Source: Rubrobacter sp.
GTDB taxonomy: Bacteria > Actinomycetota > Rubrobacteria > Rubrobacterales > Rubrobacteraceae
NCBI GenBank assembly: GCA_035936475.1
Contig: DASYWA010000084.1
Coordinates: 22,930-86,929 of the forward strand
DNA length: 64,000 bases
Direction: 5' to 3'
Shown here in pieces: positions 1 through 64,000 of the stretch. The notes beneath the pieces were generated by a model. It made no database searches. It saw only the letters and a program-made list of their open reading frames with translations, and had not been told where the DNA came from. The position numbers were made by a program, and so were the translations under genes. Positions within the stretch are counted from its first letter, which is position 1. Each line of letters begins with the position of its first letter.

Positions 1-2
1 CG

Positions 3-659
3 GTGACGGAGCGCTGGACCGTCGCGCGCCACAGGGGGGCTGCACAAGCCGTGATCTCCTCATCGGGGCCCGCTTTCGTGCTCGACGCCGGGACGGGCAT
101 GTACCTCAACGCCGTGCTCCTCGACCTCCCGCTCGCGCCCAGGGTGCCGGAAGGGGTGAGGGCGAGGGCCGAGCGGGAGTCGGCCGGGGAGCCGAACCCG
201 AGGAGGTCTTCGAGGGAGAGGGAGCTTCGGCTGGTGGGCGCGGACGAACGCAGCTCCATCTGGTCCGGGGAAATGCGCTACCGGACAAGCCTCCTGTACG
301 TGCGCCCGCAGAGGCCCGCGCTCGACCGCGCCATAGCCTTGAGGTCCAGAAAGATAGCCAGGGAGGGCCTCGGGGAGGCGGAGGTCCTGCGGGAGATGGT
401 CGAGGCCGGAGAGGACGTGAACCCCTCCGTCGCCGGCGCCGTCGGCGTCAGGGAGCTCCTGGCCCACCTCTCCGGCCGCCTCACCCTGGCGCAGGCCGAG
501 GACCGCATCGCCGTCCGCACCCGGCAACTCGCCAGGCGGCAGACGCGGTGGTTCGACAAGCTCGCCCGCACCCTGGAGGGACGCGCGACGGTCTCCGTGG
601 TAGAGGGCCCTGGCGACCCCCGTGCATTACATACCATGCATGATACAATGTGGGCATGA
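3..659 (+). CDS. miaA: tRNA dimethylallyltransferase, 5'-partial (runs off window edge)
   Basis: GTGMY, NPRR..RE and TRQLARRQTRWF motifs; directly upstream of hflX, with ATGA overlap. Confidence 0.8.
   Translation: MTERWTVARHRGAAQAVISSSGPAFVLDAGTGMYLNAVLLDLPLAPRVPEGVRARAERESAGEPNPRRSSRERELRLVGADERSSIWSGEMRYRTSLLYVRPQRPALDRAIALRSRKIAREGLGEAEVLREMVEAGEDVNPSVAGAVGVRELLAHLSGRLTLAQAEDRIAVRTRQLARRQTRWFDKLARTLEGRATVSVVEGPGDPRALHTMHDTMWA
641..649 (+). promoter_or_regulatory. Extended -10 (TGaTACAAT) for a probably leaderless hflX transcript
   Basis: TACAAT at 644-649, 6 nt before ATG 656. Confidence 0.5.
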
Positions 660-1963
660 AGGAGAGCAGGGAAGAAGGGGTAGGGACCGAAGTCGGGGCC
701 GAAGCGCGGGGCTTGCTCGTGGGCGCGGGAGAGCCGCGCCACATGGGGGAGTTGGGCCGCCTGGCGACGACGCTCGGGATGGAGGTCGTCGGCGTGCTCG
801 AGCAGGGCCGCAGGGACAACGCGGGCTACGTCGGCCGGGGCAAGCGCGAGGAGTTGCGCGAGCTCGTCGAAGAGACGGGCGCGGACTTCGTCGTGACGGA
901 CGACGAGCTTACGGCGTCCCAGGCCAGGGTGCTTGAGCGGGCGGCCGGCGCCGTCGTCGTCGACAGGACGGAGCTGATCATCCGCATCTTCGAGGTGCAC
1001 GCCGGGGACGCGGCGAGCAGCCTCGAGGTCGAGCTTGCGGACCTCCAGTACCGGCTGCCGAGGGTGAAGGGCCGCAACCCCGAGCTCAGCCGCCTGGGCG
1101 GCGGTCGCGGCGGCGCCGGGGGCGGCGCGAGGCGCGGCAGCGGCGAGCAGCAGCTCGAGTACGACCGCCGCGTCATCCGCGGGCGCATAGACACGATAAA
1201 CCGCAAGCTCGAGCGCGAGAAGACCGGCAGGGAGGTGCGCGGCGCGCGCCTGAGGGAAAGTTCCACCCCGACCGTGGCCCTCGTCGGCTACACCAACGCC
1301 GGCAAGACGACCATCCTCAACGCCCTGAGCGGCGCCGGGAGGTCCACGAAGGACAGGCTCTTCGAGACGCTCGAGACCACCACGCGCCTCGTCGAAGGCG
1401 GCGCCACCGCCAATGGCGCCGTTGGCGGTGGCGCCCACCCGGATTTCGTGGTCACCGACACGGTGGGCTTCATAAGGAAGCTGCCGACCCAGCTCGTCCA
1501 CTCCTTCGCCTCGACCCTCGAGGCTGCCAACCAAGCGGACGTCAGGGTCCTCTGCGCCGACGCCTCGAGCCCCGAGCTCGAAGACGAGATAGCCACCGTC
1601 AGTCGCACGCTCGCCGACGGCACCGGGGACGGATCGGGTGGACCGCCAACGATACTCTGCCTCAACAAGATGGACCTCGTCTCAGAAGAACGGGCCAAGG
1701 AGATAGAGAGGCTCTACCCGGAGGCCGTCCGGATCAGCGCCCTCACGGACGCCGGCCCGCTCCTCGAAGCCATCTACGGTGCGATCTCCTCTGGCCGGGA
1801 GCGGATGGAGGTCCTGATACCCCACGAGGACTACGGTGCAGCCAGCCGCCTCTACGGCCTCGCCGACATCCACGCCCGCCGCGCGACGGACGAGGGCCTC
1901 TGGATGGACGTCAGCCTCCCGCGCGCCGCCGCTGCCAGGTACGCCGCCTACAAAACCCCCTGA
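656..1963 (+). CDS. hflX: GTPase HflX
   Basis: GYTNAGKT, DTVGFIRKLP, NKMD motifs; LEVELA coiled segment; ATG 656 overlaps miaA TGA. Confidence 0.95.
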   Translation: MKESREEGVGTEVGAEARGLLVGAGEPRHMGELGRLATTLGMEVVGVLEQGRRDNAGYVGRGKREELRELVEETGADFVVTDDELTASQARVLERAAGAVVVDRTELIIRIFEVHAGDAASSLEVELADLQYRLPRVKGRNPELSRLGGGRGGAGGGARRGSGEQQLEYDRRVIRGRIDTINRKLEREKTGREVRGARLRESSTPTVALVGYTNAGKTTILNALSGAGRSTKDRLFETLETTTRLVEGGATANGAVGGGAHPDFVVTDTVGFIRKLPTQLVHSFASTLEAANQADVRVLCADASSPELEDEIATVSRTLADGTGDGSGGPPTILCLNKMDLVSEERAKEIERLYPEAVRISALTDAGPLLEAIYGAISSGRERMEVLIPHEDYGAASRLYGLADIHARRATDEGLWMDVSLPRAAAARYAAYKTP

Positions 1964-1995
1964 ACCCACCTTTTATCACCACATAATACATCATC

Positions 1996-2787
1996 GTGGA
2001 CAAGGATACCCGGACAACTAAACTCCGCCTCTACCCGGAGCACCGCGCGCTGGCAGGTGAGGAGGGGATATACGGGGATCTTGAATTCCCGCCCCCCGAT
2101 TCCCACAAGCTCCCTTACGTGCTGATGAACATGGTCAGTTCTGTGGACGGGAGACCATCCGTCGGGGGAAGGGCCGCGGGCATAGGAAGCCGGACCGACA
2201 GAGAGGCGATGCGGGCGCTCAGGTCTCGCGTGGACGCCGTCATGGTCGGAGCCGGGACCCTGCGCGCAGAGAAGCTCAACCTCGGTCTCGACGATCCCGG
2301 CGACGAACAACCCCTCGCCGTGGTGGTCGCGGGCGCCGGGGGCTTGCCGATAAGAGAACGGCTCGTGGTCGGGCGTCAGCGCGTGATCGTCGCCGCGCCA
2401 GAAGGTTCGCGGCGCATCGCGGAGGAAGGCCACGAGGCAGGCGAAGTCTCCGTGAGGGTTATAGAAACCCCGGGCTCCGGTGGCGGCCGCGCGGACCTGA
2501 GGTGGCTCCTCGGAGTACTCAAGTCCGAATACGGCGTAGATCGCCTGCTGGTGGAAGGCGGCCCGACGCTCAACCGCTCCCTGATAGACGAGGGCTTGGT
2601 TCACGAGCTCTTCCTCACGATCGCCCCGAAGCTGCTCTTGGGCCCGGAGGCCTCCATCCTCTCCGCCGGCCAAAACAACGAACCATGTGGCAGCGGGCCA
2701 CGCGACTTGACGCTCATCGCTGCGCACTCCGCGGCAGATGAGATCTTCCTCAGGTATCGCTTCCAGCAACCTGGGCGCCGCCCCTGA
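1996..2787 (+). CDS. RibD C-terminal domain / pyrimidine reductase (DHFR-fold) family protein
   Basis: MVSSVDG, DAVMVGAGT, LLVEGGPTLN, ELFLTIAP motifs; CATAAT 8 nt upstream of GTG. Confidence 0.8.
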   Translation: MDKDTRTTKLRLYPEHRALAGEEGIYGDLEFPPPDSHKLPYVLMNMVSSVDGRPSVGGRAAGIGSRTDREAMRALRSRVDAVMVGAGTLRAEKLNLGLDDPGDEQPLAVVVAGAGGLPIRERLVVGRQRVIVAAPEGSRRIAEEGHEAGEVSVRVIETPGSGGGRADLRWLLGVLKSEYGVDRLLVEGGPTLNRSLIDEGLVHELFLTIAPKLLLGPEASILSAGQNNEPCGSGPRDLTLIAAHSAADEIFLRYRFQQPGRRP

Positions 2788-2801
2788 ACCCCCAACGCTC
2801 A

Positions 2802-2829
2802 ACTTCCGAGAATTCCCGTTATGCGAAGT
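2802..2829. other. dif-like recombination site (11-6-11 imperfect palindrome)
   Basis: ACTTCCGAGAA-TTCCCG-TTATGCGAAGT; left arm differs at 1 of 11 positions from B. subtilis dif arm ACTTCCTAGAA; right arm starts TTATG like XerD arms; arms complementary at 8/11. Confidence 0.55.
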
Positions 2830-2889
2830 TCGCATGGGTGAGGGAGGTTCGGCCGCCTCCAAGCTAAGGGAGCAACGTCACTCGTTTGG

Positions 2890-3096
2890 CTATCGCATAC
2901 CCTTTGGGCCACTGCTTCGGCCGCTGCCCAAGAAGTACACGTCTGCCCAAAACGTGGCGCCCATGGAACTAACAAGGTCGACCTGTTCTCTGGAGAGGGA
3001 CAAATTGTAGTCGTTCTCCGAATCGGCGTAGATCACGCACGCGAAGGTGACGAGGTGCTCATCAGCCAGCGCCCTTACCTTTTCGACGTATGGCAT
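2890..3096 (-). pseudogene. Small low-GC ORF, probably a 5'-truncated DUF4279-like protein
   Basis: C-terminal pattern NLSLSREQVDLVSSMGATFWADVY resembles DUF4279 C-termini (recognition only); frame is open upstream only to a TGA at ~3130. Confidence 0.4.
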
Positions 3097-3247
3097 TAGC
3101 CGTTCGATCTCGACCAGCGATTCGTTTTCTCAAGAACCGGTGAGTTGCGGAAGAAACGCCTATACCCTCCCTTTCTCTAGATTTTGTCCGCCTCTAAGCC
3201 TGTTTGAGAGTTGATCTGCTCAGGATCTGCCATAGTTGTGCAGGCTC

Positions 3248-4192
3248 CTATATCGGGAGGGTATTATACTGATATGCCTTGCTGGCCAGTTCCTCGGCGC
3301 GGCGGATGTAGCGCAGGGTGGTCTTGGGATCGGAGTGGCCGAGGAATTGCTGGATGACGAGGAGGGGCGCCTCGTTCACGGCCATGTTGGTGCCTACGGT
3401 GTGGCGGATGGAGTGCGGGCTTATGGGCTTGGTTATGCCGGCGGCGCGGACGTACTTTTTTACTATGTTCTGGACGGAGCGGGTCGTGAGGGGCTTGTCC
3501 TTGCCCACACGGGAGGTCAGGAGGGGCTTGCGGGCGTCCGTGTGGGAGTTGAGGGAGCGGCCTGAGAGGAGGACGTAGCGCTGGACGAGGCGCCAGAGGT
3601 CCGGTGAGATCGGGACGTTGCGGATCTTGTCTCCCTTGCCGAGCACGCGGAGCATGACCGCGTCGTTGCCGGTGTCCTTAAAATCGGAGAGCTTGAGCCC
3701 GACAACCTCGGCCTCGCGCAGGCCGCACCCGGCCATGACCGCGAGCAGGACGTAGTCGCGGTAGTTGTCCGAGCGGGCGGCGTTGAGCATGCGCTGGAGC
3801 TCGTCCTCGGTGAGCACGTTGTAGGCCGGGTCCTGGCGCACGCGCGGGCTCTTGGCGAAGAAGCGCAGGGCCTCCGGGTTGACGGTCGTCGCACCCGTCA
3901 TAAACGTGAAGATCAAAAACCTTCGGAGCACCGCGAGCTTCTTGGCCGCCGTCGCCGCAGCGTAGCTGCTTATCAGGTGCTCCCGGTACAGGGACACATC
4001 CTCCGCTGTCAACCCCGACAGGTCTTTCCCAAGCTCCCCCACCAGGTAGGCGACGAAGAGCCGGATCTCTGTATTATAGGTTTTTATAGTCTGGGGGCTG
4101 GTTAGGGTGCGGAGGTAGAGGGCGATTAGGCGGTCGGTCTCCGGGGAGGTCTTTGCGGGGAGGGCGGGGGCCGGGACCGGGAGGTCAGTCAT
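3248..4192 (-). CDS. Tyrosine recombinase (Xer/integrase family) with intact catalytic residues
   Basis: GLREAE (R), GKGDK (K), HSIRH (H-x-x-R), LGH, TTLRY (Y); N-terminal SAM-like domain; start overlaps apt stop (ATGACTGA). Confidence 0.93.
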   Translation of the reverse strand: MTDLPVPAPALPAKTSPETDRLIALYLRTLTSPQTIKTYNTEIRLFVAYLVGELGKDLSGLTAEDVSLYREHLISSYAAATAAKKLAVLRRFLIFTFMTGATTVNPEALRFFAKSPRVRQDPAYNVLTEDELQRMLNAARSDNYRDYVLLAVMAGCGLREAEVVGLKLSDFKDTGNDAVMLRVLGKGDKIRNVPISPDLWRLVQRYVLLSGRSLNSHTDARKPLLTSRVGKDKPLTTRSVQNIVKKYVRAAGITKPISPHSIRHTVGTNMAVNEAPLLVIQQFLGHSDPKTTLRYIRRAEELASKAYQYNTLPI

Positions 4193-4736
4193 CGGGGGTG
4201 GCGTAGGTTATCAGCGAGACGACCTCGTAGGGGGCGAGGCGGGAGCGGCCGTCTAGGTAGCCGAGCTCTATGAGGAAGGCGACGCCCGCGACCGTTCCGC
4301 CGGCGTTCTCGACGAGGTCGCACATGGCGCGGGCGGTGCCGCCGGTGGCGAGGAGGTCGTCGGCGACGAGGACGCGCGACCCCTCGCGGATGGAATCGGC
4401 GTGGGCCTCCAGGGTGTCGGTGCCGTACTCGAGGTCGTAGGTGGCGGAGATCGTCTTTCGGGGGAGCTTGTTCGGTTTGCGGGCGAGGACGAGACCCTTT
4501 TTTGCCCTGTAGGCCAGCGCGGTACCGAAGACGAAGCCGCGGGCCTCGGCCGAGAGGATGTGGTCGTAGCCGAGGTGCTCGGTGGCGGCGTGGAGGGCGT
4601 CCGTGGCGGCGTGGAGGGCGGGTCCGTCCTCTATTACGGGGGTTATGTCTTTGTAGGAGATGCCGGGTTTGGGGAAGTCTGGGACGGTGCGGATGCGGGA
4701 CCTGACCGTCTTCAGGGCGTCCTCGGGAGCGGGCAT
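4185..4736 (-). CDS. apt: Adenine phosphoribosyltransferase
   Basis: VPDFPKPGI.YKDITP, EARGF, LEYGTD, DDLLATGGT. Confidence 0.97.
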   Translation of the reverse strand: MPAPEDALKTVRSRIRTVPDFPKPGISYKDITPVIEDGPALHAATDALHAATEHLGYDHILSAEARGFVFGTALAYRAKKGLVLARKPNKLPRKTISATYDLEYGTDTLEAHADSIREGSRVLVADDLLATGGTARAMCDLVENAGGTVAGVAFLIELGYLDGRSRLAPYEVVSLITYATPDD

Positions 4737-4738
4737 CC

Positions 4739-5593
4739 TCAGGGGGCGAAGGAGTCTATCACGTTCGCCATCATCAGCTCCTTCATCCGGGAGTCGACGG
4801 AGGCGAGGTGGCGGGCCTTGTTCACGGCCTCCGCGACCCTTCCCTCGTCGCCGCTGCGCAGCTCGGGGTTTACCACCTGCTTAAAGAGGGCGGCCTCGCG
4901 GTCCACGGCGGCCATGATGCCGCGCAGGTGGCGGGGTTGGATCGAGTACTTCGCCATCTCGAGGGCCATGCGCGCGATCTCGGCGTCTCGCTGGGTGAGC
5001 TCGCCGGTGCGCCCGATCACGCCGACCGTCACGAGCTCGTCGACGAAGCGGCTGTCCGTCTCCAAAGTGTCGGCGAGCTCCTCGCGGGTGTAGGTCCTGT
5101 CCTCCAGCACGCGGGAGAGGTCGTTCGCCGAGTCGCCGCCGGTGGAGATACCGCCGCCGCCCTCGATGCGCTTCTTGATCACCTTGAGCGGCAGGTACTC
5201 TTTGTCCTGGAGGGTGAGGATGTACTTTAGGAGCTCGATGTCCTGGCCCGAGAAGAGCCGGTAGCCGCCGCGGGTGCGAGTCAGGTTGATCAGGCGCCGG
5301 CGCTCGAGGTACCGGATCTTGCTGACGGACAGCGTCGGGAACTCGGGCCTCAGACGCTCCACGACCTCGCCTATGGTGTAGCTGTCCTTGGACCCTCCCC
5401 TCCCCCGCATCCCCTGGCCCGACTCGGGGGCCGGTTCGGGGATCGGTTCGTGGGCCGCCAGGCCCCCCGTCGCCTCGTCTTCGGGGGGCACGTTGTCCCC
5501 CCGCGCGGGGATCGGGGCGTCCCCCATGGGATCGTTCCACCTTCTCTGGTTTACGTCTCCGCTCTCCATGGGGTTCGCTCCCATCCTCTCCAT
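4739..5593 (-). CDS. MerR-family transcriptional regulator (FtsR-like)
   Basis: YTIGEVV...VSKIRYLE...RTRGGYRLFS HTH; downstream of GarA-like FHA gene, as in the actinobacterial garA-ftsR cluster. Confidence 0.85.
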   Translation of the reverse strand: MERMGANPMESGDVNQRRWNDPMGDAPIPARGDNVPPEDEATGGLAAHEPIPEPAPESGQGMRGRGGSKDSYTIGEVVERLRPEFPTLSVSKIRYLERRRLINLTRTRGGYRLFSGQDIELLKYILTLQDKEYLPLKVIKKRIEGGGGISTGGDSANDLSRVLEDRTYTREELADTLETDSRFVDELVTVGVIGRTGELTQRDAEIARMALEMAKYSIQPRHLRGIMAAVDREAALFKQVVNPELRSGDEGRVAEAVNKARHLASVDSRMKELMMANVIDSFAP

Positions 5594-5641
5594 CGCGCTC
5601 GGTGCCGCGCACGCCGCCCCCGGGTCTTCCCGAGGCCCTCT

Positions 5642-6097
5642 TTAGGCGAGCACGAACCTGAACCGGTACTTTCCTACCTGTATCTCGTCCCCGTTGCGCA
5701 GGTCCACGGAGTCCACCCTTACCCTGTTGACGTAGGTGCCGTTGAGGCTGCCCACGTCCCGGATCAGGAACCCCCGCTCCCCGCGCAGGATCTCGGCGTG
5801 CTTGCGGGAAACGGTTACGTCGTCCAGGAAGATGCTGCTCTCCTGGCCGCGGCCGACGGTGACGACCTCATCGTCTATGTCGTGCATGCGCCGACCGGCC
5901 GTGCCCTCGACCTGATCCAGCTCGATCAGGGAGGCGACCCCCGTCTCCACGGCGGCGAGCGCGTGCCCCTCCGCCTCCTCGCCGAAGCTCGGCGCGAAGG
6001 AGACCGTGCTCTGGCCGGCGTCGAGCTTCATGCCGCACTCGGCGCAGAACCTCATCTTGGGCGAGATCTCGGCCGCGCAGTTCGGGCAGACCATCAC
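5642..6097 (-). CDS. Zinc-ribbon + FHA domain protein (GarA/OdhI-like)
   Basis: CPNC..CAEC; GR..ESSIFLDDVTVSRKHA; GSLNGTYVN; QVGKYRF. Confidence 0.9.
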   Translation of the reverse strand: MMVCPNCAAEISPKMRFCAECGMKLDAGQSTVSFAPSFGEEAEGHALAAVETGVASLIELDQVEGTAGRRMHDIDDEVVTVGRGQESSIFLDDVTVSRKHAEILRGERGFLIRDVGSLNGTYVNRVRVDSVDLRNGDEIQVGKYRFRFVLA

Positions 6098-6348
6098 CTC
6101 GCCCCCTCCTCCCCGACCAACACCCGCGCGAGCTCCTCGGCCGTCAAGGCGGCCAGGCCCCGCCCGGCGAGCTCTGCCCGGATCAGGTTCGCCCTGCCCC
6201 GCAGGAGCTCGTGCCGGTACGCCGCCAACCGCTCCTCCTCGTAGACGCGCGCCAGAAGCCCCCGGAGCTCGGGCTCGGGGAGGGCAGTGAGGTCATCGGC
6301 AGACTCCCAATCGAAGCCGCCGGACGGCGTTAGGCGCTGGTCAGACAC
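6094..6348 (-). CDS. rsiG: Single-domain RsiG-like (anti-sigma-WhiG) coiled-coil protein with degenerate c-di-GMP motif
   Basis: DLTALPEPELRGLL..EEER..YR..LL.GR..LIRAEL pattern of the RsiG family; TATACT 7 nt upstream of GTG. Confidence 0.7.
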   Translation of the reverse strand: MSDQRLTPSGGFDWESADDLTALPEPELRGLLARVYEEERLAAYRHELLRGRANLIRAELAGRGLAALTAEELARVLVGEEGAR

Positions 6349-6387
6349 AGGAGCTAGTATAGCGGAGTCTCAACCTGAAGCGCAATG

Positions 6388-8901
6388 TCAGCTTGAGGTT
6401 TCCGCTGCGGCCCCTTCTTCTATAAGGGAGCGGACGATCTCCACGTACTCGCCGGCGAGGGCGCGCGGGTCGCCGCCGTCTCCCGGCTCGGCGTAGACGT
6501 AGAACACGGGGTTGTCTGGGTCCGGGAGCATCAGCACCCACCCCCCGTCGACGCTCAGGCGCACGCCCTCGGTCAGGATCGCGTCCGGGTCGCCACCGAA
6601 CCTCTCGGCCAGGCCGCGCATCACGCGCCCCTTCGCCGTCCACGGGCACTCCAGGCGCTCGCGGATCACGCCGCCGAAGGAGTCGTCGTACTCCCGCCGC
6701 ACGGCCGACAGGGGCTCGGAGCGGAACGCCTCGAGGGCCCGGGCGAGGGTCATGAAGCAGTCGGGGGCCGGCAGGAACGAGGGGAAGATGTAGCGGCCGT
6801 CGGCCAAAGAGGCGAGGTCGGCGCGGGTGCCGGCGGCCTTTATGGCCAGGCTGCCGATGCCGGTGCGGCTGATCTCGACGGTGCCCCCGCCCTCCTCGGT
6901 GAGCCTCCTGTAGCCGCTGCTCAGGTTTATAGGGAAGACGGCCTTGCGGGGCCGGGTCGCCCGGATCAGGCACGCCAGCATCACGTCGTCGGGCACGAAG
7001 TTGCCCTCGTCGTCGACGAACCGGACCACTTCGGCCTCGGGTCCGACGACGGCCCCGAAGGCGGCCCCGACGGTCGGCACTATGCGCGCCACCCGGTCTA
7101 TGCTCTCCTCGAGGTCGCCCGCAGAACCGCTGCCCACGACGTTCGCGTTGGCGAAGCCCTCCATGACGACGGCCCCCACGCCCAGACGGGAGAAGACCCG
7201 GCTGGCGACGAGGCCGGCCACCCCGCCGTAGAAGTCCACGACTATGGTGGCGCCGGAGGTCTTGTCGCGGTCGACGACGCGCTCCAGGCGCTCGACGAAC
7301 TGCTCGACGACGCGCCCGGGGTAGATCAACTCGCCTATGTCCGCGCCGTGGGCCCTACGGTACTCCTCGCGCACGAACGCCTTCTCCACCGAGCGCTGGT
7401 CGCCCTCGGTCATGGGCGTCGCCTCCGAGGCGAAGAACAGTATCTCCACGTCGTCGGGGTCGGCGCCGGCCCGCACGTGCGCCCCGGCAGATGACCTCCC
7501 CGAGAGCACGTCGTGGCGCACGACGCCCGCGTGGGCGGCCCTGAGGTCCCTGATGTTTATCCCGGTCCCGAGCAGCGCCGCGGTCATCGCCCGCTTGGCG
7601 ACCTGGGCCGCGCGGGAGGAGTCGCGGCCCAACGTGACGACGGAGCCTGGGTCGAGGGTGGTGCCAAAAGAGGACGAGAGGCGCGTCACGAACTCTGGGG
7701 TCAGGTTCACGTTGAACTTGCCGGTGACGACGCCGCCCTTGAAGATCGTGCGCAGGCCCATCGTCTCGTAGATCAGGGAATGGGTGACGTTGGCGCCGGG
7801 CTCTATGGTCTTGTGCGGGTAGACCTTGACGTCCGGGGCTATGGTCGCCCCCTCGCCCACTATCACGTCGTCCCCTAAAGCGCTGCGCTCGAGTATCCTC
7901 GCCTTCGCCTGCACGTAGCAGTTGCGGCCGACGAGCGTGTCCTTTAGCTCGGCCCCCTCCCCGACGTAGGTCCCGTCGGCGACGACGCTGCGCTCGATGG
8001 AAGCCCCCGCCGAGACGACGACGTTGTCGGCTATGACGGAGTAGGGGCTTATCTTCGCCCCGGGGTCGATGCGGGCGTTCTCCCCGATCACGACCGGCCC
8101 CTCGAGCTCCTCGTCGGCCACCTGCGTCCGACGGCCCACGAAGATGTTCTCCCTAAGACGCGTACCAGGCGGCCTGACGTCCTTTACCCTGCCGTCGAGC
8201 ACGTCGCGCTGGGCGGAGGCGAACTGCTCGAGGGTGCCTATGTCCTCCCAGTAGTCCTCGGTGACGTAGCCGTACATCGGCCGCCCGACCTCCAAGAGCT
8301 TCGGGAAGAGCTCCTTGGAGAAGTCGTACTCGCCCTCCTCCGGTATCTCGTCCATGACGGAGGGCTCGAGCAGGTAGATGCCGGTGTTCACGGTGTCGGA
8401 GAAGACCTGCCCCCAAGCCGGCTTCTCCAGAAAGCGCGAGATCCTCCCGTCCTCCTCCAGGATGACGATGCCGAAGTCCAGCGGGTTCTCGACGCTCTTG
8501 AGGACCATCGTGGCCTCCGAGCCCTTCTCCTCGTGGAAGCGCAACAGGCGCGTGAGGTCGGCGTCGGTGAGGGCGTCGCCGCTGATGATGAGCAGGCGCT
8601 CGCCCTCGAGGCCCAGCTGCTTCTCGGCCATCTTGACCGAACCTGCGGTGCCGGCGGGCGCGTCCTCGACGGAGTATCCGATCTTGACGCCCCAGTCCGA
8701 CCCGTCGCCGAAGTAGTCCCGAATCTCCTCCGGCATGAACTGCAGCGTCACGGAGATGTCGTCGAAGCCGTGGCGCTTTAAGAGCCCGACTATGTGCTCC
8801 ATGCACGGCAGGTTGGCTATGGGGATCATGGGCTTGGGCTGGTCGCTGGTCAGCGGCCTCAGGCGCGTCCCCTGCCCCCCGGCCATGATGACGGCCTTCA
8901 T
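6388..8901 (-). CDS. Mannose-1-phosphate guanylyltransferase with hexapeptide repeats fused to a phosphomannomutase-like domain
   Basis: MAGGQGTRLRPLT..PKPM, GTAGSVK, EKP, YWEDIG; C-terminal PMM-like fold. Confidence 0.9.
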   Translation of the reverse strand: MKAVIMAGGQGTRLRPLTSDQPKPMIPIANLPCMEHIVGLLKRHGFDDISVTLQFMPEEIRDYFGDGSDWGVKIGYSVEDAPAGTAGSVKMAEKQLGLEGERLLIISGDALTDADLTRLLRFHEEKGSEATMVLKSVENPLDFGIVILEEDGRISRFLEKPAWGQVFSDTVNTGIYLLEPSVMDEIPEEGEYDFSKELFPKLLEVGRPMYGYVTEDYWEDIGTLEQFASAQRDVLDGRVKDVRPPGTRLRENIFVGRRTQVADEELEGPVVIGENARIDPGAKISPYSVIADNVVVSAGASIERSVVADGTYVGEGAELKDTLVGRNCYVQAKARILERSALGDDVIVGEGATIAPDVKVYPHKTIEPGANVTHSLIYETMGLRTIFKGGVVTGKFNVNLTPEFVTRLSSSFGTTLDPGSVVTLGRDSSRAAQVAKRAMTAALLGTGINIRDLRAAHAGVVRHDVLSGRSSAGAHVRAGADPDDVEILFFASEATPMTEGDQRSVEKAFVREEYRRAHGADIGELIYPGRVVEQFVERLERVVDRDKTSGATIVVDFYGGVAGLVASRVFSRLGVGAVVMEGFANANVVGSGSAGDLEESIDRVARIVPTVGAAFGAVVGPEAEVVRFVDDEGNFVPDDVMLACLIRATRPRKAVFPINLSSGYRRLTEEGGGTVEISRTGIGSLAIKAAGTRADLASLADGRYIFPSFLPAPDCFMTLARALEAFRSEPLSAVRREYDDSFGGVIRERLECPWTAKGRVMRGLAERFGGDPDAILTEGVRLSVDGGWVLMLPDPDNPVFYVYAEPGDGGDPRALAGEYVEIVRSLIEEGAAAETSS

Positions 8902-8945
8902 CGGGCGCCCCCGTCCACGGGCGCTACAAACCAGGCTCCGCGCAT
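8898..8945 (-). CDS. Putative 15-aa upstream ORF (MRGAWFVAPVDGGAR)
   Basis: AAGGAGAGG 4 nt before ATG; its TGA overlaps the ATG of the GMPP-PMM gene. Confidence 0.3.
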   Translation of the reverse strand: MRGAWFVAPVDGGAR

Positions 8946-9017
8946 CCTGCCTCTCCTTCTACCTCCGACACGCCGGTTGGCGATTTCCCAACCATCATAC
9001 CCGACCGGCGGGCGCGG

Positions 9018-10322
9018 CTAACGGCTGCTCTTGGTCCTGATGCCGACGGCCACGCCCCACAGGTCGTAGCGCTCCCTGAGGGCGTTCTCGACGTAGCGCA
9101 GGTAGTTGTCCGGCAGGTCGCCGGGGCGGTTGGCGAAGAGGGTGAACCGCGGCGGCGCGGTCCCCGTCTGGGTCGCGTACCGGATCTTGACGCCCCCCGG
9201 CGGCGAGGCCCGTTCCACGAGCGCGTTGACGAACTCCGCCACCTCGTGCGTCGCTACCCGCAGACGGTAAGCCCGCCTTATGCGCGAGGCGAAGGGCAGA
9301 ATCCCCTCCACCCCGGCCCCCGTCAGCGCGGAGATGGGGAGGAAACGCGGCTTGAGGTCCGTGAGCCTGGCGGCTATCCCCTCCTCGACCTCCCGCAGCC
9401 GCTCCGGGGAGACGAGGTCCTTTTTGTTGATCAGGACCCCGCAGGCCCGCCCGGCCTCCTGTATCTCGCGCGCCACCCTCATGTCCCCGGCCACAAGACC
9501 GTCGACCGCGTCCACCAGCAACAGCGACACGTCCGAGCGCCGGATCGCCTCGCTCGTCCGCAACGACGAGTAGTACGGCACCCCACTGGCCCGCCTGATG
9601 CCCTTCCCAACCCCCGCCGTGTCGAGCAACAGGTACCGCTCGACCTCTCCTTCTACCTCCACCTCAACTTCACCCGCGACCGCGTCCGTTGTGGTGCCGG
9701 CGAGCTCGGAGACGACGGCCCGCTCGGTGCCGAGGAGGCGGTTGAGGAGCGTGCTCTTGCCGACGTTTGGCCTGCCGACGATGGCGAGCTTCGGCAGCTC
9801 GGGCTCCTCGTCCGGCGTGGTCTCCGGCAGCTGGGCGACGACGGCGTCCAGAAGGTCGCCGACGCCGAGGCCGTGGACGGCGGAGACCGCGTGCGGCTCG
9901 CCCTCGCCCAAAGAGTAGAAGCGGTGGCGTTCGGTGTCGTCGTCGGGGTTGTCCAGTTTGTTGACGGCGAGGACCACCTTCGCCTTCGAGCGGCGCAGCT
10001 CGCGGGCGACGGCGGCGTCGGCCTCCGTGGGACCGAGGCGAGCGTCGGTGAGGTGCAGGATCACGTCCGCCTCTTCGACGGCGATTCTGGCCTGGAGGGT
10101 TACGAGGGCCTCGAGGCCGACCTTCGCCTTCGGCTCCATCCCGCCTGTGTCCACGAGGTCGAACTCGGCGCCGGCCCACTCCGCCCTGTTGTACGAACGG
10201 TCCCGGGTCGTGCCGGGCTGGTCCGAGACGACGGCGCTCCTGCGGCGCAGGATGCGGTTTATGAGGGAGCTCTTGCCGACGTTGGGGGCGCCCACGACGG
10301 CCACCACGGGCAGCCGGCTCAC
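9018..10322 (-). CDS. der: Ribosome biogenesis GTPase Der (EngA)
   Basis: Tandem G domains GAPNVGKSS/DTGG/NKLD and GRPNVGKST/DTAG/NKKD; GTG 10322 overlaps plsC stop. Confidence 0.95.
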   Translation of the reverse strand: MSRLPVVAVVGAPNVGKSSLINRILRRRSAVVSDQPGTTRDRSYNRAEWAGAEFDLVDTGGMEPKAKVGLEALVTLQARIAVEEADVILHLTDARLGPTEADAAVARELRRSKAKVVLAVNKLDNPDDDTERHRFYSLGEGEPHAVSAVHGLGVGDLLDAVVAQLPETTPDEEPELPKLAIVGRPNVGKSTLLNRLLGTERAVVSELAGTTTDAVAGEVEVEVEGEVERYLLLDTAGVGKGIRRASGVPYYSSLRTSEAIRRSDVSLLLVDAVDGLVAGDMRVAREIQEAGRACGVLINKKDLVSPERLREVEEGIAARLTDLKPRFLPISALTGAGVEGILPFASRIRRAYRLRVATHEVAEFVNALVERASPPGGVKIRYATQTGTAPPRFTLFANRPGDLPDNYLRYVENALRERYDLWGVAVGIRTKSSR

Positions 10323-10972
10323 GGGCGGCCCCCTTTCGGCAGGGCGTAGATGGTCCTCAAGACTTCGTCGGCGGCCTCGCGGTAGGCCTTGCCGCCGCGC
10401 AGTCCCTCGTCCGGGCGGATCGGGTCGCCGACGATCAGGCGCAGGCGCTCCCCGCGCAGGCGGGCCAAGGGCCCCGGGATCTTGCCGACAAAGACGGGCA
10501 AGACGGGGGCGCTGCCCCGGATCGCGAGCATCACCGCCCCGCTCTTGGCCTCCCTGGCCGTCCCGTCGTCCTTGTGGGTGCCTTCGGGGAAGATGCCGAG
10601 GGCCCACCCTTCCGCGAGGTAGCCGAGGGCGATCCGGACCCCCGTCCGTCCGCCGCCCTCGCGGTCCACCGGAAAGGAGCCTATAAACTCGAAGAACCTC
10701 TTGTACGGGGGCTCGTAGAGCTGTTTCTTGCCCATCCACTGCATGCGGCGGGGGACCGCCATGCACACGAGCACGGGGTCGGCGTACTGGCGGTGGTTGG
10801 CCGCGACTACCAGCGGCCCCGTCTTCGGCGCCCGCTCCATGCCCCGGATCTCCAACCCGAAGAGGAGGCGGCAGAGCCCGATCATGAACAGCCGGAAGAG
10901 GTGGTACCTGCGCGACATCCGCACCGGCGTGCTCTGGCCCCCGAAGGCGCTCGGGGCGCTCGCGCTGCTCAT
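10319..10972 (-). CDS. plsC: 1-acyl-sn-glycerol-3-phosphate acyltransferase
   Basis: NH.QYAD, FPVDR, IFPEGT motifs. Confidence 0.9.
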   Translation of the reverse strand: MSSASAPSAFGGQSTPVRMSRRYHLFRLFMIGLCRLLFGLEIRGMERAPKTGPLVVAANHRQYADPVLVCMAVPRRMQWMGKKQLYEPPYKRFFEFIGSFPVDREGGGRTGVRIALGYLAEGWALGIFPEGTHKDDGTAREAKSGAVMLAIRGSAPVLPVFVGKIPGPLARLRGERLRLIVGDPIRPDEGLRGGKAYREAADEVLRTIYALPKGGRP

Positions 10973-11634
10973 GCCCCCCGCCGCAGGCCGCTCGCGAGGT
11001 CTAGCACCCGCGAGACGACCTCTTCGAGGGAGAGCGCCGTGGTGTCGAGCACGACGGCGTCGGGGGCGGGCTTTAGCGGCGAGGCCTCGCGCTCGGAGTC
11101 CTGGCGGTCGCGGCGCGAGATGGCCTCCCTGATGCGGTCCAGCTCCCCCTCGCGCCCGGTCTGCCGCGCCCGCCTGCGCGCCCGCTCCTCGGGGTCGGCG
11201 GAGAGAAAGACCTTGAGCTCCGCGTCGGGCAGCACTACCGTCCCTATGTCCCTGCCCTCGACGACGGCGCCGCCTCCGCCCCTCGCCTCGTCGGCCGCGG
11301 CCCGCTGGACGGGGAGCAAAACCTCCCGCAGGCCGGCGTTTGCCGAGACCCTGGAGGCGGCGGCGGCCACCTCGGGGGTCCTGAGGAGCGGGTCGGGCAC
11401 GCGCGCGCCGTCGATGCTGGCGCCCTCGGGGTCGAGGCCGACGCGGCGCGCGAGGCCGGCGATCTTCTTATCGTCGGAGAGGTCGGCGCCTTCGCGCAGG
11501 GCGAGCAGGGCGGCGGCCCTGTAGGCCGCCCCCGTGTTGAGGTTGACGACGCCGAGCCGCCCGGCAACCTGCCGGGCGACGGAGCTCTTCCCGCTCCCGG
11601 CGGGCCCGTCTATGGTCACGAGGATTCCCTTCAT
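10969..11634 (-). CDS. cmk: Cytidylate kinase
   Basis: IDGPAGSGKS, TGAAYRA, EGRDIGTVV, RDRQD. Confidence 0.96.
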   Translation of the reverse strand: MKGILVTIDGPAGSGKSSVARQVAGRLGVVNLNTGAAYRAAALLALREGADLSDDKKIAGLARRVGLDPEGASIDGARVPDPLLRTPEVAAAASRVSANAGLREVLLPVQRAAADEARGGGGAVVEGRDIGTVVLPDAELKVFLSADPEERARRRARQTGREGELDRIREAISRRDRQDSEREASPLKPAPDAVVLDTTALSLEEVVSRVLDLASGLRRGA

Positions 11635-11668
11635 CGACGAGAGGAGTATAGCCGAAAGCCCCGGCCGT

Positions 11669-13009
11669 TCATCTGAGCCCTTCGAGCACCCGGAAGTACC
11701 CCGGGAAGGTCTTGGTCACGCAGCCGGGGTCGCTTACCGTGACCGTCGGCGCGGGTGCCGCCAGCCCCGCCACGGCGAAGGCCATCGCCATCCTGTGGTC
11801 CCCGTAGGTCTCGACCACGGCGGGCCGCAGCGGGCCGGGCATGATGCGCAACCCGCCTTTTCCCTCCTCGACGGGCACCCCGAGGCGCGAGAGCTCCGTG
11901 GCGACGGCCGAGATGCGGTCCGTCTCCTGGTGGCGGGTGTGGCCGACGTTGGTGATGGTGGTCGGCGAGGAGGCGAAGGGCGCTATGGCGGCGAGGGTCA
12001 TCATGGTGTCCGAGAAGGCGCCCATGTCCGCCTCCACCCCCCGCAGACGTTCGGGCCCCCGCACCTCCACGTAATCTTCGCCGAGGTCTACCGCGCACCC
12101 CATCCGCTCCAGCACCTCCGCGAAGCGCAGGTCCCCCTGGGAAGAGCCGTCACCGAGGCCCGGTATCCGCGCGCGCCCCCCGGTGACGGCGGCCAGCGCC
12201 AGGAAGTACGAGGCGGCGGACGCGTCGGGCTCGACCTCGAACCGGCGGGCCCGGTACGGGCCGCGAGCCACGGCGAGCCGTCCAAAGCCCCCGCCCGCCT
12301 CGACCTCGGCGCCGAAGCTGCGCATGACGTCCAACGTGATCCCGACGTAAGGCCAGCTCTCCCGCCCCTCGATATCCAGCGTGACGGCCCGCTCCGCGTA
12401 GGGCGCTGCCATGAGCAGGCCGCTAACGAACTGGCTGCTCCCGCCCCCGCGCACGACGGTTCGCCCTCCCCGCAACCCGCCGCCGCGCACGACGATGGGA
12501 AACCGGCCTTCCTCGCCGGCGTACTCCACCCCGGCCCCGAGCCCGCGCATCGCATCCACGAGATCCTTTATGGGCCGCTCCCGCATACGGGGCACCCCGT
12601 CCACGGTGTAAGGCCCGGGCCCGAGCGCCAGCGCGGGCGGCAAGAACCGCGCCACGGTCCCCGCGTTCCCGACAAAGACGCCCACGTCCCCGCGGGGTAT
12701 CCCGCCGCCAAGCCCCGCTATCCTCACCTCGCCGGCCTCCGAATTCGCCCGGACCTCGAAGCCCAGGCGCGCCAGGGACTCCATCAGGTAGTAAGGGTCG
12801 TCGGAGAAGAGCGGGTTCCGTATCGTGGAGACGCCGTCGGCGAGTGCGGCGACGAGCATCGCCCTGTTCGTCACGCTCTTGGAGCCGGGCACGACGACGT
12901 CGGCGTCTACGGGGCGACCGAGCGGGCCTATCTCCAGTCTCTCCGGGAACTCGCCCCTGACGTCCTCGAGATCGAAATCCCTGCCAGGAACGCCCCCCAC
13001 ACGGCTCAC
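11669..13009 (-). CDS. aroA: EPSP synthase
   Basis: PGSKSVTNR, GNAGTVARF, SSQFVSGLL, HQETDRI, DHRMAM; GTG 13009 overlaps rluB stop. Confidence 0.96.
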   Translation of the reverse strand: MSRVGGVPGRDFDLEDVRGEFPERLEIGPLGRPVDADVVVPGSKSVTNRAMLVAALADGVSTIRNPLFSDDPYYLMESLARLGFEVRANSEAGEVRIAGLGGGIPRGDVGVFVGNAGTVARFLPPALALGPGPYTVDGVPRMRERPIKDLVDAMRGLGAGVEYAGEEGRFPIVVRGGGLRGGRTVVRGGGSSQFVSGLLMAAPYAERAVTLDIEGRESWPYVGITLDVMRSFGAEVEAGGGFGRLAVARGPYRARRFEVEPDASAASYFLALAAVTGGRARIPGLGDGSSQGDLRFAEVLERMGCAVDLGEDYVEVRGPERLRGVEADMGAFSDTMMTLAAIAPFASSPTTITNVGHTRHQETDRISAVATELSRLGVPVEEGKGGLRIMPGPLRPAVVETYGDHRMAMAFAVAGLAAPAPTVTVSDPGCVTKTFPGYFRVLEGLR

Positions 13010-13707
13010 CGCAACGCCCCCAGCTCCTCCTCCGTGAGCGGACGATGTTCGCCCTCGGCGAGGTCCCCCAGAAGGATCGGGCCAACTCTCACTCTGCGCA
13101 GCCCGAGGAGTTCCAGGCCGGCGGCGGCACACGCCCGACGTATTATGCGGTTACGGCCCTCGTGGATGGTGAGGTGGAGGGTGGTCGTGCGCGGTAGTTT
13201 TTGGAGGTTCGAGATCTCCGGCGGGGACATGGGGCCGTCCTCGAGGATGGGGCCGGCGGCGAGGTCCTTTAGGGCGTCGGCGGGGACGGGGTTTTTCAGG
13301 GTGAGGAGGTACTCTTTTTCGACCTCTGAAGATGGGTGGGTGATGCGGTGGGCCAGGGGGCCGTCGTTCGTGAGGATCAGGAGCCCCGTCGTCTCGGCGT
13401 CGAGGCGGCCCGCGGGGACGAGGCCGGGGACGGGGGGCATCAGGTCGACGACCGTGGGGCGGTTTTTGTCCGGCTCGTCCTTGAGGGTGGTGAGGTAGCC
13501 GGCCGGTTTGTTCAGGGCGAACGAGGAGCGGACGGAAGGGAGGAAGACGGGGCGGCCATCGAGGAGTATCTCCTCGTCCCCGCGGACGGAGGCGCCGAGG
13601 GAGGCGGCCCCGCCGTCCACGAGGACGCGGCCGGCCTCGATCAGGGCCTCCGCCTTGCGCCTCGACGGGGCGGCGCCCGCGCGGGCGAGAAAGGCCTGCA
13701 ACCGCAC
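13006..13707 (-). CDS. rluB: rRNA pseudouridine synthase (RluB/RsuA family)
   Basis: S4 domain, NKPAG, GRLDAETTGLL, EGRNR. Confidence 0.9.
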   Translation of the reverse strand: MRLQAFLARAGAAPSRRKAEALIEAGRVLVDGGAASLGASVRGDEEILLDGRPVFLPSVRSSFALNKPAGYLTTLKDEPDKNRPTVVDLMPPVPGLVPAGRLDAETTGLLILTNDGPLAHRITHPSSEVEKEYLLTLKNPVPADALKDLAAGPILEDGPMSPPEISNLQKLPRTTTLHLTIHEGRNRIIRRACAAAGLELLGLRRVRVGPILLGDLAEGEHRPLTEEELGALR

Positions 13708-14307
13708 CTAGCCTTCCCTCTCGTCCGGGTCCGGTGCCGGGACCTCGGCGGACGAGGTCAGGCGCTCGCGGACGCGGGCGAGCTCCTCGGGCGAGACGAG
13801 CGAGTCCAGCGGGGGGAAGTCCTCCCGGCTTCCCGCGTCGGCGGCGGCGAGAAAATCGTCGGTCACGGCGAGGAGGGCCGGCGAGCCCGGCGCTTCCCTG
13901 TCGGCGCCGACCTCGGAGAGAAGGTTACGCTCCAGCAGGTTTCTGACCACCGCGTCGGAGTTCACGCCCCGCACCCGCGAGACAGCACCCCGGGTCAGGG
14001 GGCCGAGGTAGAGGGCGCAGGCGAGCACCTCGTGGGCCGCCCCGGAGAGCGGGGCCGGGCGGGCCTCCTCCCTGAAGCGCTCGACGACCCCGGCGCAGGC
14101 CGGGTTCGTGGAGAAGAGGTGCCCGCCGGCCACGGCGCGCAGGACTATGCCTGAGCCCTCCGGGGAGTACCGGGCGGAGAGGTTCCCGAGCGCCGCGGCG
14201 GTCTCCTTCTCGGAGAGCCCCGTGGCGGAGGCTAAGTCGGCGAGGCGGACGGGACGGGGGCTCACCAGGAGGACCGCCTCCACGAGGTGTTCTGGGGCCG
14301 GGATCAC
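13708..14307 (-). CDS. scpB: SMC-Scp complex subunit ScpB
   Basis: VEAVLLVS, LSGAAHEVLA, RGVNSD, TDDFL. Confidence 0.9.
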   Translation of the reverse strand: MIPAPEHLVEAVLLVSPRPVRLADLASATGLSEKETAAALGNLSARYSPEGSGIVLRAVAGGHLFSTNPACAGVVERFREEARPAPLSGAAHEVLACALYLGPLTRGAVSRVRGVNSDAVVRNLLERNLLSEVGADREAPGSPALLAVTDDFLAAADAGSREDFPPLDSLVSPEELARVRERLTSSAEVPAPDPDEREG

Positions 14308-15041
14308 GCGTCGGGTTCCGGCAGGGGTTCCAGGGTGAGCTCCCCCAGAGGTTCCGGCTGGAGCAGCTTCACGGCGCCTTCCTGGGCCAGGGAGAGCGCG
14401 GCGGCGAAGGCCACGGCCGATCGCAGGCGGTCCATGCCGCGGGTCAGGTCCTCGTAGGAGACGGGGCCGCGCAGGAGGCCGGCCCGGATCAGGCCGGCAA
14501 GCTCCTGGAGCGTCACCGTTATGGGCCCGAGGTGCCCCACGGGCGGCTCCACGAGGCGCGAGAAGGCCCGCCGGGCCGCGAGCGTCACCCGGTCGCCCGA
14601 GACGCGCAGCCGCCCCGGTCTCGGCGCCACCGTGTGGGCCGAAGGGTAATGACCGGCTGAGCGGGCGAAGCGGGCGCGCAGGTCCTCGGCGGCGCGCCGG
14701 ATCTTGAGGTACTCCTGCAGGCGCTCGGCCAGCTCCTCCGGGGAGGCGGCGGCCACTTCATCGGCGTCGGGCTCGGCTTCGAGGGCCGGGGAGAGGGTGC
14801 GGCTCTTCAGCAGGATCAGGGCCGCCGCGGATCCTGCGAAGTCCGTGTCGCGGTCGAGGGCGTTATGGGCCCCGGGGTCGCGGGAGCCGGCGTAGAGGCC
14901 GACGAGCTCGCGCAGGGGGATCTCGAAGATCTCGAGCTCGTCTTTGAGGACGAGGGCCAAAAGCCACTCGTAGGGGCCGGAGTAGACGTCGAGCTCGACG
15001 GTGAAGTCCGCCAGAGAACGTCCGGTAGCGGGCGCGGTCAC
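14304..15041 (-). CDS. scpA: Kleisin ScpA
   Basis: F.VELDVYSGP..LLL.LV..E.EI.EIPL N-terminus; adjacent to scpB. Confidence 0.85.
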   Translation of the reverse strand: MTAPATGRSLADFTVELDVYSGPYEWLLALVLKDELEIFEIPLRELVGLYAGSRDPGAHNALDRDTDFAGSAAALILLKSRTLSPALEAEPDADEVAAASPEELAERLQEYLKIRRAAEDLRARFARSAGHYPSAHTVAPRPGRLRVSGDRVTLAARRAFSRLVEPPVGHLGPITVTLQELAGLIRAGLLRGPVSYEDLTRGMDRLRSAVAFAAALSLAQEGAVKLLQPEPLGELTLEPLPEPDA

Positions 15042-16171
15042 AGCACCTCCGAGTGGAGCGGCAGCACGGACGAGAGCTCGCTGTGGTCCGACCCGGTCGC
15101 CCTGGCGAGCACGGGGTCGACGACCCGGCCCTCGGCGACGGCGACCCCGCGGGCGAAGCCGGCGTCGGACTTCAGGGCGTCGGCGAGGCCGAGGCCCGCG
15201 AGGCGGCGGACGTGGGGCAGGAGCGCGTTGCTCAGGGCCCGGGTGGCCGTCACGGGGACGGCGGCCGGGACGTTCTTGACGCAGTAGTGGATAACGCCGG
15301 CCTCGACGAAGGTGGGGCCGTCCAAGGTCGTCGGCCGCGAGGTCGCAACACAGCCGCCGTAGTCCACGTCGACGTCCACGATCACGGCCCCCTCCTTCAT
15401 CCCCCCGACGGTCTCGCGGTCGACAAGCGCCGGCGTGCGGTCGCCGACGACGTGGACGGCGCCTATGAGGAGGTCGGCCCTAAGGACGGCGTCGCGGATG
15501 CCCATGGTGCTCGCGGCCAGCGTGGTGACGCCCGCGATGCGGGCGAGCTCCAGGGCGCGCAGCCGGTCCACGTCGCGGTCGATCACGACCACCTGGGCGC
15601 CGAGGCCGCTCGCCATCCTGGCCGCGCCCGAGCCGACGATGCCGCACCCGAGGACCACGACCCGCCCGGGCCTCACCCCCGCGGCGCCCCCGAGCAGTAC
15701 GCCCCGACCGCCGGACTGGCGGAGAAGGTAGTGGGCCCCGATCTGGGGCGTCAGGCGGCCCGCGATCTCGCTCATCGGCGTGAGGATGGGCAGGCGCCCC
15801 TGAGCGTCCCTGACGGTCTCCATGGCGAAGGCGACGCACCGGGAGGCCAGAAGATCCCGCATAAGGTCCCGGTTGATCGGCAACGAGAGGAACGAGAGCA
15901 ACACGAGGTCTTCCCGCAGCCGCCCCCGCTCCTCCTCGACCGGCCCGTAGACCTTGACGACTAGCTCGGAGTCGTCCCAGACCCTTGCGGCGTCCGCGAC
16001 TACCCTGGCGCCGGCCTCCTCGTAGGCGCTATCCGCGATGCCGGAGGCCTCCCCCGCCCCGGCCTCGACGAGCACCCTGTGCCCGGCCCGGCCGAGCTCG
16101 TGCGCGGCGTGCGGGGCCAGCGCCACCCGCGTCTCCCCCGGCGTCCTCTCCCTGGTCACCCCTATCCTCAC
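15038..16171 (-). CDS. ald: Alanine dehydrogenase-like protein with catalytic substitutions
   Basis: GETRVAL, PMSEIAGR, GGRGVLLGG, DVDVDYGG, NVPAAVP; GGAGG SD before GTG 16171. Confidence 0.8.
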   Translation of the reverse strand: MRIGVTRERTPGETRVALAPHAAHELGRAGHRVLVEAGAGEASGIADSAYEEAGARVVADAARVWDDSELVVKVYGPVEEERGRLREDLVLLSFLSLPINRDLMRDLLASRCVAFAMETVRDAQGRLPILTPMSEIAGRLTPQIGAHYLLRQSGGRGVLLGGAAGVRPGRVVVLGCGIVGSGAARMASGLGAQVVVIDRDVDRLRALELARIAGVTTLAASTMGIRDAVLRADLLIGAVHVVGDRTPALVDRETVGGMKEGAVIVDVDVDYGGCVATSRPTTLDGPTFVEAGVIHYCVKNVPAAVPVTATRALSNALLPHVRRLAGLGLADALKSDAGFARGVAVAEGRVVDPVLARATGSDHSELSSVLPLHSEVL

Positions 16172-16288
16172 GGCATCCTCCCCGGTACGCGGGGCGCGCC
16201 TGGGATCGGCCCCGGAGTGTGTCCTCGCCCCGACATGGTCAAAGGCCAACCCGAAGCCGTCCGGCGGGCCGACGTCGCCGCAGCACCG

Positions 16289-18522
<2,234 letters not shown>

Positions 18523-18724
18523 CTACCTCCTCAAAAGACCGGAAAGACCAAAGGAACTTCCCCGAAGCGACGCCCCGCTGCCACCGGGTGGCGGCCTGAA
18601 GAACCCGCGAGCGTATGCTCCAGCATCACGGGACACCATATTACCGCTCATGGGCCGCGAATTAAATAGCGCGGGCGCCTTTTCTGGCCGGCCGGACGGG
18701 GGTCGAGTGGCTAGGCTATGCGCC

Positions 18725-19600
18725 GTGCCGCGCTTTGCCAGATCCAGGGTCCCGCTCTTCGTCGCCCTCGCCGCGGCCCTCTGGGGCACGAGCGCACGGG
18801 CCAGGCGTTCGCCCCGGAGGCGGCCGACCCCCTCTCGGTCGGCGTCGCGGCGATGCTGTTGTTCGCGACGTTCTAGGGGGGGTTGGGCGAAGGGCCCGGG
18901 CGTCTCCGGAAGCTGGAGGCCCGTTCCGGCGCTCGCCTGCGCGCTCGCCTGCGCGGCGCTGGTCGCCTCCTACCAGGTGCTCTTCTTTACCGGCATCTCG
19001 CTGACCGGCGTGGCCCTCGGGACGCTCCCGGCCATCGGCAGCCTCCCCGTGTCGGCCGGGCTCGGAGACCTCGCCTTCGAGAAGCGTCCAGACGCGCGAT
19101 GGCTCGGCGCCTCGGCCCTGGCCGTTCTCGGGTGCGCGCTCCTCGTCGGCTCGGGCGGCTCCCTCTCCGTGGACCCCCTAGGAGTCCTGCTCTGCGTCGT
19201 CGCGGGCGGCGGGCTTGTCGCCTTCACGACGGCCGCGAAAGGGATGCTGGAGGAACGGCCCCACGCGGCGGTGATGGTCGTGGCGTTCGCCCTGGGCGCC
19301 GTCCTCCTCTCGCCGGCCCTGCTCTTCTCAAACCCCTCCTGGGTCCTCTCCCCCACGGGCCTCGCGGTCGCCCTCGAACTCGGGCTCGGAGCAACCGCCC
19401 TCGCCTACATCCTCTTCGCCCACGGCTCGCCGAAGGTCCGCGTCTCCACCGCCGCCGCGCTCTCCCTGGCCGAACCGCTGACGGCCGGGTTGCTCGGCGT
19501 CCTGGTCCTCGGCGAACGTGTCTCCACCGCCGCGGTAGGCGGCATATGGGGCCTCCTCCCCGTGCTCGGCCTCCTCCTCGCAACCGCGCGTCGCGCATAA
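18725..19600 (+). pseudogene. EamA/DMT transporter with an internal frameshifted segment
   Basis: LAAALWGT..., LAEPLTA.LLGVLVLGE; the expected TGQAFAPEAADPLSVGVA segment lies in another frame after ~18793 and ends at TAG 18874-18876. Confidence 0.7.
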
Positions 19601-19710
19601 CACAGGAGTGGCCACGCACAACGGAACAGACCGACGGCCCTCCTCCGCGACCGCGAGAAGGCGCGGTCAGCAACGTTTTATGTATTATGAGTATAAATAA
19701 CGGTGCGGTG

Positions 19711-21375
19711 CTACCTGTGGGTGAGGAGTTCGGAGGCGTGGGCCAGGGAGGCGTCGTCGATGCGGCCGGAGAGCATGCGGGCCATCTCCTTGAGGCGCTC
19801 TTCGCCGGTCACGCGGGTAATGCGGGTTATGGTGCGTCCGGCGGACTCTTCTTTGGCGACGACGACGTGGGAGGCGGCTTCGGAGGCGATCTGGGGGAGG
19901 TGGGTGATAGTGAGGACCTGGTTGCGCATCCCGAGCTCTCGCAGCTTGGCGCCGACGGCCGTGGCGGTCTCGCCGCCGATGCCGGCGTCGACCTCGTCGA
20001 AGACGTAGGTGGCGCCCGGCTCGACCCGCTCCTGGGCGAGGCGGATGGCTAGCATTATGCGGGAGAGCTCGCCGCCCGAGGCGTAGCGCCTGACGGGGAG
20101 CTCCGGCTCTCCGGGGTTGGGCCGGATCTCGAACTCCACCCGCTCCCTGCCCGTCGGCCCCGCCTCCGCCGGCACGAGCCTCGCCCGGAACTCCGTCCGC
20201 CCGAGGTTCAGGCCCGAGAGGTTCTCCTGCACCTTCGCGGCCAGGCGCTTGGCGGCCTTCTCCCGGCCGGCCGAGAGCGTCCCGGCGAGCTCGCCGAGGC
20301 GCCGCTCACCTTCCGCAACGCGCGCCTCTAGTTCCGCCGCCTCCTCGTCGAGGTTCTCCAGGCGCGAGAGGCGGGCGCGGGCCTCTTCCAGGTAGCCCTC
20401 CACGTCCCCGTACTTGCGCTCGAGGGCGCGCAGGGCAGCGATGCGGTCCTCCACGACCTCCAGGCGGCCCGGGTCCGCTTCGAGCTCCTCCACGTAGGAG
20501 CGGAGCTCGTAGAGCACGTCCTCGAGCTCCGCCGTGAGGCCGCCGAGGCGCTCCAGCAGCCCCGAGAGGCCGGCGTCGAAGCGGAGGGCGGTCTCGAGCT
20601 CGCCGGTCGCGCGGGCGACCGAGTCGACCGCGCCGCCGCCCTCCTCCGAGGAGAGAAAGGTGGCCGCGGCGGCGGCCGCCTGCTGGAGGTCGGTGACGTT
20701 GCGAAGGCGGTCGCGCTCGCGGGCGAGCTCGTCCGCCTCTTGCGTGCTGTACCCGGCCGCTTCGAGCTCCGAGACCTGGAAGCGCAGGAAGTCCGCCTCG
20801 CGCAGGCGGGCCTCCCCCGTGGCGCGGACCTCGGCGAGCTCCCGGCGGGCCGCCTCGACGGAGCGCCAGAGCTCCTCGTGGTCCCGGCGGGCCTTCGTGG
20901 CCGCGCCGGTCAGGAAGTCGTCCAGGATGGCGAGCTGCTCTGCGGGTTCGGTGAGACGGGCCTGCTCCCGCTGGCTGTGGTAGGAGACGAGGCGATCGCC
21001 CAAAGTGCCCAGGGCGCGCACCGGCACCGAGACCCCGCCCACAAAGCACCGGGACCTGCCTTCGCCCGTCAGCGTCCGGCGGAGAATCAGGCCGTCGTCC
21101 GCGTCCACCTCCTCGGCCAGGTCGCCCAAAGCCTCGGCGAGGAGGTCTTGGCCCGTCTCTTCCGGGAGGATAAAGGTTCCCTCGATCGTTGCCTTCTCGG
21201 CGCCGGCGCGGACGGCCTCGGAGCGGGCGCGGCCCCCGAGGAGGAGTTGGAGGGCGGTGGCGAGCAGCGTCTTGCCGGCGCCCGTCTCGCCGGTAATCGC
21301 ATTAAGGCCGGGGGAGAGCTCCAGGGTGGCCTCTTCGATAAGGGCCACGTTTTGGACCGAGATCTCCGTCAGCAT
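19711..21375 (-). CDS. recN: DNA repair protein RecN
   Basis: TGETGAGKT, ASGGELSRIMLA, FDEVDAGIGG, ITHLPQIA. Confidence 0.97.
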   Translation of the reverse strand: MLTEISVQNVALIEEATLELSPGLNAITGETGAGKTLLATALQLLLGGRARSEAVRAGAEKATIEGTFILPEETGQDLLAEALGDLAEEVDADDGLILRRTLTGEGRSRCFVGGVSVPVRALGTLGDRLVSYHSQREQARLTEPAEQLAILDDFLTGAATKARRDHEELWRSVEAARRELAEVRATGEARLREADFLRFQVSELEAAGYSTQEADELARERDRLRNVTDLQQAAAAAATFLSSEEGGGAVDSVARATGELETALRFDAGLSGLLERLGGLTAELEDVLYELRSYVEELEADPGRLEVVEDRIAALRALERKYGDVEGYLEEARARLSRLENLDEEAAELEARVAEGERRLGELAGTLSAGREKAAKRLAAKVQENLSGLNLGRTEFRARLVPAEAGPTGRERVEFEIRPNPGEPELPVRRYASGGELSRIMLAIRLAQERVEPGATYVFDEVDAGIGGETATAVGAKLRELGMRNQVLTITHLPQIASEAASHVVVAKEESAGRTITRITRVTGEERLKEMARMLSGRIDDASLAHASELLTHR

Positions 21376-22184
21376 TACAGGAACGTCCGCCTGACGGCCC
21401 GCCACCAGCTCCACTCGTCGGTGCGCCCGATCCTTACGCTGTTAGGGGAGAGCCGGAGCTCGATCTTCCCCCCCTCCCCCACCTCGCGCGGGTCGTCCCC
21501 GTCGAGCGAGAGCAGCGCCTCCCTTCCTACCACCTGGAGCTCGACTACCTGCTCCGCCCCGAGCACGAGCGGCCGGCTGACGAGCGCGTGCGGCGCGATG
21601 GGCACCAGCACGAAACACCCGGCGTCGCCCGAGATGATCGGGCCCCCCGCCGACAGCGCGTAGGCGGTCGAGCCGAGCGGCGTGGCCGCTATGAAGCCGT
21701 CGCACCGGAAGGCGAAGAGCTCCTCCCCCCCTATGGTCACGTCCACGGAGACGAGCTGGTGGGGCCGCTTCTTGATGAGCACGGCGTCGTTGGCCGCGAG
21801 CTCGGGCTCCTCGCCGGGGCGGCGCACCTCCAGCATCCGGTACTCCTGGACGGAGAGGCCGCCACCCAAGACTTTCTCGACGCCGGCCTCCATCTCGTCG
21901 GGGAGCATCCCGGACATGAAGCCGACCTTGCCGAGGTTCACGCCGAGCAGGACGCGCCCGGGGTACATCCTGGCCGCCTTGAGCATCGTCCCGTCGCCGC
22001 CTAGCACGAAGACGAGGTCGGGCTCGACGGCGCCGTCGGGCTCGCCCTGGGGCCTCACGTCTGCGACCTCGACGCCGCCCTGCTCCAGCGCGGCCACCAG
22101 CCGCTCGGAGTGCCCGTCGTCAACCGTAGGGTTCGCGACTACCGCAACGCGCCGCAGCTCGCCGATGTCGCCCTTCTCAGGCAC
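21375..22184 (-). CDS. nadK: NAD kinase
   Basis: LGGDGT, GKVGF, ATPLGSTAYALSAGGP. Confidence 0.95.
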   Translation of the reverse strand: MPEKGDIGELRRVAVVANPTVDDGHSERLVAALEQGGVEVADVRPQGEPDGAVEPDLVFVLGGDGTMLKAARMYPGRVLLGVNLGKVGFMSGMLPDEMEAGVEKVLGGGLSVQEYRMLEVRRPGEEPELAANDAVLIKKRPHQLVSVDVTIGGEELFAFRCDGFIAATPLGSTAYALSAGGPIISGDAGCFVLVPIAPHALVSRPLVLGAEQVVELQVVGREALLSLDGDDPREVGEGGKIELRLSPNSVRIGRTDEWSWWRAVRRTFL

Positions 22185-22968
22185 CCGACACGACCTCGCG
22201 CACGCGCCCCTCATCAACGGTGGCCACAGCACCCCTCAGCAGCCGCAGCGGGTACTCCTGGTTGCCGGATTTGCGGCCCGTCACGGCCGCGGGCGCGAGG
22301 TCCACGGCGCCGAAGCCGAGGGCGGCAAAGGACCCCACGACCCCGAGGATCACGCCGGCCCGAACCCCGGGGTCGTCCACCACCCCGCCGCGCCCCACGA
22401 GGTCGGGCCCTGCCTCGAACTGGGGCTTCACGAGCACGACCGCCTCCACCAGCGAAGGGGTGGTGGCGACCAGCGAGCGAAGCGCGACCTCAAGCGAGAT
22501 AAACGAGAGGTCGGCGACCAGCAGGTTGGGCGCGAACGGAAGATCTTCACCCTTCAGGTGCCGGACGTTGGTCCGTTCGAGCACGGTCACCCTTGGGTCC
22601 TGGCGCAAGGACCAGTCGAGTTGCCCGTACCCGACGTCCACGGACAGGACCCTCTCGGCACCGCGCTTGAGGAGGACGTCGGTGAACCCGCCGGTCGAGG
22701 CGCCCGCGTCCAGGCACGACCGGCCCCCTGCCTCGATGCCGAAGCCGTCGAGCGCGGCGTCGAGCTTCTCGCCGGCGCGGGAGACGAAGCGGTTACCCCC
22801 GATCACGGAGAGAGGTTGGGCCGGGGGGAAGCGGGTACCGGCCTTGGTGACGATCCTGTCGCCGACGCGGACGGCGCCGGCCAGGATCAGGCCCTGCGCC
22901 CGGCTGCGGGTCTCGGCGAGCCCGCGCTCGACCATGAGTGTGTCCAGCCGCCGGCCCGTCGCCTGCAT
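22177..22968 (-). CDS. tlyA: TlyA rRNA 2'-O-methyltransferase/hemolysin A family
   Basis: S4 domain, VSRAGEKL, DAGASTGGFT, DLSFIS, KPQFE. Confidence 0.95.
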   Translation of the reverse strand: MQATGRRLDTLMVERGLAETRSRAQGLILAGAVRVGDRIVTKAGTRFPPAQPLSVIGGNRFVSRAGEKLDAALDGFGIEAGGRSCLDAGASTGGFTDVLLKRGAERVLSVDVGYGQLDWSLRQDPRVTVLERTNVRHLKGEDLPFAPNLLVADLSFISLEVALRSLVATTPSLVEAVVLVKPQFEAGPDLVGRGGVVDDPGVRAGVILGVVGSFAALGFGAVDLAPAAVTGRKSGNQEYPLRLLRGAVATVDEGRVREVVSGA

Positions 22969-22977
22969 GACCGTGGT

Positions 22978-23877
22978 CTAACTCCCCCGGTTGCGCACGA
23001 AGCGGGCCATCTCTTCGAGCCCAGAGGTGTCCCCATCGACCCGCGAAAGCGCCGCCAGGGCCCGCCCTTCGGAGGCGTCGGCCTGTTGCCGGGCGCCCTC
23101 CAGGCCGTAGACCCCGACGAACGTGGCCTTGCCCTGCTCGGCGTCGCTGCCGGCGCTCTTGCCGAGCTCCTCGCGCGTGGCCGTCGCGTTCAGGACGTCG
23201 TCGACTATCTGAAAGCAGAGCCCGAGCTCCGAGGCGTACTCGCTCACGGCCGCCTGCTCGGCGGCCGAAGCGCCAGCGAGGATCGCGCCGATGCGCGCCG
23301 AGGACTTTATGAGGGACCCCGTCTTGAACTTGTGGATGAGGTGAAGGGTCTCGGGGTCCGTGCCGTCCCCCACCCCGGTCTGCTCCATGTCCATCACCTG
23401 ACCGCCGACCATCCCGTTCACCCCGGTCGAGCCAGCGAGCTCGCGCACGACCTCCAGCACCTGCTCGCAGCCGGCCTCCTGGTGGACGGTTATGAGGGTG
23501 AGCGCCTCCCCGAAGAAGGCATCGCCGGCCAGGATCGCCATCGCCTCGCCGTACTTCTTGTGCGCGGTCGGCCTGCCCCGCCGGTAGTCGTCGTCGTCCA
23601 TGGCGGGCAGGTCGTCGTGGATCAGGGAGTAGGTGTGGATGAGCTCTATGGCCGCCGCCGACGGGAGCACGTGCGCCGGCTCGTCCCCGAAGACCCAAGC
23701 GGCCTCCATGCATAGCGTCGGCCGCACCCGCTTGCCCCCGGCGAGCATCGAGTACCTCATCGCCTCTTCGAGCCCGGCCAGCCGCGGCTCGTCGGTGAAC
23801 CTGAGGCCCTCGAGGTACCCCTCGAAATGGCGGCGGTGCTGCTCCCACCGCAGCGCGCTGCGGACCCCCTCAGCCAT
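22978..23877 (-). CDS. ispA: Polyprenyl diphosphate synthase (FPP/GGPP synthase)
   Basis: GGKRVRP, HDDLPAMDDDD.RRG, FQIVDD, GKATF. Confidence 0.93.
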   Translation of the reverse strand: MAEGVRSALRWEQHRRHFEGYLEGLRFTDEPRLAGLEEAMRYSMLAGGKRVRPTLCMEAAWVFGDEPAHVLPSAAAIELIHTYSLIHDDLPAMDDDDYRRGRPTAHKKYGEAMAILAGDAFFGEALTLITVHQEAGCEQVLEVVRELAGSTGVNGMVGGQVMDMEQTGVGDGTDPETLHLIHKFKTGSLIKSSARIGAILAGASAAEQAAVSEYASELGLCFQIVDDVLNATATREELGKSAGSDAEQGKATFVGVYGLEGARQQADASEGRALAALSRVDGDTSGLEEMARFVRNRGS

Positions 23878-24280
23878 GCGGCACCTCGCCGAAGATGCGG
23901 CCCTCGGCGCCCCGCAACACGCCGCCGACGAACGCCGGCGCCTCGTCGCCGGAGAAACCCTTGGCGAGCTCGACCGCCTCGCCGACGGCCACCTCGGGCG
24001 GGACGTCCTCGGAGTGGATCATCTCGAACAACGCGAGCCTGAGGATCGACCGGTCCACCGCGCTCATGCGGTGCACGGGCCACCCCTCGGAGACCTCGGC
24101 GAGGAGCTCGTCGAGCGCCTCCCTCTCGACGTCCACGCCCCGCACGAGCCGGACGGCGTAGGCGTCGAGGTCCCCCCTGTACTCGCGCCAGCGGGCCACG
24201 GTCTCGCCGAGGGGCTTGCCCGTCACGTCGCTCTGGTAGAGGGTCAGGAACGCCTGTTTGCGCGCGGTCCGCCGGCTCAA
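23870..24280 (-). CDS. nusB: Transcription antitermination factor NusB
   Basis: RRTARKQA, VDRSILRLA, EAVELAK, FVGGVL. Confidence 0.95.
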   Translation of the reverse strand: MSRRTARKQAFLTLYQSDVTGKPLGETVARWREYRGDLDAYAVRLVRGVDVEREALDELLAEVSEGWPVHRMSAVDRSILRLALFEMIHSEDVPPEVAVGEAVELAKGFSGDEAPAFVGGVLRGAEGRIFGEVPHG

Positions 24281-24302
24281 AGGGTCCCTCTCTCCATCGG
24301 GC

Positions 24303-24860
24303 TCAGACCCGCGTCAGGTACTCGTTGGACCGCGTGTCGACCCGCACCCGGTCTCCGGTGTTCACGAAGAGCGGCACCTGCACGACGACGCCCGTCTCCA
24401 GCGTGGCCGGCTTGGTCCCGCCCTGCGCGGTGTCCCCCTTGAGCCCCGGGTCGGTCTGGGCGACCTCGAGATCAACGTGCGCCGGAGGCTCCACGCTCAC
24501 GACCTCCCCGTCCGCGGAGAGCACGCTCACGGTGCCCCCCTCGACGACGTACCCGGCCGCATCGCCGACGACCTCGGCCGGCACCGCTACCTGGTCGTAT
24601 GTGTCGGCGTCCATGAAGTGCAGGAGATCCCCGTCCCGATACAGGTAAGTCATCGGCCGCGACTGGGTCGAGACGCCCTCCAGCTTCTCCCCGGCGCGGA
24701 AGGTCTTCTCGACCACGGCCCCGGAGTCTATGTTGCGCAGGCGCGTCCTCACGAACGCCCCGCCCTTGCCCGGCTTGACGTGCTGGAAGAACAGGATGGT
24801 GAAGCGCTTGCCGTCCACGCGGATGGCGCTGCCGTTCCTGAACTGGTTGGTCGATATCAT
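24303..24860 (-). CDS. efp: Elongation factor P
   Basis: [26 protein letters not shown]. Confidence 0.98.
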
Positions 24861-24982
24861 GCCCGAAGTCCCCCTTCGAGATGCCTCTTCGAGTGGCGTC
24901 GTGCCGCGCCCGAGACAAGGCGTCCGTACCGCGACGGCCCCATTTTCGGCGCCGCGATATTATCGCACAGATCGACCCGCGG

Positions 24983-25414
24983 CTATGCGACCGACCGCCC
25001 GCCGAGAACGTACCCGACGGCCGCCCTGTACCCGTAGACCCCCATGCCAGCCACCACCGCGTCCACCGCCGGCGAGACCACCGACCGCCGGCGCCACTCC
25101 TCCCTGCGATGCACGTTGGACAGATGCACCTCCACCTTAGGTACATCCACCGCCTCAAGCGCGTCGTGCAGCGCGTAGGAGTAGTGCGTCCACGCCCCGG
25201 GGTTTATCACGATCCCGGCAGAGCCCGCCGCCTCGCGCACGAACCCGACCATCTCCCCCTCGTAATCCGTCTGCGCGAACCGTAACTCGACCCCAGGGAA
25301 AGCCTCCCGCAGAACCTTCTCTATGTCGTCGAGGGTGAGGGTTCCGTAGACCTCCGGGCGGCGGGTGCCCAGGGTGCCGAGGTTGACGCCGTTGAGGACG
25401 TGGACGCTATCCAA
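24983..25414 (-). CDS. aroQ: Type II 3-dehydroquinate dehydratase
   Basis: NGVNL..LG.R.PEVYG, INPGAWTHYS, EVHLSN. Confidence 0.96.
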   Translation of the reverse strand: MDSVHVLNGVNLGTLGTRRPEVYGTLTLDDIEKVLREAFPGVELRFAQTDYEGEMVGFVREAAGSAGIVINPGAWTHYSYALHDALEAVDVPKVEVHLSNVHRREEWRRRSVVSPAVDAVVAGMGVYGYRAAVGYVLGGRSVA

Positions 25415-26498
25415 CGACGGCCTCTATCGCGCGGCGGGCCTCGTCGTCGCCCACTGCCACGCCGTAGACGGGCTGGCCCACGTCTCTGAGCAGGACGAAG
25501 CGGTGGTTCGTCCCACCGGTGGCCCCGCCGTTCGCGGCGAGGCGTTTCTTGTCGCGGGCCATGGCCCTGAGGGCTACCTCCGCGTCGATACCGGGGGAGC
25601 GTCGGGGAAGGCCTGCGGACTCGAGGAGGTCTCTGTGGAGGTCCGAAAGGTCGGTGCCGAAGCGGTCGGCGGAGATGGCGGCCTCGGCGACCATGCCGGC
25701 GGCGACGGCCGAGCCGTGCGGGAGGGCGTAGTCGGCGGCGGCTTCGAGGGCGTGGCCGATGGTGTGGCCGTAGTTGAGGATGGCGCGGCGGCCGGCCTCG
25801 CGCTCGTCGTCGGCGACGACCTCGGCCTTGAAGCGGACGGAGTGCAGGATCAGGGCGCGCAGGGCGTCAGCGTCGCCGGCGCGGGCGGCCGGGATGAGGT
25901 TCAGGTCCTCGAAGAACCGGCCCCCCGCGAGCAGCCCCATCTTGACGACCTCGGCGAGGCCGTTCGATACCTCGGCCTCCGGCAGCGTCAGGAGCCAGGC
26001 GGGGTCGGCCGCCACGAGGAGGGGCCTGACGAAGGCGCCGACGAGGTTCTTGCCCTCGGGGAGATCGAGGCCCGTCTTGCCGCCGACGGCGCTGTCGACC
26101 ATCGCGAGGAGCGAGGTCGGGAGCATCACCAGGTCTACCCCGCGCATGTACGTGGCGGCGACGAAGCCGCCGAGGTCCCCGACCACCCCGCCGCCGAGGG
26201 CGAAGAGCGTACCGTCGCGCGTCAGCCCCATCCGGGCCAGGCGGCGCACCACGTCGGCGTAGGTCGAAACACCCTTGGAGGCCTCCCCGGCCGGTATCTC
26301 CACGGTGCCGGCGACGGGCCAGCCCGCGGCTTGCAGGGCGCTTTCGAGACCGGCGGCGTGCAGGGGTCCGACGTTCGAGTCGGTAAGGATGGCGCAGGGG
26401 CGGGGGACCAGCGTGTCGACAATGCTCCGGAGGACGTCACCGCCCACCGTCACCGGGTAGGGCGGGGCCACCCTGACCTCTACCGTGTCGGCAGCCAT
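25407..26498 (-). CDS. aroB: 3-dehydroquinate synthase
   Basis: GGGVVGD, MVDSAVGGKTG, LNYGHTIGHA. Confidence 0.96.
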   Translation of the reverse strand: MAADTVEVRVAPPYPVTVGGDVLRSIVDTLVPRPCAILTDSNVGPLHAAGLESALQAAGWPVAGTVEIPAGEASKGVSTYADVVRRLARMGLTRDGTLFALGGGVVGDLGGFVAATYMRGVDLVMLPTSLLAMVDSAVGGKTGLDLPEGKNLVGAFVRPLLVAADPAWLLTLPEAEVSNGLAEVVKMGLLAGGRFFEDLNLIPAARAGDADALRALILHSVRFKAEVVADDEREAGRRAILNYGHTIGHALEAAADYALPHGSAVAAGMVAEAAISADRFGTDLSDLHRDLLESAGLPRRSPGIDAEVALRAMARDKKRLAANGGATGGTNHRFVLLRDVGQPVYGVAVGDDEARRAIEAVVG

Positions 26499-26983
26499 CG
26501 CTCGACCTCGTCTGTTACCGCGGCGGCGGTCCTGCCGTCGGCGCGCACCTCGACGTCGGCGGCCTCGCGGTAGAGGGGCAGCCTCTCGGCGTAGCGTCGG
26601 GCGAAGTCCTCGCGGGAGACGCCCCGCAGCGGCCGGTTGGGGTCCCGGGTCCTGGAGTAGAGGACTTCGACGTCTTCCGTGAGGAAGACCGTGGGGGTGT
26701 CGCGGAGGGCGGCGCGGTTCTCGGGGCGTGTGATCGCGCCCCCGCCGCAGGAGATCACGGCCGGGTCGGGGCGGTCGAGGGCGGAGAGGAGGGCGGCGTG
26801 TTCGAGGTCGCGGAAGCGGTCCTCGCCCCCTTCGGCGAAGATCTCGGGTATGGTGCGGCCGGCTTTGTGCGAGATCTCGGCGTCGAGGTCGACGAAGTCG
26901 CGCCCGGTGCGCCGGGCGAGCAGGCGCCCGACGGTGGTCTTGCCGCTTCCCATGTAGCCGACTATCGCCACGTGGTCTGACAA
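26480..26983 (-). CDS. aroK: Shikimate kinase
   Basis: GYMGSGKTT, GE..FR..E, CGGG; TTG start inferred. Confidence 0.93.
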   Translation of the reverse strand: MSDHVAIVGYMGSGKTTVGRLLARRTGRDFVDLDAEISHKAGRTIPEIFAEGGEDRFRDLEHAALLSALDRPDPAVISCGGGAITRPENRAALRDTPTVFLTEDVEVLYSRTRDPNRPLRGVSREDFARRYAERLPLYREAADVEVRADGRTAAAVTDEVERWLPTR

Positions 26984-26988
26984 AAGCC

Positions 26989-28155
26989 TCAGCGGGCCGC
27001 GACGCCGGCGGCAGCGAGGCGGCGGGCGTAGGCGTCGTGGGCCGCCCGGATGTCGGCCATGTTGTCCGCGCCGAACTTCTCGAGAAACGCCTCGGCGAGC
27101 ACGACGGCCATCATCGACTCTCCGATGACGGCCGCGGCGGGCACCGCGCAAGAGTCGGCCCGCTCCTTAAAGGCCTTCGTCTCCTCTCCCGTGGAGATGT
27201 CGACGGTCCTCAGCTGCTTGGAGATCGTGGAGATCGGCTTCATGGCCGCCGAGACGAGTACGGGCTCCCCGTTGGTCATGCCGCCCTCCACACCGCCGAG
27301 GCGGTTGCTCGCGCGCTGCAGGTGGCCGTTGCCGGAGAGGATCTCGTCCTGGACCTCGCTGGAGCGGTGGGCGGCGACGCCGAAGCCCATCCCGACCTCC
27401 ACGCCCTTGATGGCGTTTATGCTCATCACGGCGGCGGCGAGGCGGGCGTCGATCTTGTCGCGCCAGTCGACGTAGGAGCCTAGCCCCGGCGGGCAGCCGC
27501 GGGCCACGACGACGAACTCGCCGCCCAGAGCGTCGCGGGCGTAGCGGGCCGCGTCGATCTCGGCCTTCATCGCCTCCGTGACCTCGGGGTCGGGACAACG
27601 CACGTCGGAGTCGTCGGCCGCGGCGGCGTCCTCGGCGGCCCTCTCCTTCGGGTAGGCAGCGGCGCCTATGCGGTAGACGGCGCTGTGGATCTCGACGCCG
27701 AACTCGGCGAGGAGCTTCCTCGCCACGCCCCCGGCCGCGACCCTGGCGGTGGTCTCCCTGGCGCTGGAGCGCTCGAGGACGTTCCTTAGGTCGTCGAAGG
27801 CGTACTTCTGCATGCCGGCGAGGTCCGCGTGCCCCGGCCTCGGCAGCGTTATGGGCTCAGGCGGGTCCTCCACGGGCGCGGGCGACATGCGGTGCTCCCA
27901 GTTGGCGTAGTCCCTGTTTCGCACGAGCATCGCCACGGGCGACCCTAAAGTGTGGCCGTGGCGCACGCCGCCCAAGAACTCGACCTCGTCCCGCTCTATC
28001 TTCTGGCGACCGCCGCGGCCGTAGCCCTGCTGCCTGCGCGCTAGGTCCCGGTTCACGTCCCCCGCGAGCAGGCCAAGCCCCGCCGGAACCCCGTGCACCA
28101 GCGCGACCTCCGCCGGGCCGTGCGACTCACCCGCGGTCGAAAAACCGAACCTCAA
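26989..28155 (-). CDS. aroC: Chorismate synthase
   Basis: TAGESHG, PRPGHAD, ERSSARET, MKPIST. Confidence 0.97.
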   Translation of the reverse strand: MRFGFSTAGESHGPAEVALVHGVPAGLGLLAGDVNRDLARRQQGYGRGGRQKIERDEVEFLGGVRHGHTLGSPVAMLVRNRDYANWEHRMSPAPVEDPPEPITLPRPGHADLAGMQKYAFDDLRNVLERSSARETTARVAAGGVARKLLAEFGVEIHSAVYRIGAAAYPKERAAEDAAAADDSDVRCPDPEVTEAMKAEIDAARYARDALGGEFVVVARGCPPGLGSYVDWRDKIDARLAAAVMSINAIKGVEVGMGFGVAAHRSSEVQDEILSGNGHLQRASNRLGGVEGGMTNGEPVLVSAAMKPISTISKQLRTVDISTGEETKAFKERADSCAVPAAAVIGESMMAVVLAEAFLEKFGADNMADIRAAHDAYARRLAAAGVAAR

Positions 28156-28250
28156 TCGTGCCTCCGAACTCGAAAACCGTGCCCTACGCGTCCCAGCTAA
28201 TATAAACCACGAGGCCGGCTTCTTCCGCTCCCACGGGCTCCGCCGGCAAC

Positions 28251-28994
28251 CTACCGGGGAGGGAGCGTGCCCCCGCTGTCGAAGAGGCCGCCGGAATCGC
28301 CGCCGGAACCCCCGCCGGAACCGCCGCCGGCTCCTCCGCCTCCCGTACCCCCGCCGCCCCCACCAGAACCTCCCCCGTCTCCACCGGCACCTCCGCCGCC
28401 GCCCTGCTTGCCGTCGGGCACGCCGTCGCCGTCGGAGTCGTCTTCCGCGTCTCCGATGCCGTCCCCGTCGGTGTCGGGGTTGCGCGGATCGAGGCCGAAG
28501 CTCTCCTCCTGGCGGGTGGTGAGCCCGTCGCCGTCGGAGTCGTTCCTCGACGTGTTGCCCCCGCCGCCCTGGCCGTTGCCCTGGCCGCCGTCGTCAGCGG
28601 TCGTGTCCTCTGGCGGGGCGGACGCGGGCGTGGTTGTGCCGTCGGCGGGCGCGGAACCGGAGGTATCCTCGGAGGTATCTTGGGAGGTATCCTCGGACGC
28701 CGGGGCGAGGAGTTGGCGGAACGGGTCCTTATTGCGGTAGGCAGCGTAGGAGTCGGCGTCGCGGTCCTCGACCTCGGGGGCGTCCGCCCCGTCGGCCGCC
28801 GGGTCCCTGGATTGGACGAGCTCGGCCGTACCGGAGGAGGGTCCTTCCTCGTCCGGGCCGGAGACAAAAGCCCCCGCCGCGACCCAGGCGAACAGGAGGA
28901 GGGCGAGCAGGGCCAGGACCGGCGGCAGGACCTTGTTGTCCCGGACGAGGGCGTCGAACAGGCCGCGCCAGAAATCCGCCAGACGGCGCACCAC
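28251..28994 (-). CDS. Membrane-anchored PilP-position protein with DxDGDG (TSP3-like) Ca-binding repeats and Gly-rich tail
   Basis: N-terminal TM; YRNKDPF; DSDGDG/DTDGDG/DSDGDG; directly after pilO. Confidence 0.75.
28660..28695. repeat. 12-bp tandem repeat x3 (encodes [12 protein letters not shown]-type linker)
   Basis: GAGGTATCCTCG GAGGTATCTTGG GAGGTATCCTCG. Confidence 0.85.
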
Positions 28995-28995
28995 G

Positions 28996-29658
28996 CTACT
29001 CGCCCTCCGGCGGGCCGGCGGTGGTCTCCACCTCGGGGCCGGCGGTGGTCTCGGTTGGGGCCGGCGCCACGGGCGCGACCCCCTCGGGGACGTCCGTGGG
29101 CTGGTAGTAGACCTCGGCCTCTATCTCCACCGCAAGCTTCTGTTCGACATCGGGTGCCGCGGTAGTGCCCTCCTCCGCGACCTCGTAGGCCACGCCGTTT
29201 ACGGTCATCAGCCGGACCAGGTCGTCGGCCAGCAGCAGGAACTCGAGCAGCTCCTCGTAGGTGCCCTCGAAGGACATTGTAATCGGCTGGACCATGAAGT
29301 CGCCACCGCCCTCCGGCGGGGCGGGGTCGCCGCGGACGACCTGGGTCTGGGTCACCCCCGCCTCCTGCGCGATGTCCTCTATCTGAACCACGAGCGTCTC
29401 GACCTCGGGCTGGGTCGGGATGCGCTTGTTAAGCTCCAGCAACTGGCGCTGGAGCTCAGGGGAGTTCCGCCGCACCTCCTCGAGGCGGGCCACCTCGGCC
29501 TGAAGCTCGGCGAGGGTGGCCTGCCGCTCGTCGCGGGCGGCGGCCTGCTCGTCGAGGCTCGACAGCAGGGGCCCGAGGAGCAGGAAGTAGAACGCGACGA
29601 CGAGCACCACGAGACCCAGGACTCCGAGCAGGATCGCGTTCCGGTTCCGGTCTCCCAT
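28996..29658 (-). CDS. pilO: Type IV pilus assembly protein PilO
   Basis: TM + coiled coil, RIP..PE...L..I, PI.MSFEG.Y..L..FL. Confidence 0.85.
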
Positions 29659-30410
29659 CAGGGACGCGCCCCCGCGCCGTCGTACTGGTCCGCGGCGACG
29701 GACCCCGAGCTCGCGACCGCCCGCAACGCCTCGCCGCCGCCGTCCTCCCCGGCGGCGGCCTCGGACGGGTCCCCGCCCTCGATGCGGACCTCCGTGCCCT
29801 TCTCGCCGGAGACGGTCAGGAGCTCGGAGGCGACCTCGAACTCTATCGCGGGCTCGACGAACGACTCCCGGTCGAGCTCGGCGGAGTTGAGCTGGGCGTT
29901 GGAGAGGTGCTCCAGGTTGTTCATCCTGACCACGAAGTCCGCGACGTTCTGGTACCCGGGGAGGGCCACCCCCGTGAACGTGACGGCCCCGGGCGGGTCG
30001 AGGGGCTGCTCGGCGGGGGCCTCGACGTCAACGGGGGCTGCCTCGCCGGTGAGGGTCTGGAGGGCGGTAGTCTCAGGCACCACGAACGCGAGGCCCTGCA
30101 AAAAGTCGTCCCACGGGAAGCGCGTCCTGAAGATGCCGTCCGCCACGGGCTTCTTCTCCTCCAGGCGCGCCTGGAGGTCCCTGAACGGGGAGAGCTCCTG
30201 CAGGCGGGCGTTCTGCTGCGAGATCTGCCCGTCGAGCTCCGCGACTTCTTCTTCCAGGCCGTTAAGCCTGAGGAGAAAGACGAGGTACACCACGGCGAGC
30301 GCGACGAGCAGCGCCGCGCCGACGACGAGGAACAGTCCCACGAGACCGCCGGGCAGCCCCTCGGTACGGGACCCGCGGTCCTCCGGCGGGAGGAGGTTTA
30401 CGCGCCTCAC
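29658..30410 (-). CDS. pilN: Type IV pilus assembly protein PilN
   Basis: VNLLP PilM-binding motif, TM, coiled coil, F.G.A. Confidence 0.88.
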   Translation of the reverse strand: MRRVNLLPPEDRGSRTEGLPGGLVGLFLVVGAALLVALAVVYLVFLLRLNGLEEEVAELDGQISQQNARLQELSPFRDLQARLEEKKPVADGIFRTRFPWDDFLQGLAFVVPETTALQTLTGEAAPVDVEAPAEQPLDPPGAVTFTGVALPGYQNVADFVVRMNNLEHLSNAQLNSAELDRESFVEPAIEFEVASELLTVSGEKGTEVRIEGGDPSEAAAGEDGGGEALRAVASSGSVAADQYDGAGARP

Positions 30411-31519
30411 GCCTCCTCCATCGCCAATCCCAGCGCGACGGCGAGGACCGGCTCCATCGCGCGAAGCTGCTCGTCGGAGATGTTGGAGCGGTTGGCGGCG
30501 AGCTTCTCTGCGGGCCTGGCGTTCTCGGCGGGTAGGCCGAGCAACTCCCCGAGGTGGGCGGCGAGGCCGGAGATGAGCGCCCCCTCCCCGGAGAGCAGGA
30601 GGCGGGTGACCTCGCGCGCGTACGGCTGGGCGTGGTGGTATTCGACGGAACCGCGCACCTCCTCTGCGAGATCCCCGGCCGCCTCCTCGAGGCCCCGCCG
30701 GGCGTCGTAGGCGAGCGCCGGGTCCCAGTCTGCGTCTTCACCGCCCGCTCCCTCATCCTCGTCGCCGAGGCCGGTTCTCGGGTCGAGGGCCCGCTTCTCG
30801 GCCTCGTCGTCGGGCAGGTCGGAGGCCCGCGCCACGGCGTCCACGAAGTTCGAGAAGCCCAAGGGGACGAAGCGCGTCAGGGTGGGCACGTCGCCCTCGG
30901 CGACCACGAGGTTGGAGAGCTCGGGGCCGACGTCGAGCAGCACGGCCGCCCCTTCGTCACCGAAGAAGTCGTCCGGCAGCGCGGAGCGGGTGAGCGCCAG
31001 CGCCTTGACGTCCACGCCCACCGACCGCAGCCCGCCGGCCCGGACGGCTGAGGTGTAGCGCTGCACCATCTCCCTCTGCGCGGCCACGACGAGGACGCGG
31101 TCCCCCTCCCCCGCCTCGCCGCGCGGCCCGAGCACGACGTGGTCGAGGACGCTCTCGCTGAGGGGCATGGGTATGTGCTCCTGGGCCTCGTAGCCGACCG
31201 CGCCCCGCAGATCCTCGGGGGCCATGGGCGGGAACTCGAGCACGCGGGCCACGACGTTGCGGTTGGCGATGCCGAGGAAGACGGCCTTCTTCCCGAACGC
31301 GTGGGCGTCCCAGAACTCGCCTATCTCCTCGGCCAGCAGGTCCCCGTCCGCGATCTCCCCGTCCACGATGGTGCCTGGGGGCAGCCTATGGTAGCCGACG
31401 TGCCTGAGGGTGTACTCGCCCCCCCTGAAGGTCACCTCCACGGCCTTGATGGCGCCCCTGTCGATGTCCATGCCTATAGAGGTAGTCCCGAGCCGCGCCG
31501 CCTTCCTCAAACGCTCCAC
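30407..31519 (-). CDS. pilM: Type IV pilus assembly protein PilM
   Basis: IGMDID, actin-like fold, LLDVG, LLSGEGA, AVALGLA. Confidence 0.92.
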   Translation of the reverse strand: MERLRKAARLGTTSIGMDIDRGAIKAVEVTFRGGEYTLRHVGYHRLPPGTIVDGEIADGDLLAEEIGEFWDAHAFGKKAVFLGIANRNVVARVLEFPPMAPEDLRGAVGYEAQEHIPMPLSESVLDHVVLGPRGEAGEGDRVLVVAAQREMVQRYTSAVRAGGLRSVGVDVKALALTRSALPDDFFGDEGAAVLLDVGPELSNLVVAEGDVPTLTRFVPLGFSNFVDAVARASDLPDDEAEKRALDPRTGLGDEDEGAGGEDADWDPALAYDARRGLEEAAGDLAEEVRGSVEYHHAQPYAREVTRLLLSGEGALISGLAAHLGELLGLPAENARPAEKLAANRSNISDEQLRAMEPVLAVALGLAMEEA

Positions 31520-31613
31520 GCCGCTCAGAGCCCCTTACCAGCCGGGTTGGAATCGGGGTCCGGTCGGAGGCCGGACGGGCGGCCCGCCGTCGGGACGGAA
31601 GGCTGCGGTCGCC

Positions 31614-32201
31614 TCAACCGCCCCCCCTGGCGACGTGCCGCGCCGCCTCGACCTCGACCTCCGCCCCGACCTCGGCCTTGCGCCCGATGCTCGCGTTCGC
31701 CCCGAGCACGGCCCGCGCCCCGACCTTGGCGCCCGGCCCGACCACCGCGCCGGCCGAGATCCAAACCCCCGCCCCGACCTCGGCGTCGCGGTCCACCACC
31801 GCCCCCGGACCGACAAAGCAGTGGCTGCCCACCGAAGCGTCCGGGTGCACCACGGCACCCGCCGCCAGCACGGAGCCGTCGCCTACGACGGCGGCGTCCG
31901 AGACGTGGGCGAGCGGGTGGACCGGCGTAAAGAACTCGCCGCCCAACCGCCGCAAAGTGTTGGCGATGCGCAACCGCGCCTCGTTGTCGGTGATCGCCAC
32001 GACCACGTGCGCGGGCTCCACGGAGAGCATGCTCTTCAACATCTCGACGTCCCCGAGGACCGGGTAGCCCCGGATCCTCCCCGGCAACACGGCGTGCGCG
32101 TCGTCGTAGAAGCCGAGGGTCCGGTCCCCGAAACCCCCGCTCAACAGAACGTCCAGCGCCACGCGCCCGAAGCCGCCGGCCCCCACGATAACTACCCTCA
32201 T
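31614..32201 (-). CDS. NeuD/PglD-family sugar O/N-acetyltransferase
   Basis: VIVGAGG.GR, VAI.DN..R, VHP.A.VS, hexapeptide repeats. Confidence 0.85.
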   Translation of the reverse strand: MRVVIVGAGGFGRVALDVLLSGGFGDRTLGFYDDAHAVLPGRIRGYPVLGDVEMLKSMLSVEPAHVVVAITDNEARLRIANTLRRLGGEFFTPVHPLAHVSDAAVVGDGSVLAAGAVVHPDASVGSHCFVGPGAVVDRDAEVGAGVWISAGAVVGPGAKVGARAVLGANASIGRKAEVGAEVEVEAARHVARGGG

Positions 32202-32401
32202 CTCTTCATCGAGGGCTATTCGCTGTACTTCGACCTCTGGTTCAGGTACTCGCGTGGTGGTTTCGGGCTCCCGGATCTCGGCCTCCTCCCCGCGGTATGG
32301 GCCCGACGTAACGGCCGAAGTTTAGCACCGCCGCTAACATCTTGCTCCGATCCCGACATCCGCGCGGGCCGCGCCGGACGCCGACCGGGTCACGCCCCGC
32401 C

Positions 32402-33322
32402 CTACCTCCCGAAGGCCCCCGTTAGCCGTCGGCCGAGCAGGAAATCCCGCGCCGACACGCGCCTACCCCCCGGGGCCTGCAACTCCAGCACCTCGAGAGC
32501 CCCCACCCCGCATCGTACGCATATACGCCCATCCGCGGCCGAAATGGCGCCGGGAGGACCGCCCGATGCGGCCTCGTCCACGACCCTCGTGCACCAGATC
32601 TTGACCGGGCCGTCGAAACCGGCGTGGAAGGTGCGCGCCCCGATCCCGGGCGCCAACGCCCGGACGAGATCGTGCACACCCCTAACCTTATCCTCCCACC
32701 AGATAACCTTATCCTCATCCAGAAGTTTAGATGCATATGTTGCATTAAGACTGTCCTGCTCGGAGACGGTTAGCCTTCCTCCCTCGAGCAGACTGAGAGC
32801 CTCTACTATAGCGTTAGATCCGATCCGGGCGAGGAGCTCGGTCAGTTCGCCGCCGGTCGTGTCGGGCGTTATGGCCGTGGGTCTCTGGAGGGCGATGGGG
32901 CCGGTGTCGAGTCCCTCGTCCATCCGCATGATGGTGACGCCCGTCTCCCTCTCGCCCTCCATGATGGCGCGTTCTACGGGGGCGGCGCCGCGGTATTTGG
33001 GGAGAAGGGAGGCGTGGACGTTCCAGGCGCCGTGGGGTGCGGCGTAGAGGGAGTCGGGGCGCAGGATCTGGCCGAAGGCTGCGACCACGAGGGCGTCGTT
33101 AGCGGCGATCCTGGGCGCCAGCTCGCCTATGCGGGTCGGTTGGGCGAGGGGCACGCCTTCGGAGCGGGCGAGGGCGGAGACCGGGGTCGGGGTGGTCTTG
33201 CGGCCCCGTCCTCGGCGGCGGTCGGGCTGGGAGATCACCAGCCCGACCTCGTGGTCGGAGGCGAGGAGGCCGCGGAGGATCGTCGCGGCGAACTCGGGGG
33301 TCCCGGCGAACGCTACCCTCAA
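32402..33322 (-). CDS. fmt: Methionyl-tRNA formyltransferase
   Basis: FAGTPEFA, NVHASLLPKYRGAAP, GVTIM.MD.GLDTG. Confidence 0.97.
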   Translation of the reverse strand: MRVAFAGTPEFAATILRGLLASDHEVGLVISQPDRRRGRGRKTTPTPVSALARSEGVPLAQPTRIGELAPRIAANDALVVAAFGQILRPDSLYAAPHGAWNVHASLLPKYRGAAPVERAIMEGERETGVTIMRMDEGLDTGPIALQRPTAITPDTTGGELTELLARIGSNAIVEALSLLEGGRLTVSEQDSLNATYASKLLDEDKVIWWEDKVRGVHDLVRALAPGIGARTFHAGFDGPVKIWCTRVVDEAASGGPPGAISAADGRICVRCGVGALEVLELQAPGGRRVSARDFLLGRRLTGAFGR

Positions 33323-33332
33323 GGGCGGGGCT

Positions 33333-33839
33333 TCAGGCGTTCTGGGCGAGCAGGCGCTCGCGCCACTCGCGCAGGGCTGCCTTGCGCGACTCCCGGTCCG
33401 TGCGGTCCAGGATGAGTACGCCGTCGAGGTGGTCCACCTCGTGCTGGAAGATCCTCGCCAGGAGGCCTTGGGCCTCTATGCGCAGGTCCTCGCCTGCGGC
33501 GTCCTTGCCGGTCACGGTGACCGCCACGGGCCGCTCCACCTCGACCTGGATGCCGGGTATCGAGAGGCAGCCTTCGGCCAGGGTCTCGGTCTCGTCGGAG
33601 CGGGCTTCGATCACGGGGTTGACGACGACGTACTCGTCTTCTTCGAGCGCGGCGACGAGCACGCGCCTCAGGCGCCCCACCTGGTTCGCCGCGAGGCCCA
33701 CCCCCTCGCGCTCGTGCATCGTGAGGAGCATATCTTCGGTGAGCCGGATCAGGGCGTCGTCGAACTCCTTTACCTTGCCCGCCCGCGTCTTGAGCACCGG
33801 GTCTCCGAACGTCTTGACTTCCAGCGCCACTGCGCTCAT
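33333..33839 (-). CDS. def: Peptide deformylase
   Basis: GVGLAANQVG, EGCLS, QHEVDHL. Confidence 0.97.
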   Translation of the reverse strand: MSAVALEVKTFGDPVLKTRAGKVKEFDDALIRLTEDMLLTMHEREGVGLAANQVGRLRRVLVAALEEDEYVVVNPVIEARSDETETLAEGCLSIPGIQVEVERPVAVTVTGKDAAGEDLRIEAQGLLARIFQHEVDHLDGVLILDRTDRESRKAALREWRERLLAQNA

Positions 33840-36022
33840 ACCTCCTCGGGGTCAACCATAATGCGTGCCTCCAACCCGCGCGTTCCCGCGGCCAACCGGG
33901 CGGCCCATCCCGCGGCCCTGGCGACGGCCCGGCGCTCGCGCGACCGAAGCAGTACCTTCCACGAGGGCGGCCCGCCGGGGCGGGCGACGGGCACGGGCTC
34001 CGACACCCGCACGCCCGGTCCAAGGACCGCACGCAACCGCGATTCTACCGCAACAAAGACCGTCTCCCTACGGCCCGAGAGCACCACGCAGGCCAGGTGG
34101 CCGAAGGGCGGGTAGCCGGCGGCGCGGAGCCTGGGCGCCTCGGCGGCGACGAAGGACTCGTAGTCGCCGCGGGCCGCCGTTCGTAGCACGTAATGCTCGG
34201 GCGCGTGGGTCTGGATCAGGAGCAACCCGCGCGCCGACTCGGCGGCCCGGTAGACGAGACGGAAGGAGCGCTCGGCGGCCCCGAGGCCGCCGCCCTGAAG
34301 CGCCGCGTCCACGTCGGGGAGCAGGACGGCGTCCCACGCCTCCTGCAGCACGCACCGGGCGGTCCCCACGACCACCGCTGCCTCCTCCAGCTCGCGCCGG
34401 CCGGCCGTCACGAGGCCGACCGGCTCCCCGCCGAGGTAGGACGAGAGGTCCGCGCGCACCTTCTCCACGGCGACGCCGGTGAGGCTCAGGCGGTCCGAGA
34501 GGCATTCCGGGCAGCGGGCATCGCGCGCCTCCCGACGCCCGCACCCGGAACAGATCAGCGTTCTATCGTGGACCGCGAGCGGCAGGTCGCAGTCGGGACA
34601 GCGCCGGACGGCCCCGCAGCGGTTGCAGGAGACGGCGGAGGCGTAACCGAGCCGGTCGACGACCACGCCCACCCGCCCGCCGTCGTCCGCGAGCCGCCGG
34701 CAGCTCTCAAGCAGGGTGGAACTCAGGACGAGGCCCGAGCCCCGCGTGTCCACGATGCGAACCGCCGGCCACTGCGTCGCCTGCCGCGCTGGCAGCTCCC
34801 TCACGCCGGCCCGGCGGGGGGCGGCAAAGAGGCGCAGGGACGGCGTCGGGGAGAGGAGGACCGCGGCCGCGCCCTCAGCCCGGCCCCTGGCGATGGCGAC
34901 GTCCCTGGCGTGGATGGGGACGCCCTCGTAGCCGGGTTCGGCACGGTGGGACTCGTCGTGCTCGTCCACGACGCAGAAGGCCCCCGGGCGGGCCAGCGGC
35001 AGCAGGGCCGCCGCGCGGGTGCCGACGAGCACGTCGGCCTCTCCCCGGCGGGCCGCCCCGCAGACCGCGGCCCTGTCCCTCCCGAGCCCGCTGTGGTACG
35101 CGGCGACGACGTGCCCCCGGGGCAGTACGCGGCTGAGGTGTCGGGCCAGGCGCTCCACCGTCTCTATCTCGGGGGCCAGGATCAGGGCCTGCTCCCCCTC
35201 CTCGACGACGGCCCGCGCGACGGCGGCGACGGCCTCTGCCTGATCCTTCGTCGGTACCCGCCACGCGAAGGCGCCGCCGCGGCCGACCGCCTTGGAGGCG
35301 TCCGGATCGAATGGGCCCTTCTCGGGCCCCCCGGCCGTCGGAAGAAGCGGGGCCGGTTCGGGCCTGCGGACGAGCCTGACGGCCCCCCTCCGGACGAGCT
35401 CGCGCAGCGCGGCCCGACCCGCTCCGGCTTCTTCGAGGAGCGTCGCCGCCGGCAGGGCGCCGCCGCGCTTCCTCAGAAGTTCGAAAAGCTCGCGCTGGCG
35501 GGGGGCGCGCGCGAGGTCGGGCTCGGCCGCCCCCCTCACCACCGCCCACTCGACGGCCTTGCGGGGCGGAGGGGCCGGCGAGAGACGAACCCTCCCCCCC
35601 TCCTCCGCCTCCCTGAGCCCGTCGGGCCCGAGCGCTCCTTTCAGCGCGGCGCGGGAGACGGCTTCTCCTTCGGCCCAGGGCCAGCCCTCGCCCGGGCGGG
35701 CCACCACGAAGCGGCCGGTGTCGATGCCGGGCGGGAGCGCGGCCCGCAGGACGGTGGGCAGGGGGACCGCGGCGGCCTCTCCCACCCACCGGCACACCTC
35801 CAGGAGGTCGGGCGAGACGGAGAGCCCGTCCGCCACGGAGAAGAGCTCCTCCAGCTCCCGGTCGGGCTCCGCCTCCTCGCCGAGCACCACCCCGAGGCGG
35901 GAACGGCCCGAGAGCGGGGCGACGACCACGGACCCGGCGGAGATCCTCCCTCGCAGGTGGGCGGGGACCCGGTAGCTGAGAGGCGGCAGGGCGTGCGTGG
36001 GGATCAGGAGGCAGACCTTCAC
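33836..36022 (-). CDS. priA: Primosomal protein N' (PriA) with degenerate helicase motifs
   Basis: SYRVP N-terminus, HARDVA, four CxxC motifs, GYPPF; position between metK and def. Confidence 0.88.
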   Translation of the reverse strand: MKVCLLIPTHALPPLSYRVPAHLRGRISAGSVVVAPLSGRSRLGVVLGEEAEPDRELEELFSVADGLSVSPDLLEVCRWVGEAAAVPLPTVLRAALPPGIDTGRFVVARPGEGWPWAEGEAVSRAALKGALGPDGLREAEEGGRVRLSPAPPPRKAVEWAVVRGAAEPDLARAPRQRELFELLRKRGGALPAATLLEEAGAGRAALRELVRRGAVRLVRRPEPAPLLPTAGGPEKGPFDPDASKAVGRGGAFAWRVPTKDQAEAVAAVARAVVEEGEQALILAPEIETVERLARHLSRVLPRGHVVAAYHSGLGRDRAAVCGAARRGEADVLVGTRAAALLPLARPGAFCVVDEHDESHRAEPGYEGVPIHARDVAIARGRAEGAAAVLLSPTPSLRLFAAPRRAGVRELPARQATQWPAVRIVDTRGSGLVLSSTLLESCRRLADDGGRVGVVVDRLGYASAVSCNRCGAVRRCPDCDLPLAVHDRTLICSGCGRREARDARCPECLSDRLSLTGVAVEKVRADLSSYLGGEPVGLVTAGRRELEEAAVVVGTARCVLQEAWDAVLLPDVDAALQGGGLGAAERSFRLVYRAAESARGLLLIQTHAPEHYVLRTAARGDYESFVAAEAPRLRAAGYPPFGHLACVVLSGRRETVFVAVESRLRAVLGPGVRVSEPVPVARPGGPPSWKVLLRSRERRAVARAAGWAARLAAGTRGLEARIMVDPEEV

Positions 36023-36076
36023 GTTCGCGTACCCGCGGGCGGCAGACCCCGCCCGATGCCCGGTTGCGCGGACCAA

Positions 36077-37315
36077 TTACAGGCCGGCGGAGCGGCGCAG
36101 GTCGTCGGCGCGGGTGGTCTCTTCCCAGGTGAAGCCGGCCTCGCGGCGGCCGAAGTGGCCGTAGGCGGCCGTCTGGGCGAAGACCGGGTTGCGGAGCTCC
36201 AGGTCGCGGATGATCGCGCCGGGCCTCAGGTCGAAGTGCTCCATAACGAGGGTGCCGAGCGTGGCCGGGTCGACCCTGGCCGTCCCGAAGGTCTCGACCA
36301 TCACGCTCACGGGCCTCGCCACCCCGATGGCGTAGGCGACCTGCACCATGCAGCGCCCCGCGATGCCCGCGGCGACGAGGTTCTTCGCGACCCAGCGGGC
36401 AGCGTAGGAGGCCGAGCGGTCCACCTTCGTCGCGTCCTTGCCCGAGAAGGCGCCGCCGCCGTGCGGGGCCGATCCGCCGTAGGTGTCCACTATGATTTTG
36501 CGCCCGGTGAGGCCCGTGTCGCCCTGCGGCCCCCCCGTGACGAAGCGGCCGGTCGGGTTCACCAGGATCTCCGCCGAGCCCTCGTCGAAGAACGGCTCCG
36601 GCATGACGGGGCGGATGACCGTCTCGATCAGGTCGTCCTTTATGTGGCCCTCCACGCCCTCGCGGTGCTGGGCGGAGACGAGGACCTTCTCGATGCCGAC
36701 CGGGGTGTCCCCCTCGTAGCGCACCGTGACCTGGCTCTTGCCGTCGGGCCTGAGGTAGTCGAGCTTGCCCGTCTTGCGCACCTCCGCGAGGCGACGGGTG
36801 AGGGCGTGGGCCAGCGTTATGGGCAGCGGCATCAGCTCGGGGGTCTCCTCGCAGGCGTAGCCGAACATCATGCCCTGATCTCCGGCCCCGATCTCGTCGA
36901 TGGCCGCATCGTCGTCCCTGACCTCGAGCGCCCGGTCCACCCCTTGGGCTATGTCCGCGGACTGGGGGTCTATGGTCGTTATGACGCCGCAGGTCTCCGC
37001 GTCGAAGCCGAACTTGGCGCGCGTGTAGCCGATATCGGCTATCTTCTGGCGCACGAGCGTCGGGATGTCCACGTACGTGCTCGTCGTGATCTCGCCGGCC
37101 ACCACCACGAGGCCGGTGGTCACGAGCGTCTCGCAGGCCACCCGGCTGGCGGGGTCGTCGGCGAGCGCCGCGTCGAGGATGGCGTCGGAGACCTGATCGG
37201 CTATCTTGTCCGGGTGCCCCTCGGTTACGGACTCGGAGGTGAACAGGTGGGAGGCTTTGAGCCGCTGGTCGTCCGCCACGTTCAGGGTGGTCGTTCCGGC
37301 TGTTCGCTCCGCCAT
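36077..37315 (-). CDS. metK: S-adenosylmethionine synthetase
   Basis: [28 protein letters not shown]. Confidence 0.98.
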
Positions 37316-37318
37316 GCT

Positions 37319-38410
37319 CTACCTCTCCTCGTCTATAAGCGCCTGGACTTCGTCGAGTATCTCCCCGGCGACTTCGGCCTTGGTGGCCCGCGGAACGAAG
37401 CGCTCCCCGCTACGCGTGACCACGTGCACCTCGTTCTCCTCCGCGCCGAAACCGACGCCCTCGCGCGAGATGTCGTTGCCGACCACGACGTCGGCGTCCT
37501 TCTTCTCGAGCTTCTCGCGGGCGTCCGACGCGGGGTCCCCGTGGGTCGCCGCGAATCCTACCATAAAGAGTTCCGGGTTCTGCTCCCGCACCGCCCGCAG
37601 GACGTCGGGGGTGGGCGCGAGCTCGACGCTCCTGACCCCGGAGCTGCGCCGGATCTTCTCCCTCGACGGCGCCGCCGGCGTGAAGTCCGAGACGGCCGCC
37701 GCCATGACGAGCACGTCCGCCCCCCCGGCCTCCCGCAGGACCTCGTCCCGCAGCTCCTCGACGGTGCGCACGTCGCGCCACGCCACCCCCGGCTCTCGCC
37801 GCCCGATGTTCGCCGCTACCACGACAACCTCGGCGCCCCGCCTCATGGCCTCCCTGGCGAGCGCCAGGCCCATCTTTCCCGAGGAGAGGTTCCCGATGAA
37901 CCGGACGCTGTCGAGCGGCTCGTGGGTGCCCCCGGCGGTCACGAGCACCCTAAGGCCCCTCATCGGTCCCCCGAGACCGCCGAGCACCCCCGCGACGACC
38001 TCATCCACGTCGGCCAAACCGCCGCCCTCTCCCAGAAGAATCTTTGCGCCGCCGGCGCGCAGCCTGTTCAGGTTCGTCCGCACCGCGGGATTCTCCGCGG
38101 TCGCCGCGTCGAGGTCGGGCGCCACGAAGATGGGCGCGCCGCCCGCCCGTGCGCCAGCCGCCGGGTGGTCGAGGCCGTGGGCCAGCCGGGCAAGCGTGCC
38201 GGCCGTCGCCGGCAGGAACAGTACCGCGTCAGGGACGCCGCGGGGGTTCCCGACTACGGCGGACGAGGGCAGAAAAGAGCCCGGTCCGACGAAGTGCTCG
38301 GTACCGGGCTCCAGTAGGACCTGGACTTCGTGTCCCGCCGCCGCCAGTTCGCGGGCGACGGGGGGGGCGGTGAGCGCCGCCCCCGTGGGGCCGACGGAGA
38401 CCAGGATCAC
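37319..38410 (-). CDS. coaBC: CoaBC: intact CoaB domain, degenerate CoaC domain
   Basis: VTAGGT.E.LD.VRFIGN.SSGKMG, AAVSDF; N-terminal flavoprotein-like PATA..LA. Confidence 0.88.
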   Translation of the reverse strand: MILVSVGPTGAALTAPPVARELAAAGHEVQVLLEPGTEHFVGPGSFLPSSAVVGNPRGVPDAVLFLPATAGTLARLAHGLDHPAAGARAGGAPIFVAPDLDAATAENPAVRTNLNRLRAGGAKILLGEGGGLADVDEVVAGVLGGLGGPMRGLRVLVTAGGTHEPLDSVRFIGNLSSGKMGLALAREAMRRGAEVVVVAANIGRREPGVAWRDVRTVEELRDEVLREAGGADVLVMAAAVSDFTPAAPSREKIRRSSGVRSVELAPTPDVLRAVREQNPELFMVGFAATHGDPASDAREKLEKKDADVVVGNDISREGVGFGAEENEVHVVTRSGERFVPRATKAEVAGEILDEVQALIDEER

Positions 38411-38429
38411 GGGTTCGCGCCTAAAGCCG

Positions 38430-38804
38430 CTAGGCCGCGCCCGCGCCCTCCTCGTCGTCCTCGGGGGCGCCGGAATCGACGGAGGTCGCTTCGGGGGCGC
38501 CCGCGCCGCCCGGCGGGCTCACGAACGCGTCGCCGGCCGCGGCGCCGACCTGCTCCTCGGCCTCCTCCGGGGGCTGCTTGAAGGTGACCTCCAGCTTGCC
38601 CTGGCGGAGCTCCTCGATGGCGATCGTGAGGGGGTGCTGCGAGCGCGTATGCACCTGCGGCCCGGGGATGCCCAAAGCGTCGTTCAGGCCGAGGGTGGAG
38701 GTGTACTCGTTGATCTGGCGCGCCCGCTTGGCGCTCGAGACGACCAGCCCGTAGCGCGAGTCCACCTTGCCGAGCAGATCGTCTATCTTCAGGTCATTCA
38801 GCAT
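38430..38804 (-). CDS. rpoZ: RNA polymerase omega subunit
   Basis: DSRYGLV..SAKRARQI, KPL-like HPLTIAIEE. Confidence 0.93.
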   Translation of the reverse strand: MLNDLKIDDLLGKVDSRYGLVVSSAKRARQINEYTSTLGLNDALGIPGPQVHTRSQHPLTIAIEELRQGKLEVTFKQPPEEAEEQVGAAAGDAFVSPPGGAGAPEATSVDSGAPEDDEEGAGAA

Positions 38805-39369
38805 CTTTGCCTCCCGCTACTATGGTTTCCATCGTCTCTATCATATCCCTGCGCGCCCGGTCCCACTCGCCGTTGACGACCTCGTAGTCGAACTCGTCGC
38901 GGGCCGCCACCTCGCCCACCGCCGTTACCAGCCGGGTCTCCATGGCCTCGGCGGTCTCCGTGGCCCTGCCCGAGAGCCTGCGCCGCGTCTCCTCCAGCGA
39001 CGGGGCCCGGACGAAGACCATCGCCGCATCCGGCCGCTTCTGGCGCACCTGCCTGGCGCCCTGGAGCTCTATCTCCAGTATCACCGAGCGGCCTGCATCC
39101 AACAACTCCTCGACCTTCCCTTCGGGCGTCCCGTAGAGGTTGTCAGAGTACTCTGCACACTCGAGGAACTTTCCCTCCTCGACCCAACGCTCGAACTCCT
39201 CCCTCGTAAGGAAGACGTAGTGCTCGCCGTGGACCTCGCCGGGCCTCGGCGCCCTGGTGGTGGCCGAGACGGAGTAGGCGAGCTCCGGCACGGAATCGAG
39301 CGCCTCCCGGATGAGCGTGGATTTGCCGGCTCCGGACGGGCCGGAGACGACGATCAGGCGTCCTCGCAC
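38794..39369 (-). CDS. gmk: Guanylate kinase
   Basis: SGPSGAGKST, SVSATTR.PRPGE..G..Y.F, YGTP. Confidence 0.97.
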   Translation of the reverse strand: MRGRLIVVSGPSGAGKSTLIREALDSVPELAYSVSATTRAPRPGEVHGEHYVFLTREEFERWVEEGKFLECAEYSDNLYGTPEGKVEELLDAGRSVILEIELQGARQVRQKRPDAAMVFVRAPSLEETRRRLSGRATETAEAMETRLVTAVGEVAARDEFDYEVVNGEWDRARRDMIETMETIVAGGKDAE

Positions 39370-39677
39370 CCGAGCGCCCCGAGTAGCCGGTCCCGCTGCC
39401 CGTGCGTCAGGCCCGCGAGGGTCTTCGATCGGCTTATGCCGGCCTCCCTGAGCACGCGCGTGACCTTGATCCTGCCCATCCCTTTCATCGCGAGGAGCAT
39501 CTCTTCGACCTTGGCGCCCCGCAACTCCTCAGATGGGTCCATGAGCAAATCGTAGACGCCGAGGTCCCCGCTCTTGAGGTCCCGCTTGGTGGCGGCCCTG
39601 GCGAAGCGCACCCTGTTCGCCTCTTCGAGCGCGTTGCGGCGCTCGTCGACCGTTCTCTCTGGTGCCCGCCTCAGCAT
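39354..39677 (-). CDS. mihF: Actinobacterial integration host factor (mIHF/sIHF)
   Basis: R..ALE.A...R..RA..K, G.G..K...L...GI...K...GL...QR; upstream of gmk. Confidence 0.88.
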   Translation of the reverse strand: MLRRAPERTVDERRNALEEANRVRFARAATKRDLKSGDLGVYDLLMDPSEELRGAKVEEMLLAMKGMGRIKVTRVLREAGISRSKTLAGLTHGQRDRLLGALGCEDA

Positions 39678-39786
39678 CAGCGCGCAAGTATACCATCGGC
39701 GCCCACGCCCCGTCACCCGAGGGCCGCGCCGGACCGGCGGCGTTCTGCGCGGGGGACGAACGCTCGAACGAAGCCCGGCTCCCCGA

Positions 39787-39835
39787 CGCCCCCACGCTCG
39801 GAGTGTGGGGGCGGTGTGGGGGCGCTGTGGGTGGT
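39787..39835. repeat. 11-bp direct repeats plus one inverted copy (candidate operator)
   Basis: GTGTGGGGGCG x2 (39803-39824), CTGTGGGTGGT (39825-39835), inverted CGCCCCCAC (39787-39795). Confidence 0.6.
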
Positions 39836-39900
39836 TCCCATCCGGCGAGGGCGGCATGCTGGTTACCAGGGCAGCTCGTCTAAAGAAAGGAGAACACAGG

Positions 39901-40125
39901 GTGTTTACGGGGATGGATCACTTGCTCTCCCTCGGGCGCCGCGCCGAGCTGGCGCGGGAGATCGATGTGGGGCGCCTCGAAAGAGAGCCACGGACGGGTC
40001 GGCGGCCCCGTCGCGAACCCCGGTGGGCGTTCTGGCTCCCCGGCGGGATCGAGGGCACCACCGGCGCGCCGCCCCCGCCGAAGATACGTCGTTTGCGGGA
40101 TGCCGGTTCCCTCGCGCGGACCTAA
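39901..40125 (+). CDS. Small hypothetical protein (74 aa)
   Basis: AAAGGAGA SD upstream of GTG; in-frame ATG 39913. Confidence 0.45.
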   Translation: MFTGMDHLLSLGRRAELAREIDVGRLEREPRTGRRPRREPRWAFWLPGGIEGTTGAPPPPKIRRLRDAGSLART

Positions 40126-40161
40126 GCTGCGACGGTTGAGAAGAAGAGATAGGAGAGAATT

Positions 40162-41568
40162 GTGGAGACCATAGGTATTGGTTCGACGCTCGAGTCCCTG
40201 CGGACGGGGCTGCGCGGCACGGCGTACGCGGCGGGCGAGGAAGGCTACGAGGAGGCGTCCAGGGCGTGGAACCTGAACGCGCGCCAGGAGCCCGCCGTGG
40301 TCGTGATGGCCGAGGGCGCGGCCGACGTGATGGCCGCCGTGCGCTTTGCCCGGGACCTAGGGGTGGGCGTCGGGGTTATGGCGACCGGGCACGGCGTGGG
40401 GGCCCCCTGCGACGGCGGCGTCCTCGTCAACACCTCCCGCATGAGGGGCGTGCGCGTAGATCCCGTAGCCCAGACGGCCAGGGTCGAGGCCGGGGCGCTC
40501 TGGACCGACGTGATCCCCGAGGCCCAGGCCCACGGGCTGGCAGGCCTCGTGGGCAGCAGCTCCCACGTCGGCGTCGTCGGCTACACGATGGGCGGCGGCT
40601 TCGGCTGGCTCGGTCGCCGCTTCGGCCTGAACGCAGCAAGCGTCACGGCGGCCGACGTCGTCACCGCCGACGGCGAGCTCCTGCGCGTGGGCGCCGAGGA
40701 GCACGCCGACCTCTTCTGGGGCCTCGGGGGCGGGGGCGGCAACTTCGGGATCGTCACCTCCCTGGAGTACCGGCTCTACCCGCTTACGACCGTCTACGGC
40801 GGCAACGTCTTCTACCCGGTCGAGAGGGCGAAGGAGGTCCTCGACCTCTACGCCCGCTGGAGCGCGGACCTGCCCGACGAGATGACGACGGCCGTCACCT
40901 TCCTGAACGTGCCCCCGCTGCCGGACATACCGGAGCCCCTGCGCGGCGGGTCGTTCGTGGTCGTGCGCGGCTGCTTCTCCGGGGAGAACCCAGGGGACGG
41001 CGAGGAGATGTTCCGCCCCGTGCGCGAGGGGATCGGCGACCCCGTCATGGACACCTTCGGGGTGATGCCCGTCGCGGCGATGGACGCCATCAGCATGGAC
41101 CCGGTCGACCCCATGGGCTCCGTCCAGCACTCGGAGATGCTGCGCGATCTCTCGCCCGGGGCCATAGACGCCCTCATCGACGTGGCAGGCCCCGACTCCG
41201 GATCCCCGCTGATCCTGCTCGAGATCCGGCAGCTGGGAGGGGCGCTGGACCGCGTCCCCGACCGCCTCTCCCCCATGGGCGGCGGCAAGGCCAGGTTCAT
41301 CATGAACGGCGTGGGGGCGACCTTTACCCCCGAGATGGCCGAGGGCGTAAGGGCGCACCTCGCCCGCGTGAACGAGGCGACGCGCGAGCACCAGACCGGC
41401 GAGACCTACGTCAACTTCATGGAGCTGGACGCCGCCGGCGAGGACCGGGTACGGGCGGCCTACCCGCCCGAGGACTTCGAGCGCCTCGTCGCGCTCAAGG
41501 ACCGCCACGACCCCGAAAACCTCTTCCGCTTCAACCGCAACATCGCCCCCTCGAAGGTGGCCAACTAG
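40162..41568 (+). CDS. FAD-binding oxidoreductase (VAO/berberine bridge enzyme-like)
   Basis: ATGHG flavinylation-site His, DLFWGLGGGGGNFGIVT, YVNF, K..HDP.NLF..N.NI. Confidence 0.92.
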   Translation: METIGIGSTLESLRTGLRGTAYAAGEEGYEEASRAWNLNARQEPAVVVMAEGAADVMAAVRFARDLGVGVGVMATGHGVGAPCDGGVLVNTSRMRGVRVDPVAQTARVEAGALWTDVIPEAQAHGLAGLVGSSSHVGVVGYTMGGGFGWLGRRFGLNAASVTAADVVTADGELLRVGAEEHADLFWGLGGGGGNFGIVTSLEYRLYPLTTVYGGNVFYPVERAKEVLDLYARWSADLPDEMTTAVTFLNVPPLPDIPEPLRGGSFVVVRGCFSGENPGDGEEMFRPVREGIGDPVMDTFGVMPVAAMDAISMDPVDPMGSVQHSEMLRDLSPGAIDALIDVAGPDSGSPLILLEIRQLGGALDRVPDRLSPMGGGKARFIMNGVGATFTPEMAEGVRAHLARVNEATREHQTGETYVNFMELDAAGEDRVRAAYPPEDFERLVALKDRHDPENLFRFNRNIAPSKVAN

Positions 41569-41597
41569 CGGCGGGAGGCAAGCCAATCGGCAGGAGC

Positions 41598-41623
41598 ACC
41601 GGGGGCCGCCCTTGGCCCCCGGT
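41598..41623 (+). terminator. GC-rich hairpin after FAD oxidase gene (no U-tract)
   Basis: ACCGGGGGCC-GCCCTT-GGCCCCCGGT, perfect 10-bp stem. Confidence 0.5.
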
Positions 41624-41655
41624 CGGAAAGCAAATCGAGTAGAGGAGGAGCAAAG

Positions 41656-41871
41656 ATGATCGGCAAACTGTTCGCCAACGAAGGGGCCAACGCCGCCCTG
41701 GTCGTCGTCCTCTCGGGGACGGTCGCGACGCTGGTGGCCCACGGCCCCGGTCGCGCGTCTTTCGGGCGGGTCCTCTCGGGGCTACTGTCGAACCCCGTGC
41801 CCCGGCGCGTGCCGTCCGCCCTCCGCCAAGGCCTGGTCTCCTCGCCGCCCGAACGGGGGGCCGCCGCATGA
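41656..41871 (+). CDS. Small hypothetical protein, N-terminal hydrophobic segment
   Basis: GAGGAGGAG SD; stop overlaps next ATG. Confidence 0.45.
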   Translation: MIGKLFANEGANAALVVVLSGTVATLVAHGPGRASFGRVLSGLLSNPVPRRVPSALRQGLVSSPPERGAAA

Positions 41872-42281
41872 TATACGACCGCCCGCGGCACGGGTCGTTC
41901 CCCGTCCCGGGCGAGTTCATGGAGGACGCCGAGACGGTGCGCGCCGCGTACCGCGCGCTCGAAGCCGGGGACGTCCGGACGCTGACCCGTTACCTGGACC
42001 CGCAGGTCGCGTGGGTCCACCCGGCGGTCGCCCGCCTCCCCTTCGACGGCCTCGTCCGCGGCCTGCCGGCGGTCCTTCGCTCCGCCTTCCGCCGAGAAAA
42101 GGACGGCGGCGGACCGCGGGCCTCCGCCGGTACCCTTCTGGAGCTCGGCGACAGCGTTCTCGTCGTCGGCCGGTTCGCGGAGCGCCACGGGACCGAAGAG
42201 TTCGAAGTGCCGTTCATGCACGAGTGCTTCGTCAGGGACGGCAGGATCTTCCGTATACGGGAGTACCCGGCGAAATCTTGA
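41868..42281 (+). CDS. SnoaL/NTF2-like protein
   Basis: VRAAYRAL.AGD....L.P.V.W, RDGRI..IREY. Confidence 0.75.
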   Translation: MIYDRPRHGSFPVPGEFMEDAETVRAAYRALEAGDVRTLTRYLDPQVAWVHPAVARLPFDGLVRGLPAVLRSAFRREKDGGGPRASAGTLLELGDSVLVVGRFAERHGTEEFEVPFMHECFVRDGRIFRIREYPAKS

Positions 42282-42430
42282 ATGCGCCGCGCTATCGCCG
42301 GGTCGGAACCGGGCCTAACTCGAAACGGGGCCTTCGCGATCACCCGGCGAGCCCCGCTACTTAGTGAGCCGCGCCACGAGGCTCGTCGCGACGATCTCGT
42401 TCGGGGCGGCCGTCCGCGGCCGCCGCACGC

Positions 42431-42967
42431 TCAGGCCTCCGCGATGGGCTTGTAGAAGATCGTGGTGTCGCAAGGCCGCCCGTCGGGCAGAAGGGCGTAA
42501 CCGGGCACCGGACCGACCCGCGTCCACCCCAAGCGCTCGTAGAGGCGCTCCGCGTCGCCGCTGGCCGTGTCGAGCACGAGCAGGGTTTTGCCCGCCGCCC
42601 GTGCGGCGTCTTCGGCCGCCCGCATGAGGGCGGCCCCGAGGCCCCGCCTGCGGGCGCAACGGTGGACCAGCGTCTTGGCCACGTCCGCCCGGTGCGGCTG
42701 GTTCTCCGGCTGCCCGAATACGACCTGCACGGTCCCGACGATCGCGCCGCTCGTCCGATCCTCGGCTACCAGTAGGATGCGCTCGCCGGCCTCGACGCCC
42801 TCCGCAACGTTCAACCAGAACGCGTCGGCCCTCTCCCGCGCCAGCGGCGCCATGAAACCGACGGAGTCGTCGCCCTCCACGCAGTCGATCAGGATTCCCG
42901 ACAGGGCAGGTACACTCTTCCTCGCCTCTCGTACCGAGAGGGAACGGACTACGGCGTGCTCGGTCAC
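42431..42967 (-). CDS. GNAT-family N-acetyltransferase
   Basis: QPENQPHRADVAK, ARRRGLG..L, LVLDTASG.AE.LY. Confidence 0.88.
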   Translation of the reverse strand: MTEHAVVRSLSVREARKSVPALSGILIDCVEGDDSVGFMAPLARERADAFWLNVAEGVEAGERILLVAEDRTSGAIVGTVQVVFGQPENQPHRADVAKTLVHRCARRRGLGAALMRAAEDAARAAGKTLLVLDTASGDAERLYERLGWTRVGPVPGYALLPDGRPCDTTIFYKPIAEA

Positions 42968-42977
42968 CCGGGACCCC

Positions 42978-43586
42978 TCAGCGCTCCGTCTCGCCACCGC
43001 TCGCCCGCGCCCGATCGGCGGTGAGCGCCACGACGTAGCGGGCGGGTCGGTCGGTCGGGTTGCGAAACGCGGTCGGCCGGTCGACGCGCATGGCGAGGCA
43101 GTCGCCAACGGCGAGCCGATAGGCGTCCGTGCCCACCGTGAGCTCGACCGCCCCCTCAAGCACCCAGACTTGCTGGCCGATGCCCATCGAGCGCGGCACG
43201 CCGTCGTAGGCGACACGCGCGCCGGATGGGAGGACCACCTCGACAAGCTCGATCGGCGAGGGAAAACCGGGCGGGGAGAGGTTGCGGCGCAGGTAGCCCG
43301 ACTCCGGATCGCGCCAGGCAGGCTGCTCGGCGCGCCGCGCCAGGGGAGAAGCCTCGCATCGCTCCTCTTCGGCGAACAGGGACGCAAGCGTCGTGCCAAG
43401 CCCCGTCGCGAGCCTGTGGAGGACGGCGGCCGTCGGACTACTCTCGCCACGCTCGACGAGCGAGATCATGGACCGGCTCACGCCCGCGCGCCCGGCGAGA
43501 CCGTCGAGCGTGAGACCACGCTCGATGCGTAAGGCCCGCAGCCGCCCCGCAAGCCGGGCGTCCGCTCCCGATGACCCGTATTCCAT
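42978..43586 (-). CDS. XRE-family HTH + cupin transcriptional regulator
   Basis: LTLDGLA..AGVSRSMISLVERGESSPT; WRDPESGYLRR; C-terminal cupin. Confidence 0.9.
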   Translation of the reverse strand: MEYGSSGADARLAGRLRALRIERGLTLDGLAGRAGVSRSMISLVERGESSPTAAVLHRLATGLGTTLASLFAEEERCEASPLARRAEQPAWRDPESGYLRRNLSPPGFPSPIELVEVVLPSGARVAYDGVPRSMGIGQQVWVLEGAVELTVGTDAYRLAVGDCLAMRVDRPTAFRNPTDRPARYVVALTADRARASGGETER

Positions 43587-43594
43587 TATGTCAG

Positions 43595-43621
43595 AGTATA
43601 TCTCCAATATATTAGAGTCAA
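43595..43621 (-). promoter_or_regulatory. Promoter (TTGACT-N15-TATACT) with palindromic operator, leaderless XRE gene
   Basis: -10 is 8 nt before ATG 43586; CTCCAATATATTAGAG (43602-43617) is a 14/16 palindrome. Confidence 0.6.
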
Positions 43622-43779
43622 GCGTCGACCTGGGATGCATGACGGTTCCCGCGCGCCTGTTCACTACGCCTCCGGGCCGGAGGCAAAGGTGGACGGGGAA
43701 GCCTCTTTAGTAGGATAAAGAAGTATGGTAGGCGCTCGTGGCGTGATTCGCAGAAGACACCCGCCGGGCCGTTCGGCCC

Positions 43780-44649
43780 TTACCGCAGGGCGCCCGTCAG
43801 CTCCGCCGCGCCCATATCGGCCTCGCGCAGGTACGCGGAGAACTCCGTTAGGATCTCGACCGGATCCCGGACAAAGCTTGCCGTCCCGACCTGGACCACG
43901 GTGGCCCCCGCGAGCATAAACTCGGCCGCGTCGATCCCGCTGGTGACGCCGCCGCCCCCGAGGACGGGCACGCCGACGGTCCTGGAGACGTCGTGGACGG
44001 CCTTGAGCGCGACGGGCTTAACGGCGGGTCCCGAGAGCCCGCCCCGCACCAGCACGGCCCTCTTTTTCGCGTCGATCGTGAGGGCCGGTATGGTGTTCAT
44101 GACCGTTAGCGCATCTGCTCCGGCGGATTCGGCGGCCCGGGCGTTCCCGACCACCCCCTCGTGGGTGAGCTTGGCGAAGAGCGGCTTCGCCGGTGCCGCG
44201 GCGCGGCAGGCGGCCACGACCTCATCGACGGCGGCGGGACCGGCGCAGAATGTGAGCCCGCCGTGCTCGACGTTGGGGCAGGAGAGGTTCAACTCTATGG
44301 CCGACACGCGGTCGTCCTCGGAGACCCTCTCGCAGAGGGCCGCGAAGTCTCGGACCGTCTCCCCCGCCACCGAGACGAAGATGGGGACGCCGAGATCGAA
44401 GGCTTCGAGGTCCTCCAAGAAGCGCTCCACGCCGGGGTTCTGCAGCCCGATGGAGTTGACCATCCCGGCCGGCGTCTCGGCGACGCGCGGCGGAGGGTTG
44501 CCCTTGCGGGCGGCCGGGGTCGTGGTCTTGGGCAGGATCGCCCCGTAGACCCCCTCTACCTCCCCGAGCGCCTCCTTGGCCAGCGTCCCGGAGGCCGGCA
44601 CGAGCGGCGTGCTCAGGGTCATCCCGCACAGCTTGACCGAGAGGTCCAC
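43780..44649 (-). CDS. pyrD: Dihydroorotate dehydrogenase 1B catalytic subunit (start 44649 or 44676)
   Basis: PASGT, GNPPPR, NSIGLQNPG, NLSCPN, GGLSGPAVKP. Confidence 0.95.
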   Translation of the reverse strand: MDLSVKLCGMTLSTPLVPASGTLAKEALGEVEGVYGAILPKTTTPAARKGNPPPRVAETPAGMVNSIGLQNPGVERFLEDLEAFDLGVPIFVSVAGETVRDFAALCERVSEDDRVSAIELNLSCPNVEHGGLTFCAGPAAVDEVVAACRAAAPAKPLFAKLTHEGVVGNARAAESAGADALTVMNTIPALTIDAKKRAVLVRGGLSGPAVKPVALKAVHDVSRTVGVPVLGGGGVTSGIDAAEFMLAGATVVQVGTASFVRDPVEILTEFSAYLREADMGAAELTGALR

Positions 44650-44669
44650 GCCCGTCGCCCTCTCCCGCA

Positions 44670-45400
44670 CTACCACGCGAGCACCTCCGCCCGGAAGACC
44701 GGCCCCTCGACGCAGGATCGGACGTATCCCCCGTCCACCGGCACCACGCAGCCGTTGCACGACCCGTTCCCGCAGCCCATCCTCTCCTCCACGGAGAGCT
44801 GCCGCAGCCCTTCGTGCCCCGCCGCGTCCTTCACGGCGGCCAGCATGGCGTTCGGGCCGCAGGCGTAGACGGTGGGGTACTGCTCGAGGTCTGGGGCGGC
44901 GTCGAGCACGGTGCCGGGGGTACCGGACGAACCGTCCATCGTGGCGACTGAGGAGCCGGGAAACCCTTCGGCGGCTGCCGCCGTCCTCGCGTCGAGGAAT
45001 CCCAGATATATATCGTGGGGGACGCCGCGTTCGGCGAGCTCTCTGCTCAAGATCTTGAGCGGCGCAACCCCGATTCCCCCGCCGAGCAGCGCGGCCCGAC
45101 CACCGGAGGCGCCTATCTCGAAGCCTCTGCCGAGCGGGGCGGTAACCTCTATCGTCTCCGTCGCCCGGTCAAGCAGCGCCGTGCCGCGGCCCCTTACCTC
45201 GAAGAGTAGGCTCGCCACCCCGTCCTCGAAATCGTAGAACGAGAACGGGCGGGCCAGGAAGGGGTCGAGGGTTACCGGGTAGCCGGCCGCGCGGGCCATG
45301 ACGAAGCGGCCCGGCTCCACCCCTCCGCCGGGCCAGCGGTAGCTGAGGAGGGTGTAGGCGCCGAGCTCGCGGCGGTCTTCGACCTCTACCGTGTGGAACC

Positions 45401-45404
<4 letters not shown>
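44670..45404 (-). CDS. pyrK: Dihydroorotate dehydrogenase electron transfer subunit
   Basis: [29 protein letters not shown]. Confidence 0.92.
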
Positions 45405-48565
<3,161 letters not shown>

Positions 48566-48567
48566 AT

Positions 48568-49695
48568 TTAGCCGACCACCGCCTTGGGCGACACGCTGTC
48601 TATGAACCCGTCGAAGAGGTAGCCGGAGTCGCGCGGCCCGGGGCTAGACTCCGGGTGGTACTGAACGCTCCAGGCGCGCATCTCCGGCGCGGAGATCCCC
48701 TCCACCGTTCCGTCGTAGAGGTTGCGGTGGGTCATCTCGACGCCTTCGGGCAGCGAGCCTTCGAGAACGGCGAAGCCGTGGTTCTGGCTCGTTATCTCGA
48801 TCCTGCCGTTCTCGAGGTTCCTGACCGGGTGGTTCGCCCCGTGGTGCCCGAACGGCATCTTGTACGTCTCGCAACCGAGGGCGAGGCCGAGAAGCTGGTG
48901 GCCCAGGCAGATCCCGAAGACCGGCACCTCGCCGAGCGCCGGACGCAGGGCGTCGACGGCGCGCTCCAGGGCCGCCGGGTCGCCGGGGCCGTTGGAGAGA
49001 AAGAGACCGTCGGGCTCTGTCGCCAGGATCTCCCCCGGCTCGGCCGAACCGGGCATCGCGAGCACCGTGGCGCCGCGGCTGCGGAGTTCTTTGTAGATGG
49101 AGCCCTTGACCCCGTAATCGAGGGCGACGACGCGGCACCGCTCCTCGCCGAAGGCCGGCATGAGGGTCGGTTCGGTGAGGTCCGAGCCCGAGGTCGCCAA
49201 GTCGAGGCCTACCATCGAGGGGTGGGCGTTGGCCTTCTCGCGCAGCACGTCCGGGTCTCTCTCTACGGTAGAGATGACGCCCCGCATAGCGCCCCTCTCC
49301 CTGATGCGCCGGGTAAGGGCGCGGGTGTCCATGCCCTCGATGCCGAGGACGCCCGCCCCGTCGAGGGTGGCGGCCAGGGACTCCTCGCTCGCCCAGTTGC
49401 TGTGGTAGGGCGTGTACTCGCGGACGAGGACGGCGGCGGCCTGGACGTCGCGGGACTCCTCGTCGCCGGGGATCATGCCGTAGTTGCCTATCAGGGGGTA
49501 GGTGAAGAGCACGATCTGGCCCCGGTAAGACGGGTCGGTGATGGTCTCCTGGTAACCGACCATGCTGGTCGTGAAGACAACCTCGCCCGCGACCTCGCCG
49601 TCCCCGGCAAAGGTCCAACCCTCGAAGACCGAACCGTCCTCGAGCACCAGCGTCGCCCTGCTGCGTCCCTGACGCCGGCTACCCGCGTGTTCCAA
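48568..49695 (-). CDS. carA: Carbamoyl-phosphate synthase small chain
   Basis: [30 protein letters not shown]; TTG 49695 after GGAG. Confidence 0.96.
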
Positions 49696-50985
49696 GTTGC
49701 GCTCCAGTCCTGTCGTGTACCAATTCTCCGCCAACTATAGTACCCACCACCCGGCCCGTCAGGGTCTTTCCGAGATAAGGCGAGTTCGAAGAGCGGCTGA
49801 TCATGGCCTCCGAATCGACCGTCCACCTCTCGGAGAGGTCCACGAGCGCGAGGTCGGCGGGCTCCCCGACCGCGAGACTCCCCCCCTCCCCGACCCACCG
49901 ACCCGGCGCGCAGGCCATCGCCTCGACGAGCCGGGAGAGGGCGAGCTTGCCGGCGAGGACGAGCTCGGAATACAGCGCCGCGAAGGCCGTCTCGTGGCCG
50001 AGAAAGCCGGGGGCCGCCTCCTCGAGCGGCAGCTCCTTCTCCTCAGAGGCGTGCGGGGCGTGGTCGGTCGCCACGAAGTCGAGCACGCCGGCCCGCAGGG
50101 CCTCGCCCACGCCGTCCCTGTCCGCGTCGGGGCGCAGGGGCGGGTTGACGCGGTAGAGGCCTTCGAGGGTCGAGATCAGGTCGTCAGTAAGCGTCAGGTG
50201 GTGCGGGGTGGTGTCGGCCGTGACGGCGGCCCGGTCCTTGAAGAAGGCGACCAGGGCCGCCGAAAGCGCCGTGGAGACGTGGGTTATGTGGGTCCTGGCG
50301 CCCGTCTCGGCGGCGAGGATCAGGGCCGTAGCCGTGGCAACGTCTTCGGCGCTCGCGGGGGAGCCGGGGATACCGGCCAGGGAGGCGACCACACCTTCGT
50401 GTGCGACGCCCGTGGCCAAAGTGTGGTCCTCGCAGTGCAGGATCAGGGGCAGCCCCGCCGAGCGCGCGTACGTCATCCCGTTGCGCAACACGCCGGCCGA
50501 AGCGGTCCCGAGCCCGTCGTCCGAGACGCAGAAGGCGCCCGCCTCTTTGAGGAGCCGCATCTCCGTGAGCCGCTCCCCTTCGAGGCCGACGTGCAGCGCC
50601 GCCGAGATGCGCGCCCTGACGCGCGACTCCCTCTCTATCCGGCGGGCGAGGCCGCCCACGACCACGGGGCTGTCCACGATGGGGTCCGTGTTCGGCATCA
50701 TGACGACGCCGGTGAAGCCGCCGGCCGCCGCGGATGCGGAGCCGCTCTCGATGGTCTCCTCGTCCTCCCGCCCGGGGGTGCGCCAGTGGGCGTGGACGTC
50801 CACGAAGCCGGGGAACAGGTGCAGGCCGTCGGCGTCGAGGTGGCGCGTCCCGCGCAGGTTCTCGCCGACCTCGGCTATCCTCCCGCCGGAGAGCCGAACG
50901 TCCGCGACGCCGTCGAGCCCGGTTTCGGGGTCGAGTACGTGGGCGCGGCGGACGACGAGATCCGGCGGGTCCGTATGGCCCAGGA

Positions 50986-50989
<4 letters not shown>
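49679..50989 (-). CDS. pyrC: Dihydroorotase
   Basis: D.HAH.RTPG.E..E, MPNT.P, NPPLR, ATDHAPH. Confidence 0.95.
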
Positions 50990-52485
<1,496 letters not shown>

Positions 52486-52724
52486 TCGGTCTTGCTGTAA
52501 CGGAAGCTAACAGAGCGCCCGAGGGCCGTCAAGGGAGGAGCTCCGCCGCGCCCGCCCGAAAGCCGTGCCCGGCCTCCATCGCCCGGGGCCGACACGTAAA
52601 GGAGGCCGGCGAAATGGCCGTTATTGGAGTACCGCGGGTTGCTACGGACGGATGCGCGCAGCGAGCGGGGTCGGTCGCCGCCTACGCCGCCCGGGCCACG
52701 GCGGACCATGCCGCGACGGGCGAC

Positions 52725-53606
52725 TCAGCGGAGGTTGAGGAGAATAGCGGCCTCCTCCAGGCCTTCTGGGATCGGCGCCTCGAACTCCTGCTCCGCGCCG
52801 GTGATCGGATGCCGTAAGGAGAGCTTTTCGGCGTGGAGCCAGAGCCGGCGTCCGGGCACGGGCGTCCCGTAGAGCGGGTCGGCGTAGACGGGGTGTCCGA
52901 TGGCGGAGAGGTGGACCCGGATCTGGTGCGTCCTTCCCGTCTCCAGCCGCACCCGCAGCATCGTGTATCCGTCGACCTCCGCGAGCTTCTCGAAGTGCGT
53001 GACGGCCTCCTTGCCGACCCCGGCCGCCATAAGCGTCGGGTTCTCGGGGTCCCTCCCAACCGGGGAGTCGATGGTTCCGGTCTCCGGCAGCCCCGACCCG
53101 GCAACGACGGCCCTGTAGACCCGGCCGACCTCCCGGCGGGACATCATGCCGACGAGCCGCGTGTAGGCTGGCTCGCCCCTGGCGAGGACCATCAACCCGG
53201 AGGTGTCCCTGTCCAGGCGATGCACGACGCCGGGACGGGAAGGGTCTTCGCCCCCCGATATGCCCATCTCCAGCAACGCGTTCACCAGCGTCCCAGAAGG
53301 GTTGCCCGCACCGGGATGCACGACGAGGCCAGCCGGTTTGTTCACCACGACGAGGTGCTCGTCCTCGAACACCACGGGGACGGGGATCTCCTCCTGCGCC
53401 AACCCCTCGTCCGGCACGCTGGCCTCGACGAGCTCTCCGGCCCGCACCTTGTAGGATGCGCCCTCCCGCCTGCCGGCCACCAGGAGCGCACCGTCGTCCA
53501 GCAGGCGCCGAACGGCGCTGCGGCTCAGGTCCAGCCTCCGGGCGGCGAGCCGATCCAACCTCTCCCCGGCCTCGCCCGGGCCCACCTCGAAGCTCTCAGA
53601 CGGCAC
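52725..53606 (-). CDS. rluD: RluA/RluD-family pseudouridine synthase
   Basis: S4 domain, NKPAGLVVHP, VHRLDRDTSGL, TGRTHQIRVH. Confidence 0.92.
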   Translation of the reverse strand: MPSESFEVGPGEAGERLDRLAARRLDLSRSAVRRLLDDGALLVAGRREGASYKVRAGELVEASVPDEGLAQEEIPVPVVFEDEHLVVVNKPAGLVVHPGAGNPSGTLVNALLEMGISGGEDPSRPGVVHRLDRDTSGLMVLARGEPAYTRLVGMMSRREVGRVYRAVVAGSGLPETGTIDSPVGRDPENPTLMAAGVGKEAVTHFEKLAEVDGYTMLRVRLETGRTHQIRVHLSAIGHPVYADPLYGTPVPGRRLWLHAEKLSLRHPITGAEQEFEAPIPEGLEEAAILLNLR

Positions 53607-53610
53607 GCGG

Positions 53611-53916
53611 CTACCGCGGGCGCGAGCGGCGAACCTCCCGCACCCTCTCCGCGCCGACGCCGTCCACGAACACGGTCTTGTCCCTCCCCGAGAGGCCCCG
53701 CACAACCCGCACCCGCGAAGGAGACGCGCCGGTCTTTTCGGCGAGCAAACGTTCCACCTCGGCGTTGGCCTTGCCCTCGACGGGCGGGGCCGCGACCTTG
53801 AGCTTGAGGGCCGCCTCGCCGTAGAGTCCCCGCAGACCCGTGCTCTTCGCGTTGGGCGAGACGCGCAGCCTGACGAGGGCGCCGTCGCCCCGGGGGACGA
53901 CGGGGTCGCTAGTCAC
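53611..53916 (-). CDS. yggU: DUF167 (YggU) family protein
   Basis: LRVSPNA, AAPPVEGKAN, G..GRDK. Confidence 0.88.
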   Translation of the reverse strand: MTSDPVVPRGDGALVRLRVSPNAKSTGLRGLYGEAALKLKVAAPPVEGKANAEVERLLAEKTGASPSRVRVVRGLSGRDKTVFVDGVGAERVREVRRSRPR

Positions 53917-55018
53917 GCCTGCGGAGGAAGCGGCTGGCGCGGGAGATCCTGCTGTCCTTCTCCTCCTTTTTGTCCTCCCGGTCGAAGAACTCGTGCAAGC
54001 GGCTCTCCTCGGCTAGCGTCGGCTCCTCCCGCTCCACCTCCTCGGCGGCCCCGGGCTCGTCGGTGGTCGCCGACGGGCCGGCCTCGCCGGACGCCGTGGA
54101 GGGCTCGGTCTCGGGCTCCGTGGCCACGGTCTCGTCCGCCCCCGACCCTTCGGTCGACGTGTCATCTGCCGCGGCGGGCGCTGTTTGTGCCTCGTCGTCC
54201 TCGGGGCCGAAGGTCATGCTCTCGCCCGGGCCGATCACCTGGGTCTCCTGGTCTCCCGCCGCCGGCCCGTCCGCGAGCGGTCCCGTCCCTTGCGGCTCCT
54301 CCGTACCCGAAGCGTCCCCCGGCCCGGCCTCCGGGGCCGCGACGGTCTCGATGGGCCGGGTCGCGCCCGGGTCGTCGAGGTCCGCGGCCTCCGCCTCCGT
54401 CGGCCCGAAGGCCGGCTCCTCGGCCTCCGGGTCCCCCGCATCCGTGGCGGGCTCCTGCTGGGCGGCGGCCTCGCGGACGACGGCTATGGACTCCGTGTCA
54501 AGCCGCTCGCGCAGGGCGGCCTCTATCTCCTTGGCGGAGGAGACCTCCATGTTCTCCATCATGTCCATGTAGGTCTTCAGCAGGTGGCGGAAGTCGTTGG
54601 CGAAGCCCCGCTTGGCCTCCTGCAGGGCCTCGTACGATTCCTGCACCCTCTCGATGCGGGCGGCGGAGTCGGCGAGTATCTGGTGGGAGCGGTTCTGGGC
54701 GTCCCTGACGGTGAACTCCGCCTCCCGGCGCGCGCTCTGGCGAACGTCCTCGGCCTCCCGGTTCGCGCTGCGCCTGAGGTCGTTGGCCGCCTGCTCGGCG
54801 TGCACGAGCGCCGCCCGGATGGAGCCCTCCAAATCCTCGAACTGCTGCAGGCGCTCGCGGAGGCTGTTCGTCTCCTCGCGCATCCGCTGGTTCTCGTTGT
54901 AGTTGCGCTCGAACTCGTCGGCCACCGTGTCGAGGAAGTCGTCCACCTGGTTCGCGTCGTAGCCGCGGAAGCCGTTGCGGAACTCCTTGCGGCGGATGTC
55001 TATCGGTCGAATCGGCAT
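53909..55018 (-). CDS. divIVA: DivIVA/Wag31 with long acidic low-complexity C-terminus
   Basis: PIDIRRKEF...FRGY...QVDDFLD + coiled coil. Confidence 0.93.
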   Translation of the reverse strand: MPIRPIDIRRKEFRNGFRGYDANQVDDFLDTVADEFERNYNENQRMREETNSLRERLQQFEDLEGSIRAALVHAEQAANDLRRSANREAEDVRQSARREAEFTVRDAQNRSHQILADSAARIERVQESYEALQEAKRGFANDFRHLLKTYMDMMENMEVSSAKEIEAALRERLDTESIAVVREAAAQQEPATDAGDPEAEEPAFGPTEAEAADLDDPGATRPIETVAAPEAGPGDASGTEEPQGTGPLADGPAAGDQETQVIGPGESMTFGPEDDEAQTAPAAADDTSTEGSGADETVATEPETEPSTASGEAGPSATTDEPGAAEEVEREEPTLAEESRLHEFFDREDKKEEKDSRISRASRFLRRRD

Positions 55019-55024
55019 CTCACA

Positions 55025-55360
55025 TCACCCCACTACTGGTCCAATGAACTGTTCAATGACAATCGTGAGCAACGTCCGGGCTATGGAGAGCCCGAAGATC
55101 GCGATGATCGGGGACAGGTCGATCCCGAATCCCCCGAGCTGGAGCATCGGCACCCGGCTCCTTATGGGCATCAGTATCGGGTTCGCCACGGCCCTCACCG
55201 CGTCGTAGACCGCCTGCATGAACGAGCTCGACGGGTAGCCGGGAAACCAGGAGAAGAGTATGGACGCGATGATGAACCCGAACAGGATCCAGTACGCGTA
55301 GTCCACGAGGGTGACGAGAAGGCTCACGATGTCGTACCCGAACTGTTGGAGCAAGAGCAA
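55025..55360 (-). CDS. yggT: YggT/YlmG membrane protein
   Basis: ILFSWFP, P.L.PIR..P, IDLSPI. Confidence 0.9.
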   Translation of the reverse strand: MLLLQQFGYDIVSLLVTLVDYAYWILFGFIIASILFSWFPGYPSSSFMQAVYDAVRAVANPILMPIRSRVPMLQLGGFGIDLSPIIAIFGLSIARTLLTIVIEQFIGPVVG

Positions 55361-55363
55361 GAG

Positions 55364-56152
55364 CTATCCCCCGAGTCCCCGCGCCTGCTCTGTTGCGGCC
55401 TCGACCCCGTCGTGGACGGCCCCGACGAAACCCGCCTTCTCCATCGCGACGAACGCGGCGGCCGTGGTCCCCCCCGGCGTCATCACCTCGTCGCGTACCT
55501 GGTGGGCGCTCCGGTCCTTGAGGAGCACCGCCGTCCCCCCTATGGTCTCGACGACGAGCCTCCTGGCCACGTCGCGCGGGATGCCCTGGCGTACGCCGGC
55601 CTGTATGAGGGCGTCGGCGAAGAGGGCGACGTAGGCCGGCCCCGAGCCGTGCAGGGCGGTCGCCGCGTCGAAGAGGCGCTCGGGAAGCTCCATCACGTCC
55701 CCGACGTGGCGGAAGATCCCGACCACGTCCCCGAGCATCTCCCTACCCGCCTCGTTGGCCGTCACCACGGCCGAACCTAGCCCGACAGAGGCGCACACGT
55801 TCGGCATAACCCGCAGCACGGCGGCGCCCTGCGGGAGGCGCTCGGAGATGTTGGAGATGGTGACGCCGGCGGCCACGCTCGCGACCGCCTTCCCGCCCTC
55901 GGGGCTCATCGCCGGTGAGATCTCCTCCATCACCGCCCCCACGTCCCAGGGCTTGACGGCCACGAAGACGAGGTCGCTCCGTTCGGCGACCTCCAGGTTC
56001 GATCGCGTGGTGCGGACCCCCGCCTTCTCGTAGACGGCGAGTTGCTCGGCGTGGACGTCGCTGGCCGAGAGGTCGAAGTCGCCGGACTCGGCGAGCCTTA
56101 CTAGGAGGGAGCCCCCGATCTTGCCGACCCCGATGATGCCGACCTTCTGCAA
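55364..56152 (-). CDS. proC: Pyrroline-5-carboxylate reductase
   Basis: IGVGKIG, AVKP, RVMPN, GSGPAY, TPGGTT. Confidence 0.95.
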   Translation of the reverse strand: MQKVGIIGVGKIGGSLLVRLAESGDFDLSASDVHAEQLAVYEKAGVRTTRSNLEVAERSDLVFVAVKPWDVGAVMEEISPAMSPEGGKAVASVAAGVTISNISERLPQGAAVLRVMPNVCASVGLGSAVVTANEAGREMLGDVVGIFRHVGDVMELPERLFDAATALHGSGPAYVALFADALIQAGVRQGIPRDVARRLVVETIGGTAVLLKDRSAHQVRDEVMTPGGTTAAAFVAMEKAGFVGAVHDGVEAATEQARGLGG

Positions 56153-56183
56153 GTCCCCCCTTACGGAAGCCTAGAGGATAACC

Positions 56184-56765
56184 CTAGAGCTGGTTGAAGA
56201 AAGCCCGCTCGGCGATGCGCTTGCGCTCCTCGGCGCTCACCTCGACGTCGCGCGGGGTCAAGAGGAAGACCCGGTTGGCGACGGACTGGATGTTCCCGTC
56301 CATCGCGTACGTGAGGCCGGAGCAGAAGTCCACCATCCGCCTAGACAGGTCTCCGTCCACGTTCTGGAGGTTCAGGATCACCGGCTGCTGGCGCTTGTAG
56401 CGGTCCGCGAGGTTCTGCGCGTCGTTGAAGCTCGCCGGCTCCACGACGCTCACGCGGGTAGGCCGCTGGTCCGGGACGGGGCGCAGGTGCGACGGCTGGT
56501 TCTGGCCGGCGTAGCGGTCGGCGCCGCCGCGCGGCCCCTCGCTGCCGAAGAGGTCGCCTAAAGAGGTGCCGAAGGCCGAGGAGCGCTCCGAGCGACCGAG
56601 GCGGCGGACCGTCGGCCCGGGCTCGCCGCCCGCGCGCGACCCGTTGGCGTAAGCGTCGTTCACGTGGCGGCGGTCCTCTTCCTCTTCGTCGTCGTAGTAG
56701 TCGTCCTCGTCGACACCGAAACCGAACCAGGCTGCGATCCGGTCCAGACGGTCCCTAACTCCCAT
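56184..56765 (-). CDS. sepF: Cell division protein SepF
   Basis: P.SFNDAQ, VILNL, RR.VDF.SG..YA..G, FLLTP..VEVS. Confidence 0.94.
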   Translation of the reverse strand: MGVRDRLDRIAAWFGFGVDEDDYYDDEEEEDRRHVNDAYANGSRAGGEPGPTVRRLGRSERSSAFGTSLGDLFGSEGPRGGADRYAGQNQPSHLRPVPDQRPTRVSVVEPASFNDAQNLADRYKRQQPVILNLQNVDGDLSRRMVDFCSGLTYAMDGNIQSVANRVFLLTPRDVEVSAEERKRIAERAFFNQL

Positions 56766-57483
56766 CGTGCCTCCTTACGGGCCCATCCTCCTCGATTAGC
56801 ATCCGCCCGATCCTGACCACCGTGGCTCCCTCTTCGACCGCCACCTCGTAGTCGCTGCTCATTCCCATCGAAAGCTCGGAGAGATCGAAGTGCGGGCTCC
56901 AGCTTCCGCGTAGCCTATCACGGATGGACCTGAGTTTCGCGAAAACATAGCGCACCTGTTCGGCCTCTTCAACCAGCGGCGCCAGCGTCATGAACCCCCT
57001 CGCCCGAACCCGCCCCTCCGTCGCCGCCGCCGCCTCGAGTAGCTCCTCGACACCCTTCTCCGAGACCCCGTACTTGCTCTCCTCCCCGGACACGTTGACC
57101 TGGAAGAGGACCTCCACCCCACCCTCCGGCGCCCGCCGCCCGAGCTCCTCGACGAGCTTGGCGGAATCGACCGAGTGGATGAGGCTTACCCTGGGCGCCA
57201 CGATCTTCGCCTTCCGCCGCTGCACGTGCCCGATAAAGTGCCACTCGAAGGCGTCCCCGAACCGCTCCTGCTTCTCCACCAGATCCTCGGCCCGGTTCTC
57301 CCCTACGAGGTCCACGCCCACCGCCGAGAGCGCGCCTACCTGCTCTGGCGCGTAGTACTTGCTCGCCACGAGCACCCGCGCCTCCCCGGGTCCGCGCCCG
57401 GACCGCTCCAGCGCCCCGGAGACGTTCTCGCGCACCCGGGCGAGCCTCTCCCGGATGCCGGCCTCGGTCGCCGGCGTCGTCAA
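56755..57483 (-). CDS. yggS: PLP homeostasis protein YggS/YlmE
   Basis: VASKY, GENR.E, WHFIG, QVNVSGE.SK.G, SMGMS.DY..A..EG.T.VRIG. Confidence 0.94.
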   Translation of the reverse strand: MTTPATEAGIRERLARVRENVSGALERSGRGPGEARVLVASKYYAPEQVGALSAVGVDLVGENRAEDLVEKQERFGDAFEWHFIGHVQRRKAKIVAPRVSLIHSVDSAKLVEELGRRAPEGGVEVLFQVNVSGEESKYGVSEKGVEELLEAAAATEGRVRARGFMTLAPLVEEAEQVRYVFAKLRSIRDRLRGSWSPHFDLSELSMGMSSDYEVAVEEGATVVRIGRMLIEEDGPVRRHDGS

Positions 57484-58241
57484 CGCGACACCTTCACGAC
57501 CGCGGCCAGGCTCCGCCCGGTCACCGGCTTCTGCTTGCGGTGCGAGAAGAAGAGGTCGGGCCGGCAGCCCGTGCACAGACCGAGGTCCACGACCTCCACC
57601 CCCGCCCGTTCGAGATCCACCCGTATCGCCTCAGGCAGCGACAGGTGGCGCCCAAAGACCACGTCTTGCCCGAACTCGCTGGCGAAGGCGTCCGCCAGCT
57701 CTTCGGACACCTCGTAGCAACACCTCCGGATGCACGGCCCTATATAGGCCCGCCCTACGTCCCCGCACATCTGCTGGGCGGCCTTGCCGGAGATGCCGGA
57801 GAGGGTGCCCCGCCAGCCGGAGTGGACCATCGCGACCTCGTCCCCCCCGACGAGCGCCACGGGCACGCAATCGGCGACGGCCACGTTGAGGCACAAGTCG
57901 TCCTCGGAGGTGATCAGGGCGTCGGCCTCGCCGGCGAACCCTCCCTCAAAGACGCGGGCGACCCCGTCGCCAGCGACCTGCTTGACCCACGCCGAGGGTT
58001 TGTCGCCCATCGCTTCGTGGATAACGCGGATATTCTCCCCGACGGTCTCGGGGTCGTCGCCGACCTTCACGGAGACGTTCAGCTCGTCGTAGGGCCGCTC
58101 AGACTCGCCGCCGAGGCGGGTAAAAAAGTAGACCCGCGCCCCTTCGGGCTCCGGATCCGGGTAGACGTAGACGGCGCCCCCGGCCGCCGTGTGGATGGAG
58201 GCGGGGGCGCCGTCGTGGAGTTCGGGAAGGCGCGCGCGCAC
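57480..58241 (-). CDS. pgeF: PgeF/YfiH (YlmD) purine nucleoside phosphorylase-like protein
   Basis: ADCVP, HSGWRG, GPCI..CCYEV, CT.C...FFSHR. Confidence 0.92.
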   Translation of the reverse strand: MRARLPELHDGAPASIHTAAGGAVYVYPDPEPEGARVYFFTRLGGESERPYDELNVSVKVGDDPETVGENIRVIHEAMGDKPSAWVKQVAGDGVARVFEGGFAGEADALITSEDDLCLNVAVADCVPVALVGGDEVAMVHSGWRGTLSGISGKAAQQMCGDVGRAYIGPCIRRCCYEVSEELADAFASEFGQDVVFGRHLSLPEAIRVDLERAGVEVVDLGLCTGCRPDLFFSHRKQKPVTGRSLAAVVKVSR

Positions 58242-58258
58242 GCTCCGGGCGGTCGTGG

Positions 58259-59335
58259 CTACCTGCGCCGCAAGAAGGCCGGGATGTCCAGGACGTCGCC
58301 CTCCTGCGACGGAGCGACCGGCTCCTCTTCGCGCTGCTGCTGAGGCGGCTCGGCGACCGAGCGCTCCGAGCGGCGCTGGTTCGCCAGGCGCTGGTCGAAG
58401 CCCGTCGCTATGACCGTGACGCTCACCCGGTCGCCGTAGGCGTCGTCTATAACGGCGCCGAAGATCAGGTTCGCGTCCTGGTGGGCGGCGTTGTGCACGA
58501 TCTCGGCCGCCTCGTTCACCTCGAAGAGGCCGAGCTCGGGCCCGCCGGTGATGTTCAATATGATCCCGGTAGCCCCCTCGATGCTCGCCTCCAGCAGCGG
58601 GCTCGAGATCGCCGTCTTCGCCGCCTCAGAACCCCTGGACTCGCTGGTCGACTCCCCGATGCCCATGAGCGCGGACCCGGAGTTGTGCATGATCGTGCGC
58701 ACGTCCGCGAAGTCGAGGTTGATGAGGCCTGGCACCGTGATGAGGTCCGTGATGCCCTGGACGCCCTTCCTCAGGATGTCGTCCGCCATCTTGAAGGCGT
58801 CCATCATGCTGGTCCGCTTCTCGGCGACCTGCAAGAGGCGGTCGTTCGGGATGATGATCAGGGAATCGACGTTCTCCTTGAGGCGCTTGATGCCTTCTTC
58901 GGCGTAAGTCGAACGCCGCCGACCCTCGAACGCGAACGGGCGCGTAACGACGCCCACGGTGAGCGCACCGGAGTCGCGGGCGATCTTGGCGACCACGGGT
59001 GCAGCCCCCGTCCCGGTCCCGCCGCCCTTGCCGGCGGTGACGAAGACCATGTCCGCGCCGCGCAGGGCCTCCTCGATCTCGGCCTTGTTCTCCTCGGCGG
59101 CCTCCATACCTATCTTCGGGTCGGCGCCGGCCCCGAGGCCGCGCGTGATCTTCTCTCCTATGTGGATCTTCTGGTCCGCGTCGCACATCTGCAAGGCCTG
59201 CGCGTCGGTGTTGACCGCGATGAACTCGACCCCCTGCAACCCCGAGTTGATCATGCGGTTGACGGCGTTGGTCCCGCCCCCGCCAATGCCCACGACCTTG
59301 ATGACCGCCAGATAGTTCGTCGCCGCGTCCAACAT
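58259..59335 (-). CDS. ftsZ: Cell division protein FtsZ
   Basis: [32 protein letters not shown]. Confidence 0.99.
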
Positions 59336-59379
59336 CCCTCGTCTACCCTCCATCACGCGCTTTCCGGTGGCTCTTCCGT

Positions 59380-60582
59380 CTACCCTCCCCGGAACCAGCC
59401 CTTGACCGCCGACACTATGCTACCAAAACTGGTAACTCCTGCACCTTTACTCTTCGGTCCAGGGTCACCGTTTCGAGCGGCGAAGTATAGCAGACCTACA
59501 GACGTCGAGTACTGAGGCTTTTGTACAGGTTTAACCTCGCCCTTTACCCGCCGGGGCGCGACCGACTGCACGCGCATGCCGAGGATGTCCTCGGCGAGCT
59601 CGGGCATACCGTCGAGGAGCGAGCCCCCCCCGGTAAGCGCGACGCCGCCGGGAAGGAGGTCGCGCATGCCCGCCGCGTCGAGGGTATCGCGGACGTACTC
59701 GAGGACCTCGCGGGCGCGGTACTCGAGGATCTGGCAGGCGAAGTTCGCGTTGTAGTGCCGGTCGTCGATCTTGACGGCGGCAACGGAGTCGACGGTCGTG
59801 GAGAGCACCGTCCCGTACCGGAGCTTGAGGAGCTCTGCCGTGCGCTCCGGCACCTTGAGCCCGTATGCGACGTCCGAGGTGAAGCTCTCGCCGCCTAGAG
59901 GAATCACCGCCGTGTGGGTCAGGGCTCCGCGAGAGAAGGTGGCGACGTCGGTCGTGCCGCCGCCTATGTCCACCAGCGCGATGCCGCCCTCGCGGTCGGC
60001 GTCGTGCAGGCAGGCCTCCGCGGAGGCGAGCGGTTCCAGAACGACGCGCGAGACGCTCACGCCGCAGTCCTCCACGGCGTGGAGCAGGTTCTGGATGCTG
60101 GAGACCGCCCCGCTGACGACGTGCGCCCGCATGGTCACCTTGCGGGCGGCGAGGCCCAGCGGGTTCTTGACGCCCTCCGATCCGTCGAGGACGTAGCCGC
60201 GGGGGACGACGTGGATCACTCTCCCGTCCTCGTGCAAATCTAGCTGGCGGGCCTCCTGTTCGAGCTTCTTCAGGAAGCGCTCGTTCACGGTAAGGTTGCG
60301 GCTGCGGTTGAGGAGGGTGACCTCGGTGTTGAACGAGGAGATGTGGCTGCCGGCGATGCCCACGCTGACCTTACCGCCGCGGACCCCGCAGGCGTCCATC
60401 GCCTCGGCGACCGACTCCGCCGCGGCCTGACGGTCCACCACGACGCCCCGCTTGAGCCCGTAGCTCGGCGCCTCCCCGATGGAGAGCACCTCCGCCCACC
60501 CGCGCCGCGCGTCAACCCGGCCGGCTACGGCCACGATCTTCGTGGTACCCACGTCTATGCCGTACACGAGGGAAGGCGCCAT
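59380..60582 (-). CDS. ftsA: Cell division protein FtsA
   Basis: [29 protein letters not shown]; C-terminal amphipathic helix ..KGWF. Confidence 0.94.
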
Positions 60583-61257
60583 CTAGAGACTTCCCGTCCC
60601 GTCGCCCACGTCGCCGTCGGCGGTCACCACCACCCGGCCGGGGGAGCGAAGATCGAAGACCGCCGACCCGCGCGAGCGCCCCATCACGTCCCCGAGCGCC
60701 CGGACCTGCGCCTCCGAGACCTCCTCGGCAAAGACCACCCGGCGCCCCTCGACGGTCGCAGCAATTCCCCCCGGACCGGCGTCGTCCACCGACTCCATCA
60801 GCAGGCCGCCCTCTTCCAAGATCCTCCCGACCCTCAAGACGTCTCCTACCTGGTCCTCGTCCAACTCCACCCTCCGGAGGCTCGCCCCCCCGAGCCCCGG
60901 GAGCGACACGCCGTCCAGCGCAAGGGTCCTGCGCTCTCCCTCGACCTCAGCGTCGAGCACCGTCCTGCGCTCCTCAACCTTAACCGTAACTATACCGGAC
61001 TCGGTATCTTCGAGCACCTCCGCACCCTCGACCCAAGGGTTAGACTCTACGTGGTGCTCCAGCTTCTCCTCGTTGAGGGTGAGCAGGCTGGCGTGCTGGG
61101 AGACGGCATCCCAGGCGTCGGATTCGGGGTACACGGTGGCGCCTTCGACCCGGATCCCGGTCACGGGGGAGCTCAGGTAGGCGACGACCACGACGGCGCC
61201 GGTCGTCACGACGGCGACGAGTAGGGAGAAGAGGATGGCGCGCAGGTGGGAGGTCAC
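60583..61257 (-). CDS. ftsQ: FtsQ/DivIB-like protein
   Basis: Single TM, POTRA-like I.V.G, V.VEER; between murC and ftsA. Confidence 0.8.
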   Translation of the reverse strand: MTSHLRAILFSLLVAVVTTGAVVVVAYLSSPVTGIRVEGATVYPESDAWDAVSQHASLLTLNEEKLEHHVESNPWVEGAEVLEDTESGIVTVKVEERRTVLDAEVEGERRTLALDGVSLPGLGGASLRRVELDEDQVGDVLRVGRILEEGGLLMESVDDAGPGGIAATVEGRRVVFAEEVSEAQVRALGDVMGRSRGSAVFDLRSPGRVVVTADGDVGDGTGSL

Positions 61258-61262
61258 GGTCT

Positions 61263-62618
61263 CTATCTCGGGGCCTCCAGAAGATCTAGCAGGTCGTCTC
61301 CCACGCCGGAGATGTCCCCGGCGCCTAAAGTGAGCACGAGGTCGCCGGGCTCGGAGACCTCGCGCAGGACGCGGGGGATGGCGCCCTGCTGCGGCAGGTA
61401 GAAGACCTCGGGGTGCCCGGGGGTCTCGCAGATGGCGTCAACTATAAGCTTCCCGTTCACGCCGGGCTGGGGCATCTCGCCAGCCCCGTAGACCTCGGTT
61501 ATGACGACGGCGTCGGCCGCGCCGAAGGAGTCGCCGAACTCCTTGTAGAGGGCGCGGGTTCGCGAGTAACGGTGGGGCTGGAAGACCGCGATCACGCGCC
61601 CCCCCTCGCCCACGGTCGAGCGGGCCGCGTCGAGCGTGGCGGAGAGTTCGGTCGGATGGTGGGCGTAGTCGTCCACCACGCGGACCTGCGCCTTCTCCCC
61701 CTTGAGCTGGAACCTCCGTCGCACGCCGCCGAAGGTCCGCAGGGTCAGGGCCGCCTCGTACGCGTCGTGGCCGAGCCAGCGGGCCGTCGCGACGGCGCCC
61801 AGCGAGTTGAGCACGTTGTGCCGCCCGTAGACCCCGAGCTCGACCTCCCCCCGCTCCTCTCCGTTCTCGATGAGCCTGTAGCTGTTCGGTCCGGTCACCT
61901 CGGCCCGCAGGTCCCCCTCCGAGATGCCGTAGGTGGTGACGGGGCACGGCGCCTCAGCCGCGAGCCGCAGGCACACGGGGTCGTCGGCGCAGGCGACGAG
62001 GTGGCCGTCGGGGGGCAGGGCGCCGAGGAACTTTCCGAAGGTCTCGACCACGTCGTCCAGCGAGTCGTAGAAGTCCGGGTGGTCGAACTCGACGTTCGTG
62101 ACGATGGCGACCTGCGGGCGGAGGTAGAGAAAGGAGCGGTCGCTCTCGTCGGCCTCAGCCACGACGAGGTCCTGGCGTCCGAAGGCGACGTTGCTGCCGA
62201 TGTCGTTGAGCTCGCCGCCCACGAGCGCCGTCGGGTTCTCGCCGAGCGACCTCAGGACGTGGGCCGTCATGCTCGTCGTGGTCGTCTTGCCGTGGGTTCC
62301 GGCGACGGCCACGCTGCGGCTGCCCTCGAGGATGGACGCGAGGGCGGCGGCGCGGGGCAGGACCGGGATCGAGCGCCGCCGGGCCTCGAGGAGCTCGGGG
62401 TTCGTCTTCGGGATGGCCGTCGAGATCACGACCTGCTCGGCGTCCCCCACCTGCCCCGTGTCGTGCCCGATATAAACCGTTATGCCGGCCTCTCTGAGCC
62501 TCCTGGTGTAGGCCGACTCTTTTAGGTCCGAGCCGGAGACCTCGTGCCCCCGGCTCTTGAGGACCTCCGCGATGCCGCTCATCCCCGCGCCGCCGATGCC
62601 TATCATGTGGACCTTCAC
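61263..62618 (-). CDS. murC: UDP-N-acetylmuramate-L-alanine ligase
   Basis: IGIGGAGMSG, GTHGKTTT, EADESD, DDYAHHPTE, FQPHRYSRT. Confidence 0.97.
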   Translation of the reverse strand: MKVHMIGIGGAGMSGIAEVLKSRGHEVSGSDLKESAYTRRLREAGITVYIGHDTGQVGDAEQVVISTAIPKTNPELLEARRRSIPVLPRAAALASILEGSRSVAVAGTHGKTTTTSMTAHVLRSLGENPTALVGGELNDIGSNVAFGRQDLVVAEADESDRSFLYLRPQVAIVTNVEFDHPDFYDSLDDVVETFGKFLGALPPDGHLVACADDPVCLRLAAEAPCPVTTYGISEGDLRAEVTGPNSYRLIENGEERGEVELGVYGRHNVLNSLGAVATARWLGHDAYEAALTLRTFGGVRRRFQLKGEKAQVRVVDDYAHHPTELSATLDAARSTVGEGGRVIAVFQPHRYSRTRALYKEFGDSFGAADAVVITEVYGAGEMPQPGVNGKLIVDAICETPGHPEVFYLPQQGAIPRVLREVSEPGDLVLTLGAGDISGVGDDLLDLLEAPR

Positions 62619-63721
62619 CGCCTTGACTCCTCTCCCGCCGCGCGCATCAACCGCCGGGCGACGACGTCCGCCGCCCCGGGCGTCGCGAGCGCCGCCATCC
62701 CGCGGGCCAGCGCCCCGCGCCTGTCTTGGTCGTCGAGCAAGTCCTCGACCCGCCGCTTGAGCGAGCCCGCCGTTACCTCGGCGTCCATCATCAACTCCGC
62801 CGCCCCCCTCTCGGTGAAGTAGCGGGCGTTGTGCAGCTGATGGTCGCCCGTCGCGAAGGGGAAGGGGACGAGCACGGCGGCCCTGCCGACCGCCGCTATG
62901 TCGAAGAGCGACCCGGCGCCGGCCCGGCTGACGACCAGGTCGGCCGCCGCCAGGTACCGCCAGATGTCGTCGACGTACTCCAGGATCACGTGCCGCGGGT
63001 TCTCCGTCGAGAGCCGTCCGAAGTCCCGGCGCCCCGCTACCTGCACCACCGTGTAAGGCGTGCCGCCGCGAAAGGCCTCGACCGCGGCGAGGTTGAGCTT
63101 GAACGCCCCGCCGCTCCCGCCGAAGATAAGGACCACCGGCGGCTCCAACCCGAGGCCCCGCAGGGCCTCCTCCCGCGAAGCCCCGAAGAACTCCGCCCGC
63201 GTCGGCATCCCGACCGTCTCCGCCCCCTGCAGATAGTCGGCCGCGCGCGGGAAGGTCACCAGCGTCTCGTGCGAGATCCTGCCCGCCGCCCGGTTCACCC
63301 GCCCCGGCACGCTGTTCTGCTCGTGCAGCAGCGTCGGCACCCCGAGCGTCCGCGCCGCCACCACCGCCGGCGCGCTCGCGTACCCCCCCACCCCCAGAAC
63401 CGCCCCAGGCCCGAACCGATGTATTATGCGTCTACAGGCGTGGATGGCTTTGAGGAAAAGGGCGGCGGCGCGGGCACGGGCGAGGGGGTTGCCGGCGAAG
63501 GACGTGAGGTTCAGGGGGTGGAGCGGGAAGTTGGCGTTGGGTACGAGGGTCGCCTCGATGCCGGAGCGGGAGCCTACGAAGTGCACGGTTGCGCCCATGG
63601 AACGCAAGCTAGAGGCCACGCACAGCGCGGGGATCGCGTGCCCGCCCGTCCCGCCCCCGGCTATCAGAACGCGCGGGGGTTCGGCGGTTGCGGCGGGGTT
63701 TGATCTCTCTCGCTCTCTCAC
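62615..63721 (-). CDS. murG: MurG glycosyltransferase
   Basis: AGGGTGGH, GGYAS, HEQN..PG..N, GGSGGA, RAGA, HQ..NA. Confidence 0.96.
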   Translation of the reverse strand: MRERERSNPAATAEPPRVLIAGGGTGGHAIPALCVASSLRSMGATVHFVGSRSGIEATLVPNANFPLHPLNLTSFAGNPLARARAAALFLKAIHACRRIIHRFGPGAVLGVGGYASAPAVVAARTLGVPTLLHEQNSVPGRVNRAAGRISHETLVTFPRAADYLQGAETVGMPTRAEFFGASREEALRGLGLEPPVVLIFGGSGGAFKLNLAAVEAFRGGTPYTVVQVAGRRDFGRLSTENPRHVILEYVDDIWRYLAAADLVVSRAGAGSLFDIAAVGRAAVLVPFPFATGDHQLHNARYFTERGAAELMMDAEVTAGSLKRRVEDLLDDQDRRGALARGMAALATPGAADVVARRLMRAAGEESRR

Positions 63722-64000
63722 TGTCCTCCGATATCCTGTAGAGGAGTCCGACGGCCGCGAAGCATACCAGGAGGCTCGAGCCGCCGTAGGAGACGAACGG
63801 CAGCGTTATCCCCGCCAGCGGCAGGACAATCATCGCCGCCCCCATGTTGAAGACCGCCTGCAAGACCAGCATCGTCGTCAGCCCCGCCGCCACGCAGCGG
63901 GCCATCACCGAGGGGGCCTCCAGCGCTATCTTCACCCCCGCCACCGCGACAAAGCAGAAGGCGGCTATCACCCCGACCATGCCGAGCACGCCCAGCTCCT
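63609..64000 (-). CDS. ftsW: FtsW (SEDS), 5'-partial
   Basis: EELG..G, GITLPFVSYGGSS; upstream of murG. Confidence 0.9.
   Translation of the reverse strand, partial: ELGVLGMVGVIAAFCFVAVAGVKIALEAPSVMARCVAAGLTTMLVLQAVFNMGAAMIVLPLAGITLPFVSYGGSSLLVCFAAVGLLYRISEDSERAREIKPRRNRRTPARSDSRGRDGRARDPRAVRGL

Follow-up and report, generated by a model that had tools for sequence, protein, structure and literature searches.

Rubrobacteraceae chromosomes carry a selected, cis-acting DNA signal, the octamer (C/T)ATAATAC. Nearly all of its copies fall in the 60–110 kb on either side of dif, the site at which Rubrobacter chromosomes are unlinked. The copies become denser nearer to dif, and are carried on the leading (gene-sense) strand and thereby aimed at dif. 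They occupy orthologous positions in different genera and, within genes, essential ones included, are kept by means of rare ATA-ATA codons. Our tentative reading is that the sites form a KOPS-like polar guide to dif, terminus-confined and AT-rich, with FtsK as its probable reader.

The DNA that was analysed (a stretch of 64,000 nucleotides from Rubrobacter sp., referred to as the window) holds the replication terminus, with dif adjoining a single Xer recombinase gene. It was found that dif lies exactly at the point where the gene orientations converge, near the maximum of the cumulative GC skew. The site is 97–100% identical in most genomes of the genus, its flanks being ~70% identical, and its arms are also found in other genera. 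A search with the strict pattern CATAA-N6-TTATG does not find the real dif. The Xer gene is the only close one in the genome. Its product contains the Pfam Phage_integrase domain together with a SAM-like domain, and is matched by the XerC, XerD and XerA models, in each case under the cut-off of the model.

An earlier note on the window had listed seven copies of GTATTAT or its complement ATAATAC, and all seven positions proved exact: 1983 (− strand), and 3261, 4071, 13140, 19682, 47749 and 63421 (+ strand). Three of them, as the note had also read, belong to 10-mers that run in frame as CGC-ATA-ATA-C, in a pseudouridine synthase gene, carB and murG. The flip of the motif with the sense strand was likewise confirmed; it takes place between 1983 and 3261, bracketing dif. 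The features are collected in Table 1.

Table 1. Terminus features, motif sites and genes of the window. D is obtained by subtracting the GC skew of the 120 nt left of a position from that of the 120 nt on its right.
Feature	Position	Strand	Context	Distance from dif	D
dif site ACTTCCGAGAA-TTCCCG-TTATGCGAAGT (11-6-11)	2802..2829	+	convergence point of all motif copies		
Xer-type tyrosine recombinase gene (xer)	3248..4192	-	two TATAATAC sites inside	415 bp	
CATAATAC site	1982..1989	+	left arm, intergenic, 20 nt after hflX stop; points to dif	834 bp	0.20
TATAATAC site	3261..3268	-	last codons of xer, frame TAT-AAT-ACC	+446 bp	0.25, up to 0.46 nearby
TATAATAC site	4071..4078	-	near 5' end of xer, TAT-AAT-ACA	+1256 bp	0.66-0.75
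CATAATAC site	13140..13147	-	rluB-like pseudouridine synthase gene, AAC-CGC-ATA-ATA-CGT	+10.3 kb	0.51
CATAATAC site	19682..19689	-	intergenic, ~23 nt 3' of recN stop	+16.9 kb	0.42-0.59
CATAATAC site	47749..47756	-	carB, TTA-CGC-ATA-ATA-CGA	+44.9 kb	0.56
CATAATAC site	63421..63428	-	murG, AGA-CGC-ATA-ATA-CAT	+60.6 kb	0.79-0.86
pseudouridine synthase gene	13006-13707				
carB	45401-48565				
murG	62615-63721				

The seven copies of GTATTAT/ATAATAC in the window compare with 0.27 expected from dinucleotide shuffles, and the three copies of GTATTATGCG with 0.01. The contig that holds the window carries 10 of the 28 genome copies of the 7-mer, and CATAATAC is the top contig-enriched 8-mer among 32,749 (8/14 copies on the contig, p=1e-8). 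Genome-wide, the count of the 7-mer is ordinary for the composition (28 vs a median of 23). The motif (C/T)ATAATAC is often extended on its 5' side as (A/C)CG-CATAATAC. Among one-mismatch variants, TATAATAC is the only one with the same polarity and skew; the others were rejected as members, being unpolarised and with D near 0.

The copies could, in principle, be the product of chance and codon usage, as Ile-Ile pairs written ATA-ATA in co-oriented genes. ATA makes up 23% of the Ile codons, ten times ATT, and the motif is cheaply encoded on the sense strand only; the earlier note had itself cautioned that this usage might explain the counts. That caveat was refuted by synonymous shuffles within genes, the codon-aware null that the note had called for: YATAATAC occurred 8 times in the genes of the contig, against 0.97 ± 0.96 in the shuffles, and 0 of 1000 shuffles reached 8. 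Moreover, the word is essentially confined to the dif regions of complete genomes, its retention far exceeds that of controls (below), and some of its copies are intergenic. Chance and codon usage are refuted by these observations, and the probability left to them is close to nil.

When orthologous positions were compared, with G000 as the anchor, the exact 8-mer was retained in 35 of 40 comparisons (87%). Retention was 14% for neighbouring control 8-mers of the same phase and 48% for other single ATA codons. The CGC-ATA-ATA-C sites of rluB, carB and murG, which the earlier note had singled out, are kept at the same codons. The carB site lies in TTTACGCATAATACG, identical in five genomes, and an orthologue of the site at 13140..13147 was found in all 4 other genomes of the genus that were compared, as well as in G039 and G040. 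The site at 4071..4078 is conserved in the relatives examined and is among their strongest local skew switches, ranking first or second in G036 and G008. Neither conservation nor hyper-divergence was seen in the flanks, where identity was ~75% at all distances.

Ten further Rubrobacteraceae genomes, from five genera, were examined for the placement of the motif. Eight were placed against a match to the dif pattern, dif of G039 was located via its palindromic arms, and in G001 the clustering alone was read. In the ten relatives (C/T)ATAATAC clusters within ~60–110 kb of dif, and in those with a located dif it points at dif from both sides. In G040 (complete, 3.2 Mb), all copies of CATAATAC (13/13) and of TATAATAC (3/3) lie at −51 to +92 kb and point at dif. 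In G036, 12 of the 15 chromosomal CATAATAC copies fall within −73 to +118 kb of dif, and both TATAATAC copies are in xer; in G000, 13 of 14 CATAATAC copies, placed by orthology, are near dif. Copies outside the dif region number 3 of 15 on the G036 chromosome, 0 of 16 in G040 and 2 of 14 (CATAATAC) in G037. The three far copies of G036 were rejected; they are probably due to chance, because both the 5' extension and the skew are lacking. Two sites that face each other on the second G036 replicon were also rejected, there being no dif-like site between them.

In ~900 kb around dif of five genomes, the ratio of copies facing toward dif to those facing away was 61:1 for CATAATAC and 12:0 for TATAATAC. 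No other 8-mer around dif is as strand-skewed as CATAATAC; the ratios for GGGNAGGG and GAGAAGGG were 206:77 and 42:23. Site density drops roughly as 1/distance, from 0.63 per kb in the nearest 2 kb down to 0.03 per kb at 80–110 kb, and is ~0.0007 per kb elsewhere. Close to dif, nearly every gene runs in the direction of replication, and the word is permitted by codon usage on the sense strand only, so that the polarity of the coding sites alone would follow from coding. Hence it is only the ~10 intergenic sites, all of which point to dif too, that argue for an intrinsic polarity. Of the hypotheses in the earlier note, that of a polar chromosome-organising motif is strongly supported by the confinement to the dif region, the aim at dif on both arms and the family-wide conservation.

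Polar guide words would serve machinery that has to arrive at dif as the cell cycle ends. Their most likely, though putative, reader is the translocase FtsK, by way of its gamma domain. It would load on the words, or orient itself by them, and go on pumping DNA up to its encounter with Xer at dif. The words would then be a functional analogue of KOPS/SRS, built on a word that is rare in DNA of 68% G+C; owing to this rarity, ~12–18 copies would give an almost noise-free funnel. An FtsK with a gamma domain is encoded ~10 kb from dif, and the recognition helix of this domain, GYSRAGRIIDALE, is invariant in five genera. When the helix was aligned with those of E. coli and P. aeruginosa, two changes were seen, N to S and E to D, at positions which we take to be the KOPS-contact residues. 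On the other side, and counting against this reading, the domain resembles the Firmicute type (SpoIIIE sequence), a reader of a G-rich word.

The word was compared with KOPS, SRS and AIMS (GGGNAGGG, GAGAAGGG and GAAGAAG), which orient FtsK or SpoIIIE. Like them, it is a leading-strand word of 7–8 bp, at least 90% of its copies point toward dif from both arms, the orientation switches exactly at dif, and a gamma-domain FtsK is present. For KOPS, Nolivos et al. 2012 (PMC3384302) ask for a skew of at least 90%, for at least 1 copy per 40 kb within the dif region, and for high over-representation and frequency across the genome. The words known as KOPS/SRS are rich in G and occur genome-wide, at 1 per 12–22 kb (PMC3384302). 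The ratios given above (61:1 and 12:0), and 16:0 in G040, exceed this skew, and the frequency within ±60–110 kb of dif is about 1 per 8–16 kb, rising toward dif. KOPS are over-represented genome-wide, whereas the Rubrobacteraceae word is not, because it is essentially absent outside the dif region, that is, from 95% of the chromosome. The word is also AT-rich, where KOPS are G/A-rich, and is made of rare codons. Its near-absence from the rest of the chromosome and its AT-richness tell against the guide-word reading. A further difference is a flip in strand composition over several hundred bp around the word, undescribed for KOPS.

A different reader may be considered. The single Xer could bind words that resemble a dif arm as a monomer, and so unload or block SMC or organise a terminus domain, in the manner of XDS; we regard this as improbable. 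XDS are dif-like sequences in ter at which XerD unloads Smc-ScpAB in B. subtilis (PMC11840125, PMC11894783). Like XDS, the Rubrobacteraceae word is terminus-restricted and resembles part of dif (CGCATAA) in most genera. CGCATAA is common to the motif and the TTATGCGAAGT arm in this genus. In genus g6 the dif arm and spacer read CGCATAA-GTACAA against CGCATAA-TACAA in the motif, and in genera g1 and g6 the contiguous match to the own dif arm covers 7 of 11 positions. Two sites also lie within the xer gene itself. The outer four arm positions are without a match, and the skew is left unexplained. The earlier note had remarked on the TTATGCG shared by motif and dif arm; this holds for the present genome but not for a sister genus, in which the dif arm differs and the motif is unchanged. 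The dif arms of G039 are GTTTCCGAGAA and TTATCGGAAAC, yet its motif is still CGCATAATAC, with only ATAA and scattered positions in common. Since G039 keeps the motif despite different dif arms, motif and dif arm do not co-vary. XDS, for their part, are not known to show strict polarity or an asymmetry of the flanks. The site matS, bound by MatP, is palindromic, 13 bp long and non-polar. It offers another case of terminus-restricted protein-binding sites, but the Rubrobacteraceae core is asymmetric and strictly oriented.

The earlier note had described, by eye, a switch of the + strand from C-rich to G-rich at the cores. On computing D, five of the seven sites (4074, 13144, 19686, 47753 and 63425) were found between the 98.6th and the 100th percentile of the window, while 3264 (92nd percentile) and 1986 (87th percentile) were weaker. 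Two other positions of the note, 32735 and 61045, lack the motif, have D at the 86th and 98th percentile, and fall outside the class. The murG site is the strongest skew switch in the window, and the first three places among the switches of the whole 120-kb contig go to motif sites. D did not correlate with distance from dif.

Each site lies at the centre of a strand asymmetry with two-fold symmetry: on either strand, A and C prevail in the 5' arm, G and T in the 3' arm. The asymmetry extends over several hundred bp and is strongest at synonymous codon positions. At four-fold sites both the GC and the AT skew flip at the core, with G3:C3 = 80:341 just 5' of it and 240:113 just 3'. Codon choice changes from C-ending to G-ending across the 8-bp core for all eight four-fold amino acids. 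The skew accompanies the word and is absent without it; D is ~0.08 at orthologous positions that lack the word, and the skew was accordingly rejected as a property of the encoded proteins. A general promoter effect was rejected as well, the mean D of GTATAAT sites being 0.08 (67 sites) vs ~0.4 for motif sites. Nor was a hairpin or cruciform across the core retained, the MFE of ±40 nt not being below that of arm-wise shuffles (mean z −0.33). Over ±100 nt, pairing between the arms did not exceed that of random windows (43% vs 33%, p=0.2), and the flanks were less self-structured than random windows.

This strand asymmetry is left unexplained by the guide-word model. FtsK loading predicts nothing like it, which counts against the guide-word reading, and a translocase that reads G would, if anything, be sent the wrong way by the reversed G-rich arm upstream. 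The sign of the asymmetry matches strands exposed outward from the core, as an origin-like bubble or divergent transcription with R-loops would give; alternatively, selection for arms unable to self-fold may be at work. We know of no chromosome signal that combines a rare word aimed at dif with a flip from C-ending to G-ending codons.

The sign of the skew also bears on a replication fork trap, in which the sites would be Ter-like polar sites for a putative terminator protein, such that forks enter the dif region and cannot leave. We consider this unlikely. The geometry is that of the E. coli and B. subtilis traps: two opposed groups of ~6–10 AT-rich asymmetric sites flank dif, limited to ~4–5% of the chromosome, some inside genes, and absent elsewhere. 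E. coli has 10 such sites, and B. subtilis 9 in ~10% of the chromosome (PMC13220808). Tus and RTP are of independent origin, so that a third, unrelated terminator protein is conceivable. No match to Tus (PF05472) or RTP (PF02334) was obtained in the genome (98% complete), whereas E. coli and B. subtilis, taken as controls, gave the matches expected. Unlike Ter sites, which span 23–32 bp, the Rubrobacteraceae sites have a conserved core of only 8–11 bp. A trap has no need for a steep 1/distance gradient with sites 0.3–1.3 kb from dif, some of them less than 1 kb away. Reasoned from lagging-template exposure, the local skew is origin-like, opposite in sign to that of a terminus or a paused fork.

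Divergent strand opening is another reading. Here YATAATAC would be a symmetric −10 or unwinding element, the starting point of untranslated divergent transcripts with R-loops or of short DNA synthesis. The asymmetry of the flanks would be a mutational footprint, and the role near dif would be that of a barrier, restart or priming site. Bidirectional promoters have a symmetric −10, with TATAAT on one strand and TATTAT on the other (Warman et al., 10.1101/2020.01.31.928960). The motif core, TATAATA or CATAATA, has −10-like hexamers on both strands in the register so described (A2 and T6 on both strands, overlapping), YATAAT on the top and TATTAT on the bottom. The −10 consensus of the genome is G-TATAAT (67/139 TATAAT), and the bottom strand of the motif reads G-TATTAT. 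The low self-structure of the flanks is in keeping with opening, the skew arises together with the motif, and the signs of both four-fold skews fit divergent exposure, away from the core, of the non-template strand or the lagging template. To this extent the earlier note, which had suggested bidirectional promoters leaving a mutational skew, was borne out. The remainder of that suggestion was not: real promoters of the same genome, the ordinary GTATAAT sites, are without such skew, and neither the dif-centred gradient nor the strict polarity is accounted for. The Rubrobacteraceae sites, moreover, are not genome-wide, most lie inside genes on the sense strand, and no −35 or other promoter feature is conserved. 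The GC3 skew runs from −0.62 to +0.36, and to our knowledge no transcriptional asymmetry comes anywhere near this magnitude. In this promoter-like form, divergent strand opening appears quite unlikely. A broader form is possible, although still doubtful: that the sites are more than protein-binding words, being points of duplex opening near dif, with strands exposed or newly made outward, and hence origin-like or R-loop-forming elements that converge on dif and rewrite synonymous codons for hundreds of bp in essential genes. If true, they would constitute a terminus element with a local mutational or selective footprint undescribed in bacteria.

A few Proteobacteria and Firmicutes are known to have polar guide words for the unlinking of chromosomes, and we know of none shown so far in deep-branching Actinomycetota. 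The motif may be the missing signal in Actinomycetota. It is an exceptionally clean candidate, every copy in one complete genome being near dif and aimed at it, and one that is easy to test in cultivable Rubrobacter. A rare, terminus-confined word in place of a common, orientation-biased one bears on how such signals evolve. As the flip alters codon choice for all eight four-fold amino acids, a DNA-level process can dominate synonymous sites and, in part, the choice of amino acids in essential genes such as carB and murG. If the flip reflects strand exposure, it would offer a handle on the DNA events around dif at the end of replication.

All seven GTATTAT/ATAATAC positions listed in the earlier note were confirmed in the window (G000:C84:22930-86929, G000 being a draft genome of 3.16 Mb and 68% G+C), against 0.27 expected from dinucleotide-preserving shuffles. 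The recurrence of the 10-mer GTATTATGCG was also borne out, with three copies against 0.01 expected. Across G000 the 7-mer is ordinary for its composition (28 copies; 7-mers holding a single G or C have a median of 23), and the 120-kb contig C84 alone holds 10 of the 28. When contig and genome counts were compared for all k-mers, CATAATAC was the top contig-enriched 8-mer among 32,749 (8 of 14 copies on C84, p=1e-8), and ATAATAC was second among 7-mers. The word is written here as YATAATAC, that is, CATAATAC or TATAATAC. It had been cautioned that ATA is a common Ile codon. ATA is indeed fairly common in G000 (23% of Ile codons; ATT, 2%), but its usage does not explain the count: synonymous shuffles within genes of C84 (n=1000) gave 0.97 +/- 0.96 copies of YATAATAC against 8 observed, and none of the 1000 reached 8. 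Other AT-rich 7-mers, namely ATAAAGA (259 copies), AGATAAA, ACTTTAT and TCATAAA, were far above 7-mers of the same composition in G000 (median 23), which points to a family or array of AT-rich repeats within this genome.

The sequence ACTTCCGAGAA-TTCCCG-TTATGCGAAGT is the dif site, at which chromosomes are unlinked. Most genomes of the genus share it at 97-100% identity, against about 70% for its flanks, and in near-complete relatives it is placed roughly half-way round the chromosome (2.116 of 4.379 Mb in G036; 1.455 of 3.226 Mb in G040). By a GC3-based gene call, all 21 genes called left of window ~1960 are on the + strand and nearly all genes right of ~3250 are on the - strand; the cumulative GC skew has its maximum at ~5 kb of the window. 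G000 has just one close Xer, a tyrosine recombinase of Xer type whose gene lies 415 bp from dif; it matched the XerC, XerD and XerA models, in each case under the cut-off. This layout of one recombinase and a nearby dif (window 2802-4192) is like XerS/difSL and XerH/difH and unlike XerCD. The terminus neighbourhood (C84:1-28000; window 19711-21414 and 62615-63721) is dense in genes of chromosome maintenance and division; those identified were truB, ftsK, a rodZ-like gene, recA, rny, a GHKL-ATPase gene (HATPase_c), miaB, hflX, xer, apt, ftsR, an OdhI/GarA-like gene, recN and murG. Dispersed dif-like 28-mers, with the outer arms of dif (ACTTCCGAGAA...GCGAAGT) and a different inner part, occur at 5-25 copies per genome and may be mobile-element ends or Xer-dependent module sites.

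Relatives were gathered through the Xer gene and belong to Rubrobacter or Rubrobacteraceae; no conclusion depends on genomes marked as unpublished. In these genomes the word clusters around dif and points at it from both sides (see table). The same convergent clustering was seen in G037, G047 and G089, where dif was placed by a dif-pattern match, and in G039 of a sister genus despite its altered dif. Orthology with G036 and G008 puts the copies on G000 contigs C170, C191, C73, C3 and C17 at 27-118 kb from dif, which makes 13 of the 14 G000 copies terminus-proximal. With six genomes pooled, the density per kb was 0.63 within 2 kb of dif, 0.29 at 2-6 kb, 0.13 at 6-20 kb, ~0.05 at 20-80 kb, 0.03 at 80-110 kb and ~0.0007 elsewhere. 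The most strand-skewed 8-mers in ~900 kb around dif were GCATAATA (46:0), CATAATAC (61:1) and CGCATAAT (46:1); canonical G-rich words were much less so (GGGNAGGG, 206:77; GAGAAGGG, 42:23). The sole misoriented CATAATAC of 62, 37.2 kb left of dif on C19 of G033, sits inside an AT-rich patch crowded with TATAC/GTATA repeats that is probably foreign or mobile DNA. Inserted DNA beside dif in G008 brings its own copies of the word, in the right orientation.

Positions of dif and dif-like sites, and orientation of the word relative to dif
Genome or feature	Position	Sequence, or copies of the word near dif	Elsewhere
dif of the window, between converging genes	window 2802-2829	ACTTCCGAGAA-TTCCCG-TTATGCGAAGT	
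Dispersed dif-like 28-mers	G000 C57:1513, C102:22071, C218:19389		many in genomes G022, G003, G025, G004, G034
dif of G039	G039:C1:559432-559459	GTTTCCGAGAA-TTGTAC-TTATCGGAAAC	
G036 (C1, 4.4 Mb)	dif 2,115,600	6 + left, 6 - right, -73 to +118 kb	3 on C1, all replichore-oriented
G008	dif C2:114,870	7 left, 11 right, all convergent (18/22 genome copies)	4, other contigs
G033	dif C19:252,645	15/16 on contig convergent	3, other contigs
G034	dif C9:220,036	10/10 convergent	4, other contigs
G032	dif C5:42,460	9/9 convergent	9, other contigs
G040 (other genus, complete, 3.2 Mb)	dif 1,454,879	13/13 CATAATAC + 3/3 TATAATAC, -51 to +92 kb, all toward dif	none

The 61 toward-dif copies of five genomes fell into ~25-28 orthologous families. 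About 17 of these are coding, mostly read as xxC-ATA-ATA-Cxx and in a few cases as YAT-AAT-ACx; about 10 are intergenic and likewise point toward dif. On its 5' side the word prefers (A/C)CG, giving the extended form (A/C)CGCATAATAC, with an A/T-rich patch before that. Among 24 one-mismatch variants, TATAATAC alone is polar in the same way (12:0) and has the skew, and it is likewise restricted to the dif region. In comparisons anchored on G000 sites and counted from alignments, the exact 8-mer was retained in 35 of 40 orthologues at ~75% overall identity; retention in the same alignments was 14% for same-phase 8-mers and 48% for other single ATA codons. Orthologues without the word read ATC-ATC or similar. 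A polar chromosome-organising motif had been one hypothesis of the earlier note, and the word proves to be a cis element under selection across the family, strictly polar and centred on dif.

The word has CGCATAA in common with one dif arm, a likeness pointed out before, and might accordingly be a half-site bound by the single Xer. The arms of the G039 dif, complementary at 10 of 11 positions, have changed while the word there has not. Thus the dif arms evolve within the family and the polar word does not. We regard binding by Xer as unlikely, though a live alternative.

The C-to-G switch, previously judged by eye, was now computed, with D as the GC skew of the right 120 nt minus that of the left 120 nt. 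Skew rose across the site in 26 of 28 families (z = 9-12). In motif orientation the skew was -0.25 directly upstream, gone by about -400 (background +0.03), and +0.10 to +0.19 downstream, fading slowly. When the 120-kb contig was scanned without regard to orientation, motif sites made up its top three C-to-G switches, and the xer TATAATAC site was first or second in G036 and G008. Seven of the nine loci originally listed for skew carry the word; the other two, without YATAATAC, were unremarkable at window 32735 and fairly strong at 61045 (98th percentile). The effect was present at all three codon positions and greatest at the third. At four-fold degenerate sites G3:C3 went from 80:341 upstream to 240:113 downstream, all eight amino acids with such sites shifting from C-ending to G-ending codons, and A3>T3 became T3>A3. 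The asymmetry is two-fold symmetric, the 5' arm being A/C-rich and the 3' arm G/T-rich on either strand. At orthologous positions the switch was present with the word and absent without it: in one family D was 0.56-0.79 where the word stands and -0.26 and 0.10 where it is missing, and in a second family it was 0.29-0.39 with the word and 0.01 and 0.10 without. No hairpin specific to the core was found; the flanks were less self-structured than random windows (-71 vs -87 kcal/mol), and their conservation was the same as that of distant sequence, neither higher nor lower. The dif site itself tends to lie where C gives way mildly to G (GC skew averaging -0.21 left and +0.08 right, eight genomes), the reverse of the G-to-C change that a terminus should show on the scale of the chromosome.

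Cytosine deamination on exposed single strands is the standard reasoning for the sign of a skew. On this reasoning the exposure of the strands would run outward from the core, in the manner of an origin or of divergent transcription; a terminus, a fork that has paused or a break resected from the core would not give this sign. Such exposure would suit a divergent opening or a promoter, and the core shows the symmetric layout of -10 elements described for bidirectional promoters. To this extent the earlier suggestion of bidirectional promoters leaving a symmetric skew holds; however, ordinary G-TATAAT promoters show little of it (D=0.08). We think this origin of the sites unlikely, though a live alternative. 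The -10 consensus of G000 appears to be G-TATAAT (67 of 139 TATAAT preceded by G). Many copies stand 7-11 nt ahead of called start codons, which suggests that leaderless mRNAs are frequent.

In number and confinement the sites are like Ter or XDS sites. Neither Tus nor RTP was found when looked for in the G000 genome, and the sign of the skew would not be that of a terminus or paused fork. A replication fork trap seems less likely than a guide word, yet is a live alternative. By geometry and gradient the KOPS/AIMS guide words are closest. We favour, tentatively, a terminus-restricted guide for FtsK, whose binding is predicted and which would be led by the word toward dif. All genera examined encode an FtsK with a gamma domain ~10 kb from dif, and across five genera the winged-helix recognition segment of this FtsK does not vary. 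The gamma segment reads GYSRAGRIID here against GYNRAAR(I/M)IE in E. coli and P. aeruginosa, whose N and E we take to be KOPS-contact residues. The word is almost confined to the terminus. Set beside the description of KOPS (PMC3384302), it agrees in what concerns the dif region and departs from it genome-wide. Most surprising is the strand-composition flip, which no model of protein binding considered here predicts.

Follow-up and report, generated by a model that had tools for sequence, protein, structure and literature searches.

Does the imperfect palindrome at the point where the genes of a Rubrobacter contig converge act as the chromosomal dif site, and which enzyme would recombine it? 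Nearly all bacteria with circular chromosomes resolve chromosome dimers, and our literature search found no paper describing a Rubrobacter Xer/dif system. A 2011 survey of dif sites does not mention Rubrobacter in those parts of its text and supplements that were examined. A survey of tyrosine recombinases places Rubrobacteria among the classes without an Xer-subgroup protein and suggests that class-specific simple recombinases take the Xer role (10.1101/542381). The DNA analyzed here, called the window, is a 64-kb stretch of the source genome G000 (3.16 Mb in 223 contigs, 68% G+C, and 98% complete) that corresponds to C84:22930-86929. An earlier note, made from the letters of the window, had drawn attention to a dif-like 28-mer next to its left end. 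The 28-mer is very probably the chromosomal dif site of this soil Rubrobacteraceae bacterium, on the grounds that it is an imperfect palindrome of 28 bp, is present as a single copy, coincides with the skew switch, and adjoins an Xer-like gene in a genome that encodes an FtsK with a gamma domain.

Read directly from the window, the site is ACTTCCGAGAATTCCCGTTATGCGAAGT. The 11-6-11 geometry proposed in the earlier note was reproduced as ACTTCCGAGAA-TTCCCG-TTATGCGAAGT, as were the complementarity of the arms at 8/11 positions with its extension by flanking A and T (positions 2801 and 2830) and the overlapping palindrome ATGCGAAGTTCGCAT at 2821-2835. Size and architecture are therefore those of dif sites (about 28 bp, 11-bp imperfect inverted arms, and a center of 6–8 bp). 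The dif arm of Bacillus subtilis is ACTTCCTAGAA, and the left arm matches it at 10 of 11 bases. The features of the locus, together with the repeat arrays of a relative discussed below, are collected in Table 1.

Table 1. Features of the candidate dif locus (window positions) and repeat arrays of the relative G010 (contig positions)
Feature	Position	Strand	Remark
HflX GTPase	650-1963	+	Converges on the dif site from the left
RibD_C-family reductase	1996-2787	+	Stop codon 15 nt from the dif site
Candidate dif site, 11-6-11	2802-2829		Conserved block plus one base per side (A2801, T2830)
Left arm ACTTCCGAGAA, "GAGAA" arm	2802-2812	+	11-mer shared with the dispersed family, where it is the repeated arm
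Central region TTCCCG	2813-2818		Presumed strand-exchange region
Right arm TTATGCGAAGT, "TTAT" arm	2819-2829	+	Alignment with relatives and Frankia alni dif
Strain-specific DNA between the recombinase stop codon and the dif site	2830-3247		Locus comparison
68-aa ORF	2890-3096	−	Without Pfam or NCBIfam match
Xer-like tyrosine recombinase P0001, 314 aa	3248-4192	−	PF00589 and PF02899
Phosphoribosyltransferase	4185-4736	−	Upstream of the recombinase, codirectional
MerR-family gene	4739-5593	−	Upstream of the recombinase, codirectional
G010 array	C7:594,600-618,400		Lower-GC DNA, 64–65% G+C
G010 array	C7:1,020,300-1,080,300		Lower-GC DNA, 64–65% G+C
G010 array	C10:27,800-40,500		Lower-GC DNA, 64–65% G+C
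G010 array	C2:15,500-23,900		Lower-GC DNA, 64–65% G+C

The exact 28-mer occurs once in the window, where no second match with up to three mismatches was found; shuffled sequences gave none either (0/100). The genome-wide search suggested in the earlier note, performed with the degenerate pattern ACTTCNNAGAA-N6-TTNTGNGAAGT, returned one copy in the entire 3.16-Mb genome. The best match of G000 to the B. subtilis dif arms is the site itself (18/22). The possibility that a better dif lies elsewhere was not borne out by searches with the B. subtilis, Frankia, and Escherichia coli sites: no canonical dif was found elsewhere in G000, and no match to the Frankia or E. coli dif was better than that at the site. 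One copy per chromosome, as for dif, was found in the source genome and in most of the relatives sampled. In a sample of 61 genomes of the family, the stringent pattern TTCCGAGAA-N6-TTATNNGAA is present once in 38 and twice in three, whereas the reversed control pattern gave no match in any of them. The remaining 20 genomes, eight of which are among the 38 of high quality, have no exact match and may carry site variants or assembly gaps. Four complete or near-complete relatives have one site position each.

Matches were also observed on secondary contigs of relatives. Exact 24-bp matches are located at G009:C3:147894 and G019:C138:2711, an inverted pair of 24-bp matches with one mismatch at G004:C2:7527-7550 and 148469-148492, and two copies of the 12-bp arm motif only at G003:C4:34880 and 39984. 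These four contigs are probably plasmids or second replicons, on which the dif-like sites may serve in multimer resolution by the host enzyme.

The site is located at a replication terminus as judged by gene convergence and GC skew. On the 120-kb contig C84, 25.7 kb precede the site; 19 of the 20 ORFs in this left part are on the plus strand and most of those on the right are on the minus strand, so the convergence seen within the window holds on the full contig. The terminus position, which the earlier note had derived from 2.8 kb of left context, is supported by the skew of C84 and of relatives. On C84, all seven 4-kb bins up to and including that of the site have positive GC skew, and the cumulative G−C maximum (C84:28,276) is 2.5 kb from the site (C84:25,731). 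The proposed check by cumulative skew gave the same positive-to-negative switch at the site in complete relatives. Over 200 contiguous kb surrounding the site, skew is positive in each of the ten 10-kb bins leading up to it and negative in each of the next ten, in both G014 (maximum at 716,515 and site at 714,974, ~1.5 kb apart) and G015 (maximum at 555,786 and site at 559,434, 3.6 kb apart). For G005, the sampled skew changes sign somewhere from 2.57 to 2.595 Mb, an interval that includes the site (2.5806 Mb). The site of Rubrobacter marinus is at 50.9% of the record; for this genome, skew sampled along the first replichore is noisy. In a search for KOPS-like octamers, the skewed words were mostly G-rich coding-strand words, and no polar motif was separable from coding-strand bias.

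Genes with probable roles in chromosome dimer resolution are found nearby. The ftsK gene lies 10 kb left of the site on the same contig; it is the only one with a gamma domain in the genome (C84:13839-16094, plus strand, ~7–9 kb before the window begins). Together with the recombinase gene and the dif site, it forms a cluster at the terminus.

The position of the palindrome between convergent genes, 15 nt after a stop codon, and its ability to form a short hairpin would also suit a bidirectional transcription terminator. However, the sequence folds no better than shuffled sequences on either strand (z = −0.65 and −0.68), and a terminator scan gave no call. Moreover, conservation goes beyond pairing to the bases themselves, among them a fixed mismatch (G versus T at arm position 9), and a terminator need be neither unique in the genome nor placed at the skew switch. 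We consider this explanation extremely unlikely.

The dif site is 418 bp downstream, on the 3′ side, of a gene for an Xer-like tyrosine recombinase with Phage_integrase and SAM-like N-terminal domains. P0001 scores 151, 148, and 144 bits with the XerC, XerD, and XerA profiles, all below the curated cutoffs (335, 330, and 220 bits, respectively; 267 bits for XerS). Its best solved relative by sequence is E. coli XerD (1a0p), with which the catalytic Arg, Lys, His-x-x-Arg, His, and Tyr align; Arg159, Lys186, His260, Arg263, His286, and Tyr295 are invariant in 22 orthologs. The fold of the predicted structure (moderate confidence, pLDDT 71) is nearest to XerA and XerD. A recombinase of the Xer type that could be cognate to the site is hence encoded, and it is the only Xer-like protein of this 98% complete genome, which has no XerC/XerD pair passing the models. 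The other tyrosine recombinases of G000, sorted by eye on their N-terminal motif as non-Xer integrases, start with G-x-G-E-G-S-I/V-Y...DGRW, which we take to be typical of phage and ICE integrases.

Orthologs of P0001 (68–94% identical) all belong to Rubrobacteraceae, and some have been labeled XerD or XerC by automated pipelines. Of the 46 family genomes in which a match was found, 44 have a single ortholog; the exceptions, G012 and G034, have extra broken pieces. In G012, the second copy (C8:118358-119289) is broken by one TAG and a frame split and lies at a distance of 7 kb from the intact one; in this genome, 26 kb separate the gene from dif.

None of 41 Rubrobacteraceae genomes passes the XerD model, which is passed by 53 of the 81 genomes in a phylum sample. 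Most other Actinomycetota have two Xer matches of 260–373 bits, corresponding to the XerC/XerD pair. The single recombinase appears to have replaced the pair kept by the rest of the phylum, and the absence of XerD-model passes, as judged by profile matches, agrees with the recombinase survey (10.1101/542381). Two observations concern individual genomes of these samples. Tandem XerC/XerD-like genes (253 and 212 bits) are present at G034:C745:389-2214, in a metagenome-assembled Rubrobacteraceae genome of 1070 contigs with 4% contamination, and may be contamination or acquired. Three genomes of 7.5–9.2 Mb (family f20, genus g40) are alone in the phylum sample in having no XerD-model match at E ≤ 1e-30. 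Their size suggests that they are Streptomyces-like with linear chromosomes, in which case dimer resolution would not be needed.

Comparison of 65 related loci showed the conserved order MerR–PRT–Xer–[variable]–dif–RibD_C–HflX. The phosphoribosyltransferase and MerR-family genes are found in 59 and 58 of these loci, respectively, in the same order and on the same strand. The site is downstream of the orthologous recombinase in 43 loci, with sharp edges and nonconserved flanks. HflX and RibD_C are just beyond dif in 30; many of the remaining 35 loci end, or have longer cargo, inside the 3-kb flank. In nine relatives whose recombinases are 77–90% identical to that of the window, all 28 bases are the same.

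Two arm types were distinguished, ACTTCCGAGAA-N6-TTATGCGAAGT (type 1) and GTTTCCGAGAA-N6-TTATCGGAAAC (type 2). In the locus alignment, the two outer bases co-vary on both arms as AC..GT, GT..AC, or AT..AT, while the inner asymmetry is kept, with GAGAA on one arm and TTAT(C/G) on the other. The central six bases differ among relatives (TTACCG, TCCCCG, TTGTAC, TTACAC, and others). Palindromic co-variation of the outer bases is expected if one protein reads both arms, and its combination with the kept asymmetry and the variable center suggests a recombination site whose arms are both recognized by a single protein.

The DNA between the gene and the site is variable. The gap ranges from 12–44 nt to 2.8 kb in most relatives and is rarely 13–55 kb; the smallest gaps (12–17 nt) are those of G014, G030, and G026. 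The site is on the 3′ side of the gene in every case. Gap DNA is unrelated even between relatives with recombinases 88–93% identical to that of the window. The 68-aa ORF in the gap of the window has no homolog in the 65 loci, and the gaps of other genomes contain genes for FemAB-like proteins, an MFS transporter, an ABM monooxygenase, and kinase fragments. An IMEX layout, in which a second, degenerate dif (window 3126-3153) would bound the gap, was considered and rejected. The best matches reached 14–15/22 over 42 loci, and the rate of degenerate sites in the gap (0.24 per kb) was not clearly higher than elsewhere in the loci (0.14 per kb). The layout is unsupported because there is no second dif-like site in the gap and the accessory genes there are ordinary. 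In the whole window, neither tRNA genes nor any Rfam family at gathering score were found.

The hypervariable, strain-specific gap raises the question of whether the pair belongs to a mobile element, as its att site and integrase, or to an integron-like platform rather than to a housekeeping system. The integron-integrase model does match P0001 weakly (TIGR02249, 81.8 bits), and dif-like repeats flank variable gene modules elsewhere. However, this score is far below the cutoff of 265 bits (43 versus 435 bits with NF011946), so that P0001 and the site do not qualify as an integron (IntI/attI/attC), and the site is 3′ of the gene, whereas attI is in the promoter region. The recombinase gene is part of a conserved operon with the same flanking genes in 58–59 of the 65 loci, is present in one copy per genome and always near the terminus, and has no close plasmid relatives (closest ≤33% identical). 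The gap contains ordinary genes and no second dif-like site. A mobile-element origin is accordingly given a very low probability, and we retain the housekeeping dif site.

The other explanation anticipated in the earlier note was that the site is one copy of a dispersed palindromic repeat or att family. Such a family does exist, and it has the same arm. G000 has 99 copies of the arm motif A[CG]TTCNNAGAA versus about eight expected, and iterated nhmmer searches found at least 109 repeat copies on 51 contigs. Each copy starts with one to four 25-nt modules, GCGAA(C/G)TTC(C/G)GAGAAC plus 9–10 variable bases, which are followed by a core, the tail GGTGAATAGGG, and often a G+C-rich hairpin. Examples of cores are ACTTCGGAGAA-CAACCC-TTCTACGAGGT and ACTTCCGAGAA-CGCTTC-TTAGCGGAAGT. 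Among 163 copies from three sources, the last arm and the 11-mer following it show a sharp maximum of dyad symmetry when 6 bp separate them (mean 6.8/11 versus 1.3–4.2 at all other spacings). The commonest spacers (TTCCCC, CACCCC, and TTCCTC) resemble dif central regions, as does TTCCAC. The resolution site of Tn4430 consists of a core and direct-repeat motifs; the Rubrobacter repeats similarly carry extra direct copies of the arm upstream, at 25-nt spacing. The family is real and, by its sequence and geometry, is related to dif. Since the repeats have the dif arm, the recombinase may have many other binding sites.

Genes beside the G000 repeats are ordinary and diverse, without a transposase among the neighbors; example loci are C27:14768-16598, C116:1533-5581, and C110:9837-19574. 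The window itself has no repeats but a weak match on the dif site. Twenty-two copies are within 300 nt of a contig end, and the family therefore probably breaks the assembly. G010, a relative assembled into long contigs, has arrays in which all copies point the same way (19/19, 18/18, 10/10, and 6/6), with one to three genes between copies. The arrays adjoin tRNA-Val, tRNA-Ala, and tRNA-Thr genes as well as phage-type integrases or fragments of these, and about six of the eight non-Xer integrase matches of G010 are in or beside them. A tie of repeat orientation to replication direction was rejected (17 copies agree and 14 disagree with the local skew). Structured RNA was also rejected, given that there was no Rfam match and that the column pairs with the strongest signal reflect variants linked within subfamilies rather than base pairing. 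Spacer and tail showed no complementarity specific to individual copies (z = −1.1), and an apparent hybrid of repeat and dif in G044 proved to be an ordinary four-module repeat.

Gene content between repeats varies. Two relatives lack, at the corresponding site, two genes and three repeats that G000 has at one locus. One of these genes is present, 92% identical, at a different locus of a third relative, again between repeats. The homology breakpoints that could be mapped are few and inconsistent: they fall just after the arm in four cases at one locus, whereas other pairs break at the repeat 5′ edge or show mixed subfamilies. Eighty repeat loci from metagenomes have almost no common flanks. 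No cassette common to G010 and G000 was identifiable between these genomes, which are too divergent for such a comparison. The two represent different genera with core genes about 73% identical, and they share a 603-bp stretch of 96% identity (G000:C94:2002-2603 and G010:C7:1,018,267-1,018,869), which in G010 has tRNA-Val on one side and the first repeat of an array on the other; this stretch looks like a recent transfer.

Whether the dif site is only one degenerate copy of this family, with no role of its own, depends on what the two have in common beyond the arm. The left arm and the right arm's outer seven bases align in register with the consensus of the family, GGGTGAGGGAGG immediately to the right of the site is similar to the family tail, and the family model matches the site (17 bits, E = 0.0056). 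However, the match covers only model positions 18–53 and is among the weakest of the 109; the site lacks the full match of modules, core, and tail, and the family does not have the inner TTATG found in the right arm of the site. Conservation at the orthologous locus extends to 28 of 28 bases, and the site tracks the skew switch. Four complete relatives have dif as a single copy and the family motif at background level; the motif is abundant in others (about 100 repeats in G000 and up to about 130 motif copies in relatives). The locus alignment excludes that the conserved sites in family-free genomes are unrelated sequence. Repeat-rich genomes carry either dif arm type. The earlier alternative was thus correct about the existence of a family with the same arm, but the dif site is not just another copy of it, as judged from the 17-bit match and the single copy in relatives lacking the family. 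We regard the degenerate-copy explanation as highly improbable.

Here, we propose how the dif site would function. An odd number of crossovers between sister chromosomes after replication would produce a dimer, in which the two dif copies would meet at the closing septum. Both 11-bp arms of each copy would be bound by the single Xer-like recombinase, giving four subunits per synapse, and strand exchange across the 6-bp central region would restore the monomers. FtsK, with its gamma domain, is the probable activator and would place the reaction at the terminus. The conserved asymmetry of the arms may set the strand pair exchanged first, as reported for difSL and difH. We infer the binding, cleavage, order of strand exchange, and FtsK dependence of the candidate dif from its sequence and that of its neighbors; the sequence-based criteria for calling dif, each of them, support the assignment.

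As to the repeats, we tentatively raise the possibility, which we consider less probable than not, that they are dif-like core sites at which the housekeeping Xer enzyme inserts, excises, and reshuffles cassettes of one to three genes, perhaps with and perhaps without the island integrases beside the arrays. The dif arm, the dyad peak at 6 bp, the dif-like spacers, the co-orientation, the lower-GC islands, and the variable gene content would all be compatible with this doubtful but possible function. If it were true, Rubrobacteraceae would have an integron-like gene capture run by a housekeeping Xer enzyme, and the arm common to dif and the co-oriented repeats provides a way to ask whether this enzyme drives cassette turnover. 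The dif locus itself would supply the site and the enzyme missing for Rubrobacteria, a class listed without an Xer-subgroup recombinase (10.1101/542381), and would add a lineage to the known single-recombinase Xer systems (XerS, XerH, and XerA). The site could also serve as a precise terminus marker in the fragmented assemblies of these abundant desert-soil, radiation-tolerant bacteria.

Compared with the XerC/XerD–dif systems of other Actinomycetota and Bacillota, the Rubrobacter site is similar in length, geometry, and terminus position, and its right arm agrees with the XerD arm of Frankia alni dif at 9 of 11 positions (PMC3025954). Unlike in those systems, there are no two paralogous recombinases in the genome, and the outer arm bases co-vary as a palindrome instead of forming distinct XerC and XerD arms. 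XerH/difH of epsilon-proteobacteria (PMC5241119) also has one recombinase and a site near its gene, but the similarity of P0001 is weak (29.8 bits to 5jjv) and XerH is longer (354–362 aa). The closest known counterparts of the repeats are the pdif modules of Acinetobacter plasmids (PMC9947245), IMEX elements, and integron attC arrays. The repeats have a dif-like 11-6-11 core and form arrays between one to three accessory genes with modules variable between genomes. The pdif sites alternate in orientation, whereas the Rubrobacter repeats are all co-oriented; no integron integrase or attC features were found with them.

The archaeal XerA/dif system (PMC3646895; structures 4a8e and 5hxy) likewise uses a single recombinase on a 28-bp 11-6-11 site, and XerA is the closest predicted fold to P0001. 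Its profile score of 144 bits is nearly equal to those of XerC and XerD and below the XerA cutoff of 220. XerA is reported to act without FtsK (PMC3646895), whereas the Rubrobacter genome, from a bacterial host, keeps the FtsK gamma domain.

XerS/difSL of streptococci and lactococci (PMC1914069; reviewed in PMC5357621) is alike in having one recombinase whose gene adjoins the site as a module, a terminus position, FtsK, and near-symmetric arms with built-in asymmetry. The left difSL half TTTCCGAAAA resembles TTTCCGAGAA. Adjacency of gene and site has been described as a possible hallmark of single-recombinase systems (PMC5357621), and gene–site linkage of this type is found here (418 bp), whereas gene and site are parted by up to a few kilobases of variable DNA in many Rubrobacter relatives. 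difSL has 31 bp with an 11-bp central region versus 28 bp with 6 bp in the Rubrobacter site, XerS has about 356 aa versus 314 aa, and P0001 scores 87.6 bits with the XerS model (cutoff 267), so neither the XerS model nor the 31-bp site describes the present pair. Belonging to neither family by the curated models, the Rubrobacter pair is regarded as a lineage-specific, single-recombinase Xer/dif module like XerS/difSL and XerA/dif.

What the first reader, a model, noticed from the sequence alone, without database searches (positions are those of the whole stretch)
3248..4192. Intact, non-canonical Xer-family recombinase translationally coupled to apt and next to its putative site
All catalytic residues are present (R, K, H-x-x-R, H, Y), but the canonical XerC/D LP..L segment and C-terminal helix motif are not recognisable. 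The gene is lower in GC than its neighbours and overlaps the apt stop (ATGACTGA), so it looks domesticated. No transposase, excisionase or phage genes are nearby. In mycobacteria xerD lies between pyrG and scpA; no recombinase is in that position here (16.2-18.5 kb). Single-recombinase systems encoded near their dif site are known (XerS/difSL, XerH/difH). This could be an undescribed actinobacterial equivalent (inference).
Basis: partly seen in the sequence, partly recalled or inferred. Interest (0 to 1): 0.65.

Follow-up and report, generated by a model that had tools for sequence, protein, structure and literature searches.

The report
Rubrobacter's own chromosome-unlinking recombinase
This gene encodes the only intact Xer-type recombinase of a Rubrobacteraceae bacterium; it sits beside its probable 28-base target at the replication terminus, so it very probably separates joined daughter chromosomes in a bacterial class reported to lack standard Xer enzymes.

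Summary
Window 3248-4192 (-) is an intact 314-aa tyrosine recombinase with all six catalytic residues (R159 K189 H260 R263 H286 Y295). Its ATG overlaps the apt stop by 8 nt.

It resembles Xer proteins but is neither XerC, XerD, XerA, XerS nor IntI: every curated model scores far below its cut-off. In a tree it falls outside the XerC+XerD clade.

The gene is single-copy and fused to apt across the whole class Rubrobacteria: 82/104 genomes, 45/49 high-quality. Other Actinomycetota carry a canonical XerC+XerD pair. Rubrobacteria carry none.

A 28-bp near-palindromic 11-6-11 site, unique in the complete genomes checked, lies 10 bp to 3.6 kb downstream of the gene. In six complete genomes the pair sits 43-49% of the chromosome from dnaA. 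In this contig GC and AT skew flip there.

Best reading (about 0.8): a lineage-specific Xer/dif dimer-resolution system with one active recombinase, analogous to XerS/difSL, XerH/difH and XerA.

Two qualifications:
- Most Rubrobacteria also keep a catalytically dead Xer-like paralogue, so "single recombinase" means single active one.
- This genus carries up to about 140 related sites that bound shuffled accessory-gene modules and may exploit the enzyme.

The scan had already noted this system: the site in this genome, and the gene-plus-site pair in another Rubrobacter genome.

The parts
3248..4192 (-). Rubrobacteria-type Xer recombinase gene: 314 aa, catalytic R159 K189 H260 R263 H286 Y295, conserved C-terminal tail AYxYNTLP
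4185..4736 (-). apt (adenine phosphoribosyltransferase). Its stop codon lies inside the first codons of xer. The apt-xer pair is conserved class-wide.
4185..4192 (-). 8-nt overlap ATGACTGA (xer start / apt stop). Overlaps of 8-20 nt occur in about 23 of 28 loci across the class.
2802..2829 (.). dif-like 11-6-11 site. On the gene strand it reads ACTTCGCATAA-CGGGAA-TTCTCGGAAGT. The conserved palindromic edge extends to 2801-2830. It is unique in the genome at up to 2 arm mismatches.
2830..3247 (.). Hypervariable spacer between xer and the site (GC 0.55). It holds a 68-aa ORF (2890-3096, -) with no family match. It shows no homology to the same interval in species whose Xer is 90-94% identical.

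Best explanation
This is the chromosome-dimer-resolution recombinase of Rubrobacteria, a lineage-specific Xer-like enzyme that replaces XerC/XerD.

Proposed mechanism: four copies bind the two nearly identical 11-bp arms of two sister copies of the adjacent dif-like site at the replication terminus. They exchange strands across the 6-bp centre in two steps, using Tyr295 with Arg159, Lys189, His260, Arg263 and His286. This converts a chromosome dimer into monomers at cell division, probably under the control of the FtsK translocase.

Shown here: an intact catalytic set; single-copy core status in the class; absence of XerC/D; physical linkage to a site that is unique in the genomes checked; a terminus position; and presence of FtsK with a gamma domain.

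Inferred: binding of this protein to this site, homotetramer stoichiometry, FtsK dependence and the dimer-resolution phenotype.
For: 1. Core gene. Orthologues at 66% identity or more occur as one intact copy per genome, two genomes showing a second copy (broken in G071), in 82/104 genomes of the class (17/17 genera) and 45/49 high-quality genomes. apt-xer synteny holds in every locus examined. The gene tree groups by genus.

2. No alternative. The own genome has 12 PF00589 matches. The others identified are phage-type integrases or fragments, one family of which occurs in only 6/33 genomes of the genus. 33 of 34 sampled non-Rubrobacteria Actinomycetota genomes have matches at 265-370 bits to the XerD model, nearly all two. 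The three Rubrobacteria in that sample have one at about 148 bits.

3. Site.
- The exact arms ACTTCGCATAA-N6-TTCTCGGAAGT occur exactly once in 22 of 33 genomes of the genus. When on the same contig as xer (18 genomes), the site is always on the xer strand, 0.3-3.6 kb downstream.
- In genus g29 the site lies 10-13 bp after the stop codon.
- Other genera carry GTTTCCGATAA-N6-TTCTCGGAAAC or ATTTCCGATAA-N6-TTCTCGGAAAT, unique in five complete genomes and 15-1512 bp from xer.
- The arms are conserved and the centre varies.
- Only about 32 bp of site aligns between species, amid unrelated DNA.

4. Terminus. The dnaA-to-xer distance is 48.3, 48.1, 48.8, 45.1, 46.5 and 42.7% of the chromosome in six complete genomes from four genera. 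In the own contig, cumulative GC and AT skew peak at 24-28 kb and the site is at 25.7 kb.

5. FtsK with a gamma domain is encoded 10 kb away.

6. The closest solved structures by sequence are E. coli XerD (3.6e-23) and archaeal XerA (1e-20).
Against: - There is no biochemical or genetic evidence.
- The structure prediction failed (pLDDT 50).
- The arms in this genus differ at 3 of 11 positions. A one-base inner asymmetry (ATAA vs AGAA) is conserved class-wide, which could mean two different binding partners.
- A conserved dead paralogue exists.
- 4 of 49 high-quality genomes show no orthologue at E <= 1e-25.
- In this genus many related sites exist elsewhere, so the enzyme may have further substrates.
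Confidence: 0.8

Rival explanations
1. A two-protein system: the active Xer works at dif with the conserved, catalytically dead Xer-like paralogue (about 280 aa). Each binds one arm, as XerC and XerD do, with only one partner cutting.
For: - The paralogue is as conserved as Xer: 87/104 genomes, 46/49 high-quality, 68-92% identity.
- It keeps the two-domain layout, Arg-II and Tyr, but lacks Arg-I, the hairpin Lys, His-II and His-III.
- The dif arms keep a conserved inner asymmetry across genera.
Against: - It is not found in this assembly (98% complete), nor at E <= 1e-30 in five other genomes of the genus. Its neighbouring sortase is missing here too, so this could be an assembly gap.
- It lies near the origin side, not near dif.
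- With two dead protomers only one strand pair could be exchanged, which does not complete dimer resolution.
- The arms in most genera differ by a single base, which fits one binding specificity.
Confidence: 0.15
2. The enzyme's main job is moving gene modules, integron-like or dif-module-like, or integrating foreign DNA at dif. Dimer resolution would be secondary or absent.
For: - The own genome has 77 composite sites that share the TTCTC[CG]GAAGT arm, with 0 in a reversed control. They are co-oriented within contigs and many lie at contig ends. They bound 0.5-3.7 kb modules of accessory genes.
- Three adjacent modules of contig C190 lie at separate loci in relatives, with break points at the sites.
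- Two modules are present in C45 but absent at the same locus in three relatives.
- Of the tyrosine-recombinase families traced across relatives, Xer is the only one present in all array-bearing genomes checked. No Y1/RAYT transposase is present.
- DNA on both sides of dif turns over completely between species.
Against: - Such sites are absent from the five complete genomes of three other genera that were searched, and nearly absent from three species of this genus that keep xer and dif. The conserved function therefore cannot be the arrays.
- The left arm of array sites (AGTGCGTGGAA or ACCTCGTAGAA) differs from both dif arms.
- The empty loci carry no site.
Confidence: 0.1
3. A domesticated or resident mobile-element integrase unrelated to chromosome segregation, whose neighbourhood to the site is coincidental.
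For: GC is slightly lower than in the neighbours. The nearest non-Rubrobacteria relatives are orphan metagenomic proteins from unrelated phyla at 45% identity or less.
Against: - GC3 equals that of the neighbours.
- The gene shows class-wide synteny with apt and clustering by genus.
- No mobile genes are nearby.
- Site adjacency holds across at least nine genera and in all complete genomes tested.
Confidence: 0.03

Closest known systems
XerS/difSL of streptococci and lactococci (PMC1914069, PMC2965235)
   Same: One active recombinase replaces XerC/D. The gene lies directly beside its site at the terminus. FtsK is present.
   Different: It is not a member: the XerS model scores 88 bits against a cut-off of 267. 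The site here is 28 bp and near-palindromic, whereas difSL is longer and asymmetric (from my own knowledge). The host is a different phylum. The gene is fused to apt.
XerH/difH of Helicobacter and Campylobacter (PMC3325230)
   Same: A single Xer acts on a near-palindromic site with slightly unequal arms.
   Different: Only weak sequence similarity to XerH (PDB 5jjv, E 3.5e-6).
Archaeal XerA/dif
   Same: A single recombinase and a palindromic 11-6-11 site. The XerA model and the XerA structures are among the best matches.
   Different: 144 bits against a cut-off of 220. It is bacterial. XerA acts without FtsK (from my own knowledge), whereas here an FtsK with a gamma domain is encoded.
XerC/XerD-dif of E. 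coli and other Actinomycetota
   Same: Same fold family and catalytic residues, a 28-bp 11-6-11 site at the terminus, and a 6-bp centre.
   Different: Scores are less than half the cut-offs. It lies outside the XerC+XerD clade (SH-aLRT 91-93). There is no second active partner. It is not in the pyrG-scpA slot. Here the outer arm positions are palindromic and the inner ones differ, the reverse of E. coli dif.
Acinetobacter dif modules (pdif) (PMC6449649, PMC11705084, PMC12907356)
   Same: Many extra dif-like sites bound small accessory-gene modules that appear in different contexts.
   Different: Here the sites are chromosomal, in an actinobacterial genus, and co-oriented rather than alternating. 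They are composite (a conserved CTATTCACC flank plus tandem 25-bp units) and would use a single Xer. The link to Xer is inferred only.

Membership tests
Tyrosine recombinase superfamily (PF00589) | Catalytic domain match and the R-K-H-R-H/W-Y residues | tested here: met
   PF00589 117.9 bits against a cut-off of 27.1. R159 K189 H260 R263 H286 Y295 align with XerD.
XerC (TIGR02224) | Score above the curated equivalog cut-off | tested here: not met
   151 bits against 335
XerD (TIGR02225) | Score above the curated cut-off | tested here: not met
   148 bits against 330. Other sampled Actinomycetota score 265-370.
XerD (TIGR02225) | Placement inside the XerC/XerD clade, with a paired active partner | tested here: not met
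   The tree puts the Rubrobacteria clade (support 99) outside the XerC+XerD clade. There is no second active Xer.
XerA (NF040815) | Score above the curated cut-off | tested here: not met
   144 bits against 220
XerS (NF003462) | Score above the curated cut-off | tested here: not met
   87.6 bits against 267
XerH | Close sequence similarity to XerH | tested here: not met
   PDB 5jjv E 3.5e-6, 29.8 bits, catalytic domain only
Integron integrase IntI (TIGR02249) | Score above the cut-off | tested here: not met
   81.8 bits against 265. IntI4 2a3v matches only residues 239-298.
Integron integrase IntI (TIGR02249) | IntI-specific insertion | not tested
   The IntI-specific insertion was not examined separately.
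Xer/dif dimer-resolution systems (functional class) | Single-copy core recombinase gene | tested here: met
   82/104 genomes, 45/49 high-quality; two genomes show a second copy, broken in G071
Xer/dif dimer-resolution systems (functional class) | One unique 28-bp 11-6-11 site per chromosome | tested here: met
Xer/dif dimer-resolution systems (functional class) | Site at the replication terminus | tested here: met
   43-49% of the chromosome from dnaA in six complete genomes. Skew flips at the site in the own contig.
Xer/dif dimer-resolution systems (functional class) | FtsK with a gamma domain available | tested here: met
   PF09397 94.9 bits at G000:C84:15843-16025. Its interaction with Xer was not tested.
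Xer/dif dimer-resolution systems (functional class) | Recombination at the site and a dimer-resolution phenotype | not testable with these tools
   Needs biochemistry or genetics.

The most novel reading that the evidence does not exclude
In this Rubrobacter genus the same lone Xer also drives a chromosomal gene-module system. Up to about 140 co-oriented composite dif-like sites per genome bound 0.5-3.7 kb accessory-gene modules that are excised, shuffled and captured. It would work like an integron or like Acinetobacter dif modules, but be built on a single non-XerC/D recombinase. The conserved dead paralogue might act as a non-catalytic architectural partner.
Probability: 0.35. Interest if true: 0.8.

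Novelty: new variant of a known kind. Interest (0 to 1): 0.58.

Why it matters
Nearly all bacteria with circular chromosomes need Xer/dif. The only survey I could find that mentions the class lists Rubrobacteria among five classes where the Xer subgroup was not found, and suggests that class-specific simple recombinases may substitute (bioRxiv 10.1101/542381).

This gene and its site are that missing system. It would be a fifth independent solution alongside XerCD, XerS, XerH and XerA, in a deep-branching, radiation- and desiccation-tolerant actinobacterial class where chromosome dimers from frequent recombinational repair should be common.

It makes three things directly testable:
- how a single enzyme orders strand exchange on a nearly symmetric site;
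- what a conserved dead paralogue contributes;
- whether the many related sites in one genus form a Xer-driven gene-capture system.

Tried and rejected
- Structure: AlphaFold2 on a 22-sequence alignment (81-95% identity) gave pLDDT 50.4. It is too poor to use, so no fold search was run. Only window and the search for homologous proteins sequences were allowed in, which kept the alignment shallow.
- A REP/RAYT explanation for the repeated sites: no Y1 transposase in the genome.
- A second, sporadic Xer-like fragment on contig C111 as a possible partner: found in only 6/33 genomes of the genus, as 370-470-aa element integrases. Rejected.
Not supported.
- The 10-nt inverted repeat 3162-3171 / 3255-3264: about 0.1 expected by chance by my rough estimate, and one arm is the conserved NTLP codons. 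Left unexplained.
- Empty-site test at C45: the relatives lack the two modules but carry no resident site there, so it does not show site-specific insertion.
- Literature: searches for Rubrobacter with dif/Xer found only the one preprint. Kono et al. 2011 (PMC3025954) does not mention Rubrobacter in its main text.
- The nearest non-Rubrobacteria proteins (45% identity or less) are unnamed metagenomic orphans and gave no functional lead.

Full report
**The gene**

Window 3248-4192 on the minus strand is an uninterrupted 314-aa ORF. Its ATG (4192-4190) lies 8 nt inside the end of the apt ORF (4185-4736), giving ATGACTGA. apt itself is a clear adenine phosphoribosyltransferase (220 bits).

The protein has a Phage_integrase catalytic domain (5.5e-34) and an N-terminal SAM-like domain. 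Aligned with E. coli XerD and XerC, it has Arg159, Lys189, His260, Arg263, His286 and Tyr295 at the catalytic positions.

Its GC content (0.638) is a little below apt (0.681) and the genome (0.680). Third-position GC is the same (0.87 vs 0.886), so composition gives no sign of recent transfer.

**What it is not**

Curated NCBIfam models all fall far short of their cut-offs:

| Model | Score (bits) | Cut-off (bits) |
|---|---|---|
| XerC | 151 | 335 |
| XerD | 148 | 330 |
| XerA | 144 | 220 |
| XerS | 88 | 267 |
| Integron integrase | 82 | 265 |

Among solved structures the best sequence matches are E. coli XerD (3.6e-23) and two archaeal XerA proteins (about 1e-20). XerH is marginal at 3.5e-6.

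I built a 90-sequence tree rooted on this genome's phage-type integrases. The 26 Rubrobacteria sequences form one clade (SH-aLRT 99). Together with orphan metagenomic proteins they sit on the opposite side (91-93) from a clade holding E. coli XerC and XerD and 44 actinobacterial XerC/XerD proteins. This was a quick search with no bootstrap and without XerA, XerH, XerS or IntI anchors.

A scan of 1.8 billion cluster representatives shows a steep drop from the family (546 bits) to the next full-length protein (236 bits, 45% identity). That protein comes from a Pseudomonadota MAG. All neighbours are likewise below every Xer cut-off.

**Inventory of recombinases**

The assembly holding the window is G000: 3.16 Mb, 223 contigs, 98% complete. 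It has 12 PF00589 matches. This gene is the best match to both the domain and the XerD model, and none reaches a Xer cut-off.

- The other full-length matches carry the N-terminal motif of phage or ICE integrases.
- A Xer-like fragment at a contig end (C111) belongs to a family present in only 6 of 33 genomes of the genus.
- In a sample of 34 non-Rubrobacteria Actinomycetota genomes, 33 have matches at 265-370 bits to the XerD model, nearly all two, which is the XerC+XerD pair. The three Rubrobacteria in that sample have one match at about 148 bits.
- The usual actinobacterial position of xerD is between pyrG and scpA (M. tuberculosis Rv1699-Rv1709, from my own knowledge). That locus is present in the window: recN 19711-21414, pyrG 16822-18492, scpA 14304-15041, scpB 13708-14307. 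It holds an alanine-dehydrogenase homologue instead.

**Distribution**

- Orthologues at 66% identity or more are found in 82 of 104 genomes of the class. The class is one family with 17 genera, and all 17 genera have the gene. Among high-quality genomes the count is 45 of 49. There is one intact copy each; two genomes show a second match, broken in G071.
- Named records include Rubrobacter marinus SCSIO 52915 and R. taiwanensis.
- apt lies directly upstream in all 21 loci of the genus that reach that far, and in 14 of 14 loci from other genera.
- The xer start overlaps the apt 3' end by 8-20 nt in about 23 of 28 loci.
- The C-terminal tail AYxYNTLP is conserved class-wide.

**The site**

On the gene strand the site reads ACTTCGCATAA-CGGGAA-TTCTCGGAAGT (window 2802-2829), 418 bp past the stop codon.

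- Within the genus: the exact 22 arm bases occur exactly once in 22 of 33 genomes, plus one genome with one mismatch, and never in the reversed-pattern control. Wherever site and gene share a contig (18 genomes), the site is on the gene strand and downstream, at 314-3606 bp. The centre varies (CGGGAA, CGGTAA, TGGTAA, CGGGGA, CGGTGG) while the arms do not.
- In genus g29: the same arms, with centres GGACAA or GTACAA, lie 10-13 bp after the stop codon in two complete genomes.
- In genera g25, g27, g28 and g33: the site is GTTTCCGATAA-N6-TTCTCGGAAAC.
- In genera g30 and g32: it is ATTTCCGATAA-N6-TTCTCGGAAAT. For these six genera the site is 15-1512 bp from xer, in either orientation, and unique in each of five complete genomes.
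- Arm symmetry: these arms differ from a perfect palindrome by one inner base (ATAA vs AGAA), an asymmetry kept in every genus.
- Flanking DNA: between species whose Xer is 90-94% identical, nothing between xer and the site, or beyond it, aligns. Only about 32 bp do, AACTTCGCATAA-N6-TTCTCGGAAGTT. The interval holds different ordinary genes in different species, such as a FemAB-like protein and a pyrophosphatase.

**Terminus**

| Genome | Position of xer | dnaA-to-xer distance (% of chromosome) |
|---|---|---|
| G023 (C1, 4,378,772 bp, dnaA at base 25) | 2,116,240 (site at 2,115,598) | 48.3 |
| G117 | | 48.1 |
| G119 | | 48.8 |
| G084 | | 45.1 |
| G085 | | 46.5 |
| G075 | | 42.7 |

In the own 120-kb contig, cumulative GC skew peaks at 26-28 kb and cumulative AT skew at 24-26 kb. 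The site is at 25,731. An FtsK with a gamma domain (94.9 bits) is encoded about 10 kb away, just outside the window.

**Reading**

Taken together, this is a Xer/dif chromosome-dimer-resolution system with a single catalytically competent recombinase encoded beside its site. It works like XerS/difSL, XerH/difH and archaeal XerA but belongs to none of those families. Binding, stoichiometry, FtsK control and phenotype are inferred.

The only paper in the searchable library that mentions the class in this context lists Rubrobacteria among five classes where the Xer subgroup was not found. It suggests class-specific simple recombinases may substitute (bioRxiv 10.1101/542381). Kono et al. 2011 does not mention Rubrobacter in its main text.

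Earlier notes of this scan had already proposed the site in this genome (e1-5256084) and the gene-plus-site pair in another Rubrobacter genome (e1-4372921). I re-tested both claims independently here.

**Qualification 1: a dead paralogue**

A second Xer-like gene of about 280 aa is present in 87/104 genomes of the class, 46/49 high-quality, at 68-92% identity.

- In the two copies aligned, it has Thr for Arg-I, no hairpin Lys, Met for His-II and Val for His-III. It keeps Arg-II and Tyr and ends four residues after the Tyr.
- It lies 160-360 kb from dnaA in complete genomes and next to a sortase gene in G023.
- It is not in this assembly, and neither is the orthologous sortase. An assembly gap and a lineage loss therefore cannot be told apart.
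- It may be a non-catalytic partner, or it may be unrelated.

**Qualification 2: related sites elsewhere**

A weight matrix finds 77 composite sites on 47 contigs of this genome and none in the reversed control. The consensus is TTATTCACCCG-AGTGCGTGGAA-GGGTTG-TTCTCCGAAGT, often followed by tandem 25-bp units whose arrangement mimics the dif site together with its left flank.

- They are co-oriented within contigs, and many lie within 500 bp of contig ends.
- They bound 0.5-3.7 kb modules carrying regulators, transporters, metal and stress genes in either orientation.
- The three modules of contig C190 lie at separate loci in relatives, with break points at the sites. Most relatives carry the same methyltransferase gene without sites.
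- Two modules (4.6 kb) on C45 are missing at the orthologous locus of three relatives, where no site is present.
- Counts per genome in the genus range from 0-1 (G016, G023, G007) to about 140.
- They are absent from the five complete genomes of three other genera that were searched.

So the arrays are an accessory feature of one genus, while xer and dif are core. That Xer acts on them is plausible: one arm is shared, no other tyrosine-recombinase family traced here is shared by the array-bearing genomes, and no RAYT is present. It remains unproven.

**Not done**

The structure model was unusable.

Noticed in passing
not in the window; L085:3210-4043 (G023:C1:4076212-4077042): A class-wide second Xer-like gene of about 280 aa. 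It lacks four of the six catalytic residues but keeps Arg-II and Tyr. It is present in 87/104 Rubrobacteria genomes, lies next to a sortase gene in G023, and is on the origin-proximal side. It is not found in this assembly.
   Followed up: partly
own genome, e.g. G000 contigs C190, C25, C14, C45, C195 (outside the window): About 77 composite dif-like sites that bound small accessory-gene modules. Many contig breaks fall at them. Counts per genome in the genus range from 0 to about 140.
   Followed up: partly
window 2830-3247 and the matching intervals in L100-L102, L084, L099: DNA on both sides of the dif-like site is completely non-homologous between closely related species. Only about 32 bp of site is conserved.
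   Followed up: yes
window 15038-16249 (-): An alanine-dehydrogenase homologue (407 bits to TIGR00518) sits between pyrG and scpA, where mycobacteria have xerD.
   Followed up: partly
G000:C84:15843-16025, about 7 kb before the window start: FtsK with a gamma domain (754-aa ORF) is encoded only about 10 kb from the dif-like site.
   Followed up: partly
G000:C25:1210-1300 and 1680-1740: Two neighbouring modules carry a shared upstream motif, GGTATGTTTAGC-N14-GGGTA. It resembles sigma-B/sigma-F type stress promoters and lies ahead of CsbD-like and YsnF-like stress genes.
   Followed up: no
G071:C8:118358-119289: A second, broken copy of xer (one TAG plus a frame change) lies 7 kb from the intact copy in one genome of another genus.
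   Followed up: no
G023:C1:2117070-2117186: The xer orthologue of this near-complete genome has a frame break with a TAA near residues 31-37. It could be a sequencing error or an altered N-terminus.
   Followed up: no
L259 (G000:C45:13000-22691), query 1931-2343: The thioesterase gene next to the C45 module array is inverted relative to all five relatives examined.
   Followed up: no
window 3162-3171 and 3255-3264: A perfect 10-nt inverted repeat (ATACCCTCCC / GGGAGGGTAT). One arm lies in the last codons of xer and the other 83 nt downstream. Its meaning is unknown and it may be chance.
   Followed up: no

What the first reader, a model, noticed from the sequence alone, without database searches (positions are those of the whole stretch)
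6094..6348. RsiG homologue predicted blind to c-di-GMP
The RsiG c-di-GMP motif is E-X3-S-X2-R-X3-Q-X3-D, and single-motif RsiGs that homodimerise and control WhiG/type IV pili are known from Rubrobacter. Here the aligned segment is E-RLA-A-YR-H-ELL-R-GRA-N-LIRAEL (checked in the DNA at ~6181-6243). Only E is kept: S>A, R>H, Q>R, D>N, while the hydrophobic coiled-coil positions remain. Possible roles (inference): c-di-GMP-independent anti-sigma, different ligand, or a dominant-negative partner that heterodimerises with a canonical RsiG. pilMNO, a plausible output, is in the same window.
Basis: partly seen in the sequence, partly recalled or inferred. Interest (0 to 1): 0.65.

Follow-up and report, generated by a model that had tools for sequence, protein, structure and literature searches.

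The report
Rubrobacter RsiG with rebuilt c-di-GMP pocket
This small gene is the genome's only copy of RsiG, the protein that normally needs the signal molecule c-di-GMP to hold back the sigma factor WhiG. In a whole clade of uncultured soil Rubrobacter its c-di-GMP-reading residues have been replaced while the rest is kept under selection, so the switch has probably lost or changed its input.

Summary
Window 6094-6348 (-) encodes an 84-aa single-motif RsiG (Pfam PF22802 47 bits; R. radiotolerans RsiG 7LQ2, E 1.5e-16). Of the motif E-x3-S-x2-R-x3-Q-x3-D only E survives (A43, H46, R50, N54).

- **Orthologue, not paralogue:** it is the only RsiG in a 98%-complete genome and sits in the same slot (NTP-transferase, rsiG, FHA/Zn-ribbon, ftsR, apt) as canonical Rubrobacteria rsiG.
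- **Clade-wide:** all 8 species of a well-supported subclade, and about 110 metagenome proteins, carry the variant.
- **Not decay:** dN/dS is about 0.26, against 0.21 for canonical relatives. S>A, R47>E and Q>R are newly fixed, while only the two guanine-reading positions vary freely.
- **Partner and signal kept:** residues that contact WhiG are conserved. whiG, 9 GGDEF and 3 EAL domains, and WhiG-type promoters before pilin-like genes are present. WhiG itself changed at c-di-GMP contacts (V52A, K53R, K243N).

Best reading (about 50%): still a WhiG anti-sigma, but c-di-GMP-independent. Rivals are a remodelled c-di-GMP site, another ligand, or a new role. The heterodimer idea is refuted. I found no description of this in the papers searched. 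The scan earlier noted a different motif-less RsiG relative in another genome.

The parts
6094..6348 (-). rsiG: 84-aa single-motif RsiG orthologue with a variant motif. It is the only RsiG-family gene in the genome.
   Evidence: ORF; PF22802 47.1 bits; 7lq2_B E 1.5e-16; single copy; syntenic with canonical rsiG.
6187..6234 (-). Segment equivalent to the c-di-GMP motif: E39-x3-A43-x2-H46-(E47)-x2-R50-x3-N54.
   Evidence: Gap-free alignment to Rr RsiG E59/S63/R66/Q70/D74.
6325..6330 (-). T7-P8 in the N-terminal arm. It is conserved in the variant clade (T 99/116, P 86/116) and absent from canonical Rubrobacteria RsiGs. It is a candidate phospho-acceptor (inference only).
   Evidence: Column counts.
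6356..6361 (-). TATACT -10 box 7 nt upstream of the GTG start. This predicts a leaderless rsiG transcript. It is conserved across the class.
   Evidence: Upstream alignments of 36 genomes; sequence. The simple sigma-70 scan did not call it.
6373..6399 (-). Conserved 8-bp inverted repeat (ACCTCAAG-N11-CTTCAGGT) overlapping the -35-like TTGCGC (6380-6385). It is a possible operator, perhaps for the co-transcribed MerR-type FtsR (inference).
   Evidence: Conserved in variant and canonical genomes.
5642..6097 (-). Zinc-ribbon + FHA-domain protein (OdhI/GarA-like FHA). Its start overlaps the rsiG stop by 4 nt, so the two are probably translationally coupled.
   Evidence: PF00498 73 bits, Zn_ribbon 28.9 bits; OdhI model 108 bits, below its cut-off; conserved neighbour in 83 loci.
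4739..5593 (-). ftsR, a MerR-family cell-division regulator, third gene of the conserved cluster.
   Evidence: NF050798 FtsR 172.6 bits, cut-off 150; synteny.
6388..8901 (-). 837-aa nucleotidyl-transferase/phosphomutase-type gene, the conserved upstream neighbour used as a synteny anchor and tree marker.
   Evidence: ORF; 77-93% identical neighbour in nearly all rsiG loci.

Best explanation
The gene is the orthologue of the Rubrobacter single-motif anti-sigma factor RsiG. It probably still forms the antiparallel coiled-coil homodimer and still sequesters the sigma-28-type factor WhiG, whose regulon here includes pilin-like genes. The c-di-GMP pocket formed between the two RsiG helices and WhiG has been rebuilt. 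S63>A removes the ribose contact. Q70>R and R67>E became fixed. The two guanine-specifying residues (R66, D74) are no longer constrained. On the WhiG side, V52A/K53R and loss of the basic residue at 243 changed the same pocket. The most likely consequence is that complex formation no longer depends on c-di-GMP read in the canonical way. The new charged pair may contact the sigma factor directly in place of the nucleotide, but that is inference. WhiG control in this clade would then be constitutive, set by stoichiometry, or governed by another input.

Shown here: homology, orthology, clade-wide conservation, purifying selection, site-specific relaxation, and presence of WhiG and c-di-GMP enzymes.
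Inferred: loss of c-di-GMP dependence, retained WhiG binding, and the way the pocket is filled.
For: 1. Family and fold: PF22802 47 bits; 7LQ2 E 1.5e-16; helix 25-62 plus helix 70-78 in the model.
2. Orthology: the order NTP-transferase, rsiG, FHA, ftsR, apt is the same in variant and canonical genomes. There is only one RsiG in G000.
3. Clade: the tree built from flanking proteins puts G000 in an 8-species clade (SH-aLRT 100), and every member carries the variant motif. The sister 22-species clade is mostly ESRQD. 116 G000-like proteins show the same pattern.
4. Selection: pairwise NG86 dN/dS has a median of 0.26 in the variant clade and 0.21 in canonical relatives of the genus.
5. Site pattern: entropy at the R66 and D74 positions is 1.62 and 1.65 bits in the closely related variant set, against 0.36 and 0.21 in other Rubrobacteria. 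A43, E47 and R50 are newly fixed.
6. Experiment in the literature: R/D>A in the motifs abolishes c-di-GMP binding, WhiG co-purification and complementation (PMC7005675). R66 and D74 are the base-specifying contacts in Rr (PMC8325347).
7. Partner interface kept: the RsiG residues equivalent to Rr D39, K60, R72, R77 and E91 (D19, R40, R52, R57, E71) are conserved. WhiG R43, N47 and E240 are conserved.
8. WhiG pocket changed: V52A and K53R are fixed only in this clade. Position 243 is N/G/C in all 12 such cases, all in genomes with a degenerate RsiG, and never in the 50 genomes with a canonical RsiG.
9. The system is present: WhiG scores 209 bits, over its cut-off, and aligns to Rr WhiG 7lq4_A at E 1.8e-55. 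There are 9 GGDEF and 3 EAL domains. A perfect TAAA-N16-GCCGATAA precedes a GspH/N-methyl pilin-like gene.
Against: - No binding data exist, and everything about ligand and partner is inferred from sequence.
- Arginine is a common guanine-reading and stacking residue in c-di-GMP receptors. The invariant R50 could therefore have taken over the role of R66. About half of the clade still has R at 46, and about a quarter still has D at 54.
- WhiG keeps G57, R58, T237 and R239, which also touch c-di-GMP.
- In S. venezuelae a c-di-GMP-blind RsiG cannot hold WhiG at all. Retained WhiG binding therefore requires compensating changes that I have not demonstrated.
- The RsiG/WhiG co-variation rests on only 2-3 phylogenetically independent contrasts (sign test p 0.25-0.5).
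- WhiG position 243 is also non-basic (Q/M/I/H) in some genomes with a canonical RsiG.
- dN/dS comes from 73 codons with dS up to 1.4, so it is noisy.
Confidence: 0.5

Rival explanations
1. It is still a c-di-GMP-armed anti-sigma, with a remodelled pocket. R50 (at the Q70 position) now stacks on and reads the guanine. WhiG residues G57, R58, T237 and R239 supply the remaining contacts. Affinity or stoichiometry is altered rather than lost.
For: - R50 is nearly invariant (106/116), and E39 is kept.
- Arginine-guanine recognition is typical of c-di-GMP receptors (general knowledge).
- R remains at position 46 in 59/116 members and D at position 54 in 28/116.
- Four of the six WhiG c-di-GMP contacts are kept.
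- GGDEF/EAL genes are as numerous as in canonical relatives.
- The intermediate states EGRRD and EARRD in G006, G008 and G024 keep R66 and D74 alongside Q>R.
Against: - The two base-specifying positions vary freely (R/H/L/Y and N/D/A/G/H/C/V/E). A conserved guanine-reading site would not be expected to do this.
- The ribose-binding Ser is lost.
- The WhiG lysines that bind guanine O6 are changed (K53R, K243N/G/C).
- The R/D>A mutant of S. venezuelae RsiG is blind to c-di-GMP.
Confidence: 0.2
2. The pocket has been retuned to a different small ligand, for example an adenine-containing cyclic dinucleotide or another nucleotide. RsiG would remain a ligand-armed anti-sigma with a new input.
For: - D>N and R>H/L remove guanine-specific contacts. 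Asn is a classical adenine-reading residue (general knowledge).
- Several positions around the pocket are newly fixed: A43, E47, R50 and A53.
Against: - The putative specificity positions 46 and 54 are the most variable in the helix, which argues against any specific base readout.
- I did not examine any candidate ligand-synthesis gene.
Confidence: 0.1
3. It no longer acts on WhiG. It has been recruited to another role within its conserved operon with the FHA/zinc-ribbon protein and FtsR, for example as a coiled-coil adaptor in Ser/Thr-phosphorylation or cell-division signalling.
For: - rsiG overlaps the FHA gene by 4 nt, and the order rsiG, FHA, ftsR is conserved across the class.
- The clade-specific T7-P8 motif could be a phospho-site.
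- A c-di-GMP-blind S. venezuelae RsiG cannot bind WhiG.
Against: - The operon arrangement is shared by canonical RsiGs that are proven WhiG partners in the related R. radiotolerans (PMC8325347), so it is not specific to the variant.
- All five RsiG residues that make polar contacts to WhiG, and their WhiG partners R43, N47 and E240, are conserved.
- WhiG is retained in every variant-clade genome of at least 90% completeness.
Confidence: 0.1
4. It is simple decay: a dying gene whose motif is eroding.
For: - Four of the five motif residues are lost.
- Motif erosion recurs in neighbouring lineages, with at least 8 state changes on the tree.
- G045 and G047 show an out-of-frame N-terminal half of rsiG and a frameshifted whiG.
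Against: - The frame is intact in all 8 clade species and in about 110 metagenome proteins.
- dN/dS is about 0.26, like canonical copies.
- Most columns are more conserved than in canonical relatives, and new residues are fixed.
- The promoter and start context are conserved.
Confidence: 0.03

Closest known systems
Rubrobacter radiotolerans RsiG, the single-motif homodimeric anti-sigma of WhiG (PDB 7LQ2/7LQ3/7LQ4; Schumacher et al. 2021, PMC8325347)
   Same: - Same length (84 aa) and about 50% identity over residues 12-82.
- Same predicted long helix plus short C-terminal helix.
- Glycine-rich linkers are present.
- The WhiG-contact residues D39, K60, R72, R77 and E91 are conserved.
- Same gene neighbourhood in the class.
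- A WhiG partner and WhiG-type pilin promoters are present.
   Different: - Motif ESRQD becomes EAHRN.
- R67>E and I73>A are fixed, and a T-P motif has been added in the N-terminal arm.
- The partner WhiG carries V52A, K53R and K243N.
- c-di-GMP dependence is therefore doubtful.
Streptomyces venezuelae RsiG, the twin-motif monomer (PDB 6PFJ/6PFV; Gallagher et al. 2020, PMC7005675), and its engineered R71A/D79A/R169A/D177A variant
   Same: - Homologous helix: 6pfj_T at E 2.2e-4.
- The natural substitutions here hit the same two base-specifying positions that were mutated in the engineered c-di-GMP-blind protein.
   Different: - One motif and a homodimer instead of two motifs in one chain.
- The engineered blind variant is non-functional, whereas this natural variant is conserved under purifying selection, which implies compensation or a new mode.
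Ligand-independent anti-sigma-28 factors such as FlgM (general knowledge)
   Same: If the best explanation holds, it would work like these: a small helical protein binding sigma-2 and sigma-4 of a FliA/WhiG-type sigma without a nucleotide cofactor.
   Different: There is no sequence or fold relationship. FlgM is controlled by secretion, and no such route is evident here.

Membership tests
RsiG (Pfam PF22802; single-motif class of Rubrobacteria/Thermoleophilia) | Significant sequence homology to characterised RsiG | tested here: met
   PF22802 47.1 bits against a cut-off of 27; 7lq2_B E 1.5e-16 and 6pfj_T E 2.2e-4.
RsiG (single-motif class) | One long coiled-coil-forming helix flanked by Gly-rich linkers and short N- and C-terminal helices, about 80-120 aa | tested here: met
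   AlphaFold2 model: helix 25-62 and helix 70-78, pLDDT 86-94 over the long helix. GG at 10-11 and G62/G64 are present.
RsiG (single-motif class) | E(X)3S(X)2R(X)3[Q/H](X)3D c-di-GMP-binding signature | tested here: not met
   The motif reads E39/A43/H46/R50/N54. By contrast, 130 of 173 family-wide matched stretches and most Rubrobacteria genomes are canonical.
RsiG (single-motif class) | Orthologous genomic position with bona fide rsiG of the class | tested here: met
   The order NTP-transferase, rsiG, FHA, ftsR, apt is conserved in variant and canonical loci.
RsiG (single-motif class) | Co-occurrence with a WhiG (WhiG2-type) sigma factor | tested here: met
   TIGR02479 209.5 bits, over its cut-off, at G000:C73; 7lq4_A WhiG E 1.8e-55. 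WhiG was found in all 15 genus genomes of at least 90% completeness.
RsiG (single-motif class) | Conservation of residues that contact WhiG sigma-2 and sigma-4 (Rr D39, K60, R72, R77, E91) | tested here: met
   D19, R40, R52, R57 and E71 are conserved in 116 clade members. The contacts are listed in PMC8325347.
RsiG (single-motif class) | Homodimerisation into an antiparallel coiled coil | not testable with these tools
   Only single-chain prediction is available. Heptad hydrophobic positions are conserved.
RsiG (single-motif class) | Binds c-di-GMP, and c-di-GMP-dependent sequestration of WhiG | not testable with these tools
   This needs FP, DRaCALA, ITC and pull-down assays. Sequence predicts loss of the canonical readout.

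The most novel reading that the evidence does not exclude
In this uncultured soil Rubrobacter clade the RsiG-WhiG switch has swapped its input from c-di-GMP to Ser/Thr phosphorylation. The clade-specific T7-P8 in the N-terminal arm, which wraps WhiG sigma-2 in the Rr structure, would be phosphorylated and read by the FHA-domain protein whose gene overlaps rsiG by 4 nt. The rebuilt pocket (A43, E47, R50) would let RsiG hold WhiG without a nucleotide.
Probability: 0.1. Interest if true: 0.8.

Novelty: new variant of a known kind. Interest (0 to 1): 0.55.

Why it matters
RsiG-(c-di-GMP)2-WhiG is the textbook case of a second messenger acting as the 'glue' between an anti-sigma and its sigma. Published surveys state that the motif is highly conserved, and they infer that every WhiG2 regulon is therefore under c-di-GMP control (PMC8325347; bioRxiv 10.64898/2026.01.14.699351).

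A whole clade keeps RsiG, WhiG and many c-di-GMP enzymes but has rewritten the binding pocket on both proteins. That is a natural experiment in how a ligand-dependent protein interface can become ligand-independent or change ligand. It gives a short list of substitutions to test by swapping them into the crystallised R. radiotolerans protein: S63A, R67E, Q70R, and WhiG V52A, K53R and K243G/N. It also warns against inferring c-di-GMP control of pili from the mere presence of rsiG.

Tried and rejected
- **Second, canonical RsiG in the genome (heterodimer idea).** A PF22802 scan at E<=10 and a protein scan found only this gene, plus an 18-bit sub-threshold hit inside a 439-aa ORF at window 1145-1234. 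Rejected.
- **NCBIfam.** It has no model that matches the protein.
- **Loss of c-di-GMP signalling as the explanation.** There are 9 GGDEF and 3 EAL domains in G000 and 2-20 GGDEF domains across the variant clade, no fewer than in canonical relatives. Rejected.
- **WhiG-type promoter in front of pilMNO in the window.** None was found within 3 mismatches.
- **Genome-wide promoter scan at 2 mismatches.** It is mostly noise (212 hits against about 125 in shuffles), so only hits with 0-1 mismatch were used.
- **Phylogenetically corrected test of RsiG/WhiG co-variation.** Only 2-3 independent contrasts exist, so it cannot reach significance. I report it as suggestive only.
- **Sigma-70 consensus scan upstream of rsiG.** It found nothing. 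The conserved TATACT and leaderless layout came from comparative alignment.
- **Complex or dimer structure prediction.** Not possible with the single-chain tool. A fold search of a single-helix model was judged uninformative and not run.
- **Cultured representative of the variant clade.** None was found. All named hits are MAGs from soil or soil crust, and R. marinus and R. taiwanensis are canonical.

Full report
**1. What is at the coordinates**

Window 6094-6348 (minus strand, GTG start) is an 84-codon ORF. It matches Pfam PF22802 'RsiG-like' end to end at 47.1 bits against a cut-off of 27. Its best solved relative is the single-motif RsiG of Rubrobacter radiotolerans (7lq2_B, also 84 aa, E 1.5e-16), followed by S. 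venezuelae RsiG (6pfj_T, E 2.2e-4). No NCBIfam model matches it.

The alignment to Rr RsiG is gap-free. It places the published motif residues E59, S63, R66, Q70 and D74 (PMC8325347) on E39, A43, H46, R50 and N54. An AlphaFold2 model built from 19 homologues gives one long helix (25-62, pLDDT about 90) and a short C-terminal helix (70-78). This is the architecture described for Rr RsiG.

**2. Orthologue, not a spare paralogue**

The window lies in a 3.16-Mb, 98%-complete assembly. A PF22802 scan at E<=10 and a protein scan both find this gene only, apart from an 18-bit sub-threshold hit. The gene order is 837-aa nucleotidyl-transferase, rsiG, zinc-ribbon/FHA protein, FtsR (MerR family, NF050798 172 bits), then apt. 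The same order is found around rsiG in essentially every genome of the genus and class, whether its motif is canonical or not. The stop of rsiG overlaps the FHA start by 4 nt. This refutes the idea of a dominant-negative partner for a canonical RsiG.

**3. A clade-wide state**

I searched the GTDB class that contains the genome. It has 104 species genomes, one family and 17 genera. Record titles name members as Rubrobacter or Rubrobacteraceae MAGs. RsiG was found in 85 genomes. The motif is ESR[Q/H]D in almost all genera.

A maximum-likelihood tree of the flanking proteins, with RsiG and WhiG excluded, recovers the window's genus as monophyletic. Within it is an 8-species clade (SH-aLRT 100): G000, G021, G015, G011, G023, G002, G012 and G007. 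All eight have E-[A/E]-[H/R]-[R/L]-[N/D/A]. The 22-species sister clade is mostly ESRQD.

A search of 5.8 billion proteins returned 169 hits. Of the 120 listed, about 100 belong to this variant group, with EARRN, EAHRD, EALRN and EAHRN the commonest states. Among 150 family-wide 50%-identity representatives, 130 of 173 matched stretches are canonical. The exceptions cluster among the Rubrobacter-like small proteins.

Motif erosion has also happened independently nearby: R66>L in a sister genus, EDLRA in another genus, and E[G/A]RRD in three species of the canonical sister clade. This gives at least 8 state changes on the tree.

**4. Selection**

Pairwise Nei-Gojobori dN/dS over codons 10-82 has a median of 0.26 in the variant clade (28 pairs, range 0.12-0.69). 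Among canonical members of the genus it is 0.21.

Per-column entropies were computed for 116 proteins grouped by at least 66% identity outside the motif columns. Almost every position is more conserved than among the other Rubrobacteria, as expected for closer relatives. The R66 and D74 positions are the exceptions: 1.62 and 1.65 bits, against 0.36 and 0.21. Four other positions have been fixed in a new state: S63>A (98/116), R67>E (108/116), Q70>R (106/116) and I73>A. So the gene is maintained, the pocket has been re-specified, and only the two guanine-reading residues have been released from constraint.

True decay looks different. Two sister genomes, G045 and G047, have an out-of-frame N-terminal half of rsiG and a frameshifted whiG. 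These are MAGs, so sequencing error cannot be excluded.

**5. What the replaced residues do**

In the Rr complex, Ser and Glu hydrogen-bond ribose O2', Gln stacks on guanine, R66 reads O6/N7 of the central guanines, and D74 reads the Watson-Crick face of the splayed guanines. In S. venezuelae, changing only the Arg and Asp of both motifs to Ala abolishes c-di-GMP binding, WhiG co-purification and complementation. The natural protein has lost both of these residues plus Ser and Gln. Canonical recognition is therefore very unlikely.

**6. The partner and the signal are still there**

- **WhiG is present.** A FliA/WhiG-family sigma scores 209 bits, over its cut-off, on another contig. It aligns to Rr WhiG (7lq4_A) at E 1.8e-55.
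- **The protein-protein interface is kept.** The RsiG residues that make the named polar contacts to WhiG (Rr D39, K60, R72, R77, E91) are conserved as D19, R40, R52, R57 and E71. Their WhiG counterparts R43, N47 and E240 are conserved too.
- **The ligand side of WhiG has changed.** V52>A and K53>R are fixed only in the variant clade. K243, which bonds guanine O6 in Rr, is N, G or C here. G/N/C at 243 occurs in 12 genomes, all with a degenerate RsiG, and in none of the 50 genomes with a canonical RsiG. This rests on only 2-3 independent evolutionary contrasts and is not statistically significant. Some canonical genomes also carry Q, M, I or H at 243. I therefore treat it as suggestive.
- **c-di-GMP turnover genes are plentiful.** G000 has 9 GGDEF and 3 EAL domains, and the variant clade has 2-20 GGDEF domains per genome.
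- **WhiG-type promoters are present.** Using the published consensus (TAAA / GCCGATAA), a perfect match precedes a GspH/N-methyl pilin-like gene, and a one-mismatch site precedes another N-methyl pilin fragment. pilMNO in the window has none.

**7. Most likely mechanism and rivals**

- **Best explanation (about 0.5).** RsiG still dimerises and still binds WhiG, but the nucleotide 'glue' has been replaced or made dispensable by the new A43/E47/R50 surface together with WhiG A52/R53/N243. The order of events seen in relatives is S>A/G and Q>R first (the EGRRD and EARRD states), with drift at positions 66 and 74 afterwards. This fits a gateway substitution followed by relaxation.
- **Remodelled c-di-GMP site (about 0.2).** R50 takes over guanine reading, and WhiG G57, R58, T237 and R239 are retained.
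- **Another ligand (about 0.1).** This is weakened by the variability of the would-be specificity positions.
- **A new role in the FHA/FtsR operon (about 0.1).** This is weakened by the conserved WhiG interface and by the same operon in canonical species.
- **Decay (about 0.03).**
- **Clade-specific T7-P8.** This motif sits in the N-terminal arm (T in 99/116; absent from canonical RsiGs), next to a translationally coupled FHA gene. It suggests, speculatively, phosphorylation as the new input.

**8. Novelty**

The 2021 survey found five single-motif RsiGs, all canonical. The 2026 survey states that the motif is highly conserved and that WhiG2 regulons can be read as c-di-GMP regulons. Full-text searches for RsiG/WhiG papers returned nothing on motif-less Rubrobacter RsiGs.

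This scan has noted a different, twin-motif-derived motif-less RsiG relative at a flagellar cluster in another genome (e1-5266461). I did not check that note. I classify the present case as a new variant of a known kind.

Noticed in passing
window 6349-6399 (-), and the equivalent region in loci L003-L149: The rsiG upstream region is conserved across the whole class. It has a TTGCGC/TTGCAC -35-like box, an 18-nt spacer, and TATACT 6-7 nt before the start codon, which predicts a leaderless mRNA. An 8-bp inverted repeat (ACCTSAAG-N11-CTTCAGGT) overlaps the -35. This may be an operator, perhaps for the co-transcribed MerR-type FtsR.
   Followed up: partly
window 4185-6348 (-): rsiG, the zinc-ribbon/FHA (OdhI-like) gene, ftsR and apt form a tight same-strand cluster that is conserved in canonical and variant Rubrobacteria. 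The rsiG stop and FHA start overlap by 4 nt. I did not find a link between RsiG and FHA/FtsR signalling in the RsiG papers I read.
   Followed up: partly
L071 (G047) 2915-3160, L072 (G045) 2922-3167; whiG loci L062 and L061: In two sister genomes of the genus, the N-terminal half of RsiG reads as an out-of-frame Arg/Pro/Ser-rich stretch, which looks like a compensated double frameshift. Their whiG genes are split by frameshifts at different positions. This may be decay of the whole switch, or MAG sequencing error.
   Followed up: partly
L087, L109, L112, L113 (sister genus g24) and L144 (G050): The same motif has eroded independently elsewhere: R66>L (ESLQD, ERLED, EGLQD) and EDLRA. In each case WhiG position 243 is Gly, and in three of them the WhiG G57 position is Cys.
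   Followed up: partly
G000 contigs C179:2168 (-), C40:1090 (+), C99:2787 (-), outside the window: Perfect or one-mismatch sigma-28/WhiG-type promoters (TAAA-N16-GCCGATAA) lie upstream of a GspH/N-methyl minor-pilin-like gene, a prepilin N-methyl fragment at a contig end, and a secreted NuiA (nuclease-inhibitor-like) protein.
   Followed up: partly
window 1145-1234 (+): There is a weak PF22802 match (17.9 bits, below the cut-off) inside a 439-aa ORF. It is most likely coiled-coil noise.
   Followed up: no
complete genomes G082, G084, G085, G077, G078, G023: whiG lies 36-58 kb from rsiG on the same chromosome in all complete genomes of the class that I examined. In G023 a GGDEF gene sits about 8 kb from whiG. 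This is loose but conserved linkage.
   Followed up: no
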